Shown here one piece after another: positions 1-64,000 of a DNA stretch of 64,000 nucleotides (within the stretch, counting starts at the first letter, position 1; each line of letters opens with the position of its first letter). The stretch lies in the NCBI GenBank assembly GCA_041694255.1, contig JASMTN010000021.1, positions 231 to 64,230 of the forward strand, in the 5' to 3' direction. This DNA is from Candidatus Altimarinota bacterium. Its GTDB lineage: Bacteria > Patescibacteriota > Gracilibacteria > Absconditabacterales > Absconditicoccaceae. The notes beneath the pieces were generated by a model. That model did no database searches and was not told the DNA's origin. It saw nothing but the letters and a program-made list of their open reading frames with translations. The position numbers were made by a program, and so were the translations under genes.

Positions 1-1038
1 TACTGCTTTATATATAGTATTTACAAGGTTTTTATACTCTATATTTTCATTTAAAAGATACATATTATAGAATGCTCTTCTTATAAGTCTTCTTAGTACA
101 TAACCTCTTCATTCATTTGAAGGTATCACACCATCAGAAACTAAAAACAACCCTGCTCTTATATGATCAGTAATTATTCTAAATCTTCTAGTTACTTCTT
201 GTTCTTTTTCAGTAAGTTTTATTTCTTCTTTTTCATAAGGAGGATAAGAAAATCCAGTATATTTTTCTATAGCTTTTATAATTCATTCAAAAAGATCTGT
301 TTCAAATATAGTACTTTTATCTTGTAAGATCATAGCAAGTCTTTCAAGACCCATACCTGTATCTATATTTTGTTGAGAAAGAGGTTTGAAACTACCATCT
401 TGATTTTTATAATATTCCATGAAAACATTGTTCCAAATCTCAGTATATCTATCATTATCATCCATCAACCAATCATTTGGTCAAAAATCATCACCTCTAT
501 CATAATAAAACTCACAATCAGGACCACAAGGACCAACTTCACCTGCAGGGCCCCACCAATTTTCTTGCATAGCTCTTATCCTAGTATCAGGAATTCAAAG
601 TTCATTTAGTATTTGCCTACTTTCTTTATCTTCTTCCAATCATAAAGCTTCATCTCAAGCATATATAGTAGCTCATAATTTTTCTATAGGTATATTACAT
701 ACTTTTGTAAGATATTCTACAGACCAAGTTATAGACTCTTTTTTAAAATAATCTCATAAAGACCAATTTCACATCATCTCAAACATAGTAAGATGTCTTT
801 CATCCCCTATCTCATCTATATCTGGAGTTCTTATACATTTTTGTATATTAAAAAGTCTAGTTCCTTGTTCATGAGTTTTTCAGCTAAGGTAAGGCACAAG
901 TTGTTGCATTCAAGCTACTGTAAATAAACTTGTTGTATCTCATGTAGGTATCAAAGGAGCTGGATTAAGTTCTTTATGATTTTTTTCATTTTCTAACCAA
1001 AAGTTATTCCATCATTTTCTTATATCTTCAGACAGCAT
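1..1038 (-). CDS. alaS: alanyl-tRNA synthetase, N-terminal catalytic part (gene continues beyond window start)
   Basis: Code-25 translation from ATG (1038-1036) gives [14 protein letters not shown]... It contains AlaRS motifs [36 protein letters not shown] and [14 protein letters not shown]. Several in-frame TGA are read as Gly. Frame agrees with track ORF 283-468. Confidence 0.9.
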
Positions 1039-1128
1039 AAAAATAATTATAAAAAATAAATATAAGTTCTAGAATAACTTTAATTACTTATTTTTCAATA
1101 TTTTTTATATATTAAAGAATATTATAAA

Positions 1129-1542
1129 TCATAAAAAAACAACAATTGATAATATCATGCCTGAAAATATGTCTATATAAAAGTGTTTTTTTAAAACAAT
1201 CCTTGAATATGCTATAGAAAACCAAAATATTAGAAAAAATATAGAATAAACATGGTCTAAATAATAAATACTTAACAAAAACAACAAAAAAGTATTTGCA
1301 GAATGTAATGAAGGAAATGCAGATGCCCTAATTTTTGTTATAAAATTATAATAATTCATCTTTTTAGGTCTTTCTTTAAAAAAAAAGTATTTTAAAAAAA
1401 TACCTATAAAAGCCTGTATTAAAAGAACAGCAACAATATTAAAAATTATATTTTGATGAAATTCAATCATATAAAAAAATAATAATAATGGTATTATAAA
1501 TAAGATTTCTCAAAGTTTTGTATAAAATTTCCAGAAAATCAT
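1129..1542 (-). CDS. small PAP2-like membrane phosphatase (putative)
   Basis: Track ORF 1129-1470 extends through one TGA to ATG at 1542. Hydrophobic. The SAFPSLHSANTF stretch resembles the PAP2 SxPSGH motif. Confidence 0.45.
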
Positions 1543-1559
1543 GAGATAAAATTAATATA

Positions 1560-2021
1560 TTAAATCTTTTTTTTAAGTTCTTTATAAAAATCATAATATC
1601 TTCTAGGAGATATTACAATATCATGTGTTTGAAGCTTTATTAATATTCATCTTGAAGAAAATCAGTTTAAATATAATATTTTTTTATTGGGATTAAAGTT
1701 CATTCAAAACTTATAAGAAAAAGGGATTTTCGATATTTTTCAAATTTCTCTTATTTCATTAAAAGGAATCTCATATATTTTTTTCTTACTTGGTGTTTTG
1801 ATATATAAGCTATCTTCTTTTATCTCATATAAGTACTTAAAATATTTAATAATATAAAATAATAATATTCAAAGAAAAATCATAAAAAAAATTAAATTAT
1901 AATCATAATTATAATCAAAAAATGGAGCAAAAACTATAAAGTTTAAAACTCCCATAAAAGACAATCATACAATAAGTATAAATACTCTAAATCATAAACT
2001 GTTTTCTCATATTGATCTCAT
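1560..2021 (-). CDS. hypothetical membrane protein
   Basis: 153-codon code-25 ORF (MRSIGENSLGFRVFILIVGLSF...). N-terminal TM helices. Length is divisible by 3. Tightly packed next to neighbours. Confidence 0.4.
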
Positions 2022-2022
2022 T

Positions 2023-3309
2023 TTATTTATTTATCAAATTAATAAGTGTTTGCTTGGCAGTATCAAGTTGATTGTCAATATGATCTTTAGTATAAGAATC
2101 AGAATCAAACTCAACTTCCTTATCAGGTTTTATACCATTTCAAGGCTTTATACCATCAGACACATTCTTATCATCTGGAGTAAACCATTTTCAGATTGTA
2201 TATTTTAAACTACTACCATCTCTAAATTCTTCTAAAGTTTGTATAGTTCATTTTCAAAAAGTTTCTGTTCATACAAGTTTAGTATTGTTTTTATTATTTA
2301 CTTGGATTGCAGCAGTTATAATCTCTCATGCAGAAGCTGTATAAGCATCTATCAAAATTACTGTTGGGAAATTATGTAACTTGCCATCATCAGTTGCTTT
2401 AAGCACCCTATTATAAAAATCATCTTTATACTTTGTCTTCACAACAACATCATCTTTTTGAGACCACATAGATCATATCTTATAACCAACTTCAAGATAT
2501 CAGCCACCATTTCATCTAAGATCAAGTATAATTCATTTTGCACCATCAGATAGCAACTCATTAGATTGTTTCACAAATTGTGTATAAGTTTCTTCTCATA
2601 TTGATGATATACTTATATATCAAAGTTTTGCATTATCATATTCTAAAATATTTGATTCTACAGATTTTATTTCAACTTTATCTCTTGTAACTTCTATTTC
2701 CATTATCTTTCAATCTCTATTTATTGTAAGATTAACTTTTGTTCATTTTGGTCATTTAATTTCATTTACACCTTCTCACAAAGGAAGATTTGAAAGATTA
2801 GTACCATTTGCCTTAAGAATAACATCAAGAGGTTTTAAACCAGCCTTAAATGCTGGACCATCTTTTATAATTCTTTCTACCATAATACCCTCAGGCACTT
2901 TGGTAACTACTGCTCATATACCTTCAAAGTCTGAGCTTCATTTAAGCTCTTCATGTAAAGAAGTATTATCTTCAGAAGTTAAATAAACAGTAAAAGGATC
3001 TCAAATAGCTGAAACATAGGCCTGTATAGCCTTATCCCACATTTTATCTCAAGATATATAACTTGTATTTATATATTTTTTATCAAGAACCTCTTTTATA
3101 TTATTTATTTTTTCAAGTTTTGAATTATTATTAAGAGAGTTAGTTGTTGATCATATATTTTTTATAGACTCTCTTAATAAGTTTATCTTATCACTAACAG
3201 TAGATGAAAAATCAACATTAGATATTGTTTGGTTATTTGTTTGATTGTAAGAAAAAAATATTCACAAACTAACAAATATTCACAATAAAAAAGAAATAAT
3301 ATATTTCAT
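2023..3309 (-). CDS. S41 carboxy-terminal processing peptidase with PDZ domain
   Basis: 428-aa code-25 ORF. Signal/TM N-terminus, PDZ-like IIKDGPAFKAGLKPLDVILKANG, then ILDLRGNGGGY and the TASAGEI catalytic Ser region. Confidence 0.8.
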
Positions 3310-3377
3310 AATAATATGGATTAAAAATTAAATATAATAGTTACAAATATAATTTTATAACATATTTTTTGTAACTA

Positions 3378-4136
3378 TTAATTAATATCAACATTAACTT
3401 CATCTATATCTTCTTCATCTACCATAACTTCAGACAATGAAGCAATATATAGAAAATCATTTCACATTTCATAAAACTTATAGTATATTTTTTCAAATAA
3501 TGCTGATACAAATGGGATTACAGTAAATGCTAATATAGGAGGAAAAAATAAAATATTCTTTTCAGCAGATCAAGCTTGTTTGGAATATAAAGAATATATT
3601 ATAAAAAATCAAAGTATAGTTATAATAAAACCAAAACTATTACCTATAACATATACAGGTGAATAATTAGGATTTTTAACAACATCCATACTTATAAAAG
3701 ATATATATATAGCAAAAAATAAATGAAAACCATAAACAACAAAAAGATAGTCCATGCTTGATAAAATAGTTCATACATAAAAGTATAAAAATAAAAATGG
3801 TATAAATAAAAGTAAATTTACCGAAAGTATAGAAGAAGACATTACCTTCATGTCATAATAATCCTCATTCCATATAACATTATAAATTCATGATAAAACT
3901 ATAGATCATACAATAGAAGTTAATGAAGCTATAGCAATAAAAGAAAGCCATACAAGTGGAGAAAAACTTATGTTACTTGTAGAGTTCTTAACAGCCTGAT
4001 CTATACTTGATCAAAGTCATATAAACATAACAAAAACAAGTGCTGAAAAAACTAATCACACTATTATTCATATAACAACTTTTCAAATCAAAGATATTCA
4101 ACTAGGATTTGTAGGAACATTATTTTCAACTTGCAT
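3378..4136 (-). CDS. multi-pass membrane protein, unknown function
   Basis: 252-aa code-25 ORF with about 6 hydrophobic segments and an acidic C-terminus. Confidence 0.45.
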
Positions 4137-4142
4137 TTTTTA

Positions 4143-4679
4143 TTAATTAACTTTTAAATCTTTTATATTATCTAACATATTATTTAAGGCTTCTTTTGAC
4201 TGTGAAGTATAAGCTATTGTATATAATCTTTTTTTACTATCAAACAAATAAGCTTGCACACCATAGTAATCTGCATTTGAATCACTATCTGCAAATAGAT
4301 TATCAAATACCTCATAAGTAAAGTAATATATATTACCTTGTTTTTTTTTAAATTTTGCTTTTTCTAATATATTTGCACCTGGAATTTGTCTTTTAAACTT
4401 ATCAGAAACTATTGTAAAAAATTTTTCCTCATTATTTGGATATGAAGAACTATATTCAAATATAATTAAAGATTCTTTAGAGGAACCTGCATTCTTAACT
4501 TTATTATAAGACTCCAATACTTGATAATCTTTTATAGAAAAAGTTTGATCTACAGTAGTAAAATTATTAGATATATCAAAAGAAAAAGGTCAAAAACTTA
4601 TAAGCCTAGACTCTTCACTATCTCATGAACAGCCAATCAATGTAAACAATAAGGTCATGTATATAAAAAGTTTTTTCAT
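4143..4679 (-). CDS. putative lipoprotein
   Basis: Track ORF 4143-4517 extends through TGA to MKKLFIYMTLLFTLIGCS (a lipobox-like LIGC). Confidence 0.55.
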
Positions 4680-4978
4680 TATGCTCATATAATAAAATAA
4701 TAAACAGCTGAAAATATAACTCATATAACTCAACCTATTATAAATCACTGAATATATGATTTATCTTCATATTCTTCATTAGATTTAACAGATTTTATAT
4801 AACCTATTATATAACCTATTATAAGTCAAAGTAATATAAAGTAAAAAGGCAACATAAATGGACCTATAACATCAACAATACTTTCTGGCATAACTCACTT
4901 TATTCTAAGTTGAAAAAGAACTATAATTATAGTAAGTATAAAGAAAATAAGTTTTATAATATCAAAGTATGCTGCCAT
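4679..4978 (-). CDS. small membrane protein
   Basis: 99-aa hydrophobic code-25 ORF. Its stop overlaps the start of the downstream gene (TAATG). Confidence 0.4.
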
Positions 4979-5021
4979 AAAATACAATAGTTATAATATA
5001 AAAGTAATTAGTAAATATAAG

Positions 5022-5465
5022 TTAATAATTCAATACTTTTTTGATTTGATTTATAGTATATCATTTTCTAGTAAGTTTTTGTAATATATCAAGTTGATTA
5101 ATATCTTTTGCTTTATATTTTTCAATTTCTTTTCTTATTTGATTTCAAATTCATTCATTTATATCATCTATATTTTCTCATATAAGTTCTTTTACATCAT
5201 TCATGTTAACTCACTTTTCTGCTAAACGAGATTTAACATATATAATAGGCTTTCACTTCCTTATAAGATGTGAATCTATATAAGATTTTATAAACTCCCT
5301 ATCATTAAGGTAATTTTTTTCTTTTAGATAGGTTATTGCTCTTTCTATATGATGTTCTGTATAACCCTTTTTTCTAAGTTGTATTAAAAGCTCTTTTTCT
5401 GTTTTGGGATACCTAAATATATAATTTAATGCATAATCTATAATATCCTTTTTTTGATTTCACAT
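5022..5465 (-). CDS. recX: RecX-like regulatory protein
   Basis: 147-aa ORF with repeated helical modules (ELLIQLRKKGYTEHHIERAITYLKEKNYLNDREF..., ILQKLTRKGYTINQIKKVL) typical of RecX. Confidence 0.55.
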
Positions 5466-5482
5466 AAAATATATCTTTAATA

Positions 5483-6049
5483 CTAAAGTTGACTCATAAG
5501 GTTATCCAATTTACTTTTCTTTTCTCTTTCTTCATCTTTTTTGAGTTTTTTAACTTGTATATTATCAAGAACAAGCTGCCATTTATCTAAGTTTGAAGTT
5601 CTTTGAGTAAGGACAATATCTTTTTCTTTTTCATCTTCATGAGCAAGTATCTCAAGATTCATTTGTTCTTCTATATATATCTCATACATTCTAGCTATCT
5701 GAAAGCCCCATAATTCATGAAGTTTTTTAGCTATATGTTTATCACCAGCTGACACATTGATAACAAGCTCAAGCTTTCAACTATCCTCATTATTATCAAG
5801 TGCATAACCACTAGAAAAAGAAGATATTACAAGACGAATCAAAAGATCCCAGTTAAATTCTTCATCTATATACTCTGGATAAAGTAAATCTAAGTCACCA
5901 ACATTAAATTTTGAAAGATAATCTTTATATATTATAGTATCCTCAAAAGCTTCTGGAAGTGGTTCCACAAGTTTTTCATATTTTTCAACTATATCTTTTT
6001 TTTCATCATTATCCCTCAAGTTGTCTATAAATTCTTTAAAATCAAACAT
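5483..6049 (-). CDS. hypothetical acidic protein
   Basis: Track ORFs 5777-6049 and 5483-5755 are one frame joined by an in-frame TGA at 5774-5776 (...NNEDS-G-KLELVINVSAGDKH...). Confidence 0.5.
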
Positions 6050-6069
6050 TATTGAATATAATAAATAAA

Positions 6070-6534
6070 TTATTTCTTCATTTTAGATTTAAGATCAGAT
6101 ATTTTTTCTTTAACAATATCTAATTTTTCCTCAAGTTTATATCTTTCATTTAAACCTACTGCCTCATCTTCAAGTTTTTCTCTAAACTCATTTGCTTTGA
6201 TATACATATCATTCAAAGTTGGTTTAAGCTTTTCCTCACTATAATCATTAATATTTTCTTTTATATTATCTATTTTAAGATTAATATCATTTATTTTATA
6301 CTCTAAGTTTAATTTTAAATCATTATATCTTGCATTATAATCTACAGATGAAGCTTCAGTAAAAAACTTTTTATTCACATCAAGTAAATTATTAAATACA
6401 ACTCTAACCTTATCAAAACCTTTAGAACTATTTAGTTTTACCCTAAAATCATTACTTTTATAGTAAGAGCCTATTGTTTCACCTATAGCTATGGCAGCTA
6501 CTGTTATTTTAACCATATTACACATTTTCTTCAT
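6070..6534 (-). CDS. membrane-anchored coiled-coil protein
   Basis: Uninterrupted 154-aa ORF in the track. N-terminal TM helix, remainder K/E-rich helical. Confidence 0.5.
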   Translation of the reverse strand: MKKMCNMVKITVAAIAIGETIGSYYKSNDFRVKLNSSKGFDKVRVVFNNLLDVNKKFFTEASSVDYNARYNDLKLNLEYKINDINLKIDNIKENINDYSEEKLKPTLNDMYIKANEFREKLEDEAVGLNERYKLEEKLDIVKEKISDLKSKMKK

Positions 6535-6556
6535 GATTATATTTTATTATATAAAT

Positions 6557-7111
6557 TTACATTTTCATTATATGCTGTTCTTTTTGCTTAGCAACATACT
6601 CAAGATCCTTATTTATTGCTTTTATGGCATCATCTATTTCTCATTCATATTGCTTTTTCTCATCCTCTGATATGTTTTTTTCATCAAGGCTATTTTTTAC
6701 ATCTTTTAAAAAAGTATGTCTTATATTTCTAACACTTATTTTTGCTTCTTCAAGTTCTTTTTTTACTTTTTTTACTATATCTTTTCTTCTTTCTTCAGTC
6801 ATAGGGGGTACCTTTACCATAATCCACTCTCATTGATTTAAAGGTGTAAGACCTATCTCAGCATCATATATTCATTTTTCTATATGAGATAATACTGATT
6901 TATCCCAAGATTCTATTTTAATAGTTTGAGGATCAAGCAAAGAAACATTTCAAAGTCACTGAATTTTTTGTGTTTGCCCCCAAGATGGTATATAAACATC
7001 TATATCCTCTATAGATCAAGTTGAAGCTTTTCAAGCTTGTATTTTACTTAAAACTGTTTCAAAATATTCTCTCACTTTTTGTAATTCTTTTTCCAATCTT
7101 TTACTGTCCAT
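6557..7111 (-). CDS. frr: ribosome recycling factor
   Basis: 184-aa code-25 ORF. Contains ...[36 protein letters not shown]...[28 protein letters not shown]..., matching the RRF pattern. Confidence 0.85.
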
Positions 7112-7274
7112 ATATTTTTTACAATAAATAAAATATACTAAACTATAAAAATATTATTCAAGTTTTCAATGGATTTTTTGAGTTTTAAGATAAATTTTAA
7201 AATAAGTTTTTTCTTGTATTATCTGGAATTTTTAATATATATAAAATAAGTTTAAAATGTGAATATATTAAAAA

Positions 7275-7832
7275 ATGAATATAATCAATTTAATAAAAAA
7301 ATATCGAACATTTTTTTCTCTAGTATGATTTGTTTTATTTTGGGTGTTTTTATTTAACCAATATAGTCCTCAAGAAATTGTAAGTTATATATGATTAGAA
7401 AATGCTTACCTAGTAGTTTTTCTTGTATGAGCATTTTGATGAATATCCACATTAACAGTCACACATTTTTATACAACTATTATAACTTTAACAATATGAT
7501 GAGCAAACCCTTTTTTAATTTGAATATTTGCATGAACTTGAGCTAGCATATGAGATAGTATATTCTATTATCTTTGAAAAAAATGAAAAAAATTAACTAC
7601 TAGCTTTCAAAATAAAATAAAACCAATTTCAGATTGGATTCAAAAACAACCTAAAAAATTAATTCAATTTTTTATTTTTCTATATGCTTGATTTATTCCA
7701 TTTCCAAAAGATTTTTTAATGCTTGCATTAGCATTTTCATGATTTTCATATAAAAAGATAATAATCCCTCTTTTGATTTGAAATATTATTAATTTAAGTA
7801 TATTAGCTTATATAAGTTGAAAATTTTTATAG
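7275..7832 (+). CDS. DedA/VTT-like membrane protein (putative)
   Basis: 185-aa hydrophobic code-25 ORF with a GASIGDSIFYYLGKKG segment. Confidence 0.45.
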
Positions 7833-7916
7833 ATAATTTATACTACAATATTAATTGATTTTTAACTATATTTTTTTACTATACAGGCTAGATTTATAAT
7901 TTTATAATTTTTTTAT

Positions 7917-8270
7917 ATGTACTTTAACATTTGGAGTAGTGAAAACTATATTTTAAAATGATTCTTTTTACTGTTACTTCTTGTTTTGATAATTTTTATA
8001 ATTATTAAAATATGCATTAAAGCATATAGAAAATACAAGATAACATATCAAAAAAAACAAGATAAAGTATATATTAAAGATATTATAAGATCAGATGATG
8101 ATGAAAAGGTTAAATTTGATAAAATTAAAAACATACTATGATTAAAAAGCTCTTATGATATACAAAAGCTAATATGAGTAAAAAACAAAGAAATACTTGA
8201 TTTAATACATGAAAAAAAATATAGTACCATAAACAATATGATTTATAATAAAATAATCAACAATGAATAA
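7917..8270 (+). CDS. hypothetical single-TM protein
   Basis: 117-aa code-25 ORF. Overlaps the next gene's start by 8 nt. Confidence 0.35.
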
Positions 8271-9651
8271 AAATAATCAAACTAAATTATTTATAATATT
8301 ATCACTAATTTCTGTTTTTGTAATTGTAAAACTTATGTGATGAACAAATTTTATTGCAACATTTTTAACTTTATCACTACCATTGCTTTTTATACTTTGA
8401 AAGTCAGCCTGAAAACTTAGAGTATTTGCCATAATAAGCTGAATTTTACTTATATGAGTAGATTTTTTTTTAATGTTGCTTCTTATAGTACCTACAAGCT
8501 CTTATGATATTGAAACTAAAAACCATTACCAACAAAAAGAAAATTATATGAAAATATATAAAAAAGATGAAGAAAGTAAACTTAGATGAATGGCTATGAT
8601 GATTAAAAAAGAAAATAAAGATCGAACTAAAATTTCAATAGCAGATTATAAAGAATGAGAAAAAATAGACCTTGAAGAAAATGATAAGATATACTTTGTA
8701 TGAAGAAAATCTTATAAAACTTATGCTGTTATATATCTTTGGGATGATAGTATACTTAGAATAACACCTTGAACAAAACTTAGTCTAACAAAAATTACAA
8801 AAGATCTTAATAAAATGTCAGAAAATCAAACACATATAAAACTTGAACAGTGAAATGTATGGTTCCGTGTTTTGAAGATGGTAAAAGATTCTAGTAATAT
8901 GAATATAGAAACATGAAAGTGACAAACACTTATTATAAGGTGAACTGCATGACTTGTAAGTAAAGGTCAAAATGAAACTCAAGCTATATGATATAAACAT
9001 TTTATAGAAGTTAAAAATAATGATACTTCTAAGATAATAAAAGCTTGAGAATGAGCAATTATAAAACAAGATAGCATAGATATAAAAAAAGACATACAAG
9101 ACATGTTAGGTAATATTTCATTTGACACTTCATTAATAGAAGAATTCAAAATTAAAGACCAAGAATATATTGCAAATATGAAAGAAAATTTAATGAACTA
9201 TATAGAAGAACAAGTTTGAGCTATAAAATGATTTGAAAGTTATAATAAGCTTAAAAAGTGGAAAGTAAAAGTATTTTCTATATGAGATGAAAACTATAAA
9301 GAATATGCCAAAAACCTTATAAATTATGAATATTTAGTTTGAAAAAGTGAAAAATTTACCTCAAAACTTTCTAAAAATGAAAATTTAATTTTTTTAGCAT
9401 CACAACTTGAAAAACAAAAAGTAAAAACTGCCTATTTATATGATAATGTTAAGAGAAACATTCAAGACTCTGATATTTATAAAACTTATGTAATCAACCT
9501 TTGAATAGAATGAAAAATAAAGGATGTTAATAAAAGTTTAAAAGAAGATGTTCAAACTATGATAGAAAGGTATTGAAATGATAATAAAAAATTATTTGAA
9601 GATATAGATTATTGAATAGATAGCTTAATAAATAAATATTTAAATTTTTAG
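8263..9651 (+). CDS. membrane-anchored hypothetical protein
   Basis: 462-aa code-25 ORF with many TGA. N-terminal TM helices then a soluble K/E-rich region. Length is divisible by 3. Confidence 0.45.
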
Positions 9652-9658
9652 AAAAAAT

Positions 9659-10636
9659 ATGAAAGTAGAAAATGCTAATATAGAAAAAAAGAAAGTTGAA
9701 AAAGTTGTTAAAAAAGAAAATTCTATAAGACCAGAAGATTTTGATGATTTTATATGACAGGAAAATATTAAAAATATACTTAAAAGCTGAATTATAAGTT
9801 CTATTAAAAGAAATGATAGTTTAGGTCATGTACTTTTTTCTGGTGATAGCTGATTTTGAAAAACTACTCTATCAAAGATAATAGCAGGCAACCTTGGTAA
9901 AAATATAAAAATCATAACTGCCTATGCTATGGAAAAACCATCAGATATGATAAGTGTTTTAAATCAGCTTGAAGAAGGGGATATACTTTTTATAGATGAG
10001 GTTCATAGACTTAAACCAAAGATAGAGGAGATATTATATATAGCTATGGAAGATTTTCGTGTAGATATAGTTTTACAAGATGAAACTACTTCTATCCCTG
10101 TAAATAAGTTTACTCTAGTTTGAGCAACAAACAAGTTAGAAAGTTTATCAGATGCTTTTAAAAATAGATTTGTATATAAGTTTCACCTTAAGCCATATGA
10201 AGAAAAAGAAAAAGAAAAAATACTAGATAAATATTTGAAAGAATTTAATATAAATTGTAAAAAAGAGATTGTAAAAGAACTTAGCTCAAAAAGTCTACCA
10301 GTTCCAAGAGAGATTAAAAATCTTGCAATTAGAATAAGAGATTACCTTATAGCATCAGGTTTTAAAGAAAATAATATACATATAGACAAAGATATATATA
10401 AAGAATTACTCAAAAATTTAAAATTATGAGAATATTGACTAAGTGATTTACAAAAAGAATATATTAAAATACTTGAAACCAAAGAAATATTATGAGTTTG
10501 AACAATATCAAGTATGTTAAATATAGCTGAAAAAGTCATAGAAAAAGATATAGAACCTGTTTTAATCAACTTATGAATCATAGAAAAGACAAAAAAATGA
10601 AGAAAACTATTAAAACAAATTGACAATTTAAATTAA
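9659..10636 (+). CDS. ruvB: Holliday junction DNA helicase RuvB
   Basis: Contains RPEDFDDFIGQENIK, Walker A SGDSGFGKTTL, Walker B ILFIDEVHRL and FTLVGATN. Frame agrees with track ORFs 9929-10123 and 10235-10429. Confidence 0.9.
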
Positions 10637-10677
10637 AAATATAATATAAAATAAATTTAGGTTATAAATATACAAAA

Positions 10678-10899
10678 ATGGATTTGATTTTAACAATTTC
10701 AATAAATATCATTATAATATGATGAGCATTTATAATTATACTTTGAGTTGTAGCTTTATTTGTGCTTATAAGTATATTATCAAAGATAAACCATATGGTA
10801 AAAGATGCAAATGAAAAGTATGAATTTGTTGTATGAACACTTTTCAAGCCTCTTAATACATTAATGTACTTTATCAATAAAATCAAAAAAAATGGATAA
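10678..10899 (+). CDS. small membrane protein
   Basis: 73-aa code-25 ORF with one TM. Overlaps the next gene's start. Confidence 0.3.
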
Positions 10900-11398
10900 A
10901 ATCCAAGAAATGCTTATAAAAATGTTAAAAAAAAATAAATTCTTTGAAGATTTAGATAACGATCGTTTAGCAGAATTTGCAAATCTTTTTAAATTGGAAA
11001 TGGCTTGAGAAAATCAAGCTATAATCATAGAAGGACATAATGTAGAAAATATTTATATACTTAAAAAATGAATTTTACAAGCAAAAAAGGCAGATGGATT
11101 ACAATCTATTGTTCTTTGAGAATTGCAAGAATGAGATGTTTTTTGAGAGATGAGTTTTTTCAATAAAAAACCTGCAATGGCTTCTGTTGTATGTACAAGT
11201 CCTTCAGCAGATTTTTGGAAGATATCAAGAAAAGATTTTGAAAGATTCTTAGAAAAAAACCCTGAAGTTAAAACAAAGATATGAGAAGTATTAACAAAGA
11301 GAGAAGAATCAAATAAAAAGAAACTTTGATGAAAAGTATTCTATAATTCAAACAAGGAATATGATGATAATCTTGATGATATACAGATAAATTTATAA
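10892..11398 (+). CDS. cyclic-nucleotide-binding domain protein
   Basis: 168-aa ORF with a cNMP-binding signature: GELQEGDVFGEMSFFNKKPAMASVV. Confidence 0.65.
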
Positions 11399-11405
11399 TT
11401 TAATT

Positions 11406-11440
11406 AACTGTCTTGTAAATAAAATAAGACAGTTTTTTTT
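11406..11440 (+). terminator. intrinsic terminator between convergent genes
   Basis: 9-bp stem AACTGTCTT/AAGACAGTT followed by T8. Confidence 0.7.
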
Positions 11441-11444
11441 ATTA

Positions 11445-13487
11445 CTACCCCATCAACTTAGAATAGTTAATTTTTTTATCTACAAGTTTTTTAAGTTTTG
11501 TTTCTTTTTCAAGTATATTATGTTTAAGTATGTGCTTTGCTTCTGCCCTTGTACTTTCAAGTAGATGTATATCTTTTAGTGCTTCTTCTGGTAAGTCCAT
11601 ATCTCAAGATTGTTGAGTACCAAGTATAGTACCTGCTCATCTTAAATTTAAGTCTATTTCTGCAAGTTTAAAACCGTCAGAATATTTTTCCATATACTTT
11701 AATCTTCTGTATGATTCTCAAGATTTACTTTTTGTAGCAAGAAAACAGTAAGATTGCAAACTTCATCTTCCTACTCTTCATCTTAACTGATGCAACGAAG
11801 ATAAACCAAATCTTTCAGAATTTTTAATGATCATAATAGTTGCATTTGGAACATCAACTCAAACTTCTATAACTGTTGTTGATACAAGTATCTTTGTCTT
11901 TCAAGATTGAAAATCTCACATAACTTTTGCTTTCTCATCTGCTTTCAATCTACCATGCATAAGTCCTATCTTATCTTTCAATTCAGGGAACATTTCTACA
12001 ACTTTTTCATATTCTTGAAAAGCAGAATTTACATCTTCCAACTTCTCAGACTCTTCTATAAGTGGAGAAACTACATACACTTGCTGGTCTTGCCTTATCT
12101 TATTTATCAAAAATTGTTTAAGTTTTATATATTCATCTTCTGATATAACTTTTGTATGAATTTCTTGTCTTCAAGGTGGAAGCTCATCTATAATAGTATT
12201 TTCAAACTCTCAAAAATAAGAAAGTGCAAGTGATCTTGGTATAGGTGTAGCAGTCATTTGCAACATATGAGGATGTCATTGACTTGAAAGTTTTACTCTT
12301 TGTTTTACTCAAAATTTATGTTGTTCATCAACAATTACAAGTCATAGATTTTTAAATTCTACATCATCTTGTATAATCGCATGAGTTCAAACTACAAAAT
12401 CCAAATTACCCTCTCTTAAATCTTGTTTGATCTGGTCTTTCTCACTTTTTTTAGTAGATCATGTTAAAAGAGCCATCTTATATCATAAAGGAAGTAAGAA
12501 CTTTGAAATGCCTGCTATATGCTGTTTAGCAAGGACTTCTGTTGGAGCAAGAAAAGCTATCTGTTTATTATTTTGTTTCATAAGATAGAAAGCTACTGTA
12601 GTTGCTACAACTGTTTTTCAACTTCATACATCTCATTGTAAAAGTCTCATCATAGTACTTCAACTATGCATATCATCTATTATAGTTTTGATTGCTTTTT
12701 TCTGTGCTTTTGTCAGTTCAAAAGGTATATAAGTTAAAAATTCTTTTATAATATCCCGTTGTGGTTGTGTTGCTTGTCATTTTTTTTCATCTACAGCATT
12801 GATATTTGTAATAAGTTGCCATATAAGAAGTTGTTCAAAATTGAACCTATATTTTGCTTGTTTCAAAGCTTCCATGTTATCAGGAAAATGTATATTTTTT
12901 AAAGCCTGTTTTATTCACAAAAGATTATATTTTTCTATCAAGTAAGAAGGCAAAAATTCTTTATACAAATTATCTATATCATCTATTTTATCAGATATTT
13001 TTTTTTGAAACCAAGATCATTTTATTCATGAAAGATCAGAATATATAGGAACTATCTTTCAAACCAAATTTACATTTACAAGGTCATCATCAAAATTATC
13101 TGAAAGTATCTCAGGAAACCAAAAAGTATATTTACCATAAGAAAATTTAGGTTTTCATGAAAGTAATATAGTATTTCATTTTTTTAAAGTTCTAAGAAGA
13201 TATGTTGCATTCATAAAACTTGCATAAGCAATATTTTGATCTTTATCTTGAAGTTGAAACTCCATTATCTTTTTTCATCTTGGTGTTTTGATAAAATTTG
13301 TATCTACTATCTTTGCTTTTACTACTGCCTTCACTCATTCTTGAAGCTCTCATATGCTTTTGATACTTGTTCTATCTTCATAGTCTTTTGGAAAATAATA
13401 GAAAAAATCCTTAGGTTTTTCAATCCCCTTTTCTTTAAGAGTATTTATATATTTTGCTGATGTTCTTAATCGAGACCTTAATTCCAT
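11445..13487 (-). CDS. recG: ATP-dependent DNA helicase RecG
   Basis: 680-aa code-25 ORF. Contains LQGDVGSGKT, VIVDEQHKFG, MTATPIPRS, HGRLKADEK and QLRGRVGRG. Frame agrees with track ORF 11916-12110. Confidence 0.9.
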
Positions 13488-13513
13488 AAGAGATTTTATA
13501 GTAGAGTAAATTA

Positions 13514-13549
13514 TACCCTAAACTTACTTATTTAATAACTTTTTTCAAA
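13514..13549 (-). repeat. 36-bp perfect direct repeat, copy A (contains the promoter-like element upstream of recG)
   Basis: Identical to 17090-17125. On the minus strand it reads TTTGAAAAAAGTTATTAAATAAGTAAGTTTAGGGTA (TTGAAA-N16-TAAGTT). A TATAAT lies just downstream at 13510-13515. Confidence 0.85.
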
Positions 13550-13591
13550 GGAAAAATTTTTTATAATTTTTTAAAAACAAATGATTATAAA

Positions 13592-13813
13592 TTATTTTAT
13601 ATAAAAATATTCAGTTTCATTATTTTCTAATTCATAACAATAAACCTTATTAAAAGATGTTTCTAAAATCCAATTATTATCTTCTTTTAAATTATCAAAA
13701 GCTTGTTTTGGATTATTTCATTTACTTATTCATATAACTTGAGTATTTTCTATATCTTTTCAATCTGGCTGTTGTGTAAATCATTCATCAGTTAAAAATA
13801 TATATTTTTTCAT
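13592..13813 (-). CDS. small hypothetical protein, last gene of R-M cassette 1
   Basis: 73-aa code-25 ORF. Its start overlaps the methylase stop (TAATG). Confidence 0.35.
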
Positions 13814-14880
13814 TATTTTACTTTAACATAGTGTAAATATTCAACTACTCCATCTTTTTTATGATTTCTGCTTTCAGTTTTATCTGCTTTAAATCTTCTA
13901 TAATCTTTCTTAAAAACTCAATAATCTCATTTAGATGACATTATTTCTTTTATATCATCCAAATTCATAAGTCATTCATCATTATAACTTAAAAATATAT
14001 ATTTTGCATCAATATTATCAATTAAATCTTTATAAGCTTGTTTAACATAACTTTTACTACAGTATAAAGACCTTTGACTAGAATTATCTCTCATTCAAGT
14101 TTTTCATTTTATAGAAGGATTATCATACTTTGCAATAGTTTCAAGTATATGATAATTTCCTGCATATTGTCTATGATTATATGGTGGGTCTAGATATACT
14201 ACATCATGTTTGGTATTTTGTATAAGTGAATTTATATCTTCATTGAATATATCATGTTCTTTATCATTTACATAAAGTTCTGCAGGTTTTACATTCAAAG
14301 TTTTTTGAGCTGATTTTTTTAATTTTTTCAAAAATGCACCATATACACTTGCTGTGTTTGCAACTTTATCTATAGCTTCAAGTAAACTTGTAAGTAAAAA
14401 ATAATACTCATCTTCTGTTATTTTATTATTTTCTTTCCATTCTTCTATTTTTTCTCTTATCCCATCACATTTTAAAGCATTTTCATCAGAAAAATATTGT
14501 CTTTCAAATTCTTTTCATTTAGTTCATCATAATGAATAATTATTGTATATAAATCACTTTTTTCAAGCTAAATTATTTAAGTATTTACAAACTATTTCTT
14601 TATAAGAATTTACATCTCAAATTAAAAGTTCAGGTATTTCAAAAAGTAATCAAGTAAAGTATAAATCTGTATGATTTCAAATATAATGTCTATTTAACAC
14701 ATAACTATAATATTGTAAATCATTTGCTATAACTTTGTGTCATTTTTGTTTAAAAAATCTACCAACTATTCAGGTTCAAGCAAAAAGATCAGAAAAAGTA
14801 TAATCTTTATTTCAAACAACATGAGTTATACCATTTTCTATAAACTCTAAAAGTGAAAGTTTTGATCAAATATAGTTCAT
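13813..14880 (-). CDS. N6-adenine DNA methyltransferase (D12-class-like)
   Basis: 355-aa ORF. Contains MNYIGSKLSL..., FSDLFAGTGIVG (AdoMet motif) and YLDPPYNHRQY (motif IV). Frame agrees with track ORF 14104-14331. Confidence 0.8.
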
Positions 14881-14929
14881 TTACTATTTATTTATTATTA
14901 AATTGATACTTATAGTATTCATTTTTTAT

Positions 14930-15583
14930 CTATTTTCAAGATAATTTTTTATTTAAACTTTCTTTCCATTTTTCAGGAGAAAACCAACCACATCATTCAC
15001 ATCCAAGATTTTCTTCATAATTTTCTTTTCATTTATAAAAATAATTTATTCATAAAAATGCTTGTCTTTTTCAAGTTCTTTTACATTTTTCACAGTATCT
15101 ACTTTTTAAAAGATTATGTTCTCTTACCAAAAGCATAAATTTTGACATAAGTTGTTCATCAGTCATATTTATATAATCTTCTTCTTTTTTTGTCCATCTA
15201 ACTTGTGGAATTCTATGATCAACTTCTATCTTCCTTCAACTTGGTGTATATCATAAAATAGCATCTTTATTGTCTAATAGTTTAATTATTCTTTCTTTTA
15301 ATTTTGGGTTTAATGTTTTTGTTCTTTCTAATGAAACATTTTCTTTTTTTAGAGAAATAAGTTTTCTATGTGGTGTTTTTCTTCAACAAACATCACAAAA
15401 CATATTTTTTGCATAGTTTGGTCAAACTTTTTCCATTTTATAACCTGCTTGTCTTATCATCTGTAATGCTTTTGCTGGTTGACTTCAAGGAAGTTCATGT
15501 TCTGAACAGTGCCATTTTAAGTCTGATAGTATCTCAAAAATTTTATAAATTTGTGTTCATTCTTTAAATGGATTTTTAATCAT
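14930..15583 (-). CDS. HNH-type nuclease, putative restriction endonuclease
   Basis: 217-aa ORF with IEVDHRIPQVRW ... EHNLLKSRYCEKCK ... CEGCGW (HNH plus Cys-rich motifs). Lies between a C-protein gene and a methylase gene. Confidence 0.6.
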
Positions 15584-15596
15584 TGTTAAAACATTA

Positions 15597-15797
15597 TTAA
15601 AATAAATCTTTAATTTTAATTCAAAGTGCTTTTGATAATTTTTCTATATTTTCAAGAGAAATATTTTTTTCTCATCTTTCTACATTTCAAATATAAGTTC
15701 TATGTAAATCACATTTCATAGCCAGTGATTCTTGAGAATATCAAAGTTTTTTCCTAAATTCTCTAAGTTTTTCTCAAAAACTTTTCTTAATATCCAT
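15597..15797 (-). CDS. XRE-family HTH regulator (R-M controller C-protein candidate)
   Basis: 66-aa ORF. [41 protein letters not shown] is a classic HTH_3 pattern. First gene of the cassette. Confidence 0.7.
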
Positions 15798-15843
15798 ATT
15801 ACTTTTTAAATAATAAAAAACAGCCATCATTATAATAAATGAT

Positions 15844-15866
15844 GACTATAAATCTACAGACTATAA
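15844..15866 (-). promoter_or_regulatory. tandem GACTATAA repeats upstream of the C-protein gene (candidate operator)
   Basis: GACTATAA occurs at 15844-15851 and 15859-15866. A 7-bp inverted repeat CATCATT/AATGATG (15825-15844) plus an A-run lies adjacent and could terminate the upstream gene. Confidence 0.3.
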
Positions 15867-15874
15867 GTAGAGGT

Positions 15875-16279
15875 TTATTTTTTAGATTTAGATGTTGCTA
15901 AATAAAAATTTAGATTATTATCTAATCTTTTTACTTTTATATCTTTTCTAATTTCATTTATTAAAATAGTTAAGTAAGGCACATAGTCAAAATCTTTTCA
16001 TTTTGCTTTTTCTCTAAATTCTTGTAATGCAAATAAAACATCAGAGGTTGCAAATAAATGTAAATTATTACAAGCCTTTGCATATCTTATTTCATTTTCT
16101 AAATTTTTTTCTCAGTCTGTTATTCAGCTTAAAGATTCAATAAATTCAATATAAAACCTTAATTTTTCTTTTTTCCACTCAAATTCTTCTTCTTTTTTCT
16201 TTGTTAAATAATATGTTATTGATGCAATTAGAACTCATCACAAAATTGAAATAATAGTTGTAATTATTTGAGTATCCAT
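15875..16279 (-). CDS. hypothetical N-terminally anchored helical protein
   Basis: 134-aa code-25 ORF. One TM helix, then a helical soluble part. Sits 4 nt downstream of the methylase gene. Confidence 0.4.
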
Positions 16280-16283
16280 AACT

Positions 16284-17066
16284 TTACTTCTTAAAAACTA
16301 AAATATACTCATGCTTGAATAGATAATAATCACTATTTAAAGCTCTATACCTCCAAATTCATCAAGTTCATTGTTTTCATCTATTTCACTCCATATTTTT
16401 AACAATAATACTTTTGAGTTTGAAACCCAATTTTTGAGCTTCATTCATACATTGAAAACCTAAAGGTATCCATTCACTTTTTTGATATTTATCTCAAATA
16501 ACTATAACCATGTATCAATCCTTTTTCAATACATTTTTTGTATTTTCAAGAACTTTTGCAAAATCTTGTAAAAATCAGTCTATTCAATTTGAATTTGATA
16601 AATCTTCTTTTTCTTCAGAAAATTTTATTATATCAGCATAAGGAGGATGTAAGATAGCTAAATCAAGTCATTCAATATTTCTATATTTTAATATTTCTTT
16701 TATATCAGAAAGTGTTTTTTTACTTTTACTATCTCATACTCAAAAATGAGCTTTAATTTTTTTACCATCTATTATTTCTTTAGCTTTATCTACAAGCTCT
16801 TTTTGTATATCAATTCATATTATATTTCTTCATAAATCTTCGCATTCAATAGCAGTTGTAGCACTTCCAAGGAAAGGATCAAAAACCCATCATCATTTTT
16901 TTGTATATCTTTTTATAAAATGTTCTGGAATTTGAGGAACAAAATTTCAATGATAATAGTTTGAATGTTTCCCTCACTTTTTTCTTTCTTCTATAACCCA
17001 TAAACTATCTGTAGATATATCTATATCTTTCCAATTTTCCATATCAAAATCATTAAATTTTGGCAT
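16284..17066 (-). CDS. DNA methyltransferase, N4/N6 (ParB-less) family
   Basis: 260-aa ORF. Contains YYHGNFVPQIPEHFIKRYTKKGGWVFDPFLGSATTAIE and AILHPPYADI. Confidence 0.75.
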
Positions 17067-17089
17067 AGTATAATTTTATTTTATAAACT

Positions 17090-17125
17090 TACCCTAAACT
17101 TACTTATTTAATAACTTTTTTCAAA
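17090..17125 (-). repeat. 36-bp perfect direct repeat, copy B (promoter-like, upstream of methylase 16284-17066)
   Basis: Identical to 13514-13549. Confidence 0.85.
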
Positions 17126-17144
17126 CTTTAGTATTAAATTATAA

Positions 17145-17585
17145 TTAATTTTTTATATTTATTTTTTTTATTTGATACAATAAATATATAGTTGTTAAGT
17201 AAATAATAATTATAGGTATGTTAGCAATAATTTGCTCAATATGCTTAAAATCAAAAGAAATAATTGATACTAATATTTCTAAAAAAATTAATCATACATA
17301 TAAAGACTCAACATTTATTGATGTTAACAATAAATTATATATATTTTTTAGTCTAGACTCTTTTTTTTCTTTATTTCAATTAAAATATAAATATAAGTTT
17401 ATTATATTAAAAAATGAAATAAAAAACATAAATAAAATTAATAATCAAAACAAATAAAGAAAAATTGTAAAAAAACTAACATATTCAAAATTATTATAGT
17501 AATCAATAAAAATATAACCATATCAAAAAAATCTTATTATTATTACAATAAGCAATATAGTTAAAAAAAAGTCTTTTATATTCAT
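17145..17585 (-). CDS. hypothetical multi-TM protein
   Basis: 146-aa code-25 ORF, very hydrophobic and low-complexity. It competes with antisense track ORF 17218-17457. Its orientation matches the surrounding operon. Confidence 0.3.
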
Positions 17586-17618
17586 ATTGTGGTAAATATA
17601 TTAAAAAAATAAATAATT

Positions 17619-17692
17619 TGCTTTAAATTTACTTATTTAGTAACTTTTTTCAAATAAAAAATTTTTTATAATTTTTTAAAAATAAATAAATG
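17619..17692 (-). repeat. imperfect (about 85-90% by eye) copy of the cassette-junction sequence
   Basis: Aligns with 13514-13583. Shares TTACTTATTTA-TAACTTTTTTCAAA and AAAAATTTTTTATAATTTTTTAAAAA. Overlaps the stop codon of the methylase at 17666. Confidence 0.7.
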
Positions 17693-18406
17693 TTCATGCA
17701 TAATAAGTAAAAAATTATAATCTTTTGATTTATTTACCCAAAATCAAGTAGCTTGACAATTATGTTGTTTTTTAATAATATCCTCTTTCAGTACAAATCA
17801 AACTTTTAAAAACCTTTCCATTACTTTAAAAGCAAGTGGTTGATACAATTTTTTTCTTCTTGTATCTCAAATAAGTATAGCACAATAAGATCACTTTTTT
17901 AAAACTCTAAAAGATTCTTTAGCAACTTTTTCTATTTCATTACAAAACTGATCTATATCATGTATATTTGATAAATCTTCTTTTATTTCTCAATCAGAAT
18001 ATTTAATTATATCAGAATAAGGAGGATGAGTTAGCACAAAGTCTATACTTTCATCTTTTATTGAAGTTTTTTTTCTTCTTGCATCTCAAAGTTTTATATC
18101 AATATTAGGTTTATTTTCTGATTTAAAATCAAGTAAACTTTTTGTTAGCTTAACTGAGTTAGGATTTATATCATATCATATTAAATTTCTGTTTAAAAGT
18201 TTAGCTTCAATAGCTGTTGTTCAACCTCAAATCATAGGTTCTAATATAGTATCTCATTCTTGAGAATATCTTAAAATTAGGTTTCTAACAACCTCAGGTG
18301 ACCAGTTTCATCTATATTTACTATTGTGAGTTGCTCGATTTCATCTTCTTGGAAAAGACCACACAGTTGTACATTCAAGTTCAAAATTTTCTGGTTGTTT
18401 TTTCAT
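17666..18406 (-). CDS. DNA methyltransferase, N4/N6 family (DpnA-like second methylase)
   Basis: 246-aa ORF. Contains WSFPRRGNRATHNSKYRGNWSPEVVRNLILRYSQEGDTILEPMIGGGTTAIEA and THPPYSDI. Starts directly after the REase stop. Confidence 0.75.
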
Positions 18407-19285
18407 TTACTCAATTATTTCATCTAAAATACCTTCTTTTAACATTTTCAAGTTATATATATTTCAATTTGTTGCATAATAAGCTTCTTCTAAAGGTTTC
18501 AATGCAGTTTTCCATCATAATCAATCAGTTATCCAAAACATTTGAACTCATTGTTCTTGAAGAAATTTATATAAATAATTAAACTCTCAAGATACAGACT
18601 TTAATTTACTTCATCATCAACCATAATAATTAACTTCTATTAAAGATAATGTTTTAGTTTCTTTATTAAAAATTCAAAAATCAAATCTCCTTGATGATTT
18701 ATCTGATTTAACTTCTATTCACCAATTTTCTTTTATCCATTTAGCTGTTGCTTGTTCTTTATACTCACAATTATTTTTATCACAAAAATCTTTTATAAAG
18801 TCCTCTACTAAATTTTCCATCAAAGTTCAGCTTCTATTTTTCCTTGCATTGCTATCAAGTCAAGTTTCTATACCAAATACATAATCTTCTAAATTTTTTA
18901 TATGTTTATTTTCAAAAATTTTTTGCAATCATGAATTTTTGAAAAACTTTATAAGTTCTTTTTCTCAAGCTATATCAAGTTTAACTTTTTTATCAAACAA
19001 ATATTTAACTTCTAATATTTCTTTAGTTTCTTCATCTAATATTAAATTAAATTTTTCTCTTACAGCTAAAAGTATTGGTAAAACTTCCCTAACTTCTGGG
19101 TATTTTATAACAATTTCTAAAAACCTGTCTTCAATGTTTTGTTCTCAAATAAGAGAATTTAATATATTTAATTGAACTTTTATTTTAAAAGTATTTTGTT
19201 CTATTTTTGGGAAATTACAAAAATAACTCCATGTAAAAATGGTTTTTCTAAAAGTTGAAATTAGGTTTTGGAAGTTTTTTTGCAT
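18407..19285 (-). CDS. type II restriction endonuclease, DpnII/MboI-like family (putative GATC-specific)
   Basis: 292-aa ORF with FGIETGLDSNARKNRSGTLMENLVED and EVNYYGGGGSKLKS. I recognise these as DpnII-family blocks from memory only. Confidence 0.6.
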
Positions 19286-19317
19286 AGTAACTTTAAATTA
19301 ATAATAAAAATTTACTT

Positions 19318-20316
19318 TTATAATTTTTTCTTTGCTTTTGATTTAAAGTCTTCTCAAGTATAATTACATCTTAAATAATCTCTATTTAATATATCTAAAA
19401 TTTTTTCAAAATTTGACTTATTTAAATTAATTTTTTTATTTTTATCAAGTTCTAATAATCATCCAAAATATTTATTGTATTCTGCTTCTGAATAAGATTT
19501 TTTTAAGTTATCTAACATTTTTTCATCAAATTTTTTAATCATACTATCATTATTTGAATCTTTATTTTCTGAAATTAATTTTACCTTTTTAGCAATTGAA
19601 TAATTATTTGCTATCATTTCACTTATAATATCTTCATTATCAATATTAAAGATATTATTTTCATCTGAAATAAAATTATCAGTAAAAAATTTTGTAGCTT
19701 CATCCTTAATATATTCTCTATAATCAAAAATTGACTTATATTTATTGCGATTTAAACAAAATACATATTTTCATCATAAGTAAATTACATCAATAGTTTT
19801 TTTTAAATTTAAATATTCTTTATTATCAATACTTGAAAAAATATTTCAACTTTTATTAAAAAAAAGTGGTATATATTTACTAAGTTTAGTTTTATTTACA
19901 TACATTTGTGGTTTATAAAACGATTGTAATAAATAAATATTTTTTTCATTTTTTTTATAATGAATTATCCAACTTCTTACAGTAAAATTATCTAAATCAT
20001 CAATTTTTTCTATTTCCTTTATTTTATCTTTTTTTATTTTACTATCTATCTCTGGAAATTTTATTACATTAGCTTTTTCTTCATAAAAGTTTTTTTGTGT
20101 ATCATCATCTAAATTATACTCATCAAAATCTTTTACAAAAGTTTCTTCATCAACAACAATATTATTTTTATTTAAACATAAATATGGCTTTAAAAAAGTA
20201 TCCTTAATACTTTTTTCCAATTCATTATCCACTTTTATTTTCTTTAATTGAAAATCTTCGTCTTTAGATTTATTTTTACATAAAATATATAGTCATTCAA
20301 AATTAGTATCTTTCAT
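19318..20316 (-). CDS. hypothetical 332-aa soluble protein (KwaB/DUF4868-like by size and context)
   Basis: Code-25 ORF. Frame agrees with track ORF 19846-20232. I recognise no catalytic motif. Paired with the upstream 4-TM gene. Confidence 0.4.
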
Positions 20317-20322
20317 TGTAAA

Positions 20323-20892
20323 TTAAGAGTTATATAAGTAAATTTCATCTGATATTTTTAAACACCTATCTCTAATAATATTATCATAGTTTATGTTATC
20401 ATATTGTTTTTTTATTATATATATTATATAATTATTTGATTCCATAGCAATTATATCATATCAAAATATTAATAAAAATATATTATATTTAAATAAATCA
20501 CTTTTAATATAAATTATAAAAACTGTTCATAACAAAATAATTGTTATCAAAAGTCTTTTATTATCGTCAATTCATAAAAAAGGAATTAAATATGTAAACA
20601 AGTATGTTAAAACTTCATGATTATTATTTTTAACTAAAAATTCATTATCTTTAATTTTATTAAAAAAAACTTCATTTATTTTATTTCAATATTTTGGTAA
20701 CATTATTTTAAATAAGATAATAACAAAAATAATAGAAAATATTAATAAGAAAATTAATAAATATGTTAAAATATTATGATAAAAGTTTGGTATAAAAGAA
20801 GAAAAATTTTTTAAATCTATTATTATAAAAATAATAAATAAGGGAAAATAACTAGTTATAAATAAAGATATTTTAGATAATAAACTTAACAT
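20323..20892 (-). CDS. 4-TM membrane protein (KwaA-like by size and topology)
   Basis: Track ORF 20686-20892 extends through TGA to 189 aa, with about four hydrophobic helices. Confidence 0.4.
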
Positions 20893-20901
20893 AAAAAAAT
20901 A

Positions 20902-21861
20902 TTAATAACTTAAAACAACAATTTCATCAATTTTTCATCTTCAAGAAGAATTTGAATTTATATTTCTTCTTGCTTTGACAGTTTTAAACTTATATCAAGC
21001 ATAAAGTTCTCTTATATAAGGTGTATCATGATTTGATAACATTACTTTTACTCATTTTTTATCAAGTTTTTTAAAAACTTCTGAAAGTTCTTTTTGCTCT
21101 TTTTTTCAAAATCCTCACTCATTATAGCTTGTAAAATTTGCAGTATCAGTTAATACATCATAAGGAGGATCAAAATATACAAAATCACCTTTTTTAGCTT
21201 TTTCTAAAACTGTATCATAAGATTTAAATTGTATATCTGCTTTTGTTTTATTTAAAAGTTTTGAAGTATTTTGTATATTTTCTTTTTGCACAAAATCAGG
21301 ATTTGTATATTTACCAAAAGGAACATTGAATTGTCAGCTTTTATTTACTCTATAAAGTCAATTAAAACAAGTTCTATTTAGATATAAAAACCTTCAAGCT
21401 CTTTGTATGTTTGAATACTTTTCTTTCCAATTATCTTTCCTATCCCAAGCTCTTATATCTAAAAAAGTTTCTTTATCATAATTTAAGGTTTCAAGAAAGT
21501 TTATAAGTTCTTTTGGATGATTTTTTATAACCTGGTAAGTATTTATAAGTTCTTCATTTACATCATATAAAGAAGATTTTTTTCTTTGTAAATTAAAAAA
21601 CACAGCTCATCATCAAACAAATGGCTCAAAATAATTATTAAACTCTTTTGGAAACAAACTTTCAAGTTGTGAAATTAGTTGTCTTTTTCATCAAACCCAT
21701 TTTACAAAAGGTTTAGCTTTTATGATATCGTTATTTTCTTCAAAAAATTGTTGTCATGATTTTAAATCACTAAATGCTCATGATAATAACCAAGATTGTA
21801 TGATAAGATAATTTATTCAATATTCTTTTGCCAATTTGTTTATTACTTCTTTATCTCACAT
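20902..21861 (-). CDS. Dam-family N6-adenine DNA methyltransferase (DpnM-like)
   Basis: 319-aa ORF. Contains VKWVGGKRQL, EPFVGGGAVFF, NEELINTYQVIK and FDPPYD. Frame agrees with track ORF 21394-21603. Confidence 0.85.
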
Positions 21862-21893
21862 TTTTATAGTTTAGTTATAATATAATTAATTTT

Positions 21894-21921
21894 ACTATAT
21901 TTATTTAACAACTTTTTTCAA
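21894..21921 (-). promoter_or_regulatory. promoter-like element of the dam/DpnII operon
   Basis: The minus strand reads TTGAAA-N16-TATAGT. The -10 lies about 33 nt upstream of the dam ATG. Confidence 0.45.
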
Positions 21922-21923
21922 AT

Positions 21924-22094
21924 AAAAAAAACCGGTTGTATTCAACCAGCCCTATATATTGTGCATAACTTAGAGGGCCTAACCGGTTTATAGTCGTTAG
22001 GACCCCTAAAATAGTAGGTTGCCTACTGTTGTCAGTATATTAGCAACAACAGTTTTTTTTGTTTATGTTTAAGCAACCCTAGAATTCTAGGATC
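21924..22094 (-). ncRNA. candidate structured small RNA of unknown class (about 170 nt)
   Basis: GC-enriched relative to its flanks. Own promoter-like element at 22101-22128. Hairpins: CCTAGAATTCTAGG, CTGTTGT/ACAACAG, GTAGG/CCTAC and GGGCCTAAC/GTTAGG(A)CCC. Terminal hairpin CUGGUUG-AAUA-CAACCGG followed by U8. Confidence 0.45.
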
Positions 22095-22100
22095 CTAAAA

Positions 22101-22128
22101 ACTATAAAAAAAATTAACACAATTTCAA
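22101..22128 (-). promoter_or_regulatory. promoter-like element for the ncRNA candidate
   Basis: The minus strand reads TTGAAA-N16-TATAGT, the same architecture as other promoters in this window. Confidence 0.4.
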
Positions 22129-22205
22129 CAAGTTTTTTAAAAAGTTTAAACTATTTTATAATAAAATTCATTAAATAGTAGTTCTTAATTCTACTTATAT
22201 AGATT

Positions 22206-22730
22206 TTATCAAACTATTGGTTCAAATATATAATTAGCTTTTAATAATTTAGTTTCTTTATTCCAATTAATTTTTTGATAATCTTTAAGTATATTTTCAT
22301 ATTTTATAACATCTAAGTTAAGTTGATTCCTTTCTTCAAAAGTTTGCTCACATATTCAAGTTTTTATCTCTTTTCTAGATGTTATATCATAGTTTTTATC
22401 TTTTTTAAGAAGTATGAACTTATTTTTATTTCAAGAAAAAAGATATATATTTTCATATCAAAGTTTATTAAATAACTCCAATTTATCCATATAATATACT
22501 TTATCTAAGTTTCAAAGATGCAATAAAATATTTACTACTTCAGTTCCTATCCTAGTTGTAGAAAAATTTCAAGGTCAAGTAATTATATACAAAGTTTCTA
22601 TACTATTTTGTTTATATAGGTAGGTTGGAAGCTGAGTTTCAAAATTTTTTCTATCAAAAAAATATAAATCTCAATCATTATATACAAAAGGTACATCACT
22701 GGCAAAATTTAATAGCATATAAGAAAACAT
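22206..22730 (-). CDS. tsaB: TsaB/YeaZ-like protein (t6A biosynthesis partner), short form
   Basis: 174-aa ORF with TGPGNFSTTRIG, matching the TsaB GPGSFTGxRIG motif. Confidence 0.55.
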
Positions 22731-22780
22731 TAAAACATAAATTAAAAAACATTATAATAATTTTTTAAAAAATTCAATAT

Positions 22781-22803
22781 CAAAAAAAGCCCGATATATC
22801 GGG
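22781..22803 (-). terminator. intrinsic terminator after rpsI
   Basis: Palindrome CCCGATATATCGGG followed on the minus strand by a T-run. Confidence 0.7.
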
Positions 22804-22827
22804 AATTTATTTTTTATATATAGAAAA

Positions 22828-23250
22828 TTATCTTTTACTCCATTGTGGAGATTTTCTAGCACCTCTAAGACCTGGTTTCTTTCTTTCTTTTTCTCTAGGA
22901 TCTCTTTTTAATAACCCATAAGGTTTAAGAGTAGGTCTATAGTCAGGATTAAATTCAACCAAAGCTCTTGATAAAGCTAATCTTATAGACTCAGCATGAC
23001 CTCTTAATCCACCCCCATGAACATGTAAAGTAACATCAAACATTTTTCTAGTAGGTGTTCACAATACAGTTAAAGGGAAAAGTGCATCTTTTAAAAGATC
23101 TTTAGAACCTTCTCATGCAAAGTAATCTTCTATTTTTATATACTCTTGATCTTTTTTAACAAGCACATTTCATTTACCTTTTGTAAGATGACATGTAGCA
23201 GTAGAAGTTTTTCTTCTACCTACAGCATAGTAATATTTGTTTGTAGCCAT
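22828..23250 (-). CDS. rpsI: 30S ribosomal protein S9
   Basis: MATNKYYYAVGRRKTSTA... HGGGLRGHAESIRLALSRAL ... KSPQWSKR. Track ORF 22828-23043 extended through TGA. Confidence 0.95.
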
Positions 23251-23254
23251 TTAA

Positions 23255-23713
23255 TTATATTCTTTCAGGAGATAAATGATCATATTTATTTGTAGTACCT
23301 ACAAATAGTTTCAATCTTTTTAATCTTTCTTTTCTTAATTTATTTTTAGGTAACATTCACTTAACAGCTAATTGTATAACTCTTTCAGGATGTGTATCTA
23401 ACATTCTTTGTAAAGGAATTTCTTTAAGATGACCTTTATGTCAAGAGTGTGTACGATATAGTTTATCTGATAATTTATTTCAAGTTACTTTAACTTTATC
23501 AGCATTTTCAACTATAACATAATCACCACAATCCCAGAAATCACATACATATGGTTTATCTTTTCAAGATAGTCTATTTGCTATCTCTACTGCTATCTTA
23601 CCAAGTGTTTTACCTTCAGCATCTACAATAAACCATTTCCTATTATTTTTTAAATAATCAGGCTTTATCCAAACAGTTTTATTTAGATTTTGCTTAGTAA
23701 TATTTTCTAACAT
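23255..23713 (-). CDS. rplM: 50S ribosomal protein L13
   Basis: [29 protein letters not shown]... matches the L13 pattern. Lies upstream of rpsI. Confidence 0.9.
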
Positions 23714-23751
23714 CACAAGTTTTTAAAATATAAACTTTTTTATAACAACTG

Positions 23752-24141
23752 TTAAACTAACTCTAACATAATTTTTTCAACAGCATCACCTTTTCTATAA
23801 CCAACTTTATAATTTTTTACAAATCAAGAAACTTTTCAGCTTTCTAGATATGTTGACAGCTTATCATTCATAATTTCAGTTACAACATTTTTATCATAAA
23901 TAATACTATCAAGTATTCTTTTTACTTCTCTTTTTGAAACATCTTCTTCTTTATATTTTTTAGAAGTTCTAACTAATCTTGCAAAAAGTTTATCAGCTTC
24001 ATGCTTAACTACTTTAGCCTTTTTAGGAGTTGTAGTTATTCTTTTTTCTCTAAGTAAAGAAGTTAGCATATTTCTTAAAACATTATCTTTCTTTTGTATT
24101 CCTGAATTAAATTCAAGAAGTCTATTATATCTATGTCTCAT
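23752..24141 (-). CDS. rplQ: 50S ribosomal protein L17
   Basis: MRHRYNRLLEFNSG...LLREKRITTTPKKAKV. Follows rpoA. Confidence 0.9.
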
Positions 24142-24164
24142 AATTTTACTTAAACAAACTAAAA

Positions 24165-25184
24165 TTACTTTTTAGCTCACAATTGTTTTCACTCTTTTTC
24201 AAGAGATTCTTGTATCTCATCAACTGCTTTTTTACCAACTCACTTTAATGATATAAGTTCTGTTCTTGTTTTCATTTCAAGATCCTCAACAAACTCTATC
24301 TCATTTTTAATAAGTGCATTTCTTGTTCTTTCACTTAATGTAGGTAATGAATCTATAGGAGTTTTTCTAACATCTTTAAATTCATTATTATCAAGCTTAT
24401 TATCATCCTCTATATCATCAATTTCTGTAAACAAATCTTTATCTATATAAGATTCATCAAAAACAAACATTTTTGTATAAGAAGATATAGCTTCTCATGC
24501 AAAAGCAAGAACTTCTTTTGCATCAACCTTGTCAGATATAGTTTCTAGATTTATAACAACATAGTCATTATATTCTCAGTCAAAGTCTGATATAACTTCA
24601 TCAACATCATATGAAACATTTTTAACAACTTTGAAATCATTATCAATAAGCATATTTCATAATTGAACACCTTCTTCAGATTCAGACAATTCTTTTTCTC
24701 TTTTTTGTAGGTCATTTATAGACAAGTATTTGTATCATTTTTCTAATCTATAACTAACTTCTAATTCAAGTTTTGGATCTGTTATCTCAAAAAGATAAGA
24801 TCAACTAGTTAAAACTTCTATACCTGCAGGCAAATCTAAATCTTCTACATAATACTTACCAACTCACTTAAATTTTTTACTAACCCATTCAATTTTATCT
24901 TGAACATTTCATTTAAATTTAAGATCTTTGAAGTTAAGCATAACTTGTAACATTGTTTCTTTTACACCATCAACAGTAGAATACTCATGACTCACTCACT
25001 TTATGTTTAAAGCAGTAACAGCAATTCATGGATTATAAGATATTAGTGTTCTTCTTATCATATTTCAAATACTGTGCCCTAATCAAGCAGGTAAGGGTCA
25101 GAACTTAAAACTAGATACATTTGTATCTTCATTTTTTAACCATTGAATTTCAGGTTTTCAAAGAAATTTTTGGATATCCAACAT
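24165..25184 (-). CDS. rpoA: DNA-directed RNA polymerase alpha subunit
   Basis: 339-aa code-25 ORF. N-terminal domain plus C-terminal LSERTRNALIKNEIEFVEDL (alpha-CTD HhH). Frame agrees with track ORF 24240-24470. Confidence 0.9.
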
Positions 25185-25208
25185 TAAAATATACATATAG
25201 ATATAAAA

Positions 25209-25823
25209 CTATGCTCTAGCATAAAACTCAATTACTTTTAGCACATCAGCAGGAAGCTCTATTTCATCTGCTCTTGGCAAATCAAGAACTTCTATTTTTT
25301 TATCTGCAATATTAGCTTTTATATAAGAAGGAGATTTTACATTTTTATTTTCTCAAGCATAAAGATTAGAAGCTTTTAACTTATCTTTAAGTTCTATCAA
25401 ATCACCCTTTTTTACTAAGTAAGAAGGTATGTTATGCTTTACACCATTTAATAGAAAATGTCAATGTGTTATCATTTGTCTTGCTTGTACTATAGTATTA
25501 GCAACACCAGATCTATATAAAACAGAATCCAATCTTCTTTCTAAAATAATTTTAACAGATTTATCATAATCAATACCTGAATTCTTAGAATATTTAGCAG
25601 CTATTTGTGTAACAAATCTTTTAAATTGTTTTTCACTCATGTGATAAACTCTTTTTAAAACTTGTTTATTTCTCAACAATTTACCATATTCAGATAGCCT
25701 AGCCATACCACCACCGTGTTGACCAGGAAGTTTTCTTCTTTTTCTTACATCATACTTTGCAGGTCAGAATAAATTAATTCACTCTCTTCTACAAAGTTTA
25801 AATTTTGGCCCTGTATATCTCAT
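25209..25823 (-). CDS. rpsD: 30S ribosomal protein S4
   Basis: [15 protein letters not shown]... [11 protein letters not shown] ... [10 protein letters not shown]. Confidence 0.95.
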
Positions 25824-25848
25824 ATTATTATATTAAACCAAGATAAAA

Positions 25849-26244
25849 CTAATTTCTCCTTTGTCTTTTTCATTTACATCAACCAAATTGAATAGGAGTA
25901 GCTTCTTTAATAAAAGTAATATCTACACTACCCAAGTCGTTAACTGCTTTAAAAACACCATCTCTTGAAAGTCAAGTACCTTTAAAAACAATACCCATTT
26001 GTGCTAAGCCATAATTTTTAGCCTCATCCAAAAGCTCTTTAGTAAGCATCTCAGCAGCAAAAGGTGTAGATTTTTTACTTCATTTATATCAAACTGTACC
26101 TGTACCACCTCATAATACTTTATTACCTTTTTCGTCTGTTAATGTAACAATAGTATTATTAGAAGAAGTATTTACATATAACAAACCACTAGACAATTTA
26201 ATATTCTTCTTCTTTTTAGTTGTTGTAGTTTTTTTTATTGCCAT
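25849..26244 (-). CDS. rpsK: 30S ribosomal protein S11
   Basis: ...GLLYVNTSSNNTIVTLTDEKGNKVLGGGTG...STPFAAEM... Confidence 0.95.
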
Positions 26245-26272
26245 AAATATTTAATTTAAAGTCCTAAAATTA

Positions 26273-26647
26273 TTACTTTTTAGCTACTGGTCTAACTCTT
26301 GATCTACCCATTAGCTTTTTAGCTGTTTTAGCATTTGTCTTTGTTTGTTGACCTCTAACAGGCATTCAAAGATTATGTTTCATACCCCTAGCTGTTTTTA
26401 ATTCCTTCATAGCTTTAATATTTCAAAAAACTTCTCTTCTTAAATCATTTTCTAAGTTGTATGTTCTAACCTCATCACTAATTATTTTTTCTTCTTTTTC
26501 ATCCAAGTCTTTAACTTTTTTATCGAAGTCTATTCATATCTTATCACATATATCTTTTGCCCTTGATTGTCATATACCATATATGCTTGTAAGAGCTATA
26601 CCCAAAGATTTTTTTTCTGGTAACATATGACCCAATAATCTAAACAT
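26273..26647 (-). CDS. rpsM: 30S ribosomal protein S13
   Basis: ...LTSIYGIGQSRAKDICDKIG ... GMPVRGQQTKTNAKT. Confidence 0.95.
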
Positions 26648-26738
26648 AATTTAAATTAATTAATAATTATAAATTTTTAACTTAAAGCACAAAAAACGAT
26701 TAAACCAATTTAGTTTTAAAACATTTTTAAGCTATAAA

Positions 26739-26855
26739 TTATCCTTGCCTTTGCTTATGATTAGCATTAGAAGAACAAATCACCCTAACAACTCACTTTC
26801 TTCTAACTACTTTACAATCCTTACAAATTGGCTTAACTGATGATCTAACCTTCAT
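26739..26855 (-). CDS. rpmJ: 50S ribosomal protein L36
   Basis: [38 protein letters not shown]. Confidence 0.95.
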
Positions 26856-26879
26856 TATAAACTTTTAATAACAATTAAA

Positions 26880-27095
26880 TTACAACCTATAAGTTATATA
26901 TCATTTTGTAGGATCAACTTCATTTAATTCTACTTGAACCTTATCACCCATAAGTATTTTAATTCTACTTTTTACTAACCTTCATTTAGGTTTAGCTTGA
27001 ATTTTCATTCAACCATCTAAAACAACTGAATACATTCATCATCAAAGTATCTTATCAACTATTCACTCTAATACGATTCATTCGCTTTTAGCCAT
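26880..27095 (-). CDS. infA: translation initiation factor IF-1
   Basis: MAKSEGIVLEGIVDKILGGGMYSVVLDGGMKIQAKPKGRL... Confidence 0.9.
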
Positions 27096-27104
27096 AAATT
27101 GCCA

Positions 27105-27428
27105 TTATAAAGATAAATCTTCAACAATTAATTTTGTCTTTTCTGGCCTAAATCATTTTCATTTAGAATTCCTATCAGCTCTAATTTTATTTTTAAATTT
27201 TCTAACATACATTTTGTCTCATTTAAAATTAGAGTCTACTTTCAATTTAACTTCTCATTTAACATAAGGAGTTCAAACATTAACATTTTCTTGGTTTTCA
27301 TCAAAAGTAAGTAATAGTTTATCAGTAGAGAAAGTCTCTCAAGCCTCCATACCAACATTATCAACCTCTATTACATCACCCTTTTTTACTATCCATTGAT
27401 GTCATTTTAAATCAATAACAGCATACAT
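27105..27428 (-). CDS. rplU: 50S ribosomal protein L21
   Basis: MYAVIDLKGHQWIVKKGDVIEVDN... matches the L21 N-terminal pattern. Confidence 0.75.
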
Positions 27429-27455
27429 AATCAACCTCTTATTAAAATCTAAATA

Positions 27456-27716
27456 CTATATTTTTGCACCCAACTTAGCCTTTGTATCATACTCACTTCT
27501 TTTTGTTCTATAAGCATTTGAAATAAGTGCTTTAACTCTCCTTTTAAGTCTACCAGATGGGTTTTGAAACTTAGCTCTTCTATAGTACTTTGTACCATAG
27601 TGTTTTTGCAATTTTCTTGTTTCTATAATACCAGAAGACCAAAGCTCTTTTTTATAAAAAGAAACTAATCTTTCATTTGTATTCAAATCTCATGTTCTCC
27701 ATACTACAAATCACAT
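27456..27716 (-). CDS. small basic protein of unknown identity
   Basis: 86-aa K/R-rich code-25 ORF (track ORF 27456-27686 extended through two TGA). I could not match it to any ribosomal protein family by eye. Confidence 0.4.
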
Positions 27717-27807
27717 AAGCAATTTTATATTATATTAAATAAAACACATTAAACCAATTAAATATATGTTCCAGCCAACAACACATATTTAAGCAATTTA
27801 AGTAGAA

Positions 27808-27892
27808 TGCCAGGAGAGGGAATCGAACCCTCACGGTAAATAATACCAACGGATTTTAAGTCCGTCGCGTCTACCAATTCCGCCATCCTGGC
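27808..27892 (-). tRNA. tRNA-Leu (anticodon UAA)
   Basis: 85-nt cloverleaf with a long variable arm. Anticodon loop CUUAAAA. T-arm GGTTCGATTCC. Confidence 0.9.
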
Positions 27893-27971
27893 AAATTAGT
27901 TGCAAGACTTCAGCAAAAATCAAAAGCTTATCATACTACTCTATATTACTTGCAACTCACATTTTTTATAC

Positions 27972-28320
27972 TTATTTCTCTGAAGCTTCAACAACCTCAT
28001 CAAAAACCTTTGGAAACAGCACTGCAACATTAGACAACACTTTTCTATCTAATTTAATTTGCTTGTTATACATATTATTAACAAAAATAGAATATTTTGT
28101 ATTTCTTTGCTTACAAGCAGCAGATATTCTTTCTATCCAAAGCTTTCTAAATTCCCTCTTTTTTTCCTTTCTATTTCTGTATTGATGTTCACCTTGCTTT
28201 ATAAGTGCAAGTCTAACTTGTTTATAAACATTTTTTCTACCTAATCTAAATCACTTAGCAAGTTTTGTAAACTTTTTATGTCTTTTATGTCTTGTATAAC
28301 CATTTGTAACTCTTACCATT
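27972..28320 (-). CDS. rplT: 50S ribosomal protein L20, reading frame interrupted by an apparent +1 shift after codon 20
   Basis: Frame 0 gives MVRVTNGYTRHKRHKKFTKL, then UGC UAA. The +1 frame continues AKGFRLGRKNVYKQ...FRKLWIERISAA... to the stop at 27972. Total length is 349 nt, not a multiple of 3. Confidence 0.8.
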
Positions 28321-28329
28321 AATATTTAA

Positions 28330-28518
28330 TTAAACAAATAAAGCTTTTACTCTCTTATTATCAGCAACATCCAATATTTTACCATTTTTATAATTCCTAT
28401 GTGCTTTCTTCTTATTCATAAGTAAATGGCTTGTAGCACCTTTTTTAAACTTAACCTTACCATTTTTAGTTATGGCAAACCTTTTTTTAGCTCATGAATG
28501 TGTCTTTACTCTAGTCAT
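28330..28518 (-). CDS. rpmI: 50S ribosomal protein L35
   Basis: MTRVKTHSGAKKRFAITKNGKVKFKKGATSHLL... Confidence 0.9.
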
Positions 28519-28519
28519 A

Positions 28520-29056
28520 TTACTTCAATTTAGCAAATAAAATCAATGAAAATCATCTAGCCTCCTCTTTAACTCATCAACTTTTAGAATAATCTTCAAG
28601 TCTCTCAGCCATAACATACATATGACCTCTTGCTTGATCTCTAAATACATTTTCTCTTCATTTAAGCTTCAAAGAAACTTTAACATTATATCATTTAGTT
28701 AATAGTTTTTTAGCCTTATCAACCTTCATTTCAAGATCATTTTCTTCTATACTATACGATATTTTAATTTCTTTAATTCATTTATTTTTTTGAGAATTTT
28801 TTTTGTCTTTCTCTTTCTTTTTAAGATCATACTGATATTTACCATAATCCATAATCTTACATATAGACACTTTATCTTGTGCATTATATCAGAATTGAAC
28901 TAAGTCTAGTCAAGAATCTTTTGCTTTATCTAAAGCTTCTCTCCTTGGAAAAGTTCATATTTGTTCTCAATCTTCAGACAACAACAAAATATTAAAAGCT
29001 TTTATAGATTCATTAACATAAGTTCTCTTTTGATTAGATTTTTTTTTATCTATCAT
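28520..29056 (-). CDS. infC: translation initiation factor IF-3
   Basis: ...LDLVQFGYNAQDKVSICKIMDYGKYQY... and a C-terminal domain KVSLKLKGRENVFRDQARGHM. Canonical infC-rpmI-rplT order. Confidence 0.9.
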
Positions 29057-29078
29057 ATAAGGTATTTTGATATAAATA

Positions 29079-29152
29079 CACTCCTAGCGGGATTCGAACC
29101 CGCGATCTCCGCCGTGAGAGGGCGGCATCCTAAACCACTAGACGATAGGAGC
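29079..29152 (-). tRNA. tRNA-Glu (anticodon CUC)
   Basis: Closely parallels E. coli tRNA-Glu (..UCGUCUAG..CCGCCCUCUCACGGCGG..GGUUCGAAUCC). Confidence 0.85.
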
Positions 29153-29156
29153 AAAA

Positions 29157-29230
29157 TACACCCACCAGGATTCGAACCTGGGACCTTCGGCTTAGAAGGC
29201 CGCTGCTCTATCCAGCTGAGCTATGGGTGC
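29157..29230 (-). tRNA. tRNA-Arg (anticodon UCU)
   Basis: Anticodon loop CUUCUAA. GCUCAGCUGGAUAGAGC D-arm. Confidence 0.85.
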
Positions 29231-29266
29231 ACAGAAGAATAAATAGTAAGTTCTTTATAAAAGAAA

Positions 29267-29340
29267 TGGAGTCGAGGAGATTCGAACTCCTGACCCCCTG
29301 CGTGCAAAGCAGGTGCTCTAGCCAGCTGAGCTACGACCCC
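29267..29340 (-). tRNA. tRNA-Ala (anticodon UGC)
   Basis: GGGGUCG acceptor with G3:U70. Anticodon loop UUUGCAC. Confidence 0.9.
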
Positions 29341-29346
29341 AAAACA

Positions 29347-29429
29347 TGGGCAGGACTGGATTTGAACCAGTGTAGCCTTTCGGCGGCGGATTTACAGTCC
29401 GCTGCATTTGACCGCTCTGCCACCTACCC
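29347..29429 (-). tRNA. tRNA-Tyr (anticodon GUA)
   Basis: 83 nt with a long variable arm. Anticodon loop CUGUAAA. Confidence 0.9.
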
Positions 29430-29656
29430 TCAATTAACTTAAATCTAACACTCAAAATAAGGTTAGAAATCATATAACTATCATTACAAATCACAATAGA
29501 ACATATCATTGTTGAGTTCATCACATATATTGTTCTGCAAAAGACCACATTCAAAACCAGTCTTTAATTTTATTAGAATAATAAATAATTACTCATCAAA
29601 ACAAAACAAACAACAGTCAAACAAACCAACTCATAATTTATTTTAATTATATAATT

Positions 29657-29730
29657 AGCGGATGACGGGACTTGAACCCGTGCAAGCAGAGCTGAATTCT
29701 GCTATGCTACACCAATTACATCACACCCGC
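29657..29730 (-). tRNA. tRNA-Gly (anticodon UCA), UGA-decoding tRNA of genetic code 25
   Basis: GCGGGUG acceptor (G1-C72, C2-G71, G3-C70) and U73 discriminator, as in tRNA-Gly. Anticodon stem GCAGA/UCUGC with loop AUUCAGC, giving anticodon UCA. Confidence 0.85.
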
Positions 29731-29736
29731 AAAGAT

Positions 29737-29808
29737 TGGGTCAGGTGGGAATCGAACCCACGACCACCGGCTTAAAAGGCCGTTGCTCTACCCCTGAGCT
29801 ACTGACCC
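29737..29808 (-). tRNA. tRNA-Lys (anticodon UUU)
   Basis: Anticodon loop CUUUUAA. T-arm GGGTTCGATTCCC. Confidence 0.9.
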
Positions 29809-29901
29809 ATAAAGAAATAAGACTAAAGCTCTTATTTCAATCAAGTGAATACCAGTATAATAATTTATATATTTATTTCAATATTTTTTTTAAGTTTTTT
29901 A

Positions 29902-31167
29902 CTAAAAATCCCAACTTCATTTCATAGATGAACTTTGAGTATAGTTTGTAACTGTACTTTCAAAAAAGTTTCATTTTTCACTATTATGATCTTGCAACCT
30001 TGTAAGGTGCTTATAAGGATTTTCTGTATATTCTGGATATAATGGATCTAATCATATCATTTCAAGTCTTTGGTTTGCCAACCATTTTGTATATTTATCT
30101 ATACTATCTTTATTTATTCATATAATTCATTCTCATATAATATGATTTGACCAAGATATTTCTTGATTAACTGCAGTATCAAACATTTCATATATAAGGT
30201 TTTTATCGAAAACTTCTGGAGACTCTTCCTTTAGATCTTTAATTAAATGTGCAAATAATGTTACATGAGTAAGCTCATCTCTTCTTATATAATTTATCAT
30301 TCTTTGACTTGCAACCATTTTTCACATATCTGCTAAGGTATCAAAATAAGCAAATCCATTATAAAAATATAAGCTTTCAAGTAGAAAATTACCCACAACT
30401 GCCCTGAAAAAATTTTTATCTGTTTTATTATCAACAAAGTCTTGATATATATTTCATATAAAAGTTATTCTATCTAATAGATGCTTATCTTCATTCCAAA
30501 AGTAATATATTCCATCTCTTTTATCTGCAGGAACAACACTTTCAAGTATCGTTGCATAGCTTTGAGAATGTATGGCTTCCTGATAGTCTTGTATAGCAAG
30601 AACTAAGTTTATTTCTGGAGCTGTTATAAAGTCATTTATATTTGGGAGATTTAGTGTTTGTATACTATCTAAAAAAATTAGGAATGACAATATTCAATTA
30701 TAAGCCCTTTTTTCTTCAGTTGTTAAAGAATTCTTATATTGAGTTCAATCTTCTCATAATCACTTAACTTTTTCAGGAACCCAAAAATTTCAGACCATAA
30801 CTTGATATAAATTTTTAGCCCGAGTATATTTTGTGTTATTAAGTTGAAAAATTTTTGTTGTTGATCATTTTATAACTTTTCTTTGAGATACATCATCATT
30901 ACCTTCTGGATTAAAAAGCAATACTTGTCACATAACTTGTTCTCAATCTTTAATAATATCTATAGTTCAATGTTCTTTATATATCAAATCAATTTGTCAT
31001 GTTATATTCTCAACCAATTCATCTATTGTTTTTGATTGATATGAAATTTTAATTTCTGACCCGTTAACACTAAGTGTTTCAAAAACCTCTCCATAATAAT
31101 AATCATCAACCCTATCTATTTTGATAGTTATATGCAAATTATTTAAGGGATTTATATGCAACTCCAT
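29902..31167 (-). CDS. nrdB: ribonucleotide reductase beta subunit (R2) with an N-terminal extension of about 80 aa
   Basis: 421-aa code-25 ORF. The R2 core starts near ...LLFNPEGN...NFWVPEKV, with EAIHSQSY and RDELTHVTLF iron-ligand motifs. Frames agree with track ORFs 30133-30318 and 30454-30690. Confidence 0.85.
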
Positions 31168-31311
31168 AATTAATTAATTTATAGATAAATAAAAATTACA
31201 ATTTGTATAATATTTTTTTTAAAATTAAAATCAATAATATTGTTTTTATAGTGTTGACTTTTACATATTAATTATTATACAATTATTATTTTATAAAAGT
31301 AAATTAAATAA

Positions 31312-33612
31312 ATGAACAACTGCCAACCTAAAGTAAATATAAGTTATCATTGAGGAATAGAAGATAAAAAAGAAGGAATTAGTTTAACATGATCATCAAC
31401 ATTAATGAAAATAAAAGATGAACTTTGATGATATATAAATATAATATTTGATTATTGAATGCATCAATGATGATATAAATCAAATAATCTAAATGAAAAT
31501 ATTGATAATGAAATACTAAAAGCAGACTTTCTTATAATAACACATGCACATATGGATCATGTATGAAGAATACCTATGTTAATAAAAAATGGATTTAAAT
31601 GAAAAATAATAATGACAAATCTTACAAAACAAATAACACAAGCAATGTTAAGTGATTATGTAAGATTAACAGAAAAGCAAATAAGTGAAGTAAAAGAGCA
31701 AAATAAAAAAATATGAGAAACATTTAGTAGGCACATACAAGCAGTAAAAATATATGATGAATTAATAAAATGATGAATTAAAAAAAATGAAAGAGAAAAA
31801 AAAGAAAGAAAATTAGAACAGCTAATATGAGAAAAAGTAAGATATTGAGAAATTAAGAGAAAAAACATTAAAGAAAAAATAAATGAAATAAAGAAATTAT
31901 TAAAAAAATATCATATCAAAAATGAAAGTGATATAAGGCTAATACAAAAAGAAGAACCTGTGTTGTTATATGATTTAGATGATGTATATAAAACAATATC
32001 TAGAGTGGAAACAATTGAAGTATGAAATGAAATAAATTTAGATAATAGAATCTTCATAAATAATAAAGATGATAATAGGATAATATCATTACCTAAAATA
32101 ATTAGAGAATGATACAACAAAAAAATATTTGTATTGCCACATATCAAAGCACATATAGTAAATAAATTAAAAAATTATTTAAACGAAATTGCAAAACATA
32201 ACACAGAAAATAAAAATATTAGAGAAAAATTAAAAAAAATATTAAAAAAGAATAAAAAAACTGATAATGAAAAAAAATTATTAAAAAAATATTGAATAGA
32301 AAAGGTAGATGATATAGAAAACTTAAAAAAAGAAATAATAAAGTTCCCATATACTTATGATGAAATTAAAACAGTTTCAAAAAATTTAGAATTAGTTATT
32401 GATAAAAATAAAAATAAATTTTTAGAAAGTATAAAGCTAAATTTTCATAATGCATGACACATAGAATGAAGCATTCAAGCTACAGTAAGTATAGTTACTG
32501 ACAAAATAATAGATCTTTTATGACAATCACCTCAAAGAAGGTCTTTTGAATGAAAAAAAAGAATTGAAAGAGAATTTAAAAATTTTTGATTTTCTTGAGA
32601 TTTATGAAAAATAACAGAACCAAACATATCATGAAGTCCGGAGATACCATCATATAGATATGACTTTTTTCAATGTGAATCCACATATGCAGATAGAGAA
32701 CATCCTTGCAAAAAAGAAGAGTTCAAAATGTTTATTAATGAAATATATAAAACAAAATGAAAAGTTTTAATACCAGCATTTTCTTTACAAAGAACTCAAG
32801 AAATAATGCTAGAGCTATTACAAAACAAAATATCAAAGCAAGATCTTATAAAAAAATACTGACAATTAAAGCAAGAACTAAGAAAACTTAATATGGAACT
32901 TGCAAAATTAATATGAAATCAATATATAGAAAAAGATTATGAACATAAAGTAAAAAACATTAAAGAAAAAATTGAAATAATTAGTAATGAGATTGATAAA
33001 GTTTGAGAGCAAGTATTTTTATATGAAATAATTGTTGATTCTCCATTATCAAAAGAAATTAGTGATATATTTTTACATAATTTATGAGAAAAATACAAAC
33101 TACTTGATAAAAAAGTACAAGAGGATAAAATATGAAAAAACACAATAACATATCTTGAAGATAATGAATATAAAAAACATTACACAGATAAAAGAATAAA
33201 TAAAAAAGATATAATACTTTCATCTTGATGAATGCTACAGTGATGAGCAATAACAAATCATATAAAATTATTAATTTGAGACCCTAATTCAAAAATTATA
33301 TTTACTGGATATCAAGCAGAATGAACATTATGAAGAGAGTTGATAGATTGAAAAAAACAAATAATAATAGATTGAGAAGTATATGATGTAAATTGTCAAA
33401 TAGTACAAATAAGGTGATATAGCTCACATATATGAAAAAATGACCTTATAAATTATATATGACAATATTTAAATTTTTCAAAAAAATCAATAGTAGCATT
33501 AAATCATGGTTGAGAATCAAGAAACCATCTTGCATATGAGATAAATAAATTAAATCCCTTGCAAAAAATAGAAATTCCAAAACTTTGAGATACAATAGAA
33601 ATTAAACTCTAA
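31312..33612 (+). CDS. metallo-beta-lactamase / beta-CASP family nuclease (RNase J/CPSF-like) with large K/E-rich insertions
   Basis: 766-aa code-25 ORF. Contains ITHAHMDHVGRIP (HxHxDH), HNAGHIEGS, CESTYADREH, GYSSHIGKNDL and ALNHGG. Confidence 0.65.
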
Positions 33613-34090
33613 CATATTCTAAAAATTCAAAGCTTATTCAGTTTTCTTCCTTTTTTCAACTACGAGAAGATAATTTAAAATCTTCTTGTATTTTTTTTAT
33701 AAAATTTTGTTCAAAAAACACATCACAATTAAAATTTGAATAAACTTGAGTTATGTATATTTTATCAGCATACTCTATACCCTCTTTATATATTCTTTTT
33801 CCTCACATTAAAAAAATATCACCTGATGTATCTTCTATAGCTTGTTTTAAACTAGAAAAAACTTTATAATTATCTGCTAGATCCAATGAAGAGGATATTA
33901 TTATATTTTCCCTTCATGGTAAAGGTCTAACTTTTTCTGGTAGTGAATTCCAAGTATTTTTTCACATAATAACAGTTTTTCATTTTGTTTTTTGTGAGAA
34001 AAATTTCAAATCTTCTTTAATAGTCCAACAAAGGTCATTATTTTTTCATATACCATAGTTTTCATCCATTGCAAATATAAGGTTTATCAT
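33602..34090 (-). CDS. folA: dihydrofolate reductase
   Basis: 162-aa ORF. Contains MINLIFAMDENYGIGKNNDLCW, TVIMGKNTWNSLP, PLPGRENIIIS and IFLMGGKRIY. Its 3' end overlaps the convergent gene by 11 nt. Confidence 0.85.
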
Positions 34091-34117
34091 TTCTCTACTT
34101 GAAAAAAGTTAAAAATT
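34090..34117. repeat. 28-bp perfect direct repeat, left copy (island 2 boundary)
   Basis: TTTCTCTACTTGAAAAAAGTTAAAAATT, identical to 40316-40343. Starts at the first base of the folA start codon complement. Contains the last codons and stop of res. Confidence 0.9.
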
Positions 34118-36730
34118 TAATAATTTATCATCAAAAGCTTCTTCAAAATCTATTTCTAAATCTTTATTGTATAATGGTAATCAAATAAGTTTATAATTTC
34201 AAAAGTTAGAATCAATAATCTCTGCCTTTTCATCTATTCAAGATAAGAATTTTTCTTTCCATCATTCTTTTGAATTTCAAAATAATCATTCAGCATCTTT
34301 AAATTGACTTCACTTAGGTTCTATAAATATTTGATAAGTTAAAGGTTTTTTAGTTTCTTTTTCTTTCATAAATAAAACAAAATCTGGTTCAAATCTATCT
34401 CAATCATCAAAAGAATATATTGCAAAGTGTCTTTCATTTCTTATTAAATATATATCATCATATTTATTATTTAAATCTTGTAACTTCTTTTCAAATAGTT
34501 CTATAAGATGTTTTTCTTCACTTGTTGCTGTTATTTTATCAAATACAAACCAATCTTTATCTTTTGTATAGTCTTCATAAGAATTTACTTTTATAGTTTT
34601 ATCTTTAAATATTTCTGATATTGCTTTTGCATCAAATGCAGTAGTTCATTCATATTTTGTTTCTTGTTGTTTAATCTCACTTTCCATAGATTTTAATAGT
34701 GCTGATACTGCTTTTAATAAATCATCACTGTTTAAGTTGTCTAAAACTTCTTTTGAACTATATAAATCAATTCTTTTAGATGAAAGATATTTATAGTCTG
34801 TAATAAATTCATCTATACTTTTAAGTTGTCATATATAATTTTTGAGATTATCAAATTTATAAAAATCATTTTGTTGTATAGCTTTTCTAATTATTTTTTT
34901 ATCTATATCTTTCATTTGAAAGCTTTTAGGTTCTTTCTCTTGTTTTTTTCAAACATCTTTTTCATTATTTTCAAAAACTTGTATATCTCAACTTTTACCA
35001 GTATGTAGTGTAAATTCAAATCTTTCTATTTTCATTCATACTTCTTCTAAGCTTTTAACTTCTTTATTATCTTTTTCTTGTCTTTTATTAGTATAGATAT
35101 ATCAGTTTTTATAAAAATTTGTTTGTTTAAAACTTTCTTTAAGTTTAAGAGTAAATTCCTTTTTTTCTTCTTCATCCATCATTCAAGTATCTTTTAAGGC
35201 TTGTTTAATTTCTGTAATATATAATCAGTCTTTATCATAAAAAGTATGATAGTAAAAAGTTTCTAATATTTTCAATTCTTCATCTTCTTTTTTATCAAAT
35301 TTTCTTTTATATTTACTTTCTCATAATGCTTTTTCGGTAGTAAATGGAAAATATCTTGCTCATCTTCATATAAGCTGTGCTTCAGACATTGTTTGAGGTC
35401 AAACTTTTACTTTTCAAGTTTTTTTATCAACAACATTACTTCTTGATTCATAAAGTCTTACTATATCAAAAAGATTTAAAACATCCCATCATTCATTTAA
35501 CTTTTGAACTGCAAATATAGCTCTTATTCTATTATCTTTTTCTTCTAAAGTATTTAATAAAATTTGATTTTTATTTGCTTGTTTATCATCATTTGCACTT
35601 ATACAATTTTCTTCAGCAAAATCTTGTTTTAATTCATTTGTAATATCTTCCAAAGATAAATCATTGTTACTAAAAAAGTTGAATGCTTTTATAAGTATAT
35701 CTTCATTTGTTATGTTTTTTATTCTTTCAAGGTCTTCAGCTTTTAAGTTTTTTATTAGTTTATTAAATTTATCAAGATTTTCTTCACTTTCAGCTATTGT
35801 TTTTTGTGCCTTAAAAAGAATAACAGGTTTACAATATATGTTATTTTTTTCTGCAACTTTCAATCTATACTGACTTAAAATAAGGGCTTGTAATATCCTA
35901 TCTTTTTGTTCCATATCAGCTTTTAAAATATCTACTTCTTTGCTATATCCATCAAGTCTAAATTGTTTTAGATCATACTTATATATTATCTTATCAATAT
36001 ATTTTTCTGCTATATTTTCATTTTGTAAATCTACTGTTGCTGTAAATTCTAAAAGTAAATTGTCCTTATGAGATTGTAATATATTTTTAACAGTATATTC
36101 CCAAGAAGATTTTTCCAATTCTTCGGTTTTATTTAATTTTCATTTTTTTGTAGTGCTGTTTATATGATGAGCTTCATCAGAAATTATTGCTACCTTATTT
36201 TCTTTAAAATCTTCATAAGAAAGTCAGTTTTCTTTTGGAAAATTTAAATCCATATGTAATCATTGTATAGTAGTGAATTTTATATTTATATCATCTTTTT
36301 TAGATTCTGCAAAATTATCAACTTCTTTTATATTTATTTGTTCACTATCAAAAGTTATTTTTTGATTAAAAAGGTATTTTGAAGAGTTTGAATTTAAAAA
36401 ATTTTCTTTAGTTTTTTCTATAATATTTGTAGAATTTACAAAAAACAGAAAGTTTTTATATCATTTTTCATAAAGTTCTAAAATTAAACTTGCCATTATG
36501 AAAGTTTTACCACTTCAAGTTGCCATATTGAAAAGCAAATGAATAGGTTGTATTTTATTTGGATATTGATTAAAATAATAAGAAAATCTTGCATAAGCTT
36601 CTTTTTGATATTCTCTTATTTCAAAATTTTGATTTAAGTTTTTTGAAATATATAAAGGGATAGTTTTATCTAAAACTCACATTTCTGATAATGTATCAAG
36701 TTTTTGATATAAGAATTGTTGGTTTTGCAT
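34109..36730 (-). CDS. res: type III restriction enzyme Res subunit (SF2 helicase + PD-(D/E)xK nuclease)
   Basis: 873-aa code-25 ORF. Contains MATGSGKT (Walker A), ISDEAHH (DEAH), FTATV, QKLNEGWDVLNLF, and C-terminal FEPDFVLF...FIEPKG. Frame agrees with track ORF 35489-36118. Confidence 0.85.
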
Positions 36731-36743
36731 TTTGTTAGTTTAA

Positions 36744-37238
36744 TTATAATGTAAATATAAGTATAACAAACAATATTATACTAATTCATAATATTAAAGA
36801 AGACTTTTTTATATTTTTCATTTTATAATTAGCAATTGTTGAGTTTATATATATCTGTTCTAATATTTGTTTTTCTTTTTCTGTGTTTGATAATTTTTTA
36901 TATCATTTAATAAAATCTCATATCTCCATACTTGATATACTTCAAAAATAGAAAAAGTTTTTGCAAGATAAATTATTGGTATTAATATTTGGATAAACTG
37001 AAATTAATAAAAAAGTTATTCAAACTATAATAGACAATATAAAAATAAGTAGTATTCATAAAGTAATATAATCACAATTATTTAAATTTAAGAAAACAAA
37101 ATCAGACCTATTCCAAATAAGAAAAGTTATTAATAAAGCATAATATGTTGATAACAAAGTAAACTTTTGTTCTGCAAATTTTATCCATTCATTAACTTTA
37201 CTTAATTCATTCTGAAGTATTTGTATTTTATCTGACAT
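36744..37238 (-). CDS. 2-3 TM effector-like protein (Pycsar PycTM/DUF5706-like)
   Basis: Track ORF 37056-37238 extends through TGA to 164 aa. N-terminal helix with NEWIKFAEQKFTLL (FA-D/E-x-K-like) followed by TM helices, plus a C-terminal TM. Immediately downstream of the cyclase gene. Confidence 0.5.
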
Positions 37239-37265
37239 TTATAATTATATTTATATATAAATTTT

Positions 37266-38075
37266 TTAATTATCTAATTGTATTATATTATTACACCAGT
37301 CTTTTCAGTGTTTTTCACACCAATTACTTTTCAATACATATGCTTTATTAAAATCAAATCTATTATCTTTTAATAAATTTCTTGTATTCCATAACTCTTC
37401 TTTATATCAATGATTTTCACTGTTAGTACATCAACAAGATTTAGTAACTAACTCTGAAGTATTAATATTTTCATAGTACCTATCAGAAACATATAATTCT
37501 CATTTATCTGAAAGTGAAGCTAATTTTGCAGACATATTTATTGGTTTTCAAGCCCATACTTCATTTTTTCTATCATCTCTATCAGAATTATTTTTTAATC
37601 ATAAAGATTTTACCAATACTGTTTTTTGGTCTATTCACATATGGTATCAGATTTCTACTTTTCAATTAAGTTTTTTGGTTACTTTTGGTATAAAAGTATT
37701 ATCAGCAAAAGTTTTAAAAGTTATAGCAGATGCGAAAGCAGTAAAGGGTTTATTTTTAGAAAAAAGAGCGAAAACTCAATCTCACTTAATATCAATGTAT
37801 TCTGCTCACATATTATGAAAAGTTTTTATTGCAGTGCCAGTGAAAAATTCATAAATGTTTGCTGTTGTATTTTGATGAGAAGTAGCACTCAACCCTGTAG
37901 AGTTTTTTATATCAACAAAAACTGAAATCACATCTTTAACTTTATACCAATGATTCATTGGATATTTTCAATTTGATGGAAGATTGTTAATATTTTGTAT
38001 AGATACACTATTATTAAACTTTTCAACTGAGGAAGCTATAATTTTATCTATATTATCCAAATATTGATTGCTCAT
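37266..38075 (-). CDS. class III nucleotidyl cyclase-like protein (Pycsar PycC-like)
   Basis: 269-aa code-25 ORF, checked codon by codon. VISVFVDIKNSTGL (metal-binding Asp motif) and IDIKGDGVFALF (GDG motif). Cys/His-rich C-terminal tail CGC...H...C..H...C. Confidence 0.6.
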
Positions 38076-38080
38076 AATTT

Positions 38081-40018
38081 TTACCCCTTATAAAATAAAT
38101 CATTCAATTTTTTATCTTCATCGTCTATATTATAAGTTTCATCTTCCATTTCACTATAATTTACATATAATAAGTTTTTATCAAGTAATTCTATCAAGAA
38201 TTTTTTCATATTTTCTATAGAAAGATTTTCAAATTCTTGTATATTTTCATCAATAGTTTTTATATCTACATCATAGTTTATAAATCAAGTTTGTTTGATT
38301 TGTGAGTAAATATCAAGTAATGCTTGTTTGTCTTGTGATTTATTTATCTTGTTTATAAAAATTTGATTTGATTCCATAGTTTCCATATATACAAAATCTC
38401 ATCATCATTCCCAATTTACAGATTTACTAATTCATCATTGTTCTCATTCTATTACTTTTTTCATTCTCTCACAAGTTATATCTTGTATATAATCCATTTG
38501 TTCAATTCCTATATATTGTCTTCACATTTTATGAGCTACGGCAGTAGTTGTTCAGCTTCATAGATGATAATCCAAAACTATATCTCAAGGATTTGTTGAA
38601 AGTTCTATTATTCTTTGAATTAGTTTTTCTGGTTTAGGAAAAGAAAAAACTTTATTTCAAAACATAATATTTAATTCTTTATTTGCCTCAGAATTATTAG
38701 TAAAGTCTATAATATTTGAATATGGAGTTTTAGATTCATATCATTCATATCTTTTTGTATATACAGACCATCAATTTTTGGTTTTAATAAATTCTATATT
38801 TCAATTATTTAATTCTTCATAAAATCTTTTTTCAGAAAGTCTCCATTGCCAATCTCTATTTTTTGATAATCATTCTTTTCTTTGTTTAAATTTTTTTTCA
38901 TCATTTCAAGGATAAATATTTTGTCAATTAGGAGATGAAATTATAAAATCATTATTTGGTCTATATTCTAAACCTCATCTATCTAATTTTTCAATATTAT
39001 ATTTTCATTTTTCATCTTGTCTTTTAAAATCTATATTAAGAATTCTTTTATTTAATTCAGTAAGATTATCAGTTTTTCTAAATAAAAGAATATTTTCAGT
39101 TTGCACTGCAATAAATTTTGAATCATTTTTTCAAGAAGATTTTTTATATACTATGCTTGAAACAAAATTTTCTCTTCCAAAAACTTCATCCATCAAAACT
39201 TTTAAATAAGCTTGTTCATTATCATCACATTGTACAAAAATAACTCAATCATCTTTCAATAAATCTTTTGCAACTTCCAACCTATTTTTCATAAAAGTAA
39301 GCCAAGTTGAATGATTGAACCTATCATTATAACCAAAACTATCATTACCAGTATTATAAGGTGGATCTATATAAATAAGTTTTACTTTGTTTGCAAATTG
39401 TTTCTTTAATGAATGCAGTATAAGTAAATTATTTCATTTTATTATCAAATTATCTGTAATAGTATCTTCACTCAATCATCTTTTTTTATTCAATTCTTTA
39501 TCTTTATTGAATCAATCAAGTTTATGTTCTCAATTTTTATCTATTCTTTTATAGTTTGTAAATACTTTATCATCCAAAAGTCTATCAATTTCATCTTGTC
39601 ATAAAATTTCATTATAAAAAGTTTCTTGTCTTTTGCTATCTTCTTTATCTTGTCATCCAGCTAATACACAATCTTTGAAAGGAAAAGAAAGCACAACTTC
39701 ATTTGAAGATGATATATAATCTCAAGATTTATTTGTAAGTCATATTTTATTTTTGAAACTTGTATAACTATCAGGTAAAAATTCTTTATTGTTTACAAAT
39801 TGTACAAATTTTTTGCTATCAAAAACTATTACATCTTTTATAGGTTTAAAAAATACTTTTCTTGTATCATTATTTTCCAAAAGTAAAGAAATAAGATTTT
39901 CATCAAGTTTTTCTGCCTTTTCTCTGATAGTATTTTTAAGTAAATATCAATCTTGAGATACAAACCTTTCATCTTGTTTTAAAACCTCTATAAGTGTATT
40001 TTGTAGTTTGTTTTGCAT
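38081..40018 (-). CDS. mod: type III R-M Mod subunit (N6-adenine methyltransferase)
   Basis: 645-aa ORF. Contains LIYIDPPYNTGNDSFGYNDRFNHSTWLTFM, DDGVIFVQCDDNE and VLDYHLGSGTTTAVAHKMGRQYIGIE. Confidence 0.85.
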
Positions 40019-40058
40019 AGGTTTACATTTTAAAATTAATATAAAAAGATAGATCTAT

Positions 40059-40241
40059 TTAATTTTCCATATTTTCTTTCCAATATTTTAAAGCTTCTTC
40101 TTTAGTATCAAAAAACATTTCATCAATTTTTTCAACTTCATCAAGAGGTATAGGTCAAGATATAACATATTTTTCATCTATAGAAGAATAATCTAATATA
40201 TATCTATATCAATTTTTTATAAACTCTTTAATTCTTTTCAT
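40059..40241 (-). CDS. small hypothetical protein, first ORF of the island 2 operon
   Basis: 60-aa code-25 ORF. Confidence 0.3.
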
Positions 40242-40315
40242 TTTTATTTGTTAAAGATTTAAAATGATAATTAATATAAAATAAAAATATATTTATAATT
40301 AACATAAAATCAACC

Positions 40316-40343
40316 TTTCTCTACTTGAAAAAAGTTAAAAATT
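40316..40343. repeat. 28-bp perfect direct repeat, right copy (island 2 boundary, contains TTGAAA upstream of thyA)
   Basis: Identical to 34090-34117. Confidence 0.9.
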
Positions 40344-40381
40344 CTATATTCTAAAATTATTTATAATTAAAGAAATTAAAA

Positions 40382-41413
40382 ATGCAACATGGAGAATTTC
40401 AATATCTAAATTTGCTAGAAAAAATAATAAATGAATGAATTGATAAAAATGATAGAACATGAGTTGGTGTAAGATGAATATTTGGTTCTCAAATGAAGTT
40501 TGACCTTACAAAATGAGATTTTCCACTTCTTACAACAAAAAAAACTTTCTTAAGGTGAATAGTTGTTGAACTTATATGGCTTATAAGATGAGAAACAAAT
40601 ATAAAATATCTAGTAGATAGAAATGTACATATATGGGATGAATGGCCTTTTCAAAATTGGTTAGATAATTCAAATGAGGTAAATGCTACAAAATATCCAA
40701 GATATTCTAAAGAATGGTTAGAACTTAAACAAGAATGGATAGAAAAAATTAAAAATCTTGAAGAAACAAATGAATGGGTATTAAAATGGTGAGACCTTTG
40801 ACCAGTATATGGACATCAATGGAGAAACTTTTGAGGTTGAGAAAGCTTTTCTTCTTGGGTAGAAGATATATCAAAAAGACAATGGTGAACACCTTGATGA
40901 GTAAGTGCCCTATCAAATACAAGTGGTGCTGACCAACTTAAACAAGCTATAGAAAAAATTAAAAATAAACCTACTGATAGAAGAATTATAGTAAGTGCTT
41001 GGAATCCATTACAATTTGATATGATGTTATTACCTCCTTGTCATATGTTCTATCAATTTAATGTAGATACAACAAATAAAAAATTAAACTTACAAATGTA
41101 TCAAAGATCTGCTGATATGTTCTTATGAGTTCCTTTTAACATAGCTTCTTACTCTGCTTTATTGCTTATAATAGCAAAACTTACTTGACTAGAACCTTGA
41201 GAATTTACTCATACTTTATGAGATGCTCATATATATTCAAATCATTTTGATCAAGTTAATACACAACTTTCAAGAGAGCCTTTCCCTTTTCCAAAACTAG
41301 AAATTAAAAAAGAACTTAATACTATAGAAGATATAGAAAATCTTGAATGGGAAGATTTTGCTCTTATATGATATGAATCACATGAAAAAATAAAAGCTCC
41401 TGTTGCAGTTTAA
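40382..41413 (+). CDS. thyA: thymidylate synthase (ThyA) with internal insertions
   Basis: 343-aa code-25 ORF. Contains [78 protein letters not shown] and GDAHIY. Trp is encoded by TGG throughout. Confidence 0.9.
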
Positions 41414-41432
41414 TAATTTAAAATAATATAAA

Positions 41433-41588
41433 ATGAAAAATAATAAAATAAAAGAAAGTGAATGAAAAATAAAAGAGAACAAAGAAAAAGAAAATGAAAA
41501 TAAATTAAAAGGATGGTCTGTTTTTGATCAACTAGAAGAGCTACTCAAAAATGAGGAAAAAAAATGAAATAAAGATCTTTTTAAATAG
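41433..41588 (+). CDS. small K/E-rich hypothetical protein
   Basis: 51-aa code-25 ORF, low complexity. Confidence 0.2.
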
Positions 41589-41592
41589 GTTT

Positions 41593-41880
41593 TTATATTA
41601 TTAATTTTATAATAAGTACCTTTGTCCTGGGTACTATTTTTGCTATACAAGTTAGCACCTCATTTGAATCTTTATCAACAACTAACGGCTCTTGAAAATA
41701 TTCAATATTTTCTTTTCATTCTTCTACCAGAACTTTACATATTCAACAAGCTCAGGACATACATCAAAAAATAATACCATCAAAATTAACCTTTTCCATA
41801 GCATCTATAAATGCAATTTCTTGACTTATTTCAATTTCTTGAATGTTTTCTCATATTTTATTATGTATTATAAGTTTCAT
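41593..41880 (-). CDS. 2Fe-2S ferredoxin-like protein
   Basis: 95-aa ORF with a GCMSGACGICKV (Cx4Cx2C) cluster motif plus a later Cys. Confidence 0.55.
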
Positions 41881-41926
41881 TATATATTTTTATATTTAAA
41901 TACTGATTATGAATTACTAAACAAAC

Positions 41927-42268
41927 TTAACCATTAAATCATTCTATAAAGTCAATAATCTCATCACCTTGTATTAAAATTAAGTCAAATTTATACTCTA
42001 AAATACTTTCATCATCATACTTATATATCCAATATTGGGCAGTTTTTTCCAAAGCTTTTAGCTTTTTTGGGGTTATATAATCTTGAAAATCAGTTGATTC
42101 ACTAACTCACTTAACTTCTATAAAGCTCACAATATTATTTTTCTTTGCTATTATATCTATTTCTCATCACCTTATAGTAAAATTTATATTAAGTAGATTA
42201 AATCATTTTTTTTTCAAAAAAGTTCTAGCTATTTGTTCATATTTATATCAATTTTTTTTATTTTGCAT
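41927..42268 (-). CDS. yraN: YraN-family (UPF0102) endonuclease-like protein
   Basis: GYKYEQIARTFLKKKGFNLLNINFTIRGGEIDIIAKK...SFIEVK matches the YraN pattern. Confidence 0.75.
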
Positions 42269-42336
42269 TTAAAAGAATAATAATGTAAACTAATATAATG
42301 TTATAAAATAATATAAATATTTTTTATGTTTTAATA

Positions 42337-45300
42337 TTATTTTTCTTTAAGGTACTTTCTAAATATATATCATTCTTTTCATTCATAACCATCTTTTGAT
42401 TCTATAATTTTAACCTTAAAGAATCATTTAGGATGTGGTTTTGTTAATCTTTCAAGTATATCTCATTTATACAAATATGCATTTGTTCTTTCCCAGTAAG
42501 GATCTGCTTTTAACTTTATAGAATATGTTGCAACTTCATATAATTTTCATTCTATACTTTCATTAACTTGTTTTTTAGTTTCTTTATCTAAGTTTTCTTC
42601 CATATTTTTATCAATTTGTTCTGGTTGTTTATTATTATTTTCTTCTATTTTTTTATCTTCTTTTATGTTTTTTTGCTTTGAACTTTTAATTACATTTTCT
42701 TTATACATAGTATCAAGTTCAACAGCTTTTGATATAAGTATTGGTTTCAATCACTTTCTAAGTTTTGGATCTTCCTTATATATTGTAAAGTATATAACAA
42801 AAGAACTTAACTCATCTAAGAATCTTGATTTAAATCAAAGTGTTTTATATTCTTTAGACAAAACAAAATCAGCAAGTTTTTCAAAAGCTTTATTATAAGT
42901 TTTGTACTTTGGATCATCTATATATACAAGTTTATATATTCAAATATATTTAGTTTTTATAAGTGTTGAAAGAACTTTTATAGAAGTATCATCAAAACCT
43001 TGTTTATCAAGCAAATTATGTGCTAGATCATTATACTTATCATCATCTTCTGAAGAATATTCTAATAGATCTCATCTTAATTTTGAAAGCATGTTATCAG
43101 CATTTGCAGTTATATTATCCATAGCCCACTCATAGTATGGATCAAATCAACAAGTTTTATCATAATAACTTTCTGAAAAATCACCATAAGGACAATTATC
43201 TTTAACTAATCTTGTTCATCATCAAGAAGATTTATATTGATTTTTATCTGTATTTTCTATAGTGTTATCTTCTTTTGTATCACCCTCTTCATTATTGTCT
43301 TCTGGAATATTTATAATAGGATTGCCATCTTCATCTAACTCTATAAGTAAAAAGTAAGAAAAATGGTCAGTTTCTATTATAAGGTTATTTCATTCTTCCT
43401 TAGGCTGTCAAAGTAATTCCCAAGTTTCACCATCTTGTGAAGTTATTACAGTGTAGTTTTTATTATCATCTTTTGGTAGTTTTATATTAACTTTTTTATT
43501 AAGTTTCATTCAAACTCAAAGAGTATCAGCTCACACTTTTATAAGTTTTCATTTTTTATAGTATGAAAGTTCTTTTCAATTATACTTAGCAGTTGAAGGT
43601 ATAAAATGATTATGATTTATAAGTTTTGGTAAGATAAATCAACCATTCCAAGTTTTATTATCATTTGAAGTAAGTTTTTGTATATAAGTTCATGAAAAAG
43701 CTTCAAGTTTTATATCATTATCTCAAGAAAAAAGAACAGTTCAAGAGTTTGATAATACTATATCTTCAACATCAAGATCTAATCAAGTTCAAGTTATTTG
43801 TTTATTTTTATGTTTTTTAAATACACTTGGTGTGTCTATATCAATTTCATTTTCATTATTACCCTTTTTTAAATTGGGAGTTATAAAACTTCAAGATAGT
43901 TCTTTTTTATTGAACTGATTATCATATATTGTAAGAGTATAATAATATTTTTTCTTATAGTTTGTATCAAAACTTATATTATATTCATTATCAGAGATTG
44001 TATAATAATTTTTCAATCTCCACCAAGATACTTCCCTTAGGTTATCTTCTTCTTGACCATAAGCAAATCTTATATAAGAAGCTTGAGAATTATGAAAATT
44101 TTTATCATCAACTTTAAAACTTAAATTTGTTTCTCATCTTGAATTATATTTATAAGAAAAAGTTTTATTAAATAAGCTTATCTTTGAGTTTTCATTATCA
44201 ATATAATCATTTATATCAAATTTTCATCAAAGTTCATTGCTTATATCTTTATTATAAAGAGCTTTGAATAATGCACTATACACTGATCTATAATCTATTC
44301 AAACACCAAGCCAATTTTTCTCAGAGTCTTTTATAGACATATTTCAGTAAGCTTTATTTGGAAGTTCTTCATTTAATAGCTTATCATTATTTGATATAAT
44401 AAACATTCAACCTGCATGTCAATGATCCACACCATTAGAACTATTTAGTTTATTTGTTCTTCAAAACTCACTATATAAAACTATAGTCACATTATGTTCA
44501 TCTTTTACATTATCAAAAAACTTTGTTATGGCAGAAGAAAATTTTCTAAAATTACCATTTAGATAATCTTTTTGATTTCTATGTGTATCATAACCACCAT
44601 CTGCCCTCAACCATGAAGCATTTGCTAATCATTCATCATATAGTGAGCTTAAAAATGTAAACTTATCATCCATATTATATCAAACTCAAGATCTTCAACC
44701 ATTTTCTTTAGAAGTTTTAGATACTGAATCTATCTTTGCAGATTGCTGGAAAACAACTCAGTAATCTCAAGTATAAGTTCTATTTTTTTGTATATCTTTT
44801 AGTTTTTCTATCATATAATCTCTAGATTCCTCATCTATCCAAGATTTTCAAGTATCTATATCATATGTAGCTGACCTTCATATTCACATATAATTTCATC
44901 CTCTAAATATATAAGGTTTTCTTCAACCATCAAGTACTATTGTATTTCAAGGATTTTCATTTTGTATAAAATATCAAAATATACCATCATCTTCACCATA
45001 CTTATTATGCAATGAAGTCATCTTTCTTGAAGCACTATCATGCCCTCTTGAATGGTCAGGAGTTCAAACTCTATTTATAAGTCTTAGATTTCAATTATCA
45101 TAAAGTTCTTTAAAGCCAGTTAAATTTGCATTTATATAGTAATTTTCATCAAGATCTTGTATTCAGGTTCATACCATAGCTCAAGATCATCTTAGATCTA
45201 AATATTCATCATATTCTTCTTTTTGTATAATAGCATGTAAGAAGTCTAATCAACCAGGAGCTTTAATAAAAACTACTTTATTATCATTTTTAAACAATTG

Positions 45301-47217
45301 TCAATTATCATTATTAGTTTGCTTTTGTTTATTATATCAACTTTGCAATACATATTCAGGTTGATTTAACATCATATAGATAACACCTCTTAGATTGATT
45401 TCTATAAAATCTTCATCTTCAAAATCAATTTCTATCTTATTTCCATCCTTATCAGTAGTAAGAAAATCTATAAGTTCTAATTTTGTATCTTCTCATAAAG
45501 TTCTTGAAAGGTAAAGTTTTTCTTCAAGTATGTTTATTATATCCTCTGCTTGAATGCTAGAATCATCTATAATAAAACTAGCACTTCAAGAGTTAATACT
45601 ATATTCTGTATTACTCGCAAATAAAACTCAAGAACTTATATAAAATTTATCTTCATCAAAATCTATTATTCAATTATCTATATCAATATAAGTTCAAGAG
45701 TTAATATAAATATGATCTCAATTTAAACTTCAGGAATTATAAGATATATTCCATTCATCATTATCAAACAAACTTATTCCAGAAAAAACTATATTTCAAG
45801 TAATAGAAGAATTATTATTTATTAATATTTTATTATCTTCATATCTTGTATTATCAGTTTTAATACTTTCAAATAAAATATTATCATATACATAATCAAT
45901 ATTATAATCTATCAAAGAACTTGCTAATCTTGATGAAGAACTTGTCCATTTGTTTGCAATGTATGGAGTAAAGAAGACTCTATTATCATCATAGCCATCT
46001 CTTCAAAATATACTTCAAGGATTATAAGGTGTAAAATTTAATCTATCAAGTATAAATCTTAAATCAAGGTTACTAGCAACATTTTCTAACTCTAATTTTT
46101 TTATAGTTCATATAGCAAGTTCTAAAGGATTTTTATATATTATAGAATTTAAAGATTTTTGAGAATACATAAAATTTGATGAAAGCAACCATTTTATACT
46201 TGGATATATTTCAAAATCATTTTCTATGATCTTATCTGCTATTATATCAAGTTCTTCCTTAGTTGGGTCATTAGCTACATAAAATCTATAAAATTTGTCT
46301 GCTAAGAACATAGCTATAGCATATTCTCTCTTTGAAAATATATAATCTACAGTATTATCTGGTAATCAATTATTTCAATCTATAGACTCTTTCATATCTT
46401 GTATATATAAAGTATCTCAAGAAAGAAAAGGAAAATTATCTCAAGTTTTTAAACTTCATTCTAAAAAATCAACTTGCATATTTGTATTTGAATCAGCATC
46501 ATAAGTTACTTCATGAGTTTCCTCATCTGCTTTAAATCAAAAAAGTATCTTTGCTAAAGCCAAAACATCTTGTTCTGTATAATTTCTCTCTGCTCAAGTA
46601 TCTTCAGATTCTGTAGGTATATATTCTAACATCAAAAATAATTGCAATATCTCTCTTGCATAGTTTTCATTTGGATATGAAGGATTTTTTTGATTAAAAA
46701 GATCTAGATACTCTCAAAGTGAATAATCTCAAGCTTTTCAATTATTATAAAGATTTCTTTTAACCATTTCTTTATAATTTCAAAGTGTATGAGAGTATAA
46801 CATATCATGAGTTTCTTCTATATCACCATAATTTATTCTATTTCTTCTTGTATCTACTGAGAAAGTATCTTCAAAAACAGAAAATAGTTTTGACTTTGCT
46901 TCATATGGATCATATAATTTTTTATATAGGTAATATTCTCTCATATTCCAATTACTTGTATCTTCAAGCCAGTCTCAAGATAATAAACCTTCTAATTTTA
47001 TATTATACTCTGTTCTATCAGGTCATTCTTGTGAAGGGAAAAGGATATCCACTGCTCAAGTTGCACTTCAAGCTTCATAAAGTTCTTGTACTTTTTCTTT
47101 ATCTGCTCCATAAAGGGCTTTCTTAGCAAGATGCTCTGCCATTTCCATAGTCCATTCTGCATTTGCTATGTTAAACATAGACAATATAAATACTATAGGT
47201 AATAATATTTTCTTCAT
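42337..47217 (-). CDS. giant secreted protein, fusion of DUF1800-like and DUF1501-like (sulfatase-fold) domains with a long extra C-terminal region
   Basis: 1626-aa code-25 ORF. Signal peptide MKKILLPIVFILSMFNIANA. NENYAREILQLFLM...YTEQDVLALAKILFGF is DUF1800-like. GGYDTHRNQ...LYSEFGRTNKLNSSNGVDHGHAG is DUF1501-like. Frames agree with track ORFs 42547-42750 and 46108-46311. Confidence 0.7.
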
Positions 47218-47369
47218 TTATTTAAATTACATAATAAATACAAATTTATAATATTGTTTTAATAGCCTTTTTCAATTTAAAAAACCACCAGAATTAACTG
47301 ATGGGATTATTATATTTTTTCTATTTTTCTGATAACTTACCACTTGTTACTTGCAACTTGCTACTATTA

Positions 47370-50075
47370 CTACCCTGCACAACTTTCACACTTTTCAACT
47401 TCTAAGCTCATAGATCTCACATAATAAACTGTTTTTAGATCATTATTCCAAGCTTGAAGGTAGTAGTTAAATAAATCTACAGGAGAAACTTCCATAGGAT
47501 TTATAATCCATTCAAAACTAATACTTTGATCTATCCATTTTTGAACAGAAGCTATAACATCTATAACATTTTTCATGTTCATATTTACATACTCTTTATA
47601 TAACCAAAAACTTTCTTTTGATAAGTTTGGTGCTACATTTACAGTAGGTGCTGCTGAATTTGTTTCTACAAAATATTTTTTATATACAGGCAATAATCAA
47701 GCAGTTGTACCCACAACAAGTGCAGTAGATGTATTTGGTGCAGGAGCTTGATGATAACCAAATCTTGTGCCATATTTTTTAATATTTTCTATAAGATCTT
47801 TCCATTCAAGTGCATGGTCAGAATTTTCCTCAAACCAAGAAGTATCTTTACCAAATAAGATACCTTTTGACCAGTCAGATCCTTCAAATTTACTATATTC
47901 TCATCTTTCTTTTGCTAAGTCTAATGAAGCTTTTAAAGTATAATAAGCATATTGTTCAAAAAGTTTATCTACATGTTCAACAGCTTCTTTACTATCATAC
48001 CTTATCTTTGCTCTTGTTGCAAGATATTCTGATAATCACATATAACCAAGTCATACTGCTCTATATTTCATTGCAGTTAATTTAGTTTCTTTCACAGGAT
48101 AAAAGTTCATAGTTATAACATTATCCAAAACTCTCATAGATGTATTATGAACATCCTCTATATCCTCTGAATAAGAATTTACTTTTGCAACATTTATACT
48201 AGCAAGGTTACATACAACAGTATCTCAAGGTTTATACTTTATATTTACTGTACCATCTTCATAAGTTTCTTCTTTAAATTGACTTTCAGAAGTATTTTGT
48301 ATGATCTCTGTACAAAGTTGAGTAGAATATACCATACCTTCATGTTTATTAGGATTATATTTATTTGCAGTATCTCTAAAAAATACATATGGCATTCATG
48401 TTTCAACTACTGTTCTTAAAAATTGTTTAAATAAATCTTTTGCATCAACTTCTTCTTTTAATTTTATATTTGGATTATTTTCTACTTCTTCATATAATCT
48501 TGAAAATTCTTTACCATAATAATCTTCTATCCTAACTCAAAGTACAGTTCTTACTTCTTTTGGATCAAATAAAGTCCATTTTCCACCAGCTTTTACTCTT
48601 TCCATAAAAAGATCAGGTATTGAAAGTGCTGGAAATACATCAAAAGATTTACTTCTTATATCTCAAGTTTCAGTTTGTATCTCAAGAAAATCAAGTATAT
48701 CTAAATGCCAAGCATCAAGTGTAACAGATATTGCTCAAGCTCTAGCTCAAAGTTGATTAACTGCAATAGCAGTATCATTCATTACCTTTACCCAAGGAAG
48801 TATTCAACCACTTGCTCATTCAACTTCTCTTATACTTGCTCACTTTGCTCTTATATGTCAAAGATAAGATCCTATTCAACCACCAAATTTAGATATTTGT
48901 GCCATATTCTCTATAGTATGATATATACCTCTTAGGTCATCTGCTATGTTAAATTTAAAGCAAGATGATAATTGATGAAAGTTAGTTCTTGCATTTAAAA
49001 GTGTTGGTGTTGGCAAAGATATCTTTCAAGTTGAAGTATAATCATATATTTTATAAGCAACTTCAATTCTTCTATTTTTTAACCAAGGATGTTGTAAAGT
49101 TTCTTTAGATATTTCAAGTATATCATCAAGAGTTTTATTCTTATCTGCAATTATAGCTTTATCATTTTCTGGTAATTCATTATATATCTCTTCTGGCAAA
49201 CTATCTAGTCCTTCAGGTATTGCTAAAAATAATGCAACAGACATATACATTTGTTGAGGAATTTCTTTTATTATTTTATTTGGATTTAGAAGATATCTTT
49301 TATTATACATCAAAACAGTAGTATAACCATAATCAAAATCTCTTTCTTTTTTAATATACTCACCTGCTTTTAGTATCTCATTATCCTCATAAAAGTTTTT
49401 AAAATCCTTAAAATAAAGATTATTTTCTATATAATGATTAAATAACTTAACATAGTTTTCCTTATTATATAGATCATCAATTTTAGTTCATAAGTTTCTA
49501 CTAGCTTCTTTATATATAAACAACAGTGAAAGTCTTCAAGCTATCTTTTGCCAAGATGTATTTTCTATACTAATTTTATCTACAGCTGATTTAATAAGAA
49601 GCTTCATAAGTTGAGAAGAACTTATCTTAGGGATAAGGTATTTTTCTACCTCTTTTTTAAATTCTTCATAAGAACATTCTTGTATATCCTTTGAAACAAT
49701 ATTAAATACTTTTTCTATTTTTTTGAAATTAAATTTTTCTTCTTTGCCATTTTTTTTTATTACATATGTATTTTTTGCTTTGTTATCTTCAACTTGTTGT
49801 TCATGAGTTTTAGACCTATAAAGTATATAAGACTTTGCTATATCATATTCATTAAGCTCTATAAGTGTTTTTTCTACCAAGTCTCATATAAATTTTGTAC
49901 TTATTCTATTATTATCCACAAAGTCTTCAATTTTAAGTTTAAGTATATCCATAGCTTCTTCTATATTATGAGGTTCTTGATTAACTGATTCGTAAGATTT
50001 TAATAAAGACTTTCTTACTTTAGCAAAATCAAGATTTTGTTCTCTACCATTTGATTTTATTATAATAATTCACAT
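47370..50075 (-). CDS. nrdA: ribonucleotide reductase alpha subunit (class I) with N-terminal ATP-cone
   Basis: 901-aa code-25 ORF. ATP-cone [18 protein letters not shown]-terminal ...[18 protein letters not shown] redox tail. Frames agree with track ORFs 47370-47693, 49026-49313 and 49536-49880. Confidence 0.85.
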
Positions 50076-50191
50076 ATTTAAAGCTTATGTAGTTAAAATA
50101 CAATTTAATCTTATTAATTATTTTTTCAAATATTAAATTAATATAATATAATAATATATATTTTATTTCAATATATTTTATTACTTTTTTA

Positions 50192-50227
50192 AATAAAAAA
50201 AACACGAACTTAATTAAAGATCGTGTT
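50192..50227 (-). terminator. intrinsic terminator after secY
   Basis: Stem ACACGA/TCGTGT followed on the minus strand by T8. Confidence 0.65.
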
Positions 50228-50235
50228 AATTTATA

Positions 50236-51558
50236 TTATAATATTTTACTATATTTTTCCATAAGCAAATCAGCATTTATTTTATTAATAATTTCTTGTA
50301 CAACTCAAACTACAATAATTACTCAAGATCAAGAAACTACTACTGGAACTGCATCAAGTCATCAACTTCTTACAGTATCTTGTATAAAAGGAATCCAATT
50401 AATAACATAAGTATATATACCTATTAATGCAAGTCATATACCTCACCAAAATGAAAGATGAGCAAGAACATCACTTATATATTTTGCTGTATCTTCTCAA
50501 GGTCTTATTCATGGAATATAACCTCATCTTTTTTGTATTTGTTCAGACATTCTTTCAGGTTTAAACATAACCCAACTATAAAAAAATGTAAACATAACTA
50601 TAAGAACAAAGTACAATCATACAGCTAAAACATGAGGATTATTTGTATATATATTTAAATAATTTTCAACAAAGCTTTTAAAACTTTCAGCTCATGGAGA
50701 TGTAGGATTCAATTTATATATTATATTTCCTAAAAGATATGGAAATGAAACAAATGCCATAGAAAATATAATAGGTATCATTCATACTGGATTTAAAGGA
50801 ATAGGCAATGTTGCTGTTTCTTGTATTTTACCTGCTCTTGCATAAGTTATAGGAATTTCTTTTTTTGTTCTTATTAAAAGCACAGCAAGAACTATAAGAA
50901 CAAGCATTATAACAAGAATAAAAACAAGAATAGACCAAAGATTTGATCATGAACCTGGATTCATAAAGTTCATAAAAGAACCAGTCATTCATGATATAAT
51001 TGAAGCAAAGATTAAAAAAGATATACCATTACTTATACCTCTTTCTGTTATCATTTCACCTAACCATATAAGCAATATAGTTCAAACTGTAAGAATAAAT
51101 GCTGAAGATAAAACTAATGAAAAATTAGAAGTATCTATAACTCATGGTATATAGCTTGATATTAAGTATACCATTCATATAGCTTGCATAAATGCCAATG
51201 GTAAAGTTAGCCGTCTTGTATATTGTTGTATTTTCATTGTTCAAGTTTCTCACTCTTCTTTTAATTCTTCCAACTTAGGAACAACAACAGTAAGTAACTG
51301 TATTATAATAGATGCATTAATAAATGGAATCAATCAAAGTGCAACTAAAGAAAATTGCTCTAAAGATCATCACATTAACATAGCAAAAAACTCAACTCAT
51401 CAAGTATCACCAGACACAGCAGTCTTTAAAGCATCTATATCAACAAATGGAACTGGCATAAACACAAAAAGCCTATACAATACAAGTATAGCTATTGTGA
51501 ATAAAATCTTATTCCTTATATTTTTTGAAGTAACAATATGTTTTATTGTATTTAACAT
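50236..51558 (-). CDS. secY: preprotein translocase SecY
   Basis: 440-aa multi-TM code-25 ORF in the canonical position after rplO. Contains ...[19 protein letters not shown].... Confidence 0.9.
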
Positions 51559-51608
51559 CTGCAAAAATTATTTTAAATAAATTCAAAAATGGACCTTAAA
51601 ATAAAGGT

Positions 51609-52058
51609 CTATTCTTTTATTTCTCATCATTGTTCAGATATTTGTTCTTTAGCAGAGTTTGAAAAAGCATCTATTCAATCAAATTTAAGTTTTTTTTCTA
51701 ACTTACCTTTTCATAATATTTTAACCAATACTGAGTTTGAAGATATTAAATTAGCTTCTGCCAATTTATCTTTTGTTATAATAGTTCAAGCTCTAAAATC
51801 ATTAAGATAAGAAACATTTACAACCTCATAATTTTTAACAAGCTTATAATATCTTTTGAATCATTTTAATTTAGGTGTTCTTTGAATCAATGGTGTTTGA
51901 CCTCATTCAAACCAAATAGGTTTTGCACCACCACTTCTTGCTCTTTGTCACTTCATACCCTTTGTAGAGTAATTACCTGTTCAAGAAGCATTTCATCTAC
52001 CTAATCTTTTTTTAGAGTTTTGATACACTTTACTTTTTTGTAATTCATGTAATAACAT
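51609..52058 (-). CDS. rplO: 50S ribosomal protein L15
   Basis: ...KRLGRGNASGTGNYSTKGMKGQRARSGG... Confidence 0.9.
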
Positions 52059-52070
52059 TATTTTAAAAGT

Positions 52071-52529
52071 TTATTTTTTAAATGTAGAAATTGCTCTTAT
52101 TGCTGCTTTAGCATTATTTAATTTGTTATTTGTTCAAGTTATTTTAGATAACATATTTTTATAACCAGCTAATTCTAAAACTCTTCTTACAGAAGATCAA
52201 GCCTTTAATCATGTACCAGGAGCAGCTGGTATAAGCTTTAGTGTAGCTGACTTATATTTTATAGATCTAGAATAAGGAACTGAACCCTTATCTGTTATAT
52301 TTGCAGTAGCTAAATTTTTATATGCATCATGAGTAGCTTTCTTTAAAGCTCATAATACATCTGATCATTTAGCAGTACCTATACCTATTTTTCATTTTTT
52401 ATTACCAACTAACATTGTAGCTCTAAAAGACATTTGTCTTCAACCAGTAGTTACTCTAGTTACCCTTCTAACTTCAAGCAATACTTCTTCAAATTGTTTT
52501 TCTTGCTTTTTATCTGTTTTTCTAACCAT
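52071..52529 (-). CDS. rpsE: 30S ribosomal protein S5
   Basis: ...[35 protein letters not shown]... Confidence 0.95.
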
Positions 52530-52545
52530 AAGCAAATTTTATTAA

Positions 52546-52908
52546 TTAAAAATCAAGTCCAGCTTCTCTTGCAGAATCAGCTAAGGCTTTAACTCTACCA
52601 GCATAAGCATAACCATTTCTATCAAAAGCAATTTCTTTAATTCATGCTTTTTTAGCATTCTCAGCCAATATTACTCACACTTTTCTAGCTCTATCTGTTT
52701 TATTTCCTTCTGATAATTTAAGATCAGATGCAGAAGCTAAAGTATGAGACTTACTATCATCAATAATTTGAGCATATATATATGTATTACTTCTATATAT
52801 TGCTAATCTAGGTCTTTTAGTATTTGCAGATATTTTAGCTTTTACTCTATTTGACCTTTTTTGATGTTTCAAGTTTTTAACTTTTACTTTATTAGTTAAC
52901 TTTTTCAT
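52546..52908 (-). CDS. rplR: 50S ribosomal protein L18
   Basis: ...[20 protein letters not shown]...[26 protein letters not shown]. Confidence 0.95.
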
Positions 52909-52945
52909 GATTGTTTATATATAAATTAAATTATCTTAATTAAGT

Positions 52946-53491
52946 TTATTTACCTGCTGTTTTTCATTCTTTAATTTTAATATACTCACCAACATATCTA
53001 ATACCTTTACCTTTATATGGTTCTGGTTTTCTAAATCATCTTATTATAGCAGCAACTTCTCATACCTTTTGTTTGTCATAACCTTCAATTTTTATTAAAG
53101 GAGCTCATTTAGGTCATTTGTCAACTGATATTTCTATTCATTTAGGAGCTTCATATTCAACAGGGTGAGATAAACCTAATGACAACACTAATTTATTACC
53201 TTGTATTTTAGCATTATATCAAACTCATATAACAAGTAATTCTTTTTTAAATCCATTAGTAAGTCATTCTATCATATTTGATATAAGTGTTCTAACAAGT
53301 CCCCAATAATTTTTATATTTATCAGATTCTATACTAACAATTATTTTACCTTCTTCCTCCATAACTTTTACTCAGTTAGGATAAGTATAAGACATTTCTC
53401 ACTTTTTTCATTTAACAAGTACTGTATTGTTTTCTATTTTAATATCAACACTATTTGGTATTACAATAGGATCTTTTCAAATTCTAGACAT
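52946..53491 (-). CDS. rplF: 50S ribosomal protein L6
   Basis: MSRIGKDPIVIP...GVGYNA...EPYKGKGIRY. Confidence 0.95.
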
Positions 53492-53672
53492 TATTATTAT
53501 TTTTACATTTTAAACTGATTTTCAGATATTATCTTAGATTGTTCAGTTATTATTAAACAGATTAAACTAAAAGCAATATAAAGTAAAAATATAAACTTTT
53601 AATTATCTATTCAACAAAACAATACTAAATCTAATTAATTTATATCATAATACAAGAGTATCATTACATAAA

Positions 53673-54080
53673 TTAGTATATTTCGAACATCAATTCTCAT
53701 CATACTTTTTCTTTTCTTGCTTGTTGTGTAGTCATAACTCATTTATTTGTAGATATAACACCGATACCTAAACCACCAGCAACATTATGTATATCTTTAT
53801 AAGATGTATATATCTTTCTAGATGGTTTTGAGTGAAACTTAACAACAGGAACATCCTGTATAGGATTTGTAACTTCCTTTATAGTAATTGATAAGAACTG
53901 TTTGTTTCAATCTTTAATAAGCTCATAGTCTTTTATGAAACCATTTTTTTTCAATATCTCAAGGATATTATTTTTAAACTTAGAATATTGAACATTTCAA
54001 ACATTTGTTTTTCTCGCCATATATGCATTTTTGATTTTTATCAACATATCATGCAATGGTGCATTTACAAAATTACTCAT
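53673..54080 (-). CDS. rpsH: 30S ribosomal protein S8
   Basis: ...LHDMLIKIKNAYMARK...GLGIGVISTNKGVMT... Confidence 0.95.
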
Positions 54081-54105
54081 AAATATTGATTTAAAAGTAT
54101 AAAAA

Positions 54106-54375
54106 TTACCAAGAAGACTTTCTAATTCACATTAACTTACCTTCTCTACCATACATTCTTATACAAACTCTACATAAACCTAGTTCTCTATTGTAAGAAT
54201 GTACTCTACCACAAACTTTACATCTATTATAATACCTTGTTTTACCTTTATATTTTTTGTAAAGTTTATATCTTTCTTCCCAACTTAAGTTCTTTTTTCA
54301 TTCCAATGCTTCATTATATTTTTTTCTTAAGTTGTCTAGCTTTTCTTGTTTTACAACCAATGCTTTTCTAGCCAT
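54106..54375 (-). CDS. rpsN: 30S ribosomal protein S14 (Cys-containing form)
   Basis: MARKALVVKQEK...CKVCGRVHSYNRELGLCRVCIRMYGREGKLMGIRKSSW. Confidence 0.9.
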
Positions 54376-54377
54376 AC

Positions 54378-54926
54378 TTAGTTATTAGTGAATAAAAAAC
54401 CTAATGACTCTAACAATACCTTTGTATCTTCTTTTGAGTCAGATGTTGTAGAAATAGTTACTTGGATACCTTGAGACATTTTTATTTCATCTTGAGATAA
54501 TTCAGCAAAAACAGTTTGATCTTTAAAACCAAAACTTATATTACCTTGATTGTCAATTTTTCTTTCAGATATTCCTTTAAAATCTCTAACTCTTTCAAAA
54601 ACATATGCATTCAATCTTTCCAGCATATCATATGCCTTTTCTCTTCTTAAAGTTACCTTTAACATAACAGGCATACCTTCTCTAAGTTTAAAATTAGAAA
54701 CAGACTTTTTAGCATTTATCACAACAGGCTTCTGTCATGTGATTTTTGTTAAATTTGCTTCTAAGTCAGAGAAGTCTTTTACTCATTTTTTTGTTGATAA
54801 ATTACCAACTCACATAGCAACAACAACTTTATCAACTGAAGGAACTTGATGTAAGTTTTTTTTACCAAGTTTGTCCTTTAATTCATGTACAGTTTTATCT
54901 TTAAAGATATTATATAAACTTGCCAT
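54378..54926 (-). CDS. rplE: 50S ribosomal protein L5
   Basis: Track ORF 54378-54722 extends through TGA to MASLYNIFKDK.... Contains ...SNFKLREGMPV.... Confidence 0.95.
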
Positions 54927-54966
54927 TTAAATAACTTAAAGTTTAAAAATTCTTAAAATACAATAA

Positions 54967-55278
54967 CTAAGCTTTTTTAGAAACTTCACTTAAAACATTT
55001 CATGTTTTTTTATTGTATCTAACTTTTTTTCATGTTTTTTCATCTATTTGTATACCAATTTTAACAGCCTTTTCTTCTTTGTTATCATAGTAAGCTATAT
55101 TACTTATATGTATACTAGCTTCTTTTTCAACAAATCATTGTCATTTAACTGCCTTCTTTACTTTATTTACATCATGTAAATAAACTCTATCACCTTCTAC
55201 TTTATTTATAGTAGATTTTGTTCATTTATGAGATCAAGCTACAACTATTATAGGATCTCACTTTTTTAATTTTTTCAT
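54967..55278 (-). CDS. rplX: 50S ribosomal protein L24
   Basis: MKKLKKGDPIIVVAGSHKGTKSTI... (KOW motif). Confidence 0.9.
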
Positions 55279-55365
55279 TATATATAAGCAACTTAGTTAA
55301 ATAAATTAACACTTTCAGTGAAAATTTCACTTTCTAAGGAACCATGTAATTAATACACAGTTATC

Positions 55366-55734
55366 CTATATAACTTCTTCTGCTAATTTTGCAATTTGAG
55401 GATATCATTTTTCTTTAACCTCTTTAGCAATAGGTCAAAATATTCTTTTTCACATAGGTGCAGAATCATCCTTAAGAATAACTACAGCATTGTCTTGAAA
55501 TCTAACAAAAGAACCATCCTTTCTTCTAATTTCTTTTTTAGATCTTACAACAACTCATTTAACAACATCTCAAGATGAAACAGAACCATTTGGTTTAGCT
55601 TGCTTAATTGCCAATACAACCCTATCTCATATAGTTGCACTTTTACCCAAAGACCCTTTAAGCACTCTAATAACCTTTCACTTTAATGCACCAGTATTGT
55701 CTATTATAGTTACTAGACTTTCATTTTGAATCAT
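55366..55734 (-). CDS. rplN: 50S ribosomal protein L14
   Basis: [16 protein letters not shown]...[15 protein letters not shown]...FDNA-like block... Confidence 0.95.
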
Positions 55735-55755
55735 TTAAAAATATTACAAACTAAA

Positions 55756-56025
55756 TTAGCTTTTAACCTTTTTAAGAGTTTCAACATAAGACCATCTTTT
55801 CATTTTACTCATAGGTCTATGTGCTCTTATTTTAACAGTATCTCATTCTGATATAGAAGCATTATCATCTATATGTGCATAATACTTTTTACTTCTAACA
55901 TATCTTTTATTATATAAAGGATGTACTTTAACAGTATCAACCTTAACAGCTAGTGTTTTATCCATTTTAGTACTAACTACCTCACCAACTAGCTCTTTTA
56001 TATTTTTACCAGCAATTATTGTCAT
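55756..56025 (-). CDS. rpsQ: 30S ribosomal protein S17
   Basis: Track ORF 55843-56025 extends through TGA. Contains ...[14 protein letters not shown]...HPLYNKRY... Confidence 0.9.
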
Positions 56026-56234
56026 TTTTGTTCTTTAGTCTTAATTGATAAAGCTGTATTTACTCTAGCTATATTTCTTCTTGTAAGTTTAAGAAGATGA
56101 GTTTGCTTTAAAGATCAAGCTTGATTTTGCATTTTTAGAGTGAAAAGTTTTTTCCTCAATTCTGTTCTTTTACTTACAATATCTTTTATAGAAAGACTTT
56201 CTATATCTTTCATAAGTATTTTTTTATCACTCAT
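56016..56234 (-). CDS. rpmC: 50S ribosomal protein L29
   Basis: ...[34 protein letters not shown].... Reads through the TGA of the ATGA junction and ends at TAA, 10 nt inside rpsQ. Confidence 0.85.
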
Positions 56235-56264
56235 AGATAAAATATTTAATTATAAAACATTAAA

Positions 56265-56675
56265 CTAATTAATTTCGTGTTTTGAAACTGCCTTAGTTTG
56301 TATACCAAACTTATATCCTGCTTGTCTAATAGCTTCATTTGCTACTTTTTCTGACACTCAAGATATTTCCATTAAAACAGTTCATCTTTTAACTCTCTCT
56401 ACATAATGGTCTACTCAACCTTTACCTTTACCCATAGGCATTTCTAATCATAATTTTGTGTAAGGAATATCAGGAAACACTCTAGTCCAAATCTTACCAA
56501 CTTTTCTATTATATCTAACTAAAACCTTTCTTGCAGCCTCTATTTGTCTAGAAGTTACATATCAGTTTGTTAAAGCTTTGATACCATATTCACCAAAAGC
56601 AACATATGTATTACCTTTAGCTTTTCATTGGATTCTTCATCTAAATTGCTTTCTGTGTTTCCACCTCTTTGGCAT
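56265..56675 (-). CDS. rplP: 50S ribosomal protein L16
   Basis: [14 protein letters not shown]...[14 protein letters not shown]... Confidence 0.95.
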
Positions 56676-56757
56676 TAACAACATTATACATAAAAGTTAA
56701 TTTCTAAATATAAATAGAGCAAATACCCTATTTTAAACAAGCTACCATAAAAGATAA

Positions 56758-57456
56758 TTATTTCTTTACTCTAGGTTTTCTTGAAGATTTTTTTGTAGAA
56801 GATTTTTTAATATTTTCTTCTATATCTCATTTATATATCCATACCTTAACACCAAGTATACCATACTTAGTTACAGATGGAACATAATGATAATCTACAT
56901 CTGCTCTTAAAGTTTGAAGAGGTATTCTTCATTCTTTGAAAGTTTCAGATCTAGCCATTTCAGCACCATTTAGTCTACCAGCTATATTTACCTTAATTCA
57001 CTTAGCTCATTTCCCCATAACTTTTTCTATAGTTCATTTTATAACTCTTCTATAGGGCATTCTTTTTTCAAGTTGAGAAGCTACATGATCAGCCATTATT
57101 TTTGCAGACATTTCTGGAAGTCAAACCTCTTTAATAATAACTTCGAAATCTTCTCAAAATTGTTTCTTTAAAGACTTTTTAAATTGTTCTAATCTTGCTC
57201 ATTCTTTTCAAAGAACTATTCCAGGTTTAGCAGTAAATATCAAAACATCATTTTTTGTTTTTTCACCACTAATTCATTTTCTAAAAACAACTTTTGCTAT
57301 CCCAGAATGCTTATAAAAATCTTCAACAAAATTTCTTACTTTCAAATCTTGAACCATATATTCTGCTGAAAGTTTTTTTGTAGGAGCGAAATATTCACTT
57401 ACCCATCATCTAACAATACCAGTTCTAAACCCTCTTGGGTCAACCTTTTGTCACAT
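56758..57456 (-). CDS. rpsC: 30S ribosomal protein S3
   Basis: [14 protein letters not shown]... (second codon is TGA=Gly). KH domain and ...[12 protein letters not shown]... Confidence 0.95.
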
Positions 57457-57461
57457 ACATA

Positions 57462-57881
57462 TTAATTAGAATTTAAAACCACTCTAATGAAAGATCTATA
57501 CTTTTCATATCAGTGTACTCTAGACCTTGACGCAAATCTCATTCTTTTGATTTTCATTCATCTTCACAAATCTATTCTTTCTATATAAAGATTATCCACA
57601 GACAAAGAAGCATTATTTTTTGCATTATATAAAGCAGATTTTACATGTTTATATAATATTTTAGCTGCTTTTTGAGGTAAGTTATCTAATATAGTTAAAG
57701 CCTCTTGTGCATTTTTACCTCTTATAACTTTTGTAACAACAGAAAGTTTTTTAACAGATGTATCAGCATAAGACTTTTTTGAAGTTCTAGAAGTTATACT
57801 AAATGATTTACTTTCTTCAAGTCCTGAGGCCAAAGAATTATTTTTCATTAATTTTTTTCTTTCCACAAACTTTTTAGCCAT
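57462..57881 (-). CDS. rplV: 50S ribosomal protein L22 with N-terminal extension
   Basis: Track ORF 57564-57881 extends through TGA. Contains ...IRGKNAQEALTILDNLPQKAAKILYKHVKSALYNAKNN... Confidence 0.9.
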
Positions 57882-57968
57882 TATTTAACTAATAATAATT
57901 TAAAAACTCCTCACATGAGGCAAAGAAGTCGGATTTATCCGGTTACTCCTTTCTTTTATAAAGATTTA

Positions 57969-58226
57969 TTAAAACGGATGTCACCTAAATACCTTTGTAC
58001 CTGCAAATTCTCAAAGCTTATAACCAATCATATCATCATTTACATAAACTGAAACAAATTCTTTTCAGTTATGTACTGCAAATGTATAACCAACCATTTC
58101 AGGAATTATAGTACAAGATCTATCCCAAACCTTAATAGGCTTCTTATTTCAAGACTCTTCCATTTTTTCAACCTTTTTTAGAATCTTTGGATTTACATAA
58201 AATCATTTCTTCAATGATCTAGCCAT
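57969..58226 (-). CDS. rpsS: 30S ribosomal protein S19
   Basis: MARSLKKGFYVNPKILKK...FAVHNGKEFVSVYV...GEFAGTKVFRGH. Confidence 0.95.
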
Positions 58227-58249
58227 TTATATTCATTTAAGTTTTAAAA

Positions 58250-59116
58250 CTATTTATTATTTTGAGGATATAATTTTCTCTTTCTACCTTGAACAATAAA
58301 CTTATCTGACCACTTATTTTTCTTTCTTGTTTTTTTACCGTAAGGAACAGGCTTACCAACAAAGTTTTTTGGTGTTTTCATACCTATAGAAGTATGAGCT
58401 TCTCAACCACCATGAGGATGATCTACTGGATTCATATTTATACCAAGAACATGTGGTTTTCTACCTTTCCATCTTTGTCTACCAGCTTTACCTATAACAA
58501 TATTTTTTCTTTCCTCATTACTAACTTGTCAGATAGTTGCCCAACAAGTATCATGATACTTTCTAATTTCACCAGAAGGCATTTTAACAAAAACAAGCTT
58601 TTTAGCCTCATCTTTACCTGTTATAGTCCCAAAAACTCATGCAGATCTAAGTAATTTAGCCTTTGTATTTGGAGTTACTTCAAGTGCATATATAGTAAAA
58701 CCTTGAGGAATATCTTTTAATTGTTTAGTACAACCATTCTCTAATGGAGCTTTTTCTCAAGTTTCTATCATATCACCAACTCTAACTCACTTCCAAGCTA
58801 TTACATACCTTTTTTCTCAATCTTTGTAATTAATAAGGCTAATCCTAGCAGTTCTGTATGGATCATACTCTACACTAGCAACCTTTCAAGGAACTCATAT
58901 TTTATCATACCTTCTAAAATCAACAATTCTATACAATCTTTTATGACCACCTCATCTTGATCTAGAAGTAATCCTACCATGATGATTTCTACCACCTGTA
59001 GAACCTATAAATTTAGTTAATGATTTTTCAGGTTCTGTTTTTGTTATCTCATCAAATGTATATCATGTTAAAAACCTTCTTGAAGGAGTATAAGGTTTAT
59101 ACAATTTTATTCACAT
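58250..59116 (-). CDS. rplB: 50S ribosomal protein L2
   Basis: ...[22 protein letters not shown]...[12 protein letters not shown]... Confidence 0.95.
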
Positions 59117-59140
59117 CTATCATAGCTCATAAAAATAAAA

Positions 59141-59629
59141 TTAAGCAACTTTATCTAATGAAGGCATTTTTTGACCTTCCTTTAAAGTAACAACAGCCTT
59201 TACATAAGCTCTTCTTACTAATCATCTTCTTTGTCTATTCTTATAAGGAGTTTTAATGATATTTATTTTCTCAACATCTATTTTATATAATGTTTTTAAA
59301 GCCTCCTTAACATCGTTTTTATTTGCTCATTTCATTACTTTGAAAGTTATCTTTGAAGTTTCTTTTACGTCTTCTTTCACCTTCACTCTTTTTTTATCCA
59401 AAGTATTACCTGATTTAAAAGTTACAGTATAATTTTCCTTTTCTTTATTACCATTTTTATCCAATACAGGAGTTTTAACTTTAGATACTATCTTAACTTG
59501 ATTATCAGTTTTTTCAGTTTTTATAAAACCTAATATAATATCAGTAGGAGCAAATTGTCATATTTTTTTTGTTTCCAAAACTTTTTGCCCTCTTCTTTTC
59601 AACTTTTGTTTATACAATGATGTTTGCAT
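59141..59629 (-). CDS. rplW: 50S ribosomal protein L23 with about 60 extra residues
   Basis: 162-aa ORF. The L23 core is ...KITFKVMKGANKNDVKEALKTLYKIDVEKINII...RAYVKAVVTLKEG. Confidence 0.85.
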
Positions 59630-59639
59630 ATTTTCTTTG

Positions 59640-60281
59640 TTATTTACTTAAAAAAGTGTCTTCTATTTTTTGTAAACTATCTTTCATAAAAACAACCTTT
59701 TTGTAAGATAGTAAATCGAAAGGATTTACATAAGCAGCACTTACAACTTTAACACCAGGAATATTTCTAAAAGATCTAGTAACCATATCATTTTTTCATG
59801 GTATAACTAATAATACTTTTTCTCCTGTTAGCTTAAGGTTAGATAGAACATTGTTAGCATTTTTAGTTTTGATATCTGTAAAATCATAACTATTCAATAC
59901 TAAAGAATCTTCATCTTTAACTCTAACAGATAAAGCAGAAAATAAAGCTTTTCTTCTTTGTTTTTTTGGCATATTTTTTATATAGTTTTCATTTCAAGTT
60001 GGTCAAAATATAACTCAACCTCACCTTCTTATTCATGAAGCAGCATCACCAACTCTGGCATTACCTGTACCTTTTTGTCTATATAACTTTCTACCTGATG
60101 AAGTAATTTCTCATCTAGCTTTAGTTTTTGCTATATTTTTTCTAGAATTAGAAAGTTGCATAACAACAAATTCATGCATCAATGAAGTATTTATATTTTC
60201 ATCAGAAAATATATTTTGATTCAATTGAACTTCTTCTAACTCTTTTCATTTAACATCATATACTTTTACAGAATAAGTCAT
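59640..60281 (-). CDS. rplD: 50S ribosomal protein L4
   Basis: ...[33 protein letters not shown]... Confidence 0.95.
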
Positions 60282-60308
60282 TGAAAGTTATTTTAATTAT
60301 AAATTTAT

Positions 60309-60890
60309 TTACTTATATATTCTTAATAAAGAATTTCTTGATCATGGAATAGATCATTTTACAACCAACACATTATCACCATCAGGCAGTGAATGAGTTG
60401 CAACTACATTTATATTTTTTACAGTTACATTTCTGTGTCACATATGTCAAGGTAGTGGATGATTTTTATTTACTCTATTTGGTTTCATATTACCTATACT
60501 TCAAGGACCTCTATGGAATTTACTACCATGAGTTGCTCTTCATCAACCAAATCAAAATCTTTTCATAACTCATTGAAAACCTTTTCATTTTGTTGTAGAC
60601 TTAACAGTAATATTATCTATATCATCATTCATAGAAACCTTATCTCATACTTTATATTCATCTACATTTTCAACTTTAAACTCCCTAACATACTTATAAG
60701 TTGTTTTTCATTTTTTTTCTTTTTTAACTGCTCATACAACAACAGCATTATAACCATCATTTTCTTGAGTTTTTATTCTAACAACTTCTTGATCATCTAA
60801 GAATTTTAATAATGTAACTGCCTCCATCTTGTCATCTAAAAGCATTTGTGTCATTTCTTGCTTTAAACATAAGAAACCTCAATTCATCAT
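60309..60890 (-). CDS. rplC: 50S ribosomal protein L3
   Basis: ...[32 protein letters not shown]... Confidence 0.95.
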
Positions 60891-60915
60891 ATTTTTTATA
60901 TTATCTATCTAAACT

Positions 60916-61239
60916 CTATTTTGGAAGATCTATCATAACTCCAACAGGTATTTGAATATTATTCAAATATTCAACAGTCTTTTCTCATAACTCCTCTATA
61001 TCAACAAGTCTAGAATAAGTTATCCTTTCAAATTGTTCTCTAGCATCTTTATAAACAAAAGGAGCTTTCAAAACTGTATAACCTTTCTTTTTTTTAGGCA
61101 ATGGTATAGGTCATTTAATTTTTGCTCATGACTTTATCAAAACTGCCATTACCTTTGAAACAGTAGCATCCAACATTCTTAGTTCATATGACCTGAACTT
61201 TATTCTCATAGCAGGCTTATTATTATCTTTATTAGCCAT
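60916..61239 (-). CDS. rpsJ: 30S ribosomal protein S10
   Basis: ...[20 protein letters not shown]...GPIPLP...[15 protein letters not shown]... Confidence 0.95.
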
Positions 61240-61318
61240 TAAATTTTTCCTTATTAAATTAAATATTTATTAAAGACAATAAGCCCCTTACAATGGTAAG
61301 AGACTTATAGCTTTAATA

Positions 61319-62500
61319 TTATTCATTAACTTTTGTAACTACACCAGCACCAACTGTTCTACCTCATTCTCTAATAGCAAATCTTAAACCTTCTTCCATA
61401 GCTACTGGATATAGCAATTCAACATTTATTTTTGCATTATCACCAGGCATAATCATTTCTGTACCTTCTGGTAATGTTACTGTACCAGTCACATCAGTAG
61501 TTCTGAAGAAGAATTGTGGCTTATATCATGTCATGAATGGTGTATGTCTACCTCATTCCTCTTTCTTAAGAACATAAACCTCAGCTTCAAATTTATTATG
61601 AGGAGAAGCTGTACCAGGCTTAGCTATAACTTGACCTCTTTCTATTTCATCTCTATCAATACCTCTTAACAATAAACCAACATTCATACCAGCTTCAGCA
61701 CTTTCATGTTGTTTATGAAACATTTCAACTCATGTTATAGCAGTCTTTTTAGCATCTTTACCAAGACCAACTATTTCCATCTCATCACCAACTTTAACAA
61801 CACCTCTTTCTATTCTACCTGTAGCAACAGTACCTCTACCTTTAATTGAGAATACATCTTCTATAGGCATAATAAAGTCCTTATCCATATCTCTATCTGG
61901 AGAAGGTATCTTTTCATCAACTGCAGCCATAAGATCCCATATACATTTAGCATCTCAAGACTCATCAGTAGGATTTTCCATAGCTTTAAGAGCAGAACCT
62001 TGTATTACAGGAACATCATCACCAGGATATCCATATTTAGATAAAAGATCTCTAACCTCTTCCTCAACAAGCTCTATTTCTTCCTCATCATCAACCATAT
62101 CACATTTGTTTAAGAAAACAACTATATATGGCACATTAACTTGTTTAGCTAACAATATATGTTCTCTTGTTTGAGCCATAGGTCCATCTGGAGCAGCCAA
62201 AACTAAGATAGCACCATCCATTTGAGCAGCACCAACAATCATGTTTTTAATATAATCAGCATGTCAAGGACAGTCAATATGAGCATAATGTCTATTTTCT
62301 GTTTCATACTCAACATGAGCTGTATTAATTGTAATACCTCTCTCTTTCTCTTCTGGAGCTTTATCAATATCTCAAAACTCCATACCTTTTGCAAGTCATT
62401 TTGTAGCTAATACTTGTACAATAGCAGATGTAGTAGTAGTTTTACCATGATCCACATGCCCTAATGTACCAATATTAACGTGCGGTTTCATTTCAGCCAT
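61319..62500 (-). CDS. tuf: elongation factor Tu
   Basis: 393-aa code-25 ORF. Contains [17 protein letters not shown] (G=TGA 62264-62266), NKCD and REG-G-RTVGAG (TGA 61364-61366). Frames agree with track ORFs 61730-61930 and 61955-62242. Confidence 0.97.
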
Positions 62501-62526
62501 AATAATCTTTTAATTAATAAATAAAT

Positions 62527-62557
62527 GTTACGTAAATATATATAGTTACGTAAATAT
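62527..62557. promoter_or_regulatory. tandem GTTACGTAAATAT repeats with palindromic TTACGTAA cores upstream of tuf
   Basis: Exact 13-nt copies at 62527-62539 and 62545-62557, which is 27-57 nt upstream of the tuf ATG. Confidence 0.35.
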
Positions 62558-62594
62558 TTTATAAAATATTTACACACAACTTTAAGCCATCTAA

Positions 62595-62671
62595 TGGTGG
62601 GCATGGATGGACTCGAACCATCGATCTCACGATTATCAGTCGTGTGCTTTAACCAGCTAAGCCACATGCCC
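62595..62671 (-). tRNA. tRNA-Ile (anticodon GAU), CCA encoded
   Basis: Anticodon loop CUGAUAA. Ends ...GCCCACCA. Confidence 0.9.
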
Positions 62672-62684
62672 TAAACCAAACATA

Positions 62685-62758
62685 TCGGGGTGGCGGGACT
62701 CGAACTCGCGACCTTCTGGTCCCAAACCAGACACTCTAGCCATCTGAGCTACACCCCG
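62685..62758 (-). tRNA. tRNA-Pro (anticodon UGG)
   Basis: CGGGGUG acceptor. Anticodon loop UUUGGGA. Confidence 0.9.
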
Positions 62759-62769
62759 TAAATATAAAA

Positions 62770-62844
62770 TGGTGCCGAAGGGCAGGATCGAACTGCCGGC
62801 ACAAGGCTTTTCAGGCCTCTGCTCTACCACTGAGCTACTTCGGC
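62770..62844 (-). tRNA. tRNA-Phe (anticodon GAA), CCA encoded
   Basis: Anticodon loop CUGAAAA. GCCGAAG acceptor. Confidence 0.9.
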
Positions 62845-62945
62845 ATAATACAATATTACTATACTTTTTACTTTTACAAAAGTGATCTATAATATAATAA
62901 TATGAAAATAAATTTCAAGTACTTTTTATAGTTTTTATATATTTA

Positions 62946-63686
62946 TTATTTTAACAATATACTCCATCTTTTTTCTTTTAAAAATAAGTTAGTATTTCAA
63001 TGTCAAACAAACTCTATAGTATATTTATTATCCTTACCTCATAATAATTCATCTAAAAAATCCCAATTTAAAACTTTTTGAAATCTTATATTTTTTATTT
63101 TTTGGTTTATTATATTTTCAAAATGATAAGCATCATAGCTTGTAGGTATTATAGTATCGATATTGAAACTTAATAATCTATTAAGGTCTGTTTTTATAAG
63201 TTTTCTTATCATCCAATCTCTTTTACTTAAAGCTATTATATTATATTTCCAAACTCATATATTTTTTTTATATATTGAAAATCATTTAAAATGTTTAATA
63301 TTTTTTTGTCTTTTAGTTGGTGTATAATCTAATTGTTCTATATAGTTTTGAACATATTCCATATCAAGATCATTACCTAAAAGTCATATCTTTCAAACTA
63401 AAGAATATTTTAAGCTTTGTTTTATTATATTTTGATATATAGGAAGTATAAAATTTTCATTTTTATATTTTAATTCCCACATAGGAGGCAATATTATCTT
63501 ATCTACTTTTTTTTCAAGTAAAATGTCTATAGCCTGTTTGATATATTTTTCTTGAAAATCTATACTTTTATCGTCCAAAGGCCAGGCATCTTGATTCATA
63601 TAAACTATGATATTATGGTTGTATTGTTTTAAAGTATTTAAAAAAGAAAGGTTTTCTAATCAAGATGTAAATATTCAAATTTTCAT
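62946..63686 (-). CDS. glutamate racemase-like protein, divergent (catalytic Cys positions apparently substituted)
   Basis: 246-aa code-25 ORF. MKIGIFTSGLENLSFL... parallels MurI MKIGxFDSGxGGLxV. The region expected to read IACNTA reads ILPPMWE. Frame agrees with track ORF 63393-63599. Confidence 0.35.
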
Positions 63687-63704
63687 ATACTTATTATTAT
63701 TAAA

Positions 63705-64000
63705 TTAAATATCTTCTAATTTTTTCAAAAACTCTTTCCTTCAAAGCTGTTTATTTTCCTGAAAAAAAGATTCAAAATCATCTCATATCAAAGCAATATA
63801 CTTATTATATAATTTTTTAAATATTTGTTTTTGTGAGAAACTAAATCCAAAATAATCTATATAATTATCTAAATTATCTTTTTGAGGGATTGTTTTAAGA
63901 TATGATTTTATTGATTCTAATATATTTTTAAAGTCTATTTTATCTAAATTATCTAAAAAAATATTTTTATCAAACTTTTCTCATATATTATCAACAGGTG
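63705..64000 (-). CDS. hypothetical protein, C-terminal part (gene starts beyond window end)
   Basis: Open code-25 frame from the window edge to TAA at 63707-63705. Confidence 0.3.

Follow-up and report, generated by a model that had tools for sequence, protein, structure and literature searches.

[quoted passage not shown]

Genes and reading frames of the window

The window, meaning the whole stretch of DNA analysed (64,000 nucleotides), comes from a genome of 0.93 Mb and 24% G+C, assembled as an incomplete MAG (92.8% complete, 42 contigs). Under table 11, this 64-kb stretch contains 2 open reading frames (ORFs) of at least 150 aa. Under table 25 it contains 53, with 0 to 83 in-frame TGAs apiece, in line with the proposal of the first-pass annotation that taking TGA as a sense codon restores the genes. 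A single gene in the window (6070-6534) is free of TGA. The features that bear on the genetic code are:

1-64000, no strand: coding regime; 62 gene proxies overlap the window, with TAA/TAG stops only and 764 in-frame TGAs
9659-10636, plus strand: ruvB; Walker A motif GDSgFgKT at 9842-9865 with TGA-written Gly
11445-13487, minus strand: recG; Walker A motif gDVgSgKT at 12612-12626, three TGAs
29902-31167, minus strand: ribonucleotide reductase (RNR) beta subunit
40382-41413, plus strand: thyA; 13 TGG (Trp), 18 TGA (Gly) and zero CGN codons
50236-51564, minus strand: secY
56758-57456, minus strand: rpsC (S3); 12 TGAs, with TGA as codon 2 (M-G-QKV)
58250-59116, minus strand: rplB (L2); 11 TGAs, one of them the third Gly of HPHGGGE
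61319-62500, minus strand: tuf (EF-Tu); 8 in-frame TGAs, including 62264-62266 (DCP-G-HADY) and 61364-61366 (RE-G-GRTVG)

The motifs from which glycine had been proposed lie where they were reported, namely EF-Tu DCP-G-HADY, S3 M-G-QKV, RecG GS-G-KT, RuvB GDS-G-FGKT and L2 HPHGG-G-E. For the second EF-Tu site the coordinates were right and the order of the two glycines was not, as the TGA encodes the first of the pair; the difference is trivial. A +1 frameshift in rplT was checked for and is absent.

In a comparison of L2, the best relatives are 'Candidatus Gracilibacteria' MAGs (85-86% identity), followed by SR1/Absconditabacterales (59-66%). This places the genome in Gracilibacteria/Absconditabacteria on one marker, without a tree, and agrees with the earlier assignment to the group that uses code 25.

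Identity of the UGA codon

Tables 4 and 25 yield identical ORF structure, so ORF lengths alone cannot tell them apart. The shared structure, together with the very low G+C, is what favours UGA as tryptophan (code 4), as found in the Mycoplasmatales and several low-G+C endosymbionts. Conserved protein columns separate the two readings. Among columns at least 80% conserved in at least 10 standard-code homologues, a tally restricted to gene proxies, TGA falls on Gly in 134 of 143, closely matching GGT (131 of 141), and none of the 143 has a Trp consensus. The roughly 6% of conserved TGA columns that match non-Gly residues represent a noise level equal to that of GGT. On the window's contig alone, the same test gives Gly in 78 of 81 columns. 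An unfiltered tally of all stop-to-stop ORFs at 90% consensus assigns Gly to TGA in 125 of 130 columns; it includes some antisense ORFs, which are the source of spurious CTA-to-R and CAA-to-P signals. Against E. coli, context-filtered TGA positions meet G in 383 of 552 cases, and W is outside the top six residues.

Codon usage points the same way. TGA occurs at 47 per 1000 codons in the genome, far beyond a plausible Trp content, as compared to 6.6 per 1000 for TGG. It makes up 66% of Gly codons in the window and about 75% in the genome, with a lower share (45%) in the highly expressed ribosomal-protein and EF-Tu genes, where GGT is retained for Gly. Taken with the tRNA described below, these data make the code 4 reading extremely improbable.

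The least probable of the explanations considered is that the in-frame TGAs encode selenocysteine, or are artefacts of pseudogenes or assembly errors. In its favour is the label 'tRNA-SeC' that ARAGORN gives to the tRNA with anticodon UCA. The TGAs are too many for this account, with 12,866 genome-wide in addition to the 764 in the window, and they match Gly, not Cys or Sec. Their positions are also kept in the independent assemblies of relatives: when the genome is aligned with one relative, G016, its TGAs stand opposite TGA 2392 times, GGT 443 times, GGA 280 times and GGG 84 times.

Loss of RF2 had been proposed as a check on the reading of UGA as sense. Here, the sole class-I release factor is RF1 (prfA), which scores 432 bits on NF001859 (cut-off 400) and carries the PET motif. 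RF2 (prfB) was not found in the 92.8%-complete assembly, an absence that is not absolute for this one incomplete MAG; the RF2 model, with a cut-off of 370 bits, gives the RF1 protein 251. RF2 is likewise absent from all 24 genomes of the same family (two of them single-contig), each with RF1 retained. Outside the family but within the class, 15 of 16 genomes have RF2.

A context-dependent UGA, read as Gly within genes and as a terminator at some gene ends, would be hard to see in an A+T-rich genome, where TAA or TAG soon follows in any frame and could hide a TGA stop. By construction, all 711 complete gene proxies have TAA (563) or TAG (148) as their last codon, and the informative test is for TGA enrichment just before these codons. 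No such enrichment is seen near ORF ends. In the final 5 to 20 codons ahead of TAA/TAG, TGA falls as GGN does, its share of Gly codons holding steady at 0.66 to 0.77. TGA therefore does not appear to be in use at gene ends, as the first-pass annotation had anticipated, and the genome is without the RF2 that would recognise it. An ambiguous UGA is accordingly judged very unlikely.

Reading of UGA as glycine also requires a tRNA, and a candidate lies in the window:

29657-29730, minus strand: tRNA-Gly(UCA), the predicted UGA decoder; 74 nt, acceptor GCGGGUG/CAUCCGC

This tRNA(UCA) has the glycine acceptor identity set (G1:C72, C2:G71, G3:C70 and discriminator U73), and the 5' half of its acceptor is common to tRNA-Gly(UCC/GCC). 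A separate tRNA-Trp(CCA) exists in the genome, with A1:U72 and G73, unlike the acceptor stem of tRNA(UCA). The anticodon loop is AUUCAGC. The 7-bp acceptor stem, the 74-nt length and the short 4-nt variable loop are unlike those of tRNA-Sec, and the ARAGORN label reflects the anticodon alone. The tRNA is conserved across 23 loci with compensatory changes in the acceptor stem. Of 24 genomes from the same family, 22 have a homologue with anticodon UCA; of 16 from other families, none has.

As the tRNA-Gly determinants of acceptor stem and discriminator are kept in tRNA(UCA), GlyRS should charge it. It would also have to avoid reading UGG. Enzymes that modify U34 might restrict it to UGA: MnmA is present, and a tblastn search with MnmE gives only GTPase-domain matches, Der-like in appearance.

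CGA and CGG codons

The screen of all 64 codons indicated no reassignment beyond TGA and CGA/CGG. The latter two are very rare in the genome, at 1.4 (CGA) and 2.4 (CGG) per 10,000 codons. About 105 occur genome-wide, and the window holds 4 CGA and 3 CGG:

7305-7307, plus strand: CGA, codon 11 of the membrane protein at 7275-7832; presumed Trp, no informative homologue
8623-8625, plus strand: CGA, codon 121 of the ORF at 8263-9651; presumed Trp, no informative homologue
12756-12758, minus strand: CGG in recG, opposite TGG in G016
13470-13472, minus strand: CGA in recG
18335-18337, minus strand: CGA, codon 24 of the N4/N6 methylase at 17666-18406; presumed Trp
30820-30822, minus strand: CGG, codon 116 of the RNR beta subunit
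51211-51213, minus strand: CGG, codon 116 of secY

The first-pass annotation held that Trp is consistently TGG. This is mostly so, as in thyA, but these seven codons also appear to be Trp. In alignment with G016, CGG stands opposite TGG in 14 of 24 cases, TAT in 5 and TTT in 2; CGA stands opposite TGG in 3 of 8, CGA in 2 and TTT in 1. Together, 17 of 32 face TGG, and two face Gly or Leu codons. Arg/Lys codons of G016 (AGA, AGG, AAA, AAG, CGT) lie opposite 0 of these 32, as compared to 25 of 35 for CGT (Fisher p = 1e-10).

Individual proteins are consistent with this assignment. In three R2 homologues of solved structure, the residue opposite the RNR-beta CGG is the Trp of KYSWA, the EF-G CGG aligns with W in 31 of 31 homologues, and photolyase has two CGA codons at invariant Trp positions in an alignment with PDB structures. 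At the secY CGG, 52 standard-code homologues have Y (25), W (18) or I/V/L/F (9), with no R or K, and G016 has TAT. The evidence for CGA rests on few codons, namely the 8 aligned with G016 and the two photolyase sites, one of which is among those 8.

The tRNAs sort in the same manner. Those with anticodons UCG and CCG have G73 and A1/G1:U72 and do not have A20, an arginine determinant. The tRNAs with anticodons GCG and UCU have A20 and A73, and tRNA-Arg(GCG) is a separate, bona fide tRNA for CGU/CGC. The identity features of tRNA(UCG) and tRNA(CCG) agree in G016 and in genomes of the same genus. DNA searches with these two tRNAs match only within the genus, apart from a few weak hits. This is attributable to fast divergence and not to absence: within-genus identity is 83-89%, as compared to 99% for tRNA(UCA), and ARAGORN locates diverged genes for both in G016.

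It is improbable that CGA and CGG still encode Arg, or are unassigned, and that table 25 is fully adequate. The rarity of the codons would allow this, the anticodons lead ARAGORN to label their tRNAs 'Arg', and several sites lie in unconserved regions, the PDB matches of the N4/N6 methylase stopping short of its CGA. The absence of opposing Arg/Lys codons, the occupied invariant Trp positions in photolyase, RNR-beta and EF-G, and the form of the two tRNAs all argue against it. Insertion of Trp is the most likely outcome at the seven codons of the window, with tRNA(UCG) and tRNA(CCG) presumably charged by the genome's single TrpRS. There may be low-level ambiguity at CGA/CGG.

Relation to known codes and significance

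Taken in aggregate, the sequence data make it highly probable that the window belongs to a UGA-recoded genome of the Gracilibacteria/Absconditabacteria clade in which UGA encodes Gly and CGA/CGG encode Trp. Both reassignments are already known. UGA as Gly in this group was published by Campbell 2013 (PNAS), Rinke et al. 2013 (Nature) and Hanke et al. 2014 (PMC4032931); CGA/CGG as Trp in Absconditabacteria, and CGG as Trp in some Gracilibacteria, was described by Shulgina and Eddy 2021 (eLife, PMC8629427). Further supporting literature is PMC13092985. The genome is another example of an established double reassignment, with no new principle.

The likeness to code 25 organisms extends to UGA at conserved Gly positions, a tRNA(UCA) with the Gly identity set, loss of RF2 with RF1 kept, a small low-G+C genome, heavy use of UGA for Gly and matching taxon labels. 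Nothing essential differs; the UGA majority of about 75% and the use of GGT in highly expressed genes are quantitative features only. As in the Absconditabacteria of PMC8629427, G+C is very low, CGN is near extinct, tRNA-Arg(GCG) replaces ACG, tRNA(UCG) and tRNA(CCG) have G73 without A20, and CGA/CGG occupy conserved Trp columns. Usage of the two codons here lies at the low end of the values reported there. In addition, the nearest named MAGs carry the NCBI label 'Gracilibacteria', for which CGG as Trp was found in some only, whereas here both codons are Trp-like. Code 4 organisms (Mycoplasmatales, Entomoplasmatales and several insect endosymbionts) share the loss of RF2, low G+C and sense UGA. 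In contrast to code 4, the residue here is Gly, the decoder derives from tRNA-Gly and not from tRNA-Trp, and UGA and UGG must stay distinct where code 4 merges them.

The proposed mechanism would involve: reading of UGA as Gly by a dedicated tRNA(UCA); loss of RF2, the UGA recogniser, leaving RF1 to terminate at UAA/UAG only; and strong A+T pressure making UGA the main Gly codon. On top of this, a second reassignment would have near-extinct CGA and CGG read as Trp by tRNA(UCG) and tRNA(CCG), with CGU/CGC remaining Arg via tRNA-Arg(GCG).

Anticodon position 36 is altered in both reassignments, from NCC to UCA for Gly and from CCA to CCG/UCG for Trp. Given this and the single TrpRS, both may depend on synthetases to which position 36 has ceased to matter, a proposal offered tentatively and with considerable doubt, along with the suggestion of ongoing selection. 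The codon data carry a hint of the latter, in that UGA has passed GGN among Gly codons overall, yet stands below half in ribosomal-protein and EF-Tu genes. If true, relaxed synthetase specificity at position 36 would open a general path to codon capture.

The importance of the assignment is practical and lies in correct annotation of the window. As the first-pass annotation warned, tables 11 and 4 mis-call the region, the former shattering the genes and the latter placing Trp at 764 Gly positions. When genes are re-called with table 25, as it advised, their boundaries come out correctly. The table is nearly right, but at 7 codons of the window, and at about 105 genome-wide, it writes Arg where Trp is the most likely residue; some of these are invariant Trp residues of enzymes. 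The combined code is in no NCBI table. Other findings in the window, including its restriction-modification and defence islands, the RNR gene and the tRNA cluster, need TGA to be read as Gly.

Reading frames and the residue at TGA

The window occupies C21:231-64230 of a 934-kb assembly (42 contigs, here numbered with the prefix C; 23.9% G+C; 92.8% complete). Under the standard bacterial code (table 11) only two of its ORFs reach 150 aa, as compared to 53 when TGA is a sense codon, in agreement with the first-pass annotation that genes fragmented under the standard code are restored by reading TGA through. These 53 ORFs are closely packed and predominantly on the minus strand, and 764 in-frame TGAs occur across the 62 gene proxies (predicted genes built to end at TAA or TAG) overlapping the window. 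Every motif quoted in support of UGA as glycine was found in place, with TGA at the glycine positions (lower case); the features are:

62264-62266, TGA in EF-Tu DCPgHADY
61364-61366, TGA in EF-Tu REgGRTVG
12612-12626, RecG gDVgSgKT
9842-9865, RuvB GDSgFgKT
S3 MgQKV
L2 HPHGGgE
thyA, with 13 TGG and 18 TGA codons

Reading TGA as glycine also gives rplT (L20; 27969-28319, minus strand) a single unbroken frame of 117 codons, with the TGA at codon 23 supplying the glycine of the conserved ...LAKGF... (AKG) motif. A +1 frameshift at CUU_U in this gene is absent and unneeded; AAA CTT GCT AAG TGA TTT was apparently misread.

The restriction-modification and defence islands (13.8-21.9 kb, 34-40 kb) have a normal, high share of TGA and are therefore native to this code. 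The sole window gene lacking an in-frame TGA lies at 6070-6534 (minus strand); it encodes 154 aa with four glycine codons, all GGN, and is also one of the two table-11 ORFs of at least 150 aa. Its neighbours at 4143-4724 and 5483-6049 likewise contain few TGAs.

ORF lengths are unable to separate UGA as tryptophan (table 4) from UGA as glycine (table 25), and aligned residues were therefore tabulated. In a comparison with 200 kb of E. coli K-12 sequence, TGA aligned to Gly at 383 of 552 context-filtered positions, followed by Ala (43) and Ser (20), with Trp outside the top six; TGG aligned to Trp in the same comparison. A scan of public genomes with L2 yielded 80 ribosomal-cluster loci, 68 of them using the standard code. 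A Codetta-like tally of conserved columns (10 or more standard-code homologues, consensus 80% or higher) placed TGA at Gly in 134/143 cases (78/81 on the window's own contig), and GGT at Gly in 131/141. An unfiltered tally of all stop-to-stop ORFs, some antisense, gave 125/130 at 90% consensus. Besides TGA, the conserved-column tally of codons showed departures from the standard meaning for CGA and CGG alone. The observation and its interpretation as UGA = Gly are thus right and the evidence is solid; the reassignment is already established for exactly this clade and is not new.

By L2, the nearest named relatives are 'Candidatus Gracilibacteria' MAGs (85-86% identity), followed by SR1/Absconditabacterales MAGs (59-66%). 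Some low-G+C contigs with recoded TGA, whose L2 is 58-85% identical to that of this genome (loci L017, JAMOPZ010000019.1, and L009/L010/L015/L032), are publicly deposited with different labels, one as a 'Campylobacterales bacterium' MAG and several as 'uncultured Candidatus Peribacteria'; these are probably mis-binned or mislabelled.

Release factors and termination

Consistent with loss of RF2, the sole class-I release factor in this 92.8% complete assembly is RF1 (C11:80495-81514, plus strand, equivalent to L002:1501-2520). The protein carries the RF1-type PET tripeptide and passes both NF001859 (432 bits; cut-off 400) and TIGR00019 (429 bits; cut-off 423). The match to the RF2 model stays below the cut-off of 370, at 251 bits for the code-25 protein and 209 bits in a six-frame genome search. 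In this RF1, even the catalytic GGQ motif is written TGA-TGA-CAA, and prfA contains 16 in-frame TGAs.

The search was extended to 40 relatives, comprising 24 genomes of the same family and 16 from other families of the class. RF2 is absent from all 24 same-family genomes, and the 23 with detectable prfA carry 2 to 18 in-frame TGAs in that gene. In the other families, 15/16 genomes encode a full RF2 and lack in-frame TGAs.

If TGA terminated some genes, it would accumulate immediately ahead of the following TAA or TAG. The gene proxies have 563 TAA and 148 TAG stops, a restriction that follows from their construction. Over the last five codons, TGA falls from 47 to 24 per 1000 codons and GGN falls in parallel, with the TGA share of Gly codons stable at 0.66 to 0.77. 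There is thus no enrichment before TAA/TAG, and no sign in these frequencies of residual termination at TGA in this genome without RF2.

The UCA tRNA and glycine codon usage

A candidate decoder of UGA is encoded within the window:

29657-29730, minus strand, 74-nt tRNA with anticodon UCA

ARAGORN labels this tRNA 'SeC' on the basis of its anticodon only. Its acceptor stem is GCGGGUG/CAUCCGC (G1:C72, C2:G71, G3:C70; discriminator U73), the 5' half being identical to that of the genome's tRNA-Gly(UCC) and tRNA-Gly(GCC), and its variable loop is short. tRNA-Trp(CCA) is a separate gene on C5, with A1:U72 and G73. A homologue of tRNA(UCA) occurs in 22/24 same-family genomes and 0/16 from other families, a mirror image of the RF2 distribution. 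The UCA anticodon and U73 are kept at 23/23 loci, with compensatory changes in the acceptor stems. Among U34-modifying enzymes that might keep tRNA(UCA) from reading UGG, the genome encodes the tRNA 2-thiouridylase MnmA (C33:6050-7090, minus strand); tblastn found nothing convincing for MnmE, its matches being Der-like GTPase domains only (C11:86192-86899).

TGA accounts for 47.0 per 1000 codons, or ~75% of Gly codons in the genome (GGT 11.1, GGA 3.0, GGC 0.6, GGG 0.8), and for 71% in G016, a complete 1.13-Mb relative. Heavy TGA usage in the group is noted in PMC10746230, citing Campbell 2013. In the ribosomal-protein and EF-Tu block (51600-62600, minus strand), Gly codons are 45% TGA and 48% GGT, as compared to 76% and 17% elsewhere in the genome (p = 2e-29); EF-Tu alone has 8 TGA and 31 GGN. 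This GGT excess suggests that translational selection favours GGT where expression is high.

CGA and CGG as tryptophan codons

The first-pass statement that Trp is consistently TGG does not hold, as CGA and CGG also occupy Trp positions in photolyase, RNR-beta and EF-G. CGN codons are near extinct (CGT 117, CGC 8, CGA 39, CGG 66 of 273,000), and seven CGA/CGG codons fall in the window. In photolyase (gene on C37), the two CGA codons stand at the invariant tryptophans of the TGWMHNR and IDWR motifs, and the EF-G CGG aligns to Trp in 31/31 standard-code homologues. Two window sites are:

30820-30822, RNR-beta CGG, matched by the KYSWA tryptophan in three homologues of solved structure
51211-51213, secY CGG, where homologues have Y (25) or W (18) and none has R/K

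Codon-by-codon comparison with G016
CGG: 24 aligned; TGG 14, TAT 5, TTT 2
CGA: 8 aligned; TGG 3, CGA 2, TTT 1
CGT: 35 aligned; AGA 11, AAA 7, CGT 5
TGG: 564 aligned; TGG 387, CGA 33, CGG 8

CGA/CGG pair with an Arg/Lys codon in 0/32 cases, as compared to 25/35 for CGT (Fisher p = 1e-10).

Despite the rarity of CGN, tRNAs with anticodons GCG, UCG and CCG are all encoded. tRNA(CCG) has A1:U72, G73 and C20, and tRNA(UCG) has G1:U72, G73 and C20; by these identity features both resemble tRNA-Trp. tRNA(GCG) and tRNA(UCU) show the Arg pattern of A20 with A73, and the same distribution of identity features is seen in G016. The genome's one TrpRS gene (C10:51534-52484, plus strand) presumably charges all three Trp isoacceptors. 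The bona fide tRNA-Arg(GCG) gene (C10:53337-53412, plus strand) follows ~850 bp downstream.

The Trp-like tRNA(CCG) and tRNA(UCG) (C17:24791-24865 and C17:68723-68796, both minus strand) share 83-89% identity with same-genus counterparts, as compared to 99% for tRNA(UCA), and a DNA search found scarcely any match elsewhere in the family; these rare-codon decoders thus evolve fast.

Reassignment of CGA/CGG to Trp in Absconditabacteria, and of CGG in some Gracilibacteria, was reported by Shulgina and Eddy (2021; PMC8629427), and the reassignment here is the one described there for Absconditabacteria. The true code is table 25 with CGA/CGG additionally read as Trp. Annotation of the window with TGA as Gly is thereby firmly grounded, with the caveat that CGA/CGG as Trp goes beyond table 25.

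Follow-up and report, generated by a model that had tools for sequence, protein, structure and literature searches.

The insertion of restriction-modification (R-M) units with a long target duplication is a described class of event (Nobusato et al. 2000, Gene 259:99; Furuta, Abe & Kobayashi 2010, NAR 38:2428, PMC2853133). Such inserts are recognized by homologues of both a restriction (R) and a modification (M) gene, a length below 20 kb, the lack of linked mobility genes, a non-dispersed direct repeat of more than 30 bp, and an empty site in a relative, and a start or stop codon frequently falls within their repeats (Furuta et al. 2010, PMC2853133). We show herein that, upstream of recG in a window of 64,000 nucleotides (the whole stretch of DNA that was analyzed), two complete R-M units and a one-gene cassette lie head-to-tail, each between copies of one repeat. 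Like the described class, the island contains complete R and M units of less than 20 kb, no integrase or transposase, and unique repeats of more than 30 bp that span a gene start or stop; moreover, the host possesses transformation genes, and the insert is lower in G+C. It differs from that class in that three consecutive inserts at one site appear to have produced a four-copy target array, in that the target is a predicted promoter that ends up before every insert, and in that non-R-M defence blocks of the same genome bear the same signature. In addition, the host here is one of the Gracilibacteria, with UGA read as glycine, and the probable assignment is made from gene content, insert length, mobility genes and repeats. 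On our best reading, the island adds to this known, but poorly understood, route of defence-gene movement.

The DpnI and DpnII cassettes of Streptococcus pneumoniae were reportedly shown by Lacks and colleagues to be swapped through transformation and recombination without encoding a recombinase themselves. Exchange is said to proceed through long homologous flanks between strains, with alternative cassettes at one locus and the gene order M - A - R. One unit of the present island resembles pneumococcal DpnII in combining a Dam-like methylase, a DpnII endonuclease and a DpnA-type second methylase, but its order is M - slot - R - A, and the units here are stacked in tandem with short duplicated junctions between them. 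The iceA-hpyIM system of Helicobacter pylori and the NlaIII system of Neisseria recognize CATG, and type II R-M systems controlled by a C-protein are also known. The other unit shares with these an HNH nuclease of the IceA/NlaIII family (PF05315) beside a D12-class methylase, a helix-turn-helix (HTH) C-protein, and a C-box-like site upstream; unlike them, it is headed by an extra N4/N6 methylase, as in genomes G157 and G059. Promoter-proximal cassettes in the same orientation with a recurring junction are also reminiscent of integron arrays. However, no IntI-type tyrosine recombinase was found in the window, the junctions look like direct target duplications without attC-like folding, and each appears to have its own promoter rather than a single Pc.

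The locus lies on one contig of a metagenome-assembled genome (934 kb, 42 contigs) of the Gracilibacteria lineage. When TGA was read as Gly (code 25), the gene content given in a preliminary description of this DNA for a 3.5-kb block was confirmed. The inserts between repeat copies D and C, C and B, and B and A measure 4.3, 0.5 and 3.5 kb, respectively. The island looks foreign to the genome: its G+C content is 20-21% vs 24-28% in the flanks, and its R-M genes are patchily distributed across the class (10/201 and 3/201 genomes). Both R and M are present in the D..C segment (a DpnII restriction endonuclease and two methylases) and in the B..A segment (an HNH restriction endonuclease and two methylases). 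A Pfam/PADLOC domain search of all island ORFs revealed no integrase or transposase domain and no linked mobility genes, in keeping with the earlier remark that the island has no dedicated recombinase; the single tyrosine recombinase of the whole assembly (PF00589) sits on another contig, C41.

All features described below are on the minus strand. The four copies of the repeat share a 22-nt core, TTTGAAAAAAGTTRYTAAATAA. Copy A (13514..13583) consists of an orphan methylase 3'-end relic (13552-13583) followed by a T-run, the core and a 14-nt right segment; copy B (17090..17125) of the core and the 14-nt right segment; copy C (17619..17692) of a methylase 3' end (the L segment), the T-run and the core; and copy D (21894..21929) of the T-run of an upstream terminator and the core. 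Copies A (13514-13549) and B (17090-17125) are identical at 36/36 nt and diverge sharply at both edges, C is 92% identical to A across 64 gapless nt (17624-17687 vs 13519-13582), and D has about 32 nt in common with C, with 3 mismatches. All of these homology blocks stop abruptly. The perfect 36-bp repeat, the degenerate copy reaching the methylase end at 17666, and the fourth related element at 21894, all noted in the preliminary description, were thereby recovered. With up to 3 mismatches allowed, the core was found at 4 sites in the window vs 0.28 expected, a count that none of 100 shuffles reached; with up to 1 mismatch, the genome-wide search that had been proposed returned only the four island sites in the entire 934-kb assembly. 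None of 40 relatives has the core at this stringency, and no core with matching flanks was found in public collections. The flanking direct repeats exceed 30 bp and are not dispersed in the genome, the D/C pair being borderline.

The segment between D and C is exactly a DpnII-type unit, with all of its parts (PF02086, PF04556 and PF01555) in one block. Its first gene (20902..21861; PF02086, E=1e-69) encodes a Dam-like D12-class N6-adenine methyltransferase (DpnM-like) that is 61-67% identical to the first gene product of the DpnII-type units in G046 and G206. Next comes a variable slot (19318..20892), which holds a KwaA-like protein of 189 residues with four transmembrane segments (20323-20892; PADLOC, E=1e-16) and a 332-aa protein (19318-20316). 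The Kiwa defence system consists of the membrane protein KwaA together with KwaB (DUF4868); the 332-aa protein matched neither KwaB nor any Pfam model. The slot is filled by unrelated genes in G046, G206, L074 and L076, where the order of the unit is otherwise the same. A DpnII-family restriction endonuclease (18407..19285; PF04556, E=7e-90), found in 10/201 genomes of the class and by family probably of the GATC type, is followed by the last gene, a DpnA-like N4/N6 methyltransferase (17666..18406; PF01555), whose homologues are 73-80% identical across phyla. Copy C includes the final ~7 codons and the stop of this gene, whose coding 3' end is conserved in G046, G206 and L074-L077. The left flank of copy A is the same stretch of dpnA, orphaned. 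The two versions are identical at 31/32 positions, after which a border is reached, and the relic 34-mer (up to 6 mismatches) occurs genome-wide only at A and C. The suggestion that the region to the right of copy A is a methylase 3'-end relic is thus borne out.

Copies B and A, in turn, enclose exactly an NlaIII/IceA-type R-M unit (13592..17066; PADLOC REase_II). It is composed of an N4/N6 methylase (16284-17066; PF01555) that is a DpnA paralogue with 35% identity, a 134-aa protein (15875-16279), the HTH C-protein (15597-15830; PF01381), an IceA/NlaIII-like HNH nuclease (14930-15583; PF05315), a D12 methylase (13813-14880; PF02086) and a 73-aa ORF (13592-13813). The order N4/N6 methylase - HNH - small ORF - D12 methylase also occurs in G157 and G059. 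The earlier idea that the repeats delimit cassettes agrees with the recurrence of both bracketed units in distant genomes. In six other contexts, homologous DpnII- and NlaIII-type units lack both the core and flanking repeats. The 0.5-kb C-B interval contains a sole gene, TM146 (17145..17585); its 146-aa product is a multi-pass membrane protein for which neither a family nor a paralogue was found. Upstream of the C-protein gene is a putative regulatory site of its own (15820..15870), which has no relation to the four repeats; it combines a direct/dyad repeat, ACTTATAGTC-N8-TATAGTC, with a hairpin, and is a candidate C-box by its likeness to the C.AhdI and C.PvuII operators.

Each copy of the repeat has the features of a predicted sigma-70-type promoter. 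As the preliminary description had it, the geometry TTGAAA-N16-TAnnnT is present in 4/4 copies, with the -10 consensus TA(A/T)(A/G)(G/T)T, and the first genes (Dam methylase, the membrane-protein gene, the N4/N6 methylase and recG) begin 24-70 nt downstream of the copies. In copy D, the putative -35 (TTGAAA, 21921-21916) and -10 (TATAGT, 21899-21894) are separated by a 16-nt spacer, with the ATG of the Dam methylase (21861) 33 nt downstream. The corresponding elements are at 17653-17648 and 17631-17626 (TAAATT) in copy C, ~45 nt before the TM146 ATG (17585); at 17124-17119 and 17102-17097 (TAAGTT) in copy B, 24 nt before the N4/N6 methylase ATG (17066); and at 13548-13543 and 13526-13521 (TAAGTT) in copy A, 27 nt before the recG ATG (13487). 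A consensus promoter scan is non-discriminating in such AT-rich DNA (92 sites vs 88 expected). In the promoter profile of the genome, TTGAAA-N16-TAtaat (134 anchored upstream sites), T(+22) and A(+23) peak after a 16-nt spacer that is itself without information, whereas the four copies agree at 14-16 of the 16 spacer positions. Because the shared spacer is uninformative genome-wide, the likeness of the copies points to common descent rather than to the consensus alone. A generic housekeeping promoter, the possibility that had been set against the cassette proposal, does not fit a spacer shared only among the island copies.

We consider it somewhat probable that the repeats are copies of the recG promoter region that arose by serial insertion with long target duplication, and with no dedicated recombinase. 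The ancestral state would have been one promoter in a short spacer between a small RNA terminator and recG. Entry of the DpnII-type unit (Dam ... DpnA) would have duplicated ~30 nt (the T-run, the -35 and the spacer), leaving copy D and a second copy right behind the dpnA stop. The NlaIII/IceA-type unit (N4/N6 methylase ... D12 methylase) may then have entered directly downstream of dpnA, duplicating ~70-80 nt that comprised the last ~7 dpnA codons, the T-run, the core and the 14-nt right segment; since this duplication would include the end of dpnA, copy A would be left with an orphan methylase 3' end. Finally, the left-hand copy may have become C and B when the TM146 cassette entered it, or a crossover in the 36-nt A/B identity may have fused two variants. 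As each unit starts with a promoter copy and recG retains one, an insert would be expressed, the host gene would not be silenced, and the target would be regenerated. Several features count against the insertion reading. One-step duplications fail to place the relic on A rather than B, so that a third event or a crossover must be assumed. To the right of the core, copy C departs from A/B at 4/14 positions, against 0/36 differences between A and B, so that divergence is uneven, and the ~32-nt D/C repeat with its 3 mismatches is at the low edge of the published limit of >30 bp.

The repeat-flanked signature is found at no fewer than three other inserts in the genome, and in two of these cases the repeats are not promoters. 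On C17, an insert of AbiE and an AAA-ATPase lies between ~110-nt repeats that match the 3' end of a flippase gene which is itself intact; on C40, two AAA ATPases lie between 28-nt repeats; and the second island of the window, a type III R-M/Pycsar island, has a perfect 28-nt repeat at its flanks. The last repeat holds a 13-mer, TTGAAAAAAGTTA, that is also found in the four-copy repeat. It is a rather speculative extension of serial insertion that the promoter next to recG serves as a capture site which renews itself, in that recombinase-independent insertion duplicates the target, maybe with a preference for TTGAAAAAAGTTA. If so, each insertion would recreate the capture site and hand the newcomer a promoter, and defence islands would grow as promoter-separated arrays in the small, transposon-poor genomes of Gracilibacteria, much like an integron without an integrase.

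The preliminary description had instead envisaged that cassettes were acquired or exchanged by recombination at shared promoter sequences. Taken as homologous recombination between promoters that each cassette already had, this could proceed by Campbell-type integration of a circle or by transformation-mediated exchange. This is a possibility to be taken seriously, albeit a doubtful one overall. The exact 36-nt match of A and B with abrupt borders looks as if a crossover had been resolved inside it, the present mosaic would result if a variant having the NlaIII unit beside dpnA had crossed over with one having TM146, and the genome encodes ComEC and DprA and has recG and ruvB adjacent. On the other hand, the unit homologues in the six other contexts are without this promoter, the repeats reach into a coding 3' end, and other repeat-flanked inserts in the genome use non-promoter sequence; repeats made by insertion therefore fit better. 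Moreover, a length of 22-36 nt is small for exchange by RecA, and an earlier event is still required to give a unit its repeat at either end. Recombination at pre-shared promoters is thus not supported in the form proposed, but may have taken part in the last step, where the 36-nt identity is available.

It is unlikely that the tandem is an assembly artefact, with strain variants or a circular element joined at short repeats rather than one molecule. The genome is indeed a 42-contig metagenome assembly, assembly k-mers are of similar length to, or longer than, repeats of 28-36 nt, and a second path via the A/B node would resolve into an empty site and a separate circle of 3.58 kb. Nonetheless, an assembler cannot make repeats or four distinct flank combinations, for which the junctions must exist in reads, and the repeat-flanked architecture occurs on three contigs. 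In addition, the relic at A has diverged from C and is therefore not a collapsed copy.

Slightly less credible still is an integron-like or att-like platform, in which the repeat would be the attachment site for a recombinase acting in trans and specific for a motif containing TTGAAAAAAGTTA. Besides the 13-mer common to both islands, 6 of the 7 intergenic TTGAAAAAAGTT sites (14 in the genome) border the two islands. These, however, represent only two independent origins, and as ~2/53 intergenic TTGAAAAAA sites outside the islands continue with GTT, the chance of coincidence is roughly 0.02-0.04. The C17 and C40 repeats are unrelated, the duplication varies from 28 to ~110 nt, unlike a fixed att core, no integrase is nearby (the assembly has one tyrosine recombinase), and attC-like folding was not seen in any copy on either strand (z -0.28 to +0.42 vs shuffles). 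That selection holds the copies alike as a shared promoter and operator co-regulating the R-M units and recG, rather than as insertion footprints, is very improbable: the copies are co-oriented with and just upstream of first genes and most conserved in the -35 and spacer, but variable core positions (R, Y) fall only in a small dyad, TTATT-N-AATAA, that is broken in C and D, the -10 of D differs, A/C conservation runs upstream into coding sequence with no regulatory rationale, the only regulator of the island, the C-protein, has a C-box-like site of another kind (15820-15870), and there are no further regulon members genome-wide.

On the insertion reading, the island would have entered between two neighbors. 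Behind copy A, which would now serve it, is the housekeeping gene recG (11445..13487; Pfam RecG_wedge, DEAD and Helicase_C), whose same-genus orthologues are 66% identical. The left border is the terminator of a conserved, unclassified small RNA gene (21928..22128; no Rfam match) with its own putative promoter (22128-22101) and an intrinsic terminator (21953-21928). In the same-genus genomes, recG, the small RNA and a 174-aa gene are on different, rearranged contigs, synteny being altered on both sides. The small RNA is 81% identical in both same-genus relatives, and the homology stops at the T-run.

The G+C content of the window, which is contig C21:231-64230 of a 934-kb assembly of 42 contigs, is 20-32%. 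Translation with table 11 yielded fragments only, whereas full-length genes were obtained when TGA was read as a sense codon. TGA sits at invariant glycines, the Walker A motif of RecG reads GSGKT only if TGA is glycine, and a tRNA with the anticodon UCA lies at 29657-29730. All genes of the island upstream of recG are on the minus strand and carry 4-18 TGA codons apiece, and thus are at home in a code-25 lineage; the closest homologues of one island protein carry the name Candidatus Gracilibacteria.

Two complete restriction-modification (R-M) units were resolved in the island with Pfam and PADLOC. Unit 1, a DpnII-type unit, runs from 21861 to 17666 on the minus strand and codes for a Dam-like D12 methylase, a KwaA-like membrane protein, a 332-aa unknown protein, a DpnII-family endonuclease and a DpnA-like N4/N6 methylase (dpnA). 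Unit 2, an NlaIII/IceA-type unit (17066 to 13592, minus strand), codes for an N4/N6 methylase (35% identical to that of unit 1), a 134-aa protein, an HTH C-protein, an IceA/NlaIII-family HNH nuclease, a D12 methylase and a 73-aa ORF. The only gene between the units, TM146 (17585 to 17145, minus strand), codes for a 146-aa membrane protein; recG (13487 to 11445, minus strand) follows downstream of unit 2. A search of the genome found neither paralogues nor further copies of the membrane and unknown ORFs of the island. A C-box-like site and a hairpin are located at 15820-15870, at the C-protein gene. The listed start of this ORF, 15830, falls within the hairpin (15849-15820) and the C-box-like repeat; translation probably begins at the third ATG (MDIKK..., about 15797), and the C-box and a TATAAT then lie directly upstream of it.

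A repeat search of the window recovered the four-copy family reported in the preliminary description. Copies A (13514-13549) and B (17090-17125) are identical across 36 nt, the longer degenerate copy C (17619-17692) aligns with A over 64 gapless nt at 92% identity, and the related copy D (21894-21929) has about 32 nt in common with C (pairwise differences: 0/36 for A/B, 5/64 for A/C and about 3/32 for C/D). The 22-nt core reads TTTGAAAAAAGTTRYTAAATAA on the minus strand. At up to three mismatches, it has four matches in 64 kb versus 0.28 expected, a number reached in 0 of 100 shuffles; at one mismatch or fewer, a search extended to the whole assembly, as had been suggested earlier, found it confined to these four sites. 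The core was not found in 40 relatives, including the two same-genus genomes, and the matches of the 22-mer in public collections (6 genome and 25 metagenome) are all single copies from unrelated organisms with unrelated flanks.

Each copy resembles a promoter. In a genome profile anchored on TTGAAA in 496 upstream regions, taken from a crude code-25 gene call, T and A are enriched at +22 and +23, the positions of a TAnnnT box that follows a spacer of 16 nt, and the spacer itself is essentially uninformative (at most 0.13 bit per position). The TTGAAA-N16-TAnnnT geometry claimed in the preliminary description is present in all four copies, with the -10 hexamers TAAGTT, TAAGTT, TAAATT and TATAGT, and each copy precedes the first ATG of a transcription unit by 24-70 nt. 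A stock promoter scan picks out D and C, and overall reports 92 sites versus 88 in shuffles. Because the scan is no richer than shuffles, it is from geometry and position that we infer the copies to be promoters. Their spacers agree at 14-16 of the 16 positions, beyond what the consensus explains, and the copies are therefore related by descent. A generic housekeeping promoter was rejected as an explanation, since the weaker matches in the genome have only TTGAAAAAA in common and the spacer is uninformative genome-wide. An operator or dyad reading was likewise rejected, the sole dyad being broken at variable positions and the conserved block continuing into coding sequence. The recG upstream regions of relatives are unrelated to copy A, and the native recG promoter is not recoverable from them.

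Copies D and C enclose exactly the DpnII unit, and copies B and A exactly the NlaIII-type unit. Both units are known independently from other genomes, which bears out the earlier view that the cassettes are delimited by the junction sequences. Among 201 genomes of the class, the DpnII endonuclease occurs in 10 and the HNH nuclease in 3. Two genomes (G046 and G206) and the metagenome contig L076 contain Dam, a variable slot, the DpnII endonuclease and the DpnA-like methylase, with a small ORF before the methylase in the two genomes; at another locus (L074), Dam and the DpnA-like methylase have a different putative nuclease in between. An N4/N6 methylase, the HNH nuclease, a small ORF and a D12 methylase are found in two further genomes (G157 and G059). 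The 3.5-kb block described between A and B stands, with one amendment: the N4/N6 methylase regarded as extra heads the same unit in G157 and G059, and is thus part of the NlaIII-type unit. In six other contexts of these units, no core adjoins them and no flanking direct repeat of at least 16 nt is present. This rules out the core as part of mobile units and makes it a property of the insertion site.

In the DpnII-type units of Gracilibacteria, a variable slot recurs between the genes of the Dam methylase and the endonuclease (19318-20892 in the window; also L059, L060, L074 and L076). It holds the KwaA-like and 332-aa unknown proteins here and, elsewhere, a 580-aa protein, 96- and 321-aa proteins, a 181-aa protein or a PDDEXK_11 protein. 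A similar slot lies between the first methylase and the nuclease of the NlaIII-type unit. Thousands of proteins, among them proteins of Gracilibacteria and Epsilonproteobacteria (Sulfurospirillum), share 73-80% identity with the DpnA-like methylase (17666-18406), a cross-phylum conservation that is unusually high for an R-M methylase.

Upstream of copy D lies a G+C-rich RNA gene of about 165-200 nt (21928-22128, minus strand) that has a TTGAAA-N16-TATAGT promoter of its own and, at 21953-21928, an intrinsic terminator. Rfam gave no match to it, even at E<=1. Both same-genus relatives have this small RNA at 81% identity, in different genomic contexts; there, homology ends exactly at the T-run of the terminator, and a convergent tRNA-synthetase-like gene comes next.

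Upstream of the core, copy C corresponds to the 3' end of dpnA (... H L F I F K K L stop), and the nucleotide sequence of this coding end is conserved in G046, G206 and the loci L074-L077. Copy A carries the same 32 nt, 31 of them identical (about 7 codons, the stop and an 11-nt spacer), beginning 8 nt past the stop of the 73-aa ORF and with no methylase gene attached. The suspected relic of a methylase 3' end beside copy A is thus confirmed as that of dpnA; a 34-mer from C, at up to six mismatches, has A as its sole other genomic match. If the 3' end of dpnA with its T-run is designated L, the core K and the segment GTAAGTTTAGGGTA R1, the order on the minus strand is terminator-T-K (copy D), the DpnII unit, L-K (C), TM146, K-R1 (B), the NlaIII unit, L'-K-R1 (A) and recG.

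The simplest history that we found has three steps. The DpnII unit would first have entered the spacer between the terminator and the recG promoter, duplicating T and K. The NlaIII unit would then have entered just after dpnA, with duplication of L, K and R1 (about 70-80 nt). Finally, the 0.5-kb TM146 cassette would have split the left copy, duplicating K; alternatively, this last step may have been a crossover within K and R1 between variants with and without TM146. These steps do not account for four differences from R1 in the 14 nt that lie right of K in copy C; the third duplication may have ended inside the segment, or the stretch may have arrived with the cassette. The preliminary description had the cassettes recombining at promoter or junction sequences already in common. 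The causal arrow is more likely reversed: the junctions in common look like target duplications of a resident promoter, and hence like products of insertion, not pre-existing homology. The youngest pair, A/B, may still owe its identity to a homologous crossover. The genome encodes ComEC and DprA. An integron-like array was rejected, as there is no integrase and the junctions are without attC-like folding (z about 0); the one tyrosine recombinase in the genome is on another contig. No empty site was found in the same-genus relatives G001 and G002, which have recG, the small RNA and a 174-aa gene in other contexts with rearranged synteny, and exact-protein look-ups for strain variants (RecG, both N4/N6 methylases and ribosomal protein S9) returned no record. 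In this metagenome assembly, linkage of the four junctions in one molecule is putative, but the reads must contain the repeats and every combination of flanks.

Furuta, Abe and Kobayashi (PMC2853133) defined a class, "insertion with long target duplication", by R and M genes inside an insert of <20 kb, direct repeats of >30 bp, no linked mobility genes and an empty site in a relative. The published repeats are 46-423 bp long, often lie across start or stop codons, and come mostly from naturally competent species; the authors suggest that double-strand breakage takes part (PMC2853133). The class has been documented by genome comparison only. At the recG locus, R and M genes lie inside the two larger inserts, insert and repeat lengths are within these limits, and no mobility genes are linked. 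The locus appears to be an unusually informative member of this known class, in a lineage without an earlier description, and would extend the class to a candidate-phylum lineage with a recoded (UGA=Gly) and reduced genome. The example is unusually legible, with what appear to be three stacked events at one site and an internal relic that sets the polarity of one duplication. As a by-product, the duplicated putative promoters might express the newcomer and keep the host gene expressed.

The same signature occurs elsewhere in the genome. A perfect 28-nt direct repeat (TTTCTCTACTTGAAAAAAGTTAAAAATT; 34090-34117 and 40316-40343), whose match extends no further, flanks a 6.2-kb type III R-M/Pycsar island between folA and thyA, its right copy being the thyA -35 region. 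It includes TTGAAAAAAGTTA, a 13-mer also found in the core. Fourteen TTGAAAAAAGTT sites exist in the genome, 7 of them intergenic, and 6 of these 7 are at the borders of the two islands; at the other intergenic TTGAAAAAA sites, GTT comes next in about 2 of 53. With only two independent origins and GTT after about 2/53 other sites, a site preference is taken as a weak lead. On contig C17, a direct repeat (4355-4465 and 7414-7516, locus L078; 78 perfect nt, about 110 nt with two mismatches) matches the final ~36 codons, with the stop, of an intact Wzx-like polysaccharide flippase gene. The 3-kb insert between the two repeat copies carries an AAA_14/DUF4143 ATPase and an AbiEi/AbiEii-like toxin-antitoxin pair, and the orphan relic copy adjoins a UDP-GlcNAc-epimerase-like gene; genome G016 offered no empty site for this insert. 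On contig C40, two AAA ATPase genes (ATPase_2/DUF234 and AAA_14/DUF4143) lie between the copies of a perfect 28-nt direct repeat (2425-2452 and 5299-5326) that overlaps the 3' end of a group-1 glycosyltransferase gene. The C17 and C40 repeats are non-promoter sequence, so the process is neither promoter-specific nor restricted to R-M genes. Such parallel non-R-M defence inserts in the same small genome, together with the stacked events and the relic at recG, suggest that the process applies to accessory DNA at large and that restriction enzymes themselves do not drive it.

Other repeats were also observed in the assembly. Two isolated 26-nt copies on C17 (20717 and 24770) enclose ORFs of 299 and 890 aa, next to a tRNA-like sequence. 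CRISPR-like arrays with a 36-nt repeat, GTTTCGACGACTGTTATTTCAGTCTTTTAGTTAAT, and a period of about 72 nt are located at contig ends in C2 (about 5070-5600) and C25 (about 47-530). A dispersed exact repeat of 21-23 nt, AGTTACAAGTT(T)AAAAGTAGCAAG, occurs on C11, C18, C34 and C35, and C22 contains collinear segmental duplications 5.5 and 7.4 kb apart.

Follow-up and report, generated by a model that had tools for sequence, protein, structure and literature searches.

Kiwa and Pycsar genes nested within two restriction-modification operons of a UGA-recoded relative of Candidatus Vampirococcus

Two restriction-modification (R-M) operons lie on the window, as the whole analysed stretch of 64,000 nucleotides is called here, and each of them is split by a co-oriented insert of two genes. 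This raises the question of what the inserts encode and whether their position reflects a partnership with the R-M enzymes. An earlier note on this DNA had regarded them as novel pairs of the abortive-infection type, in a nested arrangement that was thought to be undescribed and possibly functionally coupled.

The window comes from the chromosome of a CPR bacterium that reads UGA as glycine (code 25) and is close to Ca. Vampirococcus (Absconditabacteria). Once TGA is read as glycine, the open reading frames, all on the minus strand, match the previously reported coordinates exactly, and the motifs of the R-M genes are intact. This code is supported by invariant glycine positions in ThyA and DHFR and by a 74-nt tRNA with the anticodon UCA (29657-29730). 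TGA accounts for 86-100% of the glycine codons in the inserted (cargo) genes, which are therefore native to the recoded gene pool. Such UGA-recoded CPR hosts would escape standard pipelines that use table 11.

The first cassette (17666-21861) comprises dpnM, kwaA, kwaB, R.DpnII and a second methyltransferase gene in this order, all co-oriented, and is bounded by copies of a repeat:

21877..21953, minus strand: boundary repeat preceding the cassette; intrinsic terminator of the upstream gene, then a promoter-like module
20902..21861, minus strand: dpnM-like D12-class N6-adenine DNA methyltransferase, M1 (Pfam PF02086 1e-69; PADLOC MTase_II 3e-103)
20323..20892, minus strand: kwaA, Kiwa membrane subunit, 189 aa, about 4 TM helices by hydropathy (PADLOC KwaA)
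19318..20316, minus strand: kwaB, highly divergent Kiwa DNA-binding subunit (DUF4868), 332 aa, soluble (transitive HMM, hhalign, Foldseek)
18407..19285, minus strand: DpnII-family type II restriction endonuclease (PF04556 7e-90, full length)
17666..18406, minus strand: second methyltransferase M2, N4/N6 class (PF01555 8e-27; PADLOC MTase_II 6e-89)
17609..17687, minus strand: boundary repeat with promoter-like module directly after the cassette (64 nt, 92% identical to 13519-13582)

M1 possesses the DPPY and FxGxG motifs. Twelve PADLOC KwaA models matched the kwaA product (best 1.3e-16), and KwaA homologues with 42-45% identity were found directly upstream of KwaB-like genes at two other loci (L083 and L084). 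No direct Pfam or PADLOC match was obtained for KwaB of the window; phmmer linked it to four proteins (P0004, P0008, P0009 and P0010) that pass the Pfam KwaB gathering score, hhalign gave a probability of 100% (E 2.4e-42), and the top six Foldseek matches were all KwaB crystal structures (9nyu, 9mtn, 9mrx; E down to 1.6e-7). The gaps between the genes are 9, 6, 32 and 0 nt in gene order, the start of M2 directly abutting the stop of the endonuclease gene, and the Kiwa genes place 1.6 kb between M1 and R. Operon 1 is, as predicted from these matches, a DpnII/MboI-type type II R-M system (Dam-like M1, endonuclease, second methyltransferase) with a complete Kiwa system between M1 and the endonuclease. 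Alternatively, dpnM could be a Dam-like gene in its own right that neighbours Kiwa and a pair of R and M2.

The second cassette (34109-40018) has the gene order mod, pycC, pycTM, res, likewise co-oriented, with gaps of 5, 27 and 13 nt:

40059..40241, minus strand: orf60, small acidic ORF between the island edge and mod (ORF list)
38081..40018, minus strand: type III mod, methyltransferase and specificity subunit (PF12564, TypeIII_RM_meth, 2e-22; PF01555, N6_N4_Mtase, 3e-52)
37266..38075, minus strand: pycC, Pycsar pyrimidine cyclase with class III cyclase fold, 269 aa, soluble (PADLOC PycC 1.3e-107)
36744..37238, minus strand: pycTM, Pycsar transmembrane effector, 164 aa, 2 strong TM helices (PADLOC PycTM 1.7e-29; Pfam PF18967)
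34109..36730, minus strand: type III res, helicase-nuclease subunit of the HI_1054 type (PF04851, ResIII, 1e-31)

The DPPY motif is present in Mod, and inspection of the mod gene revealed no simple-sequence tract. In Res, which shares 86% identity with a protein of Ca. Vampirococcus lugosii, the motifs GSGKT, DEAH and PD..ExK are intact. PycC contains FVDIKNST and GDG, its catalytic columns being invariant in the alignment (A2), and PycTM scored 47.9 bits against PF18967, above the cut-off of 27.2. Pycsar reportedly consists of PycC and PycTM. Operon 2 is accordingly annotated as an HI_1054-type type III R-M system with a complete Pycsar system between mod and res. A family search with orf60 gave no match; it may be the first gene of this operon.

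Each insert is thus a soluble protein paired with a membrane protein (KwaB/KwaA and PycC/PycTM), as the earlier note had it, and PADLOC and Pfam profiles, hhalign and Foldseek bear out the proposed role in defence. Both are known systems and not novel pairs, and current work does not class Kiwa with the abortive-infection type: its KwaB subunit is described as a phage-DNA-binding protein that stalls replication (Zhang, Todeschini et al., PMC11785009).

Both carriers are genuine R-M operons and intact, and the tight packing was also found as described, with gaps of 0-32 nt. No terminator-like site was detected on the minus strand inside either cassette, and clear terminators exist just outside, such as that of the gene upstream of dpnM (21953..21928). 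This terminator and the promoter-like module TTGAAA-16-TATAGT (21921..21894), 33 nt upstream of dpnM, belong to one of four copies of the boundary repeat; no module of this type was found inside the two cassettes. Sigma-70-like hexamers occur throughout this DNA of 25% GC and are no more frequent than in shuffled sequences, and internal promoters may exist. The layout of both cassettes is compatible with co-transcription.

Does such nesting recur? On plasmids, the genes of DpnII cassettes are contiguous or overlapping in all four cases, and mod and res of type III relatives are contiguous in six of seven, with cargo in the remaining one; splitting is therefore not the default for these R-M families. 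DpnII genes were found in none of the short flanks of the four nearest Kiwa loci, while the pairing of KwaA and KwaB is kept in the relatives. Kiwa within a DpnII cassette is hence a one-off, without recurrence so far. Related Pycsar loci of other genomes were nested between mod and res in 0 of 80 cases; the closest relative (L054, 65% identity) stands alone, and members of the same clade lie beside, not inside, R-M genes at L018, L019 and L048.

The mod|res junction itself gave a different picture. It is occupied in seven of eight recoded relatives of the type III lineage, each time by a different cargo: Pycsar, RhuM/PDC-S05, PDC-M59, an OLD/AriA-like ATPase, AbiD, a Shedu-like pair and one unknown, six of which match known or candidate defence families. 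Beside the window, the junctions are as follows:

L085: RhuM/PDC-S05, 14 nt upstream of res
L086: unknown protein of 261 aa
L087: PDC-M59A/B
L088-90: OLD/AriA-like ATPase (ABC ATPase)
L091-93: AbiD/Abi_2
L094-96: PDC-S42-like and SduA-like proteins
L098-100: empty slot, mod-res gap of 11 nt

The cargo is always co-oriented, and the gaps (mod-cargo, cargo-cargo and cargo-res) are mostly 0-25 nt with one overlap of 1 nt, except at L092 (82 and 64 nt). In L085, DNA homology to the window begins exactly at the pycTM stop codon. The occupancy differs from that on plasmids (7/8 versus 1/7; Fisher p = 0.010), although the eight recoded loci share ancestry and do not represent eight independent events, even if their cargos differ. 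In this type III lineage, mod and res flank an exchangeable slot, which takes up defence or candidate-defence genes as cargo. The idea of the R-M operon as a recurring carrier is supported by these relatives for the type III operon; the DpnII cassette has so far shown no recurrence. In some relatives, an HTH gene is located upstream of mod.

The surroundings of the second cassette were inspected as well:

33602..34090, minus strand: folA (DHFR), 18 nt downstream of res and on the same strand
34090..34127, plus strand: left copy of a direct repeat bracketing the type III and Pycsar island (28 nt perfect, 38 nt at 89%)
40316..40353, plus strand: right copy, in the thyA promoter region

The stop codon of res falls within the left copy, which directly adjoins the start codon of folA; the thyA promoter region that holds the right copy has its -35 element (TTGAAA) at 40325, with the thyA ATG at 40382, and the perfect 28-nt repeats are spaced 6226 bp apart. 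Because direct repeats flank it, the whole type III and Pycsar island may have entered the folA-thyA intergenic region in one piece. No terminator was found in the res-folA interval, and folA is now probably transcribed with or through the island.

We consider it probable that both loci are composite defence operons, with Kiwa carried by a DpnII-type and Pycsar by a type III R-M system. Each composite would be transcribed as a unit, starting from a promoter that precedes its first R-M gene. Unmethylated incoming DNA would be cut by the R-M enzyme, and the cargo would act on its own through its published mechanism: KwaA would sense the disturbance of the membrane at the infection site and KwaB would bind phage DNA and stall replication; PycC would form cCMP or cUMP upon infection, whereupon PycTM would disrupt the membrane and the infection would be aborted. 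Recombination within the flanking mod and res sequences, which are conserved, could exchange the cargo. The arrangement might persist because the cargo would gain a promoter, would move with the R-M genes on transfer, and could hardly be lost from its place between M and R without harm to the cell.

A neutral explanation, in which the junctions of R-M genes do no more than accept insertions or act as hotspots of recombination, the inserted genes bring their own promoters and a nested position is no better than adjacency to R-M genes, seems rather unlikely. This option was raised by Payne et al., and it agrees with the Pycsar clade adjoining R-M genes from outside, with the abundance of promoter-like sites in AT-rich DNA and with the GC content of the cargo (13-18% versus 22-25% in the R-M genes), which suggests a separate origin. 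However, an operon-preserving geometry of co-oriented genes with such short gaps is unexpected of random insertion, and the difference in slot occupancy and the lack of boundary-type promoter modules and terminators inside the cassettes speak against it as well.

It is still more doubtful that nesting reflects a physical or regulatory partnership, as for PrrC and EcoprrI, in which the R-M complex restrains the embedded system or is monitored by it, so that the system fires when an anti-restriction protein of a phage disables R-M. PrrC, found almost only within type I R-M loci and controlled by EcoprrI, is a precedent; an OLD/AriA-like ABC ATPase, of a class known to respond to anti-restriction proteins, is the cargo of one relative, and tight packing would supply matched stoichiometry. 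Seven unrelated cargos in one slot are nevertheless difficult to square with a partnership between specific proteins. Pycsar, moreover, is reportedly active alone in heterologous expression. The same applies to Kiwa (PMC11785009). Since the cargo varies, none of the 80 Pycsar loci is nested and none of the four Kiwa loci has DpnII genes, the specific functional coupling suggested earlier is not supported. Given this diversity across relatives, co-expression and linked inheritance of carrier and cargo are a more likely basis than a coupling specific to Pycsar.

That the enzymes instead digest imported host DNA for nucleotides in epibiotic, DNA-scavenging CPR bacteria, in line with a suggestion by Moreira et al. 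that Vampirococcus may use its restriction enzymes to degrade such DNA (PMC8080830), so that the composites would not be two-layer defence units, is very improbable: the position between the nucleotide-metabolism genes thyA and folA, with folA now following res, is accounted for by the direct-repeat signature of insertion, the cargo is consistently defence-related, and the retained cognate methyltransferases are a hallmark of self/non-self discrimination.

Composite operons of this kind add type III R-M (mod|res) as a new carrier to the known pattern of embedded defence. MboI has the gene order M1-R-M2, as in the first cassette. This cassette resembles DpnII/MboI-type GATC cassettes in its Dam-like D12 methyltransferase, DpnII-family endonuclease and second N4/N6 methyltransferase; those on plasmids are ordered M1-M2-R or M1-R, whereas this one is split by Kiwa. 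As in known Kiwa (PMC11785009), a KwaA with four TM helices comes first and a KwaB of DUF4868 fold, about 320 aa long, second, but the KwaB found here is too divergent for direct detection by Pfam or PADLOC and the pair lies within a DpnII-type cassette. The second insert shares with Pycsar (Tal et al. 2021, Cell) the two genes for a cyclase and a TM effector, which match the profiles over their full length and keep the catalytic residues; unlike known examples, its genes use TGA for glycine and lie between mod and res.

Contrary to the assumption that the arrangement was new, "embedding" of defence genes in defence operons has been described by Payne, Hughes, Fineran and Jackson in 2024, whose carriers were Hma, BREX, DISARM and type I R-M and who found 96.7% of embedded genes co-oriented with them (bioRxiv 10.1101/2024.01.29.577857). 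Our loci resemble their "guilt-by-embedding" cases, with one to three co-oriented genes of another defence system inside a multi-gene system and diverse cargo, and PDC-S05/RhuM and PDC-M59 of the relatives are candidate families defined by these authors; the carriers here differ, being type III R-M and a type II DpnII-like cassette in UGA-recoded CPR bacteria. Co-regulation and back-up defence have already been proposed for systems embedded in those carriers (bioRxiv 10.1101/2024.01.29.577857; PMC12255303). PrrC of the EcoprrI type Ic hsd locus offers another parallel, being a second-line defence gene that shares the orientation of the R-M operon around it, although it is regulated physically by EcoprrI and almost always embedded, whereas Pycsar and Kiwa normally stand alone and the slot cargo is interchangeable. 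In the RptR-type I R-M-DarTG2 island of EPEC, a two-gene system likewise lies between R-M subunit genes; the embedded DarTG2 is expressed from the single promoter of the island, and the site is described as a hotspot of recombination where other genomes carry alternative cargo (PMC12255303). There, the carrier is of type I (hsdS|hsdR) and a dedicated repressor gene comes first, where the window may have orf60.

Two restriction-modification (R-M) operons of the window each enclose a second defence system: a DpnII-type cassette (cassette 1) carries Kiwa, and a type III cassette (cassette 2) carries a predicted Pycsar system. All window proteins were translated with code 25, and in this translation the open reading frames, all on the minus strand, lie at the coordinates given in an earlier note on this DNA.

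Genes of cassette 1 and cassette 2
21861..20902, minus strand, dpnM-like D12 methyltransferase (MTase; PF02086, 1e-69)
20892..20323, minus strand, kwaA, transmembrane (TM) protein of 189 aa (PADLOC KwaA models)
20316..19318, minus strand, kwaB, soluble protein of 332 aa (homologues, hhalign, Foldseek)
19285..18407, minus strand, DpnII-family restriction endonuclease (REase; PF04556, 7e-90)
18406..17666, minus strand, N4/N6 MTase (PF01555, 8e-27)
40018..38081, minus strand, mod (PF12564 and PF01555)
38075..37266, minus strand, pycC, soluble protein of 269 aa (PADLOC PycC)
37238..36744, minus strand, pycTM, TM protein of 164 aa (PADLOC PycTM, PF18967)
36730..34109, minus strand, res (PF04851)

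Mod (PF12564 and PF01555) and Res (PF04851 with GSGKT, DEAH and PD..ExK motifs, i.e. an SF2 helicase and a PD-(D/E)xK nuclease) are the subunits of a type III R-M system, and the DpnII-family REase, the Dam-like D12 MTase and the second MTase make up a DpnII-type type II system with putative GATC specificity. According to Pfam and PADLOC assignments and motif inspection, the catalytic motifs of the R-M proteins are intact. A phase-variable mod was rejected, as this gene has no simple-sequence tract. The intergenic gaps amount to 9, 6, 32 and 0 nt in cassette 1 and to 5, 27 and 13 nt in cassette 2, and terminator-like hairpins on the minus strand were detected just outside the cassettes (good ones) and not within either of them; the tight packing and the lack of an internal terminator described in the earlier note hold. 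mod and res are not adjacent, being separated by the 1350 nt of pycC and pycTM; they nevertheless share one orientation, and no terminator separates them. Embedded genes were defined as sets of up to three genes, usually in the orientation of the carrier, that interrupt a known multi-gene defence system (Payne et al. 2024), and each of the two R-M operons contains two such co-oriented genes.

The window has a GC content of 25%. With table 11 almost no long open reading frames were obtained, and reading TGA as a sense codon gave dense coding. Invariant glycines of ThyA (DRTGxG, GDLGPVYG) and DHFR (GIG, MGxxT) are encoded by TGA, and a tRNA of 74 nt with the anticodon UCA (29657-29730, minus strand) was found, which ARAGORN labelled 'tRNA-SeC (tca)'. 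As this tRNA is of normal length and TGA is used for glycine, it is presumably the tRNA-Gly(UCA) by which code 25 reads UGA. Taken together, the TGA-encoded invariant glycines and this tRNA establish TGA as a glycine codon (code 25). The type III Res shows 86% identity to a protein of Ca. Vampirococcus lugosii (P0132), further close relatives being labelled Gracilibacteria; an exact look-up of P0132 yielded no contig. V. lugosii is an epibiotic CPR bacterium with UGA=Gly and several R-M systems (Moreira et al., PMC8080830). The remaining window is core chromosome (S10, spc and alpha ribosomal operons, tuf, a recG-like gene, thyA and folA). In the public protein collection, proteins of the window contig (P0001, P0011, P0131) carry a TGA=Trp (code 4) translation instead of Gly, with W at all 6 TGA positions in P0001. 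This mistranslation puts Trp at conserved Gly sites and thereby weakens homology searches throughout the lineage; structure modelling and representative searches were done with such database versions (P0001, P0131), and an exact look-up of P0001 gave no contig.

Membrane and cargo genes (19318-20892, 36744-37238, 17145-17585) have a GC content of 13–18% versus 22–26% in the flanking R-M genes, and the use of TGA for glycine is common to all of them. As 86–100% of the glycine codons of the cargo genes are TGA, the cargo belongs to the recoded gene pool, and a recent import from standard-code bacteria was rejected.

Both inserts are known systems. PycC gave a PADLOC match over its full length (1.3e-107, residues 2-268) and contains the motifs FVDIKNST and GDG as well as invariant Asp, Arg, Asn and Glu columns common to 23 homologues. 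PycTM was matched by PADLOC (1.7e-29) and by PF18967 (47.9 bits, cut-off 27.2), possesses two TM helices, and is encoded 27 nt downstream of pycC on the same strand, as expected of an adjacent effector. From these sequence features, insert 2 is assigned to Pycsar. KwaA matched 12 PADLOC KwaA models (best 1.3e-16, over the full length) and has three to four hydrophobic helices; its gene lies 6 nt upstream of kwaB, and the same pairing occurs in two related loci, L083 (KwaA called by Pfam) and L084.

Among the code-25 proteins scanned with PADLOC, KwaB was the one member of the two inserts that gave no direct match, in PADLOC or in Pfam, even at E = 10. Sequence and profile searches of the PDB and a word-indexed protein search were also negative for KwaB. 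An exhaustive phmmer search, on the other hand, retrieved nine full-length relatives (311–358 aa), four of which pass the Pfam KwaB gathering score, and hhalign of the profile of the window KwaB subfamily against these four gave a probability of 100% (E = 2.4e-42). A single-sequence AF2 model was too poor for use (pLDDT 42). With an alignment-built AF2 model (pLDDT 66), Foldseek returned six PDB matches, all of them KwaB crystal or cryo-EM structures (E 1.6e-7 to 5.6e-6), the next match having E = 1.5. The relatives, the profile alignment, the structural matches and KwaA upstream in two relatives identify the 332-aa protein as KwaB (DUF4868), and insert 1 is Kiwa.

Pycsar is said to have been described by Tal et al. 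in 2021 as an abortive-infection system. By analogy, synthesis of cCMP or cUMP, membrane disruption and thus phage defence are putative functions at this locus. In Kiwa, KwaA senses a disturbance of the membrane, whereupon KwaB binds the DNA of the phage and replication stalls (Zhang, Todeschini et al., PMC11785009); Kiwa provides defence without being an abortive-infection system of the classical kind. The interpretation of both inserts as abortive-infection-type pairs is thus right about defence in both cases and about abortive infection for Pycsar, but not for Kiwa (PMC11785009).

The type III carrier was compared with Res relatives of 57–74% identity, all located on TGA-recoded contigs.

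Cargo at the mod|res junction of the window and of related loci
Window: Pycsar
L085: RhuM / PDC-S05 (Pfam 3.6e-83, PADLOC 5e-109)
L086: 261-aa protein without assigned family
L087: PDC-M59A (7.8e-104) and PDC-M59B, a Fic/DOC protein (6.9e-24)
L088-90: 609-aa OLD/AriA/GajA-like ABC ATPase (7e-46)
L091-93: AbiD / Abi_2 (5e-34)
L094-96: PDC-S42-like and Shedu SduA-like pair
L098-100: empty; mod and res 11 nt apart

The cargo is co-oriented with the carrier in every case. Gaps between mod and cargo, within the cargo and between cargo and res are mostly 0–25 nt, with a 1-nt overlap in L086 and gaps of 82 and 64 nt in L092. In L085, the contig of which ends before mod, the pycTM stop codon, 15 nt ahead of the res ATG, is the exact point from which the DNA is homologous to the window. 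Conserved repeats were not found at the cargo junctions. On annotated plasmids (Res identity 35–43%), mod and res are contiguous or overlapping in six of seven cases, and a Chryseobacterium plasmid has a 145-aa ORF between them. The slot is thus occupied in 7/8 recoded loci versus 1/7 plasmids (Fisher p = 0.010; the eight loci share ancestry), and the differing cargos indicate repeated swaps despite this shared ancestry. A metagenome scan with Res yielded one locus only. L086 (12587-13699) and L092 (5902-7029) share a conserved gene of 370–375 aa that starts 3–4 nt after res, possibly another accessory gene of these type III operons. In both, mod is directly preceded by an 86-aa HTH_26-like gene (L086 7024-7284), which may encode a regulator of the operons.

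DpnII-family cassettes on plasmids were contiguous in all four cases, so that Kiwa within a DpnII operon is a single case at present; a viral-contig scan with R.DpnII gave no match. The recurrent carrier architecture proposed in the earlier note is supported by relatives for type III and shows no recurrence for DpnII.

From the passenger side, 80 species-representative loci with PycC relatives (28–65% identity, many phyla) were inspected, and in none of them was Pycsar found between Mod and Res. The closest relative (L054, a Gracilibacteria MAG, 65% identity) stands alone. Pycsar lies directly downstream of R-M methyltransferase genes, i.e. beside R-M and not within it, in L019 (Nostoc; order res-mod-pycTM-pycC), in an Omnitrophota MAG (L018) and in a gammaproteobacterial MAG (L048). 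DpnM and R.DpnII were not found in the short flanks of the four nearest Kiwa loci. In L054 (1265-2081), PycC is split into ORFs of 168 and 108 aa, which reflects a frameshift (pseudogene) or else a fault of the assembly. A second, divergent cyclase-like gene (e.g. 238 aa, FYIDMRKS...NGDG) occurs beside PycC in L044 (10810-11526), L048 (1075-1791), L018, L020 and L052, in L044 and L048 between PycC and PycTM; it may represent a three-gene Pycsar variant.

A third R-M cassette and several small ORFs adjoin cassette 1, and three R-M systems, Kiwa and Pycsar are packed within 27 kb.

Third R-M cassette and neighbouring small ORFs
13813-17066, minus strand, third R-M cassette
16284-17066, minus strand, N4/N6 MTase
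15875-16279, minus strand, 134-aa single-TM protein without family match
15597-15830, minus strand, C-protein HTH
14930-15583, minus strand, IceA/NlaIII-like REase
13813-14880, minus strand, D12 MTase
17145-17585, minus strand, 146-aa ORF with four TM helices, 13% GC, own boundary-promoter copy, between two R-M cassettes, no Pfam or PADLOC match
13592-13813, minus strand, 73-aa ORF overlapping the D12 MTase stop by one base, no family match

The 134-aa TM protein is possibly a third embedded gene. A palindrome at 15820-15849 (12-bp stem, ATAGTCATCATT...AATGATGGCTGT) overlaps the start of the C-protein gene and resembles a C-box operator more than a terminator.

The strongest direct repeats of the 64-kb window coincide with the cassette boundaries. 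One repeat (34090-34127 / 40316-40353; 28 nt perfect, 38 nt at 89%) brackets exactly mod, pycC, pycTM, res and orf60, a small ORF upstream of mod (6226 bp). Its left copy abuts the folA start codon and includes the res stop codon, and its right copy is the thyA promoter region. The 28-nt repeat is the signature of the whole composite having entered the folA-thyA intergenic region as one piece, which would have left folA 18 nt downstream of res. folA has lost its original upstream region, so that an essential gene may depend on read-through from a defence operon. The copy at 34099 also duplicates the thyA -35 region, which there faces the 3' end of res in antisense direction.

A promoter-like module (TTGAAAAAAGTT plus about 20 nt; TTGAAAAAAGTTaytaaataagtaa...) occurs in four minus-strand copies (13504-13582, 17080-17132, 17609-17687, 21877-21929) before dpnM, the 146-aa TM ORF, the third R-M cassette and the recG-like gene, i.e. 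at every cassette boundary from the recG-like gene to dpnM. The segments 13519-13582 and 17624-17687 (92% identity over 64 nt) bracket the 146-aa TM ORF and the third cassette and contain a remnant of the 3' end of the MTase gene 17666-18406. This suggests a stepwise accretion of cassettes, presumably by recombination at the module sequence. The 12-mer TTGAAAAAAGTT does not flank the type III modules of relatives; it was rejected as a universal attachment site and is a genome-specific feature. Within cassettes 1 and 2 the module is absent, which fits each as a single transcription unit. Promoter consensus scans were uninformative, since counts equalled those of shuffles in DNA of 25% GC.

Each composite would be one operon, probably co-transcribed, with two layers that probably act independently: R-M would cut unmethylated incoming DNA, and Kiwa or Pycsar would act if the infection goes on. 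Cargo would be swapped through recombination within the conserved flanks formed by mod and res. This layout would persist for three reasons: the cargo obtains a promoter, it moves together with R-M, and it sits between M and R, where a deletion is risky. The geometry of all eight loci preserves the operon, which speaks against a purely neutral hotspot of insertion. It is unlikely that the cargo is a guard like PrrC, controlled by the R-M complex or its inhibition, since the slot holds a variety of cargos, Kiwa and Pycsar stand alone elsewhere, and cargo of that kind would be embedded almost exclusively in its cognate R-M system (Pycsar 0/80, Kiwa 0/4 with DpnII flanks).

A further-reaching, rather doubtful idea is that the HI_1054-type mod|res junction of Absconditabacteria/Gracilibacteria is a dedicated exchangeable defence slot, analogous to type I R-M and Hma sites, with expression from the R-M promoter, an addictive M/R pair guarding against loss, and some cargos being guards fired by inhibition of type III. 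Were this true, type III operons of recoded CPR would serve as a tool for discovering defence genes where standard pipelines fail, with the 261-aa and 320-aa cargos of no known family as first candidates.

The earlier note knew of no description of the nested arrangement as a unit; nesting is already a known phenomenon, with 96.7% co-orientation, documented for type I R-M, BREX, DISARM and Hma and discussed in terms of co-regulation, back-up defence and linked transfer (Payne et al., bioRxiv 10.1101/2024.01.29.577857). DarTG2 between hsdS and hsdR is a recent example, for which one single promoter of the island has been demonstrated and whose site has been termed a recombination hotspot (PMC12255303). 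In a literature search, type III or type II R-M as carrier was not found, and Pycsar or Kiwa as cargo was not mentioned. Embedding is a recent and productive idea, already used for discovering new systems, and the type III lineage in UGA-recoded CPR acts likewise, with seven different cargos at one junction. A further class of carrier thereby comes under the rule, in a little-studied part of the tree whose genes of this kind are hidden by table-11 or table-4 annotation, and uncharacterised cargo genes become candidates for defence. The locus also indicates that episymbionts with small genomes invest heavily in layered defence, and the compact natural set of one carrier with different cargos can be used to test whether embedding brings co-regulation, linkage or true functional coupling. 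The classical coupled example of embedding is PrrC in EcoprrI. The variable cargo slot of type III operons in recoded CPR, a practical aid in the search for defence genes of these genomes, appears to be a new variant of the published concept.

Follow-up and report, generated by a model that had tools for sequence, protein, structure and literature searches.

A strongly diverged Kiwa pair between the methylase and endonuclease genes of a DpnII-type operon in a recoded Gracilibacteria-type bacterium

The window, the whole 64-kb stretch of DNA analysed here, contains five closely packed open reading frames on its minus strand between positions 17666 and 21861. Three of them represent all three protein families of a DpnII-type restriction-modification (R-M) system, namely a D12 Dam-type methyltransferase, a PF04556 endonuclease and a second methyltransferase of PF01555. 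The other two lie in the gap between the Dam-like and the endonuclease gene, which is termed slot 1 in the following; slot 2 denotes the interval between the endonuclease gene and that of the second methyltransferase. In the direction of transcription the features are:

21928..21953, minus strand: terminator-like hairpin (11-bp stem and T-run), which would end the upstream transcription unit before the promoter region of the Dam gene
21894..21921, minus strand: promoter-like site TTGAAA-16-TATAGT that precedes the Dam start by 33 nt, a weak candidate for the operon promoter
20902..21861, minus strand: Dam-like D12-class N6-adenine DNA methyltransferase (M1, DpnM-like), upstream anchor of slot 1 (Pfam PF02086, 1.1e-69)
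20323..20892, minus strand: kwaA, Kiwa membrane protein of 189 aa (PADLOC KwaA models, phmmer to 9mrg_A)
19318..20316, minus strand: kwaB, soluble, highly diverged protein of 332 aa with an N-terminal domain and a DUF4868-like C-terminal domain (phmmer links, hhalign, Foldseek)
18407..19285, minus strand: DpnII-family type II restriction endonuclease (DpnB-like), downstream anchor of slot 1 (Pfam PF04556, 7.4e-90)
17666..18406, minus strand: second methyltransferase M2 (N4/N6 beta-class, DpnA-like; Pfam PF01555, 7.7e-27)

The gaps between the Dam, kwaA, kwaB, endonuclease and M2 genes measure 9, 6, 32 and 0 nt, respectively. A scan of positions 17000-22900 detected five terminator-like sites (0.2 expected), none of them on the minus strand within the interval from Dam to M2. 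The short gaps and the lack of an internal terminator-like site suggest one five-gene transcript. Promoter-like matches were about as frequent as chance predicts for such AT-rich DNA (62 seen, 56 expected), and hence the site preceding Dam is suggestive by its position alone. Judged from spacing and simple consensus scans, kwaAB are probably co-transcribed with the DpnII genes.

All five frames depend on reading TGA as a sense codon (genetic code 25, TGA = Gly). Under translation table 11, only short fragments are listed across 17.6-21.9 kb, as would be the case if the frames were artefacts of a wrong genetic code or reading frame. This explanation can be dismissed with near certainty. The internal in-frame stops are exclusively TGA (18 in the Dam gene, 4 and 6 in the genes of the 189- and 332-aa proteins, 15 in the endonuclease gene and 12 in the M2 gene), and TAA terminates each of the five frames. 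With TAA and TAG as the only stops, the entire window resolves into long, closely packed genes, including a ribosomal protein operon. With glycine at TGA, the motifs KWVGGKR and FxGGG of Dam appear, and glycine is the majority residue in standard-code homologues at 28 of the 41 alignable TGA sites of Dam, endonuclease and M2, while tryptophan is the majority residue at none of the 41. Homologues of the same length as these frames are present in other recoded contigs. The window also encodes a tRNA of 74 nt with the anticodon UCA (29657-29730), whose acceptor pairs G1-C72, C2-G71 and G3-C70 and discriminator U73 correspond to the bacterial glycine tRNA identity set. As read from the sequence, TGA is glycine, not tryptophan, in the source bacterium.

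The Dam-like protein matches the D12 methyltransferase profile with residues 55-301, covering the whole profile, and contains a DPPY motif in addition to the two motifs mentioned above; its gene shares 72-73% nucleotide identity with the Dam genes of sister loci. The endonuclease matches PF04556 over its full length (profile positions 1-277 of 278) and its closest relatives, with 61-69% identity, are named Ca. Gracilibacteria/Absconditabacterales. M2 is kept 3' of the endonuclease gene in the sister loci, and in the window it directly abuts the endonuclease stop, that is, slot 2 is empty here. From family membership we infer that the endonuclease would cut at GATC, with Dam and M2 shielding the host DNA. 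The gene order is M1-kwaA-kwaB-R-M2; an M-R-M order is known from the MboI system. The contiguous order dpnM-dpnA-dpnB of the pneumococcal DpnII system, which is one of the alternative cassettes DpnI, DpnII and DpnIII found at one locus (PMC12707154, PMC4471560), is absent.

KwaA is a protein of 189 amino acid residues. It matched 12 KwaA models of PADLOC (best E-value 1.3e-16, residues 4-187) and, in a phmmer search, the solved KwaA structure 9mrg_A (1.8e-6, residues 5-149 to residues 6-151) with an alignment that includes the conserved block E-LT-L-TY-PF-G. A deposited copy of the protein (P0002) bears the Pfam family PF28043, named KwaA. Kyte-Doolittle hydropathy placed strong hydrophobic segments at residues 8-27, 39-68 and 112-131 and a weaker one at about 92-108, just under the threshold used. 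The latter aligns with the conserved hydrophobic segment LTFLATYIVPFMGF of the solved KwaA, which we take to be TM3. Hydropathy and the alignment with 9mrg together agree with the topology of KwaA, which has four TM segments, a cytosolic loop and a cytosolic C-terminal region. The gene directly precedes kwaB and shares its strand, and an identical order is found in the related loci L004, L007, L008 and L096. By homology, the 189-aa protein is KwaA.

The second protein of the pair (332 aa) has no TM segment according to hydropathy and gave no direct meaningful match in Pfam and PADLOC, the KwaB/DUF4868 models included. No match was obtained among PDB sequences with phmmer either, a word-indexed homologue search returned only the protein itself, and a profile built from the four proteins closest to it failed to reach KwaB among PDB sequences; a match of this profile to a fimbrial protein was spurious. 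The affiliation of the protein emerged from its relatives. The closest KwaA relatives (40-48% identity) are all located on recoded low-GC contigs, and in the four related loci named above kwaA is directly followed on its 3' side by a gene for a protein of about 316 aa that is 27-35% identical to the 332-aa protein. One of these partners exceeds the gathering threshold of the Pfam KwaB family (31.4 vs 26.3 bits). An exhaustive phmmer search over 1.84 billion representatives, performed with the deposited code-4 version P0001 (W for G at six sites), retrieved nine relatives. Among them, P0006 was matched at 6e-30 and itself aligns over its full length to the PADLOC KwaB model at 1.4e-7, while P0012, P0013 and P0014 were matched at 6e-7 to 5e-4 and are unambiguous KwaBs (61-87 bits on Pfam KwaB PF16162, PADLOC E-values down to 6e-34). 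In a profile-profile comparison with hhalign, the recoded clade aligned to these three KwaBs with 99.3% probability and an E-value of 7e-21 over 268 columns that span both domains.

The structural comparison points in the same direction. An AlphaFold (AF2) model computed from the nine-sequence alignment reached a pLDDT of 66 and a pTM of 0.65, whereas the single-sequence model (pLDDT 42) was unusable. In a Foldseek search of the former against the PDB, the top six matches were KwaB chains (9nyu, 9mtn and 9mrx; 1.6e-7 to 5.6e-6) aligned over about 340 columns, with TM-scores of only 0.40-0.47 for a model of moderate quality; the first match other than KwaB had an E-value of 1.5. Identity to solved KwaB in the structural alignment is only 13-15%. 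Since phmmer links the 332-aa protein to bona fide KwaBs, hhalign connects the two groups with high probability and the six KwaB chains are the sole significant Foldseek matches, the protein, also on the ground of synteny, is a KwaB too diverged for current models.

A first-pass annotation of this DNA had inferred Kiwa from the size, topology and order of the two genes, and this inference was borne out for KwaA by HMM and PDB sequence matches and for KwaB by phmmer, hhalign and Foldseek. Its gene order and coordinates for the five frames are exact, given TGA as sense, and Pfam agrees with its naming of Dam-like, DpnII-like and N4/N6 methylase families. It had described the smaller protein as having about four TM helices, in line with the three strong segments and the weaker one, and the larger as soluble and devoid of a recognisable motif, as the hydropathy and the direct searches also indicate. 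The alternative it had kept open, an uncharacterised two-gene module, fell with the KwaA and KwaB homologies, which exclude a novel pair outside Kiwa.

Divergence of this degree raises the question whether the 332-aa protein is a decayed or neofunctionalised relative of KwaB and the pair a remnant or a membrane-associated module outside defence. The failure of every direct KwaB HMM, the very low GC content of kwaB (17%) and an extra low-confidence insert of about 20 residues around positions 253-285, lacking in its clade relatives, could be read in this way, and decay does occur within the clade: L001 and L002 hold a related kwaA without a partner, and in L004-L006 the N-terminal part of kwaB is disrupted. 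In the window, however, the frame is uninterrupted and of full length, with 34 invariant columns in the four-sequence clade alignment and 22 in the seven-sequence alignment. The profile-profile match covers both domains, the structural match covers about 340 columns, the partner KwaA is intact and the neighbours are all defence genes. We therefore regard decay or a change of function as improbable and retain a genuine KwaB. TGA accounts for 10 of the 11 glycine codons of kwaA and kwaB (4 of 4 in kwaA alone), and the GC3 of both genes resembles that of the neighbouring genes. This codon usage and composition argue for a long residence in the code-25 lineage rather than a recent import from a standard-code organism.

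The surroundings of the pair were compared in about 85 related DpnII loci, including the four closest ones on long contigs and 80 from a metagenome scan, for which the genetic code was called per locus before Dam, endonuclease and M2 were located; a scan of genome contigs for the endonuclease yielded one distant Peptostreptococcus locus. The order Dam, DpnII endonuclease, N4/N6 methyltransferase is kept in all four closest loci (L009-L012, Gracilibacteria), and these four hold four different cargoes in slot 1. The contents of slot 1 in the survey are:

L009: PemK toxin and a TM protein
L010: TM protein and a DpdB/DndB-like protein
L011: TM protein and PDC-S14
L012: helicase and DUF2290
L014, L023/24, L034/35, L039: GmrSD/HEC-06
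L032/33, L050: AbiU/AIPR
L018, L049: NsnA/PD-T4-2-like
L040: PDC-S36
L086: PDC-S56
L029, L030, L088: PD-(D/E)XK nuclease
L016: ParA-like three-gene module
L020 and L027 (both recoded) and some 20 further loci of standard or uncertain code: empty (gap of -23 to +12 nt)

Further occupants are unannotated proteins, among them those of 151 and 237 aa in L016, of 215 aa in L018 and of 186 aa in L029 and L051; a small TM partner is present in L026 as it is in L009-L011. In total, at least 12 unrelated types of cargo occur in slot 1 among the approximately 85 loci, and most of them have defence matches in PADLOC: HEC-06/GmrSD at 1e-86, AbiU at 1.5e-48, helicase at 1e-186, DUF2290 at 5e-55, DpdB at 8.5e-18, PDC-S14 at 5e-32, PDC-S36, PDC-S56 at 1e-95 and NsnA/PD-T4-2-like at 1e-51. 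R-M regulators were considered as slot content and rejected. Slot 1 has the attributes of an anchor-bounded hotspot: its flanks are conserved, it is empty in some loci and occupied in others, and close relatives hold unrelated defence cargoes in it. Because the slot is empty or variously filled in relatives, Kiwa is one interchangeable cargo and not a one-off insertion. The first-pass annotation had the pair splitting a DpnII cassette: the cassette is indeed interrupted, but its backbone is M1-R-M2 and not M-A-R, and the gap is a recurrent variable slot. In the comparison of loci with and without the insert, which it had proposed, empty and occupied slots were both found, and Kiwa occupies slot 1 in the window alone. 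From this single occurrence, no conservation argument for a specific partnership of Kiwa and DpnII can be drawn.

In the relatives, slot 2 contains a variable first gene and two conserved ones, for a small HTH protein and for a protein of 78-204 aa. In a Pfam scan of the 174-aa ORF of the window and the slot-2 proteins, HTH_26 was the sole match. The exchange of cargo is most clearly visible between L009 and L012, which share 95.9% nucleotide identity in Dam, 96.6% in the endonuclease gene and 93.2% from the HTH gene to M2, and in which the slot-1 content and the first slot-2 gene are unrelated. Their homology ends 11 nt past the Dam stop, returns 1 nt before the endonuclease start and ends again 22 nt past the endonuclease stop. 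Breaks at gene borders between conserved flanks point to cassette replacement, and the two slots vary independently in this pair of loci. Inspection by eye revealed neither repeats nor recombinase sites nor conserved motifs at the borders of the slots. Going by the positions of the breakpoints, the most likely mode of cargo exchange is homologous recombination, with the conserved genes for methylase and endonuclease as flanking anchors.

The nearest KwaB relative, P0006 (L094/L095), is followed by REase_II-like, HTH and C0 genes, a context typical of slot 2, which gives at least two occurrences of the Kiwa clade within the DpnII cassette family. Elsewhere, the clade is also represented without R-M neighbours: L004 adjoins a serine recombinase, and L007 and L096 are found in other contexts.

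Taken together, the locus very probably represents a genuine, strongly diverged Kiwa system of a code-25 Gracilibacteria-type bacterium that occupies a replaceable cargo slot between M1 and the endonuclease gene of a DpnII-type M1-R-M2 operon and is probably co-transcribed with it. In Kiwa, membrane tetramers of KwaA sense phage attachment or DNA entry, and KwaB dimers bind DNA and stall replication and late transcription (PMC11785009). The solved structures (9mrg, 9mrx, 9mtn and 9nyu) and the strains studied, E. coli O55:H7 and ECOR strains, derive from the same work (PMC11785009). By homology with the E. coli system, a KwaA membrane tetramer of the recoded bacterium would sense phage attachment or DNA injection, and KwaB dimers docked on KwaA would bind to the DNA as it enters and prevent its replication and its late transcription without killing of the cell. 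DpnII would independently cut unmethylated GATC DNA, so that two defence layers would arise from one transcript.

The embedding could alternatively have been selected for a functional partnership, as in the case of PrrC, an anticodon nuclease whose gene lies inside the type Ic R-M locus EcoprrI (PMC1484252, PMC3458546). KwaB might retain incoming DNA for cleavage by DpnII, or the loss of DpnII activity to an anti-restriction protein of the phage might release or activate Kiwa. The close packing of the genes in one apparent operon and the presence of the nearest KwaB relative within an R-M cassette of the DpnII family would fit such a coupling. Precedents are the constant linkage of prrC to a silencing R-M locus (PMC3458546, PMC1484252) and, for layered defences, the inhibitor Gam, which is common to Kiwa and RecBCD (PMC11785009). 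PrrC resembles the window pair in being a non-R-M defence gene located between R-M genes and expressed with them. It is, however, a single partner that is physically silenced by its R-M system, whereas the slot of this type II system accommodates many unrelated cargoes and is often empty, as a generic landing or exchange site would. An obligatory R-M linkage like that of prrC is not found for the Kiwa clade, and E. coli Kiwa functions alone (PMC11785009). The interchangeable cargo and the clade members without R-M neighbours disfavour a specific coupling, which we consider unlikely; we favour two independent layers that are expressed together.

Kiwa being already known and structurally solved, the window pair is a further member of this system, new and very divergent, whose host is unusual. 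As in known Kiwa systems, kwaA precedes kwaB, KwaA has about 190 aa with four TM segments and a cytosolic C-terminal region, and KwaB is a soluble two-domain protein of about 320 aa with a DUF4868-type C-terminal domain. The host, in contrast, is a candidate-phyla bacterium with code 25 and about 25% GC and not a member of the Bacillales or Enterobacterales. Moreover, the pair is situated inside a type II R-M operon and not in a prophage, plasmid or island context, and its KwaB is invisible to the Pfam and PADLOC KwaB models. Kiwa is thereby extended to a code-25 candidate-phyla lineage. As this KwaB clade escapes current models, Kiwa would be undercounted in defence censuses of such genomes, and the more so if they are translated with the wrong code. 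In the literature searched, which was limited, we found no paper on Kiwa in Gracilibacteria and none that describes DpnII operons with embedded cargo.

The host operon shares with pneumococcal DpnII the D12 Dam-type methyltransferase, the PF01555 methyltransferase and the PF04556 endonuclease, as well as the principle of interchangeable cassettes between conserved flanks. It differs in its arrangement, which is M1-[slot]-R-[slot]-M2 in this lineage instead of M-A-R, and in what is exchanged: cargo is swapped inside the R-M cassette, whose own genes serve as the conserved flanks. [quoted passage not shown] These hotspots and the DpnII slots have in common that their borders are conserved, that they may be empty or occupied, that their defence cargo is highly variable and that GmrSD-type proteins are frequent occupants. 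In the DpnII slots, by contrast, one small type II operon supplies both anchors with its M and R genes, and the cargo is intra-operonic.

A more general reading, to which we assign even weight for and against, is that DpnII-family M1-R-M2 operons of Gracilibacteria-type recoded lineages and of some standard-code lineages are miniature defence islands with two independently replaceable slots, in which Kiwa, GmrSD, AbiU, helicase-DUF2290, DpdB-like proteins, toxins and extra endonucleases are swapped by homologous recombination through the R-M genes. Cargo would then gain the operon promoter and a stable inheritance from R-M addiction, and such exchange may be a main route of immunity diversification in small CPR genomes. 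Other defence modules repeatedly settle, and are exchanged, in the gap between the methylase and endonuclease genes of a small type II R-M operon, which raises the question whether embedding in an addictive R-M operon stabilises or co-regulates costly defence genes. The slot also offers a guilt-by-embedding handle for the discovery of new defence genes in recoded genomes whose annotation is poor. If the island reading holds, the unannotated slot occupants are candidates for such genes, in particular the small TM proteins that accompany effectors, and the occupants of 151, 186, 215 and 237 aa.

The layout of Kiwa, with KwaA in the membrane and KwaB soluble, resembles the pairs of membrane protein and soluble effector found in slot 1, the gap between Dam and the DpnII endonuclease, of sister DpnII loci. 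In several of these a small unannotated multi-TM protein (124-195 aa) accompanies the slot-1 effector, the paired effectors being PemK, DpdB-like and PDC-S14:

L009 5487-5990, small multi-TM slot-1 protein
L010 4611-4985, small multi-TM slot-1 protein
L011 4554-5141, small multi-TM slot-1 protein
L026 1871-2392, small multi-TM slot-1 protein

The proteins of L009, L010 and L011 had no match in a PADLOC scan. The PemK-like toxin gene lies within slot 1 in L009 (4936-5331) and upstream of Dam in L012 (1589-1978); the two copies share 70% nucleotide identity, whereas the loci are otherwise approximately 96% identical. No antitoxin for this toxin was identified in L009 or L012.

Related Kiwa genes point to a clade that is both mobile and decaying, since a large serine recombinase is directly followed by a related kwaA (L001 8001-8549; L004 3499-4991), and kwaB is absent in L001/L002 (1.1-Mb contig), where an APH-family gene comes next, and reduced to an ORF of the C-terminal ~205 aa in L004-L006. 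KwaB of the window (19318-20316, minus strand) carries at residues ~253-285, in its DUF4868 half, an insert of about 20 extra residues that is rich in Lys, Glu and Asn, has low pLDDT and is missing from the closest relatives.

The cargo site just before the endonuclease is used in both gene orders, because an additional gene also lies directly upstream of the endonuclease in four loci that use the standard code and have the pneumococcal-like arrangement of Dam, DpnA-like methylase and endonuclease (L086, L090, L091 and L093). The product of this gene is PDC-S56, a PD-(D/E)XK-like protein (~205 aa) or a 176-aa protein without annotation. A second variable slot, empty in the window, lies between the endonuclease and the second methylase M2 (L009 6872-8082, L011 6873-7895, L012 6872-8103, L094 1105-2275). 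Its first gene varies (PADLOC REase_II, 1e-24, in L009; unrelated proteins of 180 and 201 aa in L011 and L012). After it come two conserved genes, the first for a Cro/C1-type HTH protein (~70 aa) that may be a controller protein, the second for a protein of 78-204 aa.

Downstream of M2 the defence island of the window goes on (13813-17585, minus strand):

13813-14880, minus strand, D12 methylase, companion of the ICEA/NlaIII-like endonuclease
14930-15583, minus strand, ICEA/NlaIII-like type II endonuclease (Pfam ICEA 6e-12; PADLOC REase_II 8e-29)
15875-16279, minus strand, unannotated small membrane protein, 134 aa, 1 TM
16284-17066, minus strand, additional N4/N6 methylase, with no obvious endonuclease alongside in this island
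17145-17585, minus strand, unannotated small membrane protein, 146 aa, ~4 TM

The chromosomal location of the DpnII cassette may be conserved between the window and L011. The gene rpsI (ribosomal protein S9) lies within a few kb of the cassette in both (window 22206-23716, minus strand; L011 1-4531). Between rpsI and Dam the window holds one further ORF:

22206-22730, minus strand, unannotated 174-aa ORF, without match in a Pfam search

Elsewhere in the window a tRNA was predicted:

29657-29730, minus strand, tRNA with anticodon UCA, 74 nt, labelled 'SeC' by ARAGORN and fitting the general tRNA model

Its discriminator is U73 and its acceptor pairs are G1-C72, C2-G71 and G3-C70. As these are glycine identity elements, the tRNA likely decodes UGA as Gly in this genome, which uses code 25.

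Follow-up and report, generated by a model that had tools for sequence, protein, structure and literature searches.

The insertion of restriction-modification (R-M) genes with a long target duplication is a described class (Nobusato et al., 2000, Gene 259:99; Furuta, Abe and Kobayashi, 2010, PMC2853133), known for R-M systems of all types, including Type III, and chiefly from competent species (PMC2853133), the repeats in many cases extending across a start or a stop codon (PMC2853133). Furuta et al. screened for this class with a target duplication >30 bp, a cut-off set to exclude att cores (PMC2853133). Other described arrangements also bear on the locus analysed here. Cis-mobilisable elements (CIMEs) and integrase-less att islands are recombinase-free and lie between direct repeats of att-like length; the Pycsar system is a free-standing two-gene locus for a cyclase, PycC, and a membrane effector, PycTM (Tal et al., 2021; PDB 7r65 and 8jsz); and in the EcoprrI Type I locus the suicide, or abortive, module PrrC is located between the modification and restriction genes, with which it is co-transcribed.

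The window, that is, the whole 64,000-nt stretch of DNA that was analysed, contains between the divergent genes folA and thyA an island of 6,198 bp plus one copy of a 28-bp repeat (Table 1). We consider it probable, at around 0.72, that this foreign defence operon of 6.2 kb was inserted without a recombinase and with a long target duplication, and that folA is likely now the last gene of the operon. The folA island is a clean further example of a known, mechanistically unexplained mode of entry of R-M genes. Like the members of the class, it is a short insert (below the 20 kb allowed by Furuta et al., 2010) that carries both an R and an M gene, mod and res being full length, and no other mobile-element gene; its repeat covers a translation start and stop, leaving the target genes intact, and aligns once, in a single HSP, with an empty site in the closest relative available (L038). 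The hosts of the class are, moreover, mostly proficient in DNA uptake. [quoted passage not shown] In our assessment the cut-off is operational and not mechanistic, and falling short of it lowers the formal filing of the locus but not its mechanistic likeness to the class.

Genetic code and gene content of the island

The genome uses translation table 25, in which TGA specifies glycine: the ORFs are shattered when read with table 11, whereas table 25 gives intact genes, with around 100 in-frame TGA codons within the island and with the glycines of conserved motifs of thyA encoded by TGA. The original prediction described the DNA between the repeats as an operon of a small ORF, mod, cyclase, TM and res genes, and the same five genes are found under table 25: the minus strand carries, in this order, orf60, mod, pycC, pycTM and res, the last of which stops 18 nt short of folA. 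The use of code 25, the identity of the cyclase and TM genes as a Pycsar pair, and the prior description of this insertion mode for R-M genes are additional to what was noted then.

Table 1. Features of the folA-thyA locus, with positions given in the window.
Feature	Position	Strand	Evidence or remarks
folA, dihydrofolate reductase, 162 aa	33602..34090	-	PF00186, E = 3.3e-43, full length
Left repeat copy	34090..34117	.	folA leader plus A of ATG; inner 9 nt = Res N, F, stop
res, Type III restriction subunit, 873 aa	34109..36730	-	PF04851, 1.1e-31; PADLOC REase_III, 1.8e-145, match spanning positions 13-860 of 873
pycTM, Pycsar transmembrane effector, 164 aa	36744..37238	-	PF18967, 47.9 bits (cut-off 27.2); PADLOC PycTM, 1.7e-29
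Cargo of the mod-res slot: pycC and pycTM	36751..38087	-	V. lugosii DNA homology breaks at 38088 on the side of mod and resumes at 36750 on that of res
pycC, Pycsar pyrimidine cyclase, 269 aa	37266..38075	-	PADLOC PycC PDLC00763, 1.3e-107; PDB 8jsz, E = 3.3e-81, residues 3-269
mod, Type III methyltransferase, 645 aa	38081..40018	-	PF12564, 1.7e-22; PF01555, 2.5e-52; PADLOC MTase_III, 1.1e-190
orf60, 60-aa ORF, promoter-proximal island end	40059..40241	-	No profile match
Non-coding right island end with promoter-like site	40242..40315	-	TTGATT-16-TATATT, 40313-40286, 9/12 consensus match only
Right repeat copy	40316..40343	.	Holds thyA-direction -35-like TTGAAA, 40325-40330
Ancestral spacer remnant with candidate folA promoter facing island	40344..40387	-	Conserved in L038; read from sequence
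thyA, thymidylate synthase, 343 aa	40382..41413	+	PF00303, 3.3e-110

The deduced Mod contains both the Type III N-terminal domain PF12564 and the N6/N4 methyltransferase domain PF01555, and Res combines the ResIII helicase-type ATPase domain PF04851 with a nearly full match to the REase_III profile and is encoded downstream of mod in the same orientation, from which it is separated by two cargo genes. The first of these has the size of a Pycsar cyclase (~270 aa), matches the PycC-family profile PDLC00763 and shares ~55% identity with a uridylate cyclase of known structure, and its product is probably also a uridylate cyclase; the second starts 27 nt after pycC and matches the PycTM family (PF18967) above its cut-off, so that, as in Pycsar, the membrane effector directly follows the cyclase. 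On these profile matches, the island comprises a Type III restriction-modification system in which a Pycsar pair is embedded, and its predicted role is anti-phage. The position of the pair within an R-M operon differs from that of the free-standing Pycsar locus; closely related cyclases of other code-25 genomes (L028, L043–L045) are free-standing.

The content of the mod-res interval differs among relatives of this operon, which have, instead of the Pycsar pair, PDC-M59A/B (L047 and L046) or Abi_2, an AAA_15/21 ATPase and an unknown gene (L051, L050 and L049). The gap between mod and res in this one Type III family is, judging from its gene content, an exchange slot for abortive-infection modules. 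In its gene order this embedding resembles that of PrrC, although the frame is here a Type III system and the cargo is a cyclic-nucleotide signalling module. As for orf60, profile searches with Pfam, PADLOC, PHROGs and NCBIfam retrieved no match, and we found no homologues in the related islands, around thyA in the relatives or in the rest of its own genome. We also considered whether orf60 descends from a small gene that belonged to the thyA locus ancestrally, and rejected this because it has no likeness to the small ORFs adjacent to thyA in L039 and L040.

The direct repeat and the empty site

The island is bordered by two perfect direct copies of the 28-mer TTTCTCTACTTGAAAAAAGTTAAAAATT (plus strand), which lie exactly at the two places originally reported. 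Base 34090 of the left copy is the A of the folA start codon, and positions 34109–34117 comprise the last two codons (N and F) and the stop of res, also as originally described. No longer perfect repeat occurs in the region, and the edges of the 28-mer are sharp, with the adjoining 10 nt agreeing at 6 of 10 positions; the island ends lack terminal inverted repeats. A search for further copies beside accessory DNA had been suggested; none with up to three mismatches occurs in the window (shuffles: 0 expected) or in the whole 934-kb genome, and exact scans of collections of genome contigs and metagenome contigs gave no match.

Only a 12-nt core of the repeat, TTGAAAAAAGTT, is common, with 14 copies versus 1.7 expected. 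Elsewhere in the genome its copies are placed after terminators and are followed, at a distance of 16 nt, by a -10-like box; this core is accordingly best read as a promoter -35 motif. The full 28-mer is thus neither a dispersed promoter sequence, an alternative that the original prediction had left for testing, nor a dispersed recombination site. We likewise rejected a dif/Xer (IMEX-like) site, because an 11-6-11 split gives arms that are complementary, by eye, at just 5 of 11 positions, and because the other repeats that bracket blocks in this genome are unrelated.

In L038, whose ThyA is 78% identical, folA (minus strand) and thyA (plus strand) are divergent and 65–74 bp apart, with no island between them. 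The L038 spacer is colinear with the 28-mer, including its left copy, and with positions 40344–40381, although 6 of the 28 positions of the repeat differ. The window sequence reduced to folA, one 28-mer and thyA aligns to L038 in a single unbroken HSP of 1,605 nt with 82.6% identity, and the island can therefore be considered an insertion with a target duplication of 24–28 bp, its polarity resting on this one outgroup (~82% DNA identity), which is a relative and not a sister strain. This agrees with the insertion into the divergent folA-thyA spacer originally proposed, with duplicated target sequence as its borders and a single-copy counterpart in a related genome; the predicted distance of about 65 bp after removal of the insert and one repeat is, in fact, 65 bp. 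Relatives other than L038 also have thyA without the island, whereas two genomes of the same genus (G001 and G002) were discarded as empty-site controls, being too distant (~35% amino acid identity in a neighbouring gene, and no match to thyA or folA).

Origin of the operon and alternative routes of insertion

Res shows 86% amino acid and 87% DNA identity to its homolog from Candidatus Vampirococcus lugosii, while the genes neighbouring the V. lugosii operon are just 33–55% identical to those of the present genome, which indicates a recent horizontal transfer. In blastn comparisons, mod is 85–89% identical at both ends and has no match in the middle of the gene, where the target-recognition part (about 38636–39158) has diverged. 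Related operons in L046, L047 and L049–L051 are found in differing genomic contexts, with no flanking repeats of 15 nt or more around those from L046 and L049–L051; viral contigs with the Res backbone were not found by the method used. The many in-frame TGA codons point to a code-25 bacterium as donor, and the fragment from orf60 to res, with TGA as glycine, would have been acquired from another such bacterium or from its mobile element. Code 25 limits such transfer to code-compatible donors.

The junctions delimit how the fragment was joined. Its res-side edge coincides exactly with the native res stop, Res homologs ending in KLIN, KLINL or KLIK directly before the stop codon, and island and target overlap at the nucleotide level only in AATT (~4 nt, at the inner end of the left copy); the other end of the island has no homology to the target. 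Relatives have a gene of ~370 aa after res and the island stops at res, which argues for a fragment and not a defined element. Searches of the island with Pfam and PADLOC profiles found no integrase or transposase, in agreement with the original prediction, and the whole genome (93% complete, 42 contigs) encodes a single tyrosine recombinase, of Xer size, and a single small serine recombinase (156 aa), both on other contigs. It also encodes ComEC and RecA; DNA-uptake genes are widespread among CPR bacteria (PMC8080830). We infer that the DNA entered through ComEC and was joined by illegitimate, recombinase-independent recombination within the folA leader, in the spacer of ~65 bp between folA and thyA, in an event that would have duplicated 24–28 bp of target and used the AATT microhomology on the res side. 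The duplication would have kept the leader and start region of folA as well as an intact spacer upstream of thyA, and the event probably survived between two essential genes because both leaders were spared. The locus provides a nucleotide-resolved case, with an empty site, a relative near the donor and both junctions, for the entry of R-M genes without a recombinase; it extends the phenomenon to the CPR and to an alternative genetic code and, for a process named more than 20 years ago and still without a mechanism, offers a microhomology of ~4 nt at the res stop.

The repeats might otherwise be the attL and attR cores of a site-specific integration, with an integrase since lost or acting in trans, as in CIMEs; 28 bp is a typical length for an att identity block, and the related operons of L049 and L051 adjoin large serine recombinases. 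We judge this unlikely. Large serine recombinases exchange strands at a 2-bp core and leave no direct repeat of 28 bp. Neither the island nor the adjoining DNA encodes a recombinase and, unlike in CIMEs, the genome has no cognate integrase and the element no detectable copy of the repeat of its own; homology within the Res family stops ~4 nt into the repeat, and the edge with its microhomology falls at a stop codon. The island lacks the gene found after res in those relatives that are linked to recombinases, the 28-mer has no further copy, and the other bracketing repeats of the genome vary in sequence and in length, from 26 to 78 bp.

A different possibility is that the island is old and that the empty site of L038 is secondary, having arisen by deletion between the repeats. 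Perfect direct repeats can mediate such precise deletions and a single outgroup leaves the polarity unproven, but the repeats would still demand an insertion event, and the identity of the two copies, together with a backbone whose DNA is 87% identical to that of a distant Absconditabacteria genome, argues for a recent arrival. The presence of thyA without the island in other relatives also makes this quite unlikely.

Very unlikely is a single RecA-dependent crossover of the Campbell type, in which a circular DNA already carrying the same 28 bp would have met the chromosomal copy. RecA is present, 28 bp comes close to the shortest homology that supports RecA-dependent exchange in E. coli, and the predicted product is exactly repeat-island-repeat. 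However, the foreign molecule would need to contain 28 bp of a poorly conserved leader, which differs at 6 of 28 positions even in L038; homology to the Res family reaches only ~4 nt into the repeat, so that the repeat does not resemble a piece of the incoming DNA, and the sequence downstream of the res stop in L046–L051 is unrelated. Finally, an episome or strain variant mis-threaded into the chromosome through the shared 28-mer is highly improbable, in spite of the metagenome-style assembly in 42 contigs with 149-nt overlaps at contig ends, because a 28-bp repeat is far below the final k-mer implied by overlaps of 141–149 nt, so that real k-mers must span both junctions, the res frame closes neatly inside the repeat, and the same architecture occurs at other loci of the genome.

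Transcription of folA and other repeat-bracketed blocks

Returning to insertion by illegitimate recombination, its probable consequences for folA can be read from the spacer remnant that adjoins thyA. A candidate -35 box for folA (TTGCAT, 40382–40387) overlaps the ATG of thyA and may be paired with a -10 box TATAAA (40360–40365) or, alternatively, TAGAAT (40348–40353), all on the minus strand; the three elements are kept in L038, and the assignment derives from these two sequences and from consensus matching in very AT-rich DNA. Both -10-like boxes are located beyond the right repeat, towards thyA, and are, in consequence, upstream of the island and pointing into it, such that the former folA promoter would now read into the island. 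The five intergenic gaps span 5–40 nt, and res and folA are separated by the 18 nt originally noted (34091–34108). The absence of a terminator before folA was also borne out: a scan of minus-strand positions 33000–41600 gave no terminator-like site, and the RNA of the res-folA junction is no more stably folded than its shuffled counterparts (z = +0.99). It is plausible, from this arrangement, that folA is transcribed by read-through from the island operon, in which case it would probably be the last gene of a unit of ~6.7 kb comprising orf60, mod, pycC, pycTM, res and folA. An internal promoter in the 3′ end of res is possible as well, because promoter-like hexamers occur at chance density in this 22% G+C DNA (70 found versus 77.5 expected in shuffles).

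The gene folA is single copy, with one match in its own genome, and we found no ThyX in the genome; since thymidylate is then made by ThyA, dihydrofolate reductase is necessary. The original idea that an essential gene is thereby tied to island retention is weak: only polar or imprecise lesions would be counter-selected, a precise deletion between the repeats would rebuild the original promoter-folA arrangement, and the notion of addiction is weak because this recombination would restore the original site. The location of folA at the tail of a defence operon is, in any case, a testable one for an essential metabolic gene.

Could long, variable target duplication be a general, recombinase-free route of acquisition in uptake-proficient CPR/Gracilibacteria, with capture of the folA promoter stabilising the operon as a transcriptional hostage? 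We regard this broader proposal as doubtful; if true, polar inactivation or silencing of the defence operon would be selected against. Bearing on it are the other accessory blocks of this genome, among them those at C17 4355/7439, C17 20717/24770, C40 2425/5299 and positions 13514/17090 of the window, that are bracketed by perfect repeats of 26–78 bp and of differing sequence (0–1 in shuffles). There are at least four further candidate blocks, whose cargo includes AbiEii, AAA ATPases and another R-M cassette, suggesting that the process may also move defence cargo other than R-M genes.

The interrupted folA-thyA spacer

The repeat TTTCTCTACTTGAAAAAAGTTAAAAATT is exact in both of its copies and its edges are sharp, with only six of the next ten bases matching. 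No third copy with three or fewer mismatches was found in the window, as expected from shuffled sequences, nor was there any further copy in the whole 934-kb, 42-contig genome; an exact-match scan of genome_contigs and metagenome_contigs also found nothing. The repeat had been noticed in the original prediction, whose positional details all prove correct: the folA ATG has its A at base 34090, the left copy includes the codons for the last residues of Res (N and F) and the stop (34109–34117), the res stop lies 18 nt from the folA ATG, and without the insert and one copy folA and thyA would be 65 bp apart.

Genomes representing the same genus were too distant for a comparison of this site. In a large protein collection, the closest relative by ThyA (P0122, 78% identity) is encoded on contig L038, in which folA (minus strand) and thyA (plus strand) are 74 bp apart as called, or 65 bp if the upstream ATG chosen for the window is taken here too. 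Colinearity of the L038 spacer with the window extends through the 28-mer and on into positions 40344–40381, and the window flanks joined with a single repeat copy align to this contig in one uninterrupted HSP of 1,605 nt with 82.6% identity. The 28-mer is therefore target sequence, occurring once in the uninterrupted locus, and the proposal that the 6,198 bp between its copies are an insert, already made in the original prediction, is strongly supported by this empty site. In other relatives thyA is found in other arrangements and the island is absent; in the family as a whole, folA and thyA mostly point the same way.

The region lacks long ORFs under table 11, whereas table 25 (TGA=Gly) resolves the genes; in the thyA start region, TGA stands for the glycines of RTGTG and LRGDTN. 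Since it contains about 100 in-frame TGA codons, the island evolved in a TGA=Gly organism. The 3′ end of folA overlaps by 11 nt (33602–33612) that of a convergent gene for a 766-aa metallo-beta-lactamase/beta-CASP nuclease (31312–33612). ThyA has 343 aa, against 266 positions in the Pfam profile; internal insertions, also present in the closest Gracilibacteria ThyA proteins (343–348 aa), account for about 75 additional residues.

Features of the island, of the repeat-bracketed blocks and of related loci (window coordinates unless a contig or locus is named)
Feature	Coordinates	Strand	Description
folA	33602–34090	-	Table 25 ORF; PF00186, 3.3e-43, canonical
28-mer, two copies	34090–34117; 40316–40343		Exact direct repeat
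res	34109–36730	-	Table 25 ORF; ResIII; PADLOC Type III profile, 1.8e-145, almost end to end
pycTM	36744–37238	-	164-aa membrane protein; PF18967 above curated cut-off; PDLC02364, 1.7e-29
pycC	37266–38075	-	269-aa cyclase; PDLC00763, 1.3e-107
mod	38081–40018	-	Type III N-terminal and N6/N4 methyltransferase domains; PADLOC Type III profile, 1.1e-190, almost end to end
orf60	40059–40241	-	Table 25 ORF, 60 aa
TTGAAA box	40325–40330		
TAGAAT	40348–40353	-	Second -10-like box
TATAAA	40360–40365	-	16 nt from TTGCAT
thyA	40382–41413	+	PF00303, 3.3e-110, canonical
36-bp repeat	13514–13549; 17090–17125		Isolated pair bracketing accessory genes
78-bp repeat	C17:4355–4432; 7439–7516		Around AAA_14-DUF4143 ATPase and AbiEii toxin
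28-bp repeat	C40:2425–2452; 5299–5326		Around two AAA ATPases, between two glycosyltransferases
26-bp repeat	C17:20717; 24770		Isolated pair bracketing accessory genes
TTGAAAAAAGTT	34099–34110; 40325–40336; 13537; 17113; 17642; 21910		Plus 8 other genome sites
CRISPR arrays	C2:5140–5650; C25:47–460		36-nt repeat GTTTCGACGACTGTTATTTCAGTCTTTTAGTTAAT
Slot, window	36751–38087	-	PycC and PycTM
Slot, V. lugosii (L047)	1500–3003		PDC-M59A/B
Slot, L046	4658–6279		PDC-M59A/B
Slot, L051	1420–2322		Abi_2
Slot, L050	7162–8991		AAA_15/AAA_21 ATPase
Slot, L049	8210–8995		261-aa unknown protein
Large serine recombinases	L049:3563–5143; L051:6460–7950		Adjoining related Type III operons

Insertion class and other repeat-bracketed blocks

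An "insertion with long target duplication" of restriction-modification (R-M) units was described by Furuta, Abe and Kobayashi (PMC2853133), after Nobusato et al. 2000. These inserts are under 20 kb, contain R and M genes and no mobility genes, and are flanked by repeats that have a single counterpart at the uninterrupted site of another genome; a start or stop codon often falls within the repeat, and the target gene thereby survives; the examples cover Types I–IV, including Type III in Campylobacter, and the hosts are mostly naturally competent (PMC2853133). The island shares all of these features except that its 28-bp repeat is shorter than the operational cut-off of >30 bp used in that work. 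ComEC and RecA are present in its genome, and DNA-uptake genes are reported to be widespread in CPR bacteria, V. lugosii included (PMC8080830). From this combination of features, we place the island with this class, as working like its members and most probably being one of them, in an unusual host and with an instructive junction. The mechanism that we propose, recombinase-independent insertion with target duplication, would be that of a class that is known but unexplained, for which the authors offer only a suggested double-strand breakage (PMC2853133).

As anticipated from the sequence alone, there is no recombinase among the island genes; the 93%-complete genome contains one Xer-sized tyrosine recombinase (contig C41) and one serine recombinase of 156 aa (C20). 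Across the genome, 40 pairs of exact direct repeats of at least 22 bp lie 0.5–30 kb apart on one contig, versus 0–1 in shuffled genomes. Many are part of paralogous segments or CRISPR arrays, and several isolated pairs of 26–78 bp bracket accessory genes without a recombinase. Their cargo also includes two K/E-rich unknown proteins and an R-M cassette, and the block within the 78-bp repeat sits between a UDP-GlcNAc epimerase and a polysaccharide flippase. The bracketing repeats are unrelated in sequence and variable in length, which argues against a single site-specific system. The 36-bp repeat shares TAACTTTTTTCAA with the 28-mer read in reverse complement, which we attribute to the promoter-like motif TTGAAAAAAGTT. 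This motif occurs 14 times in the genome (1.7 expected), twice directly after terminator hairpins and with a -10-like hexamer 16 nt downstream, and is probably the preferred promoter -35 region of the organism. CRISPR arrays occur on two contigs. Many contig ends overlap by exactly 149 nt, some of them three-way (e.g., C21:67431 with C22:26430; also C23, C24 and C30); these assembly-graph joins could serve to scaffold the genome or could mark repeats or strain variants.

Junction anatomy and consequences for folA

Homologues of Res (n = 20) end in KLIN*, KLINL*, KLIK*, KFIS* and similar sequences, and the protein from the window in KLLNF*. The 3′ end of res reads AAG TTA ATA AAT TAG in the related operon from L049 versus AAA TTA TTA AAT TTT TAA in the window, such that Res-family homology extends as far as the AAT codon and that with the target sets in at AATTTTTAAC, with an overlap of only about four bases (AATT). 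The incoming DNA therefore ended at, or within 1–2 bases of, the native res stop. At the joint, Res lost its own stop and took from the target a further residue and a new stop, and the true duplication is 24–28 bp. No shared bases were seen at the other junction (40315/40316), nor terminal inverted repeats at the island ends.

The minus strand of the ancestral spacer contains TTGCAT (the complement of thyA ATGCAA), followed after 16 nt by TATAAA, as well as the box TAGAAT; all three are conserved in L038 and are situated beyond the right repeat copy, towards thyA. If TATAAA or TAGAAT is the folA promoter, the insert would have landed in the folA leader and this promoter would now read into orf60-mod-pycC-pycTM-res. 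The island genes are separated by gaps of 40, 5, 27 and 13 nt, no terminator-like site was found on the minus strand across the island region, including the res-folA interval from which the original prediction had reported none, and the RNA of the res-folA junction is unstructured. Read-through into folA is the simplest expectation from these features, and we regard it as likely rather than established because promoter-like hexamers occur at chance density (70 found, 77.5 expected).

The genome has one copy each of folA and thyA and no ThyX; given how the thymidylate cycle works, folA should therefore be essential. The duplication may have made the insertion viable, since the start region stayed with folA and the TTGAAA box with thyA. 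The suggestion that an essential gene is thereby tied to island retention, an "addiction" reading, is weak, since the two perfect repeats could recombine and so rebuild the locus as it was; selection would act only against lesions that are polar or partial.

Cargo and origin of the Type III operon

The two genes between mod and res are assigned from their profile matches to a Pycsar pair (PycC and PycTM). PycC aligns full-length with the deposited uridylate cyclase PDB 8jsz (E = 3.3e-81), and cUMP is the likely signal predicted from this match; orf60 had no match in four HMM libraries. DNA homology between the window and Candidatus Vampirococcus lugosii ends at the mod stop (38087/38088) and is found again from 20 nt ahead of the res ATG (36750/36751). 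As the different genes that it contains in relatives show, the mod-res gap of this Type III family is an exchange slot across code-25 genomes, in others of which close PycC relatives are free-standing. Abortive-infection genes are similarly embedded in R-M loci elsewhere, such as PrrC in EcoprrI.

The closest Res outside the genome is that of V. lugosii (86% aa identity), with 87% DNA identity for res over 36750–34122 and 85–89% for both mod ends, whereas the genes adjoining the V. lugosii operon have counterparts just 33–55% identical in the genome studied here. The R-M backbone was therefore recently transferred horizontally between code-25 lineages. The related operons have different contexts, beside gyrA (L046), beside rplK (L050, L051) or, in L049, within a prophage-like region that also encodes RecT, ImmA and a large serine recombinase; from the recombinases adjoining the L049 and L051 operons, the same backbone also travels on recombinase-driven elements. 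A gene of about 370 aa lies 3′ of res in these relatives, and the window island ends at res. No counterpart of orf60 or of the 74 bp preceding it was found in any related operon locus examined. The centre of mod (38636–39158) lacks DNA similarity to the V. lugosii mod, which fits an exchange of the target-recognition domain and, with it, a change of methylation specificity.
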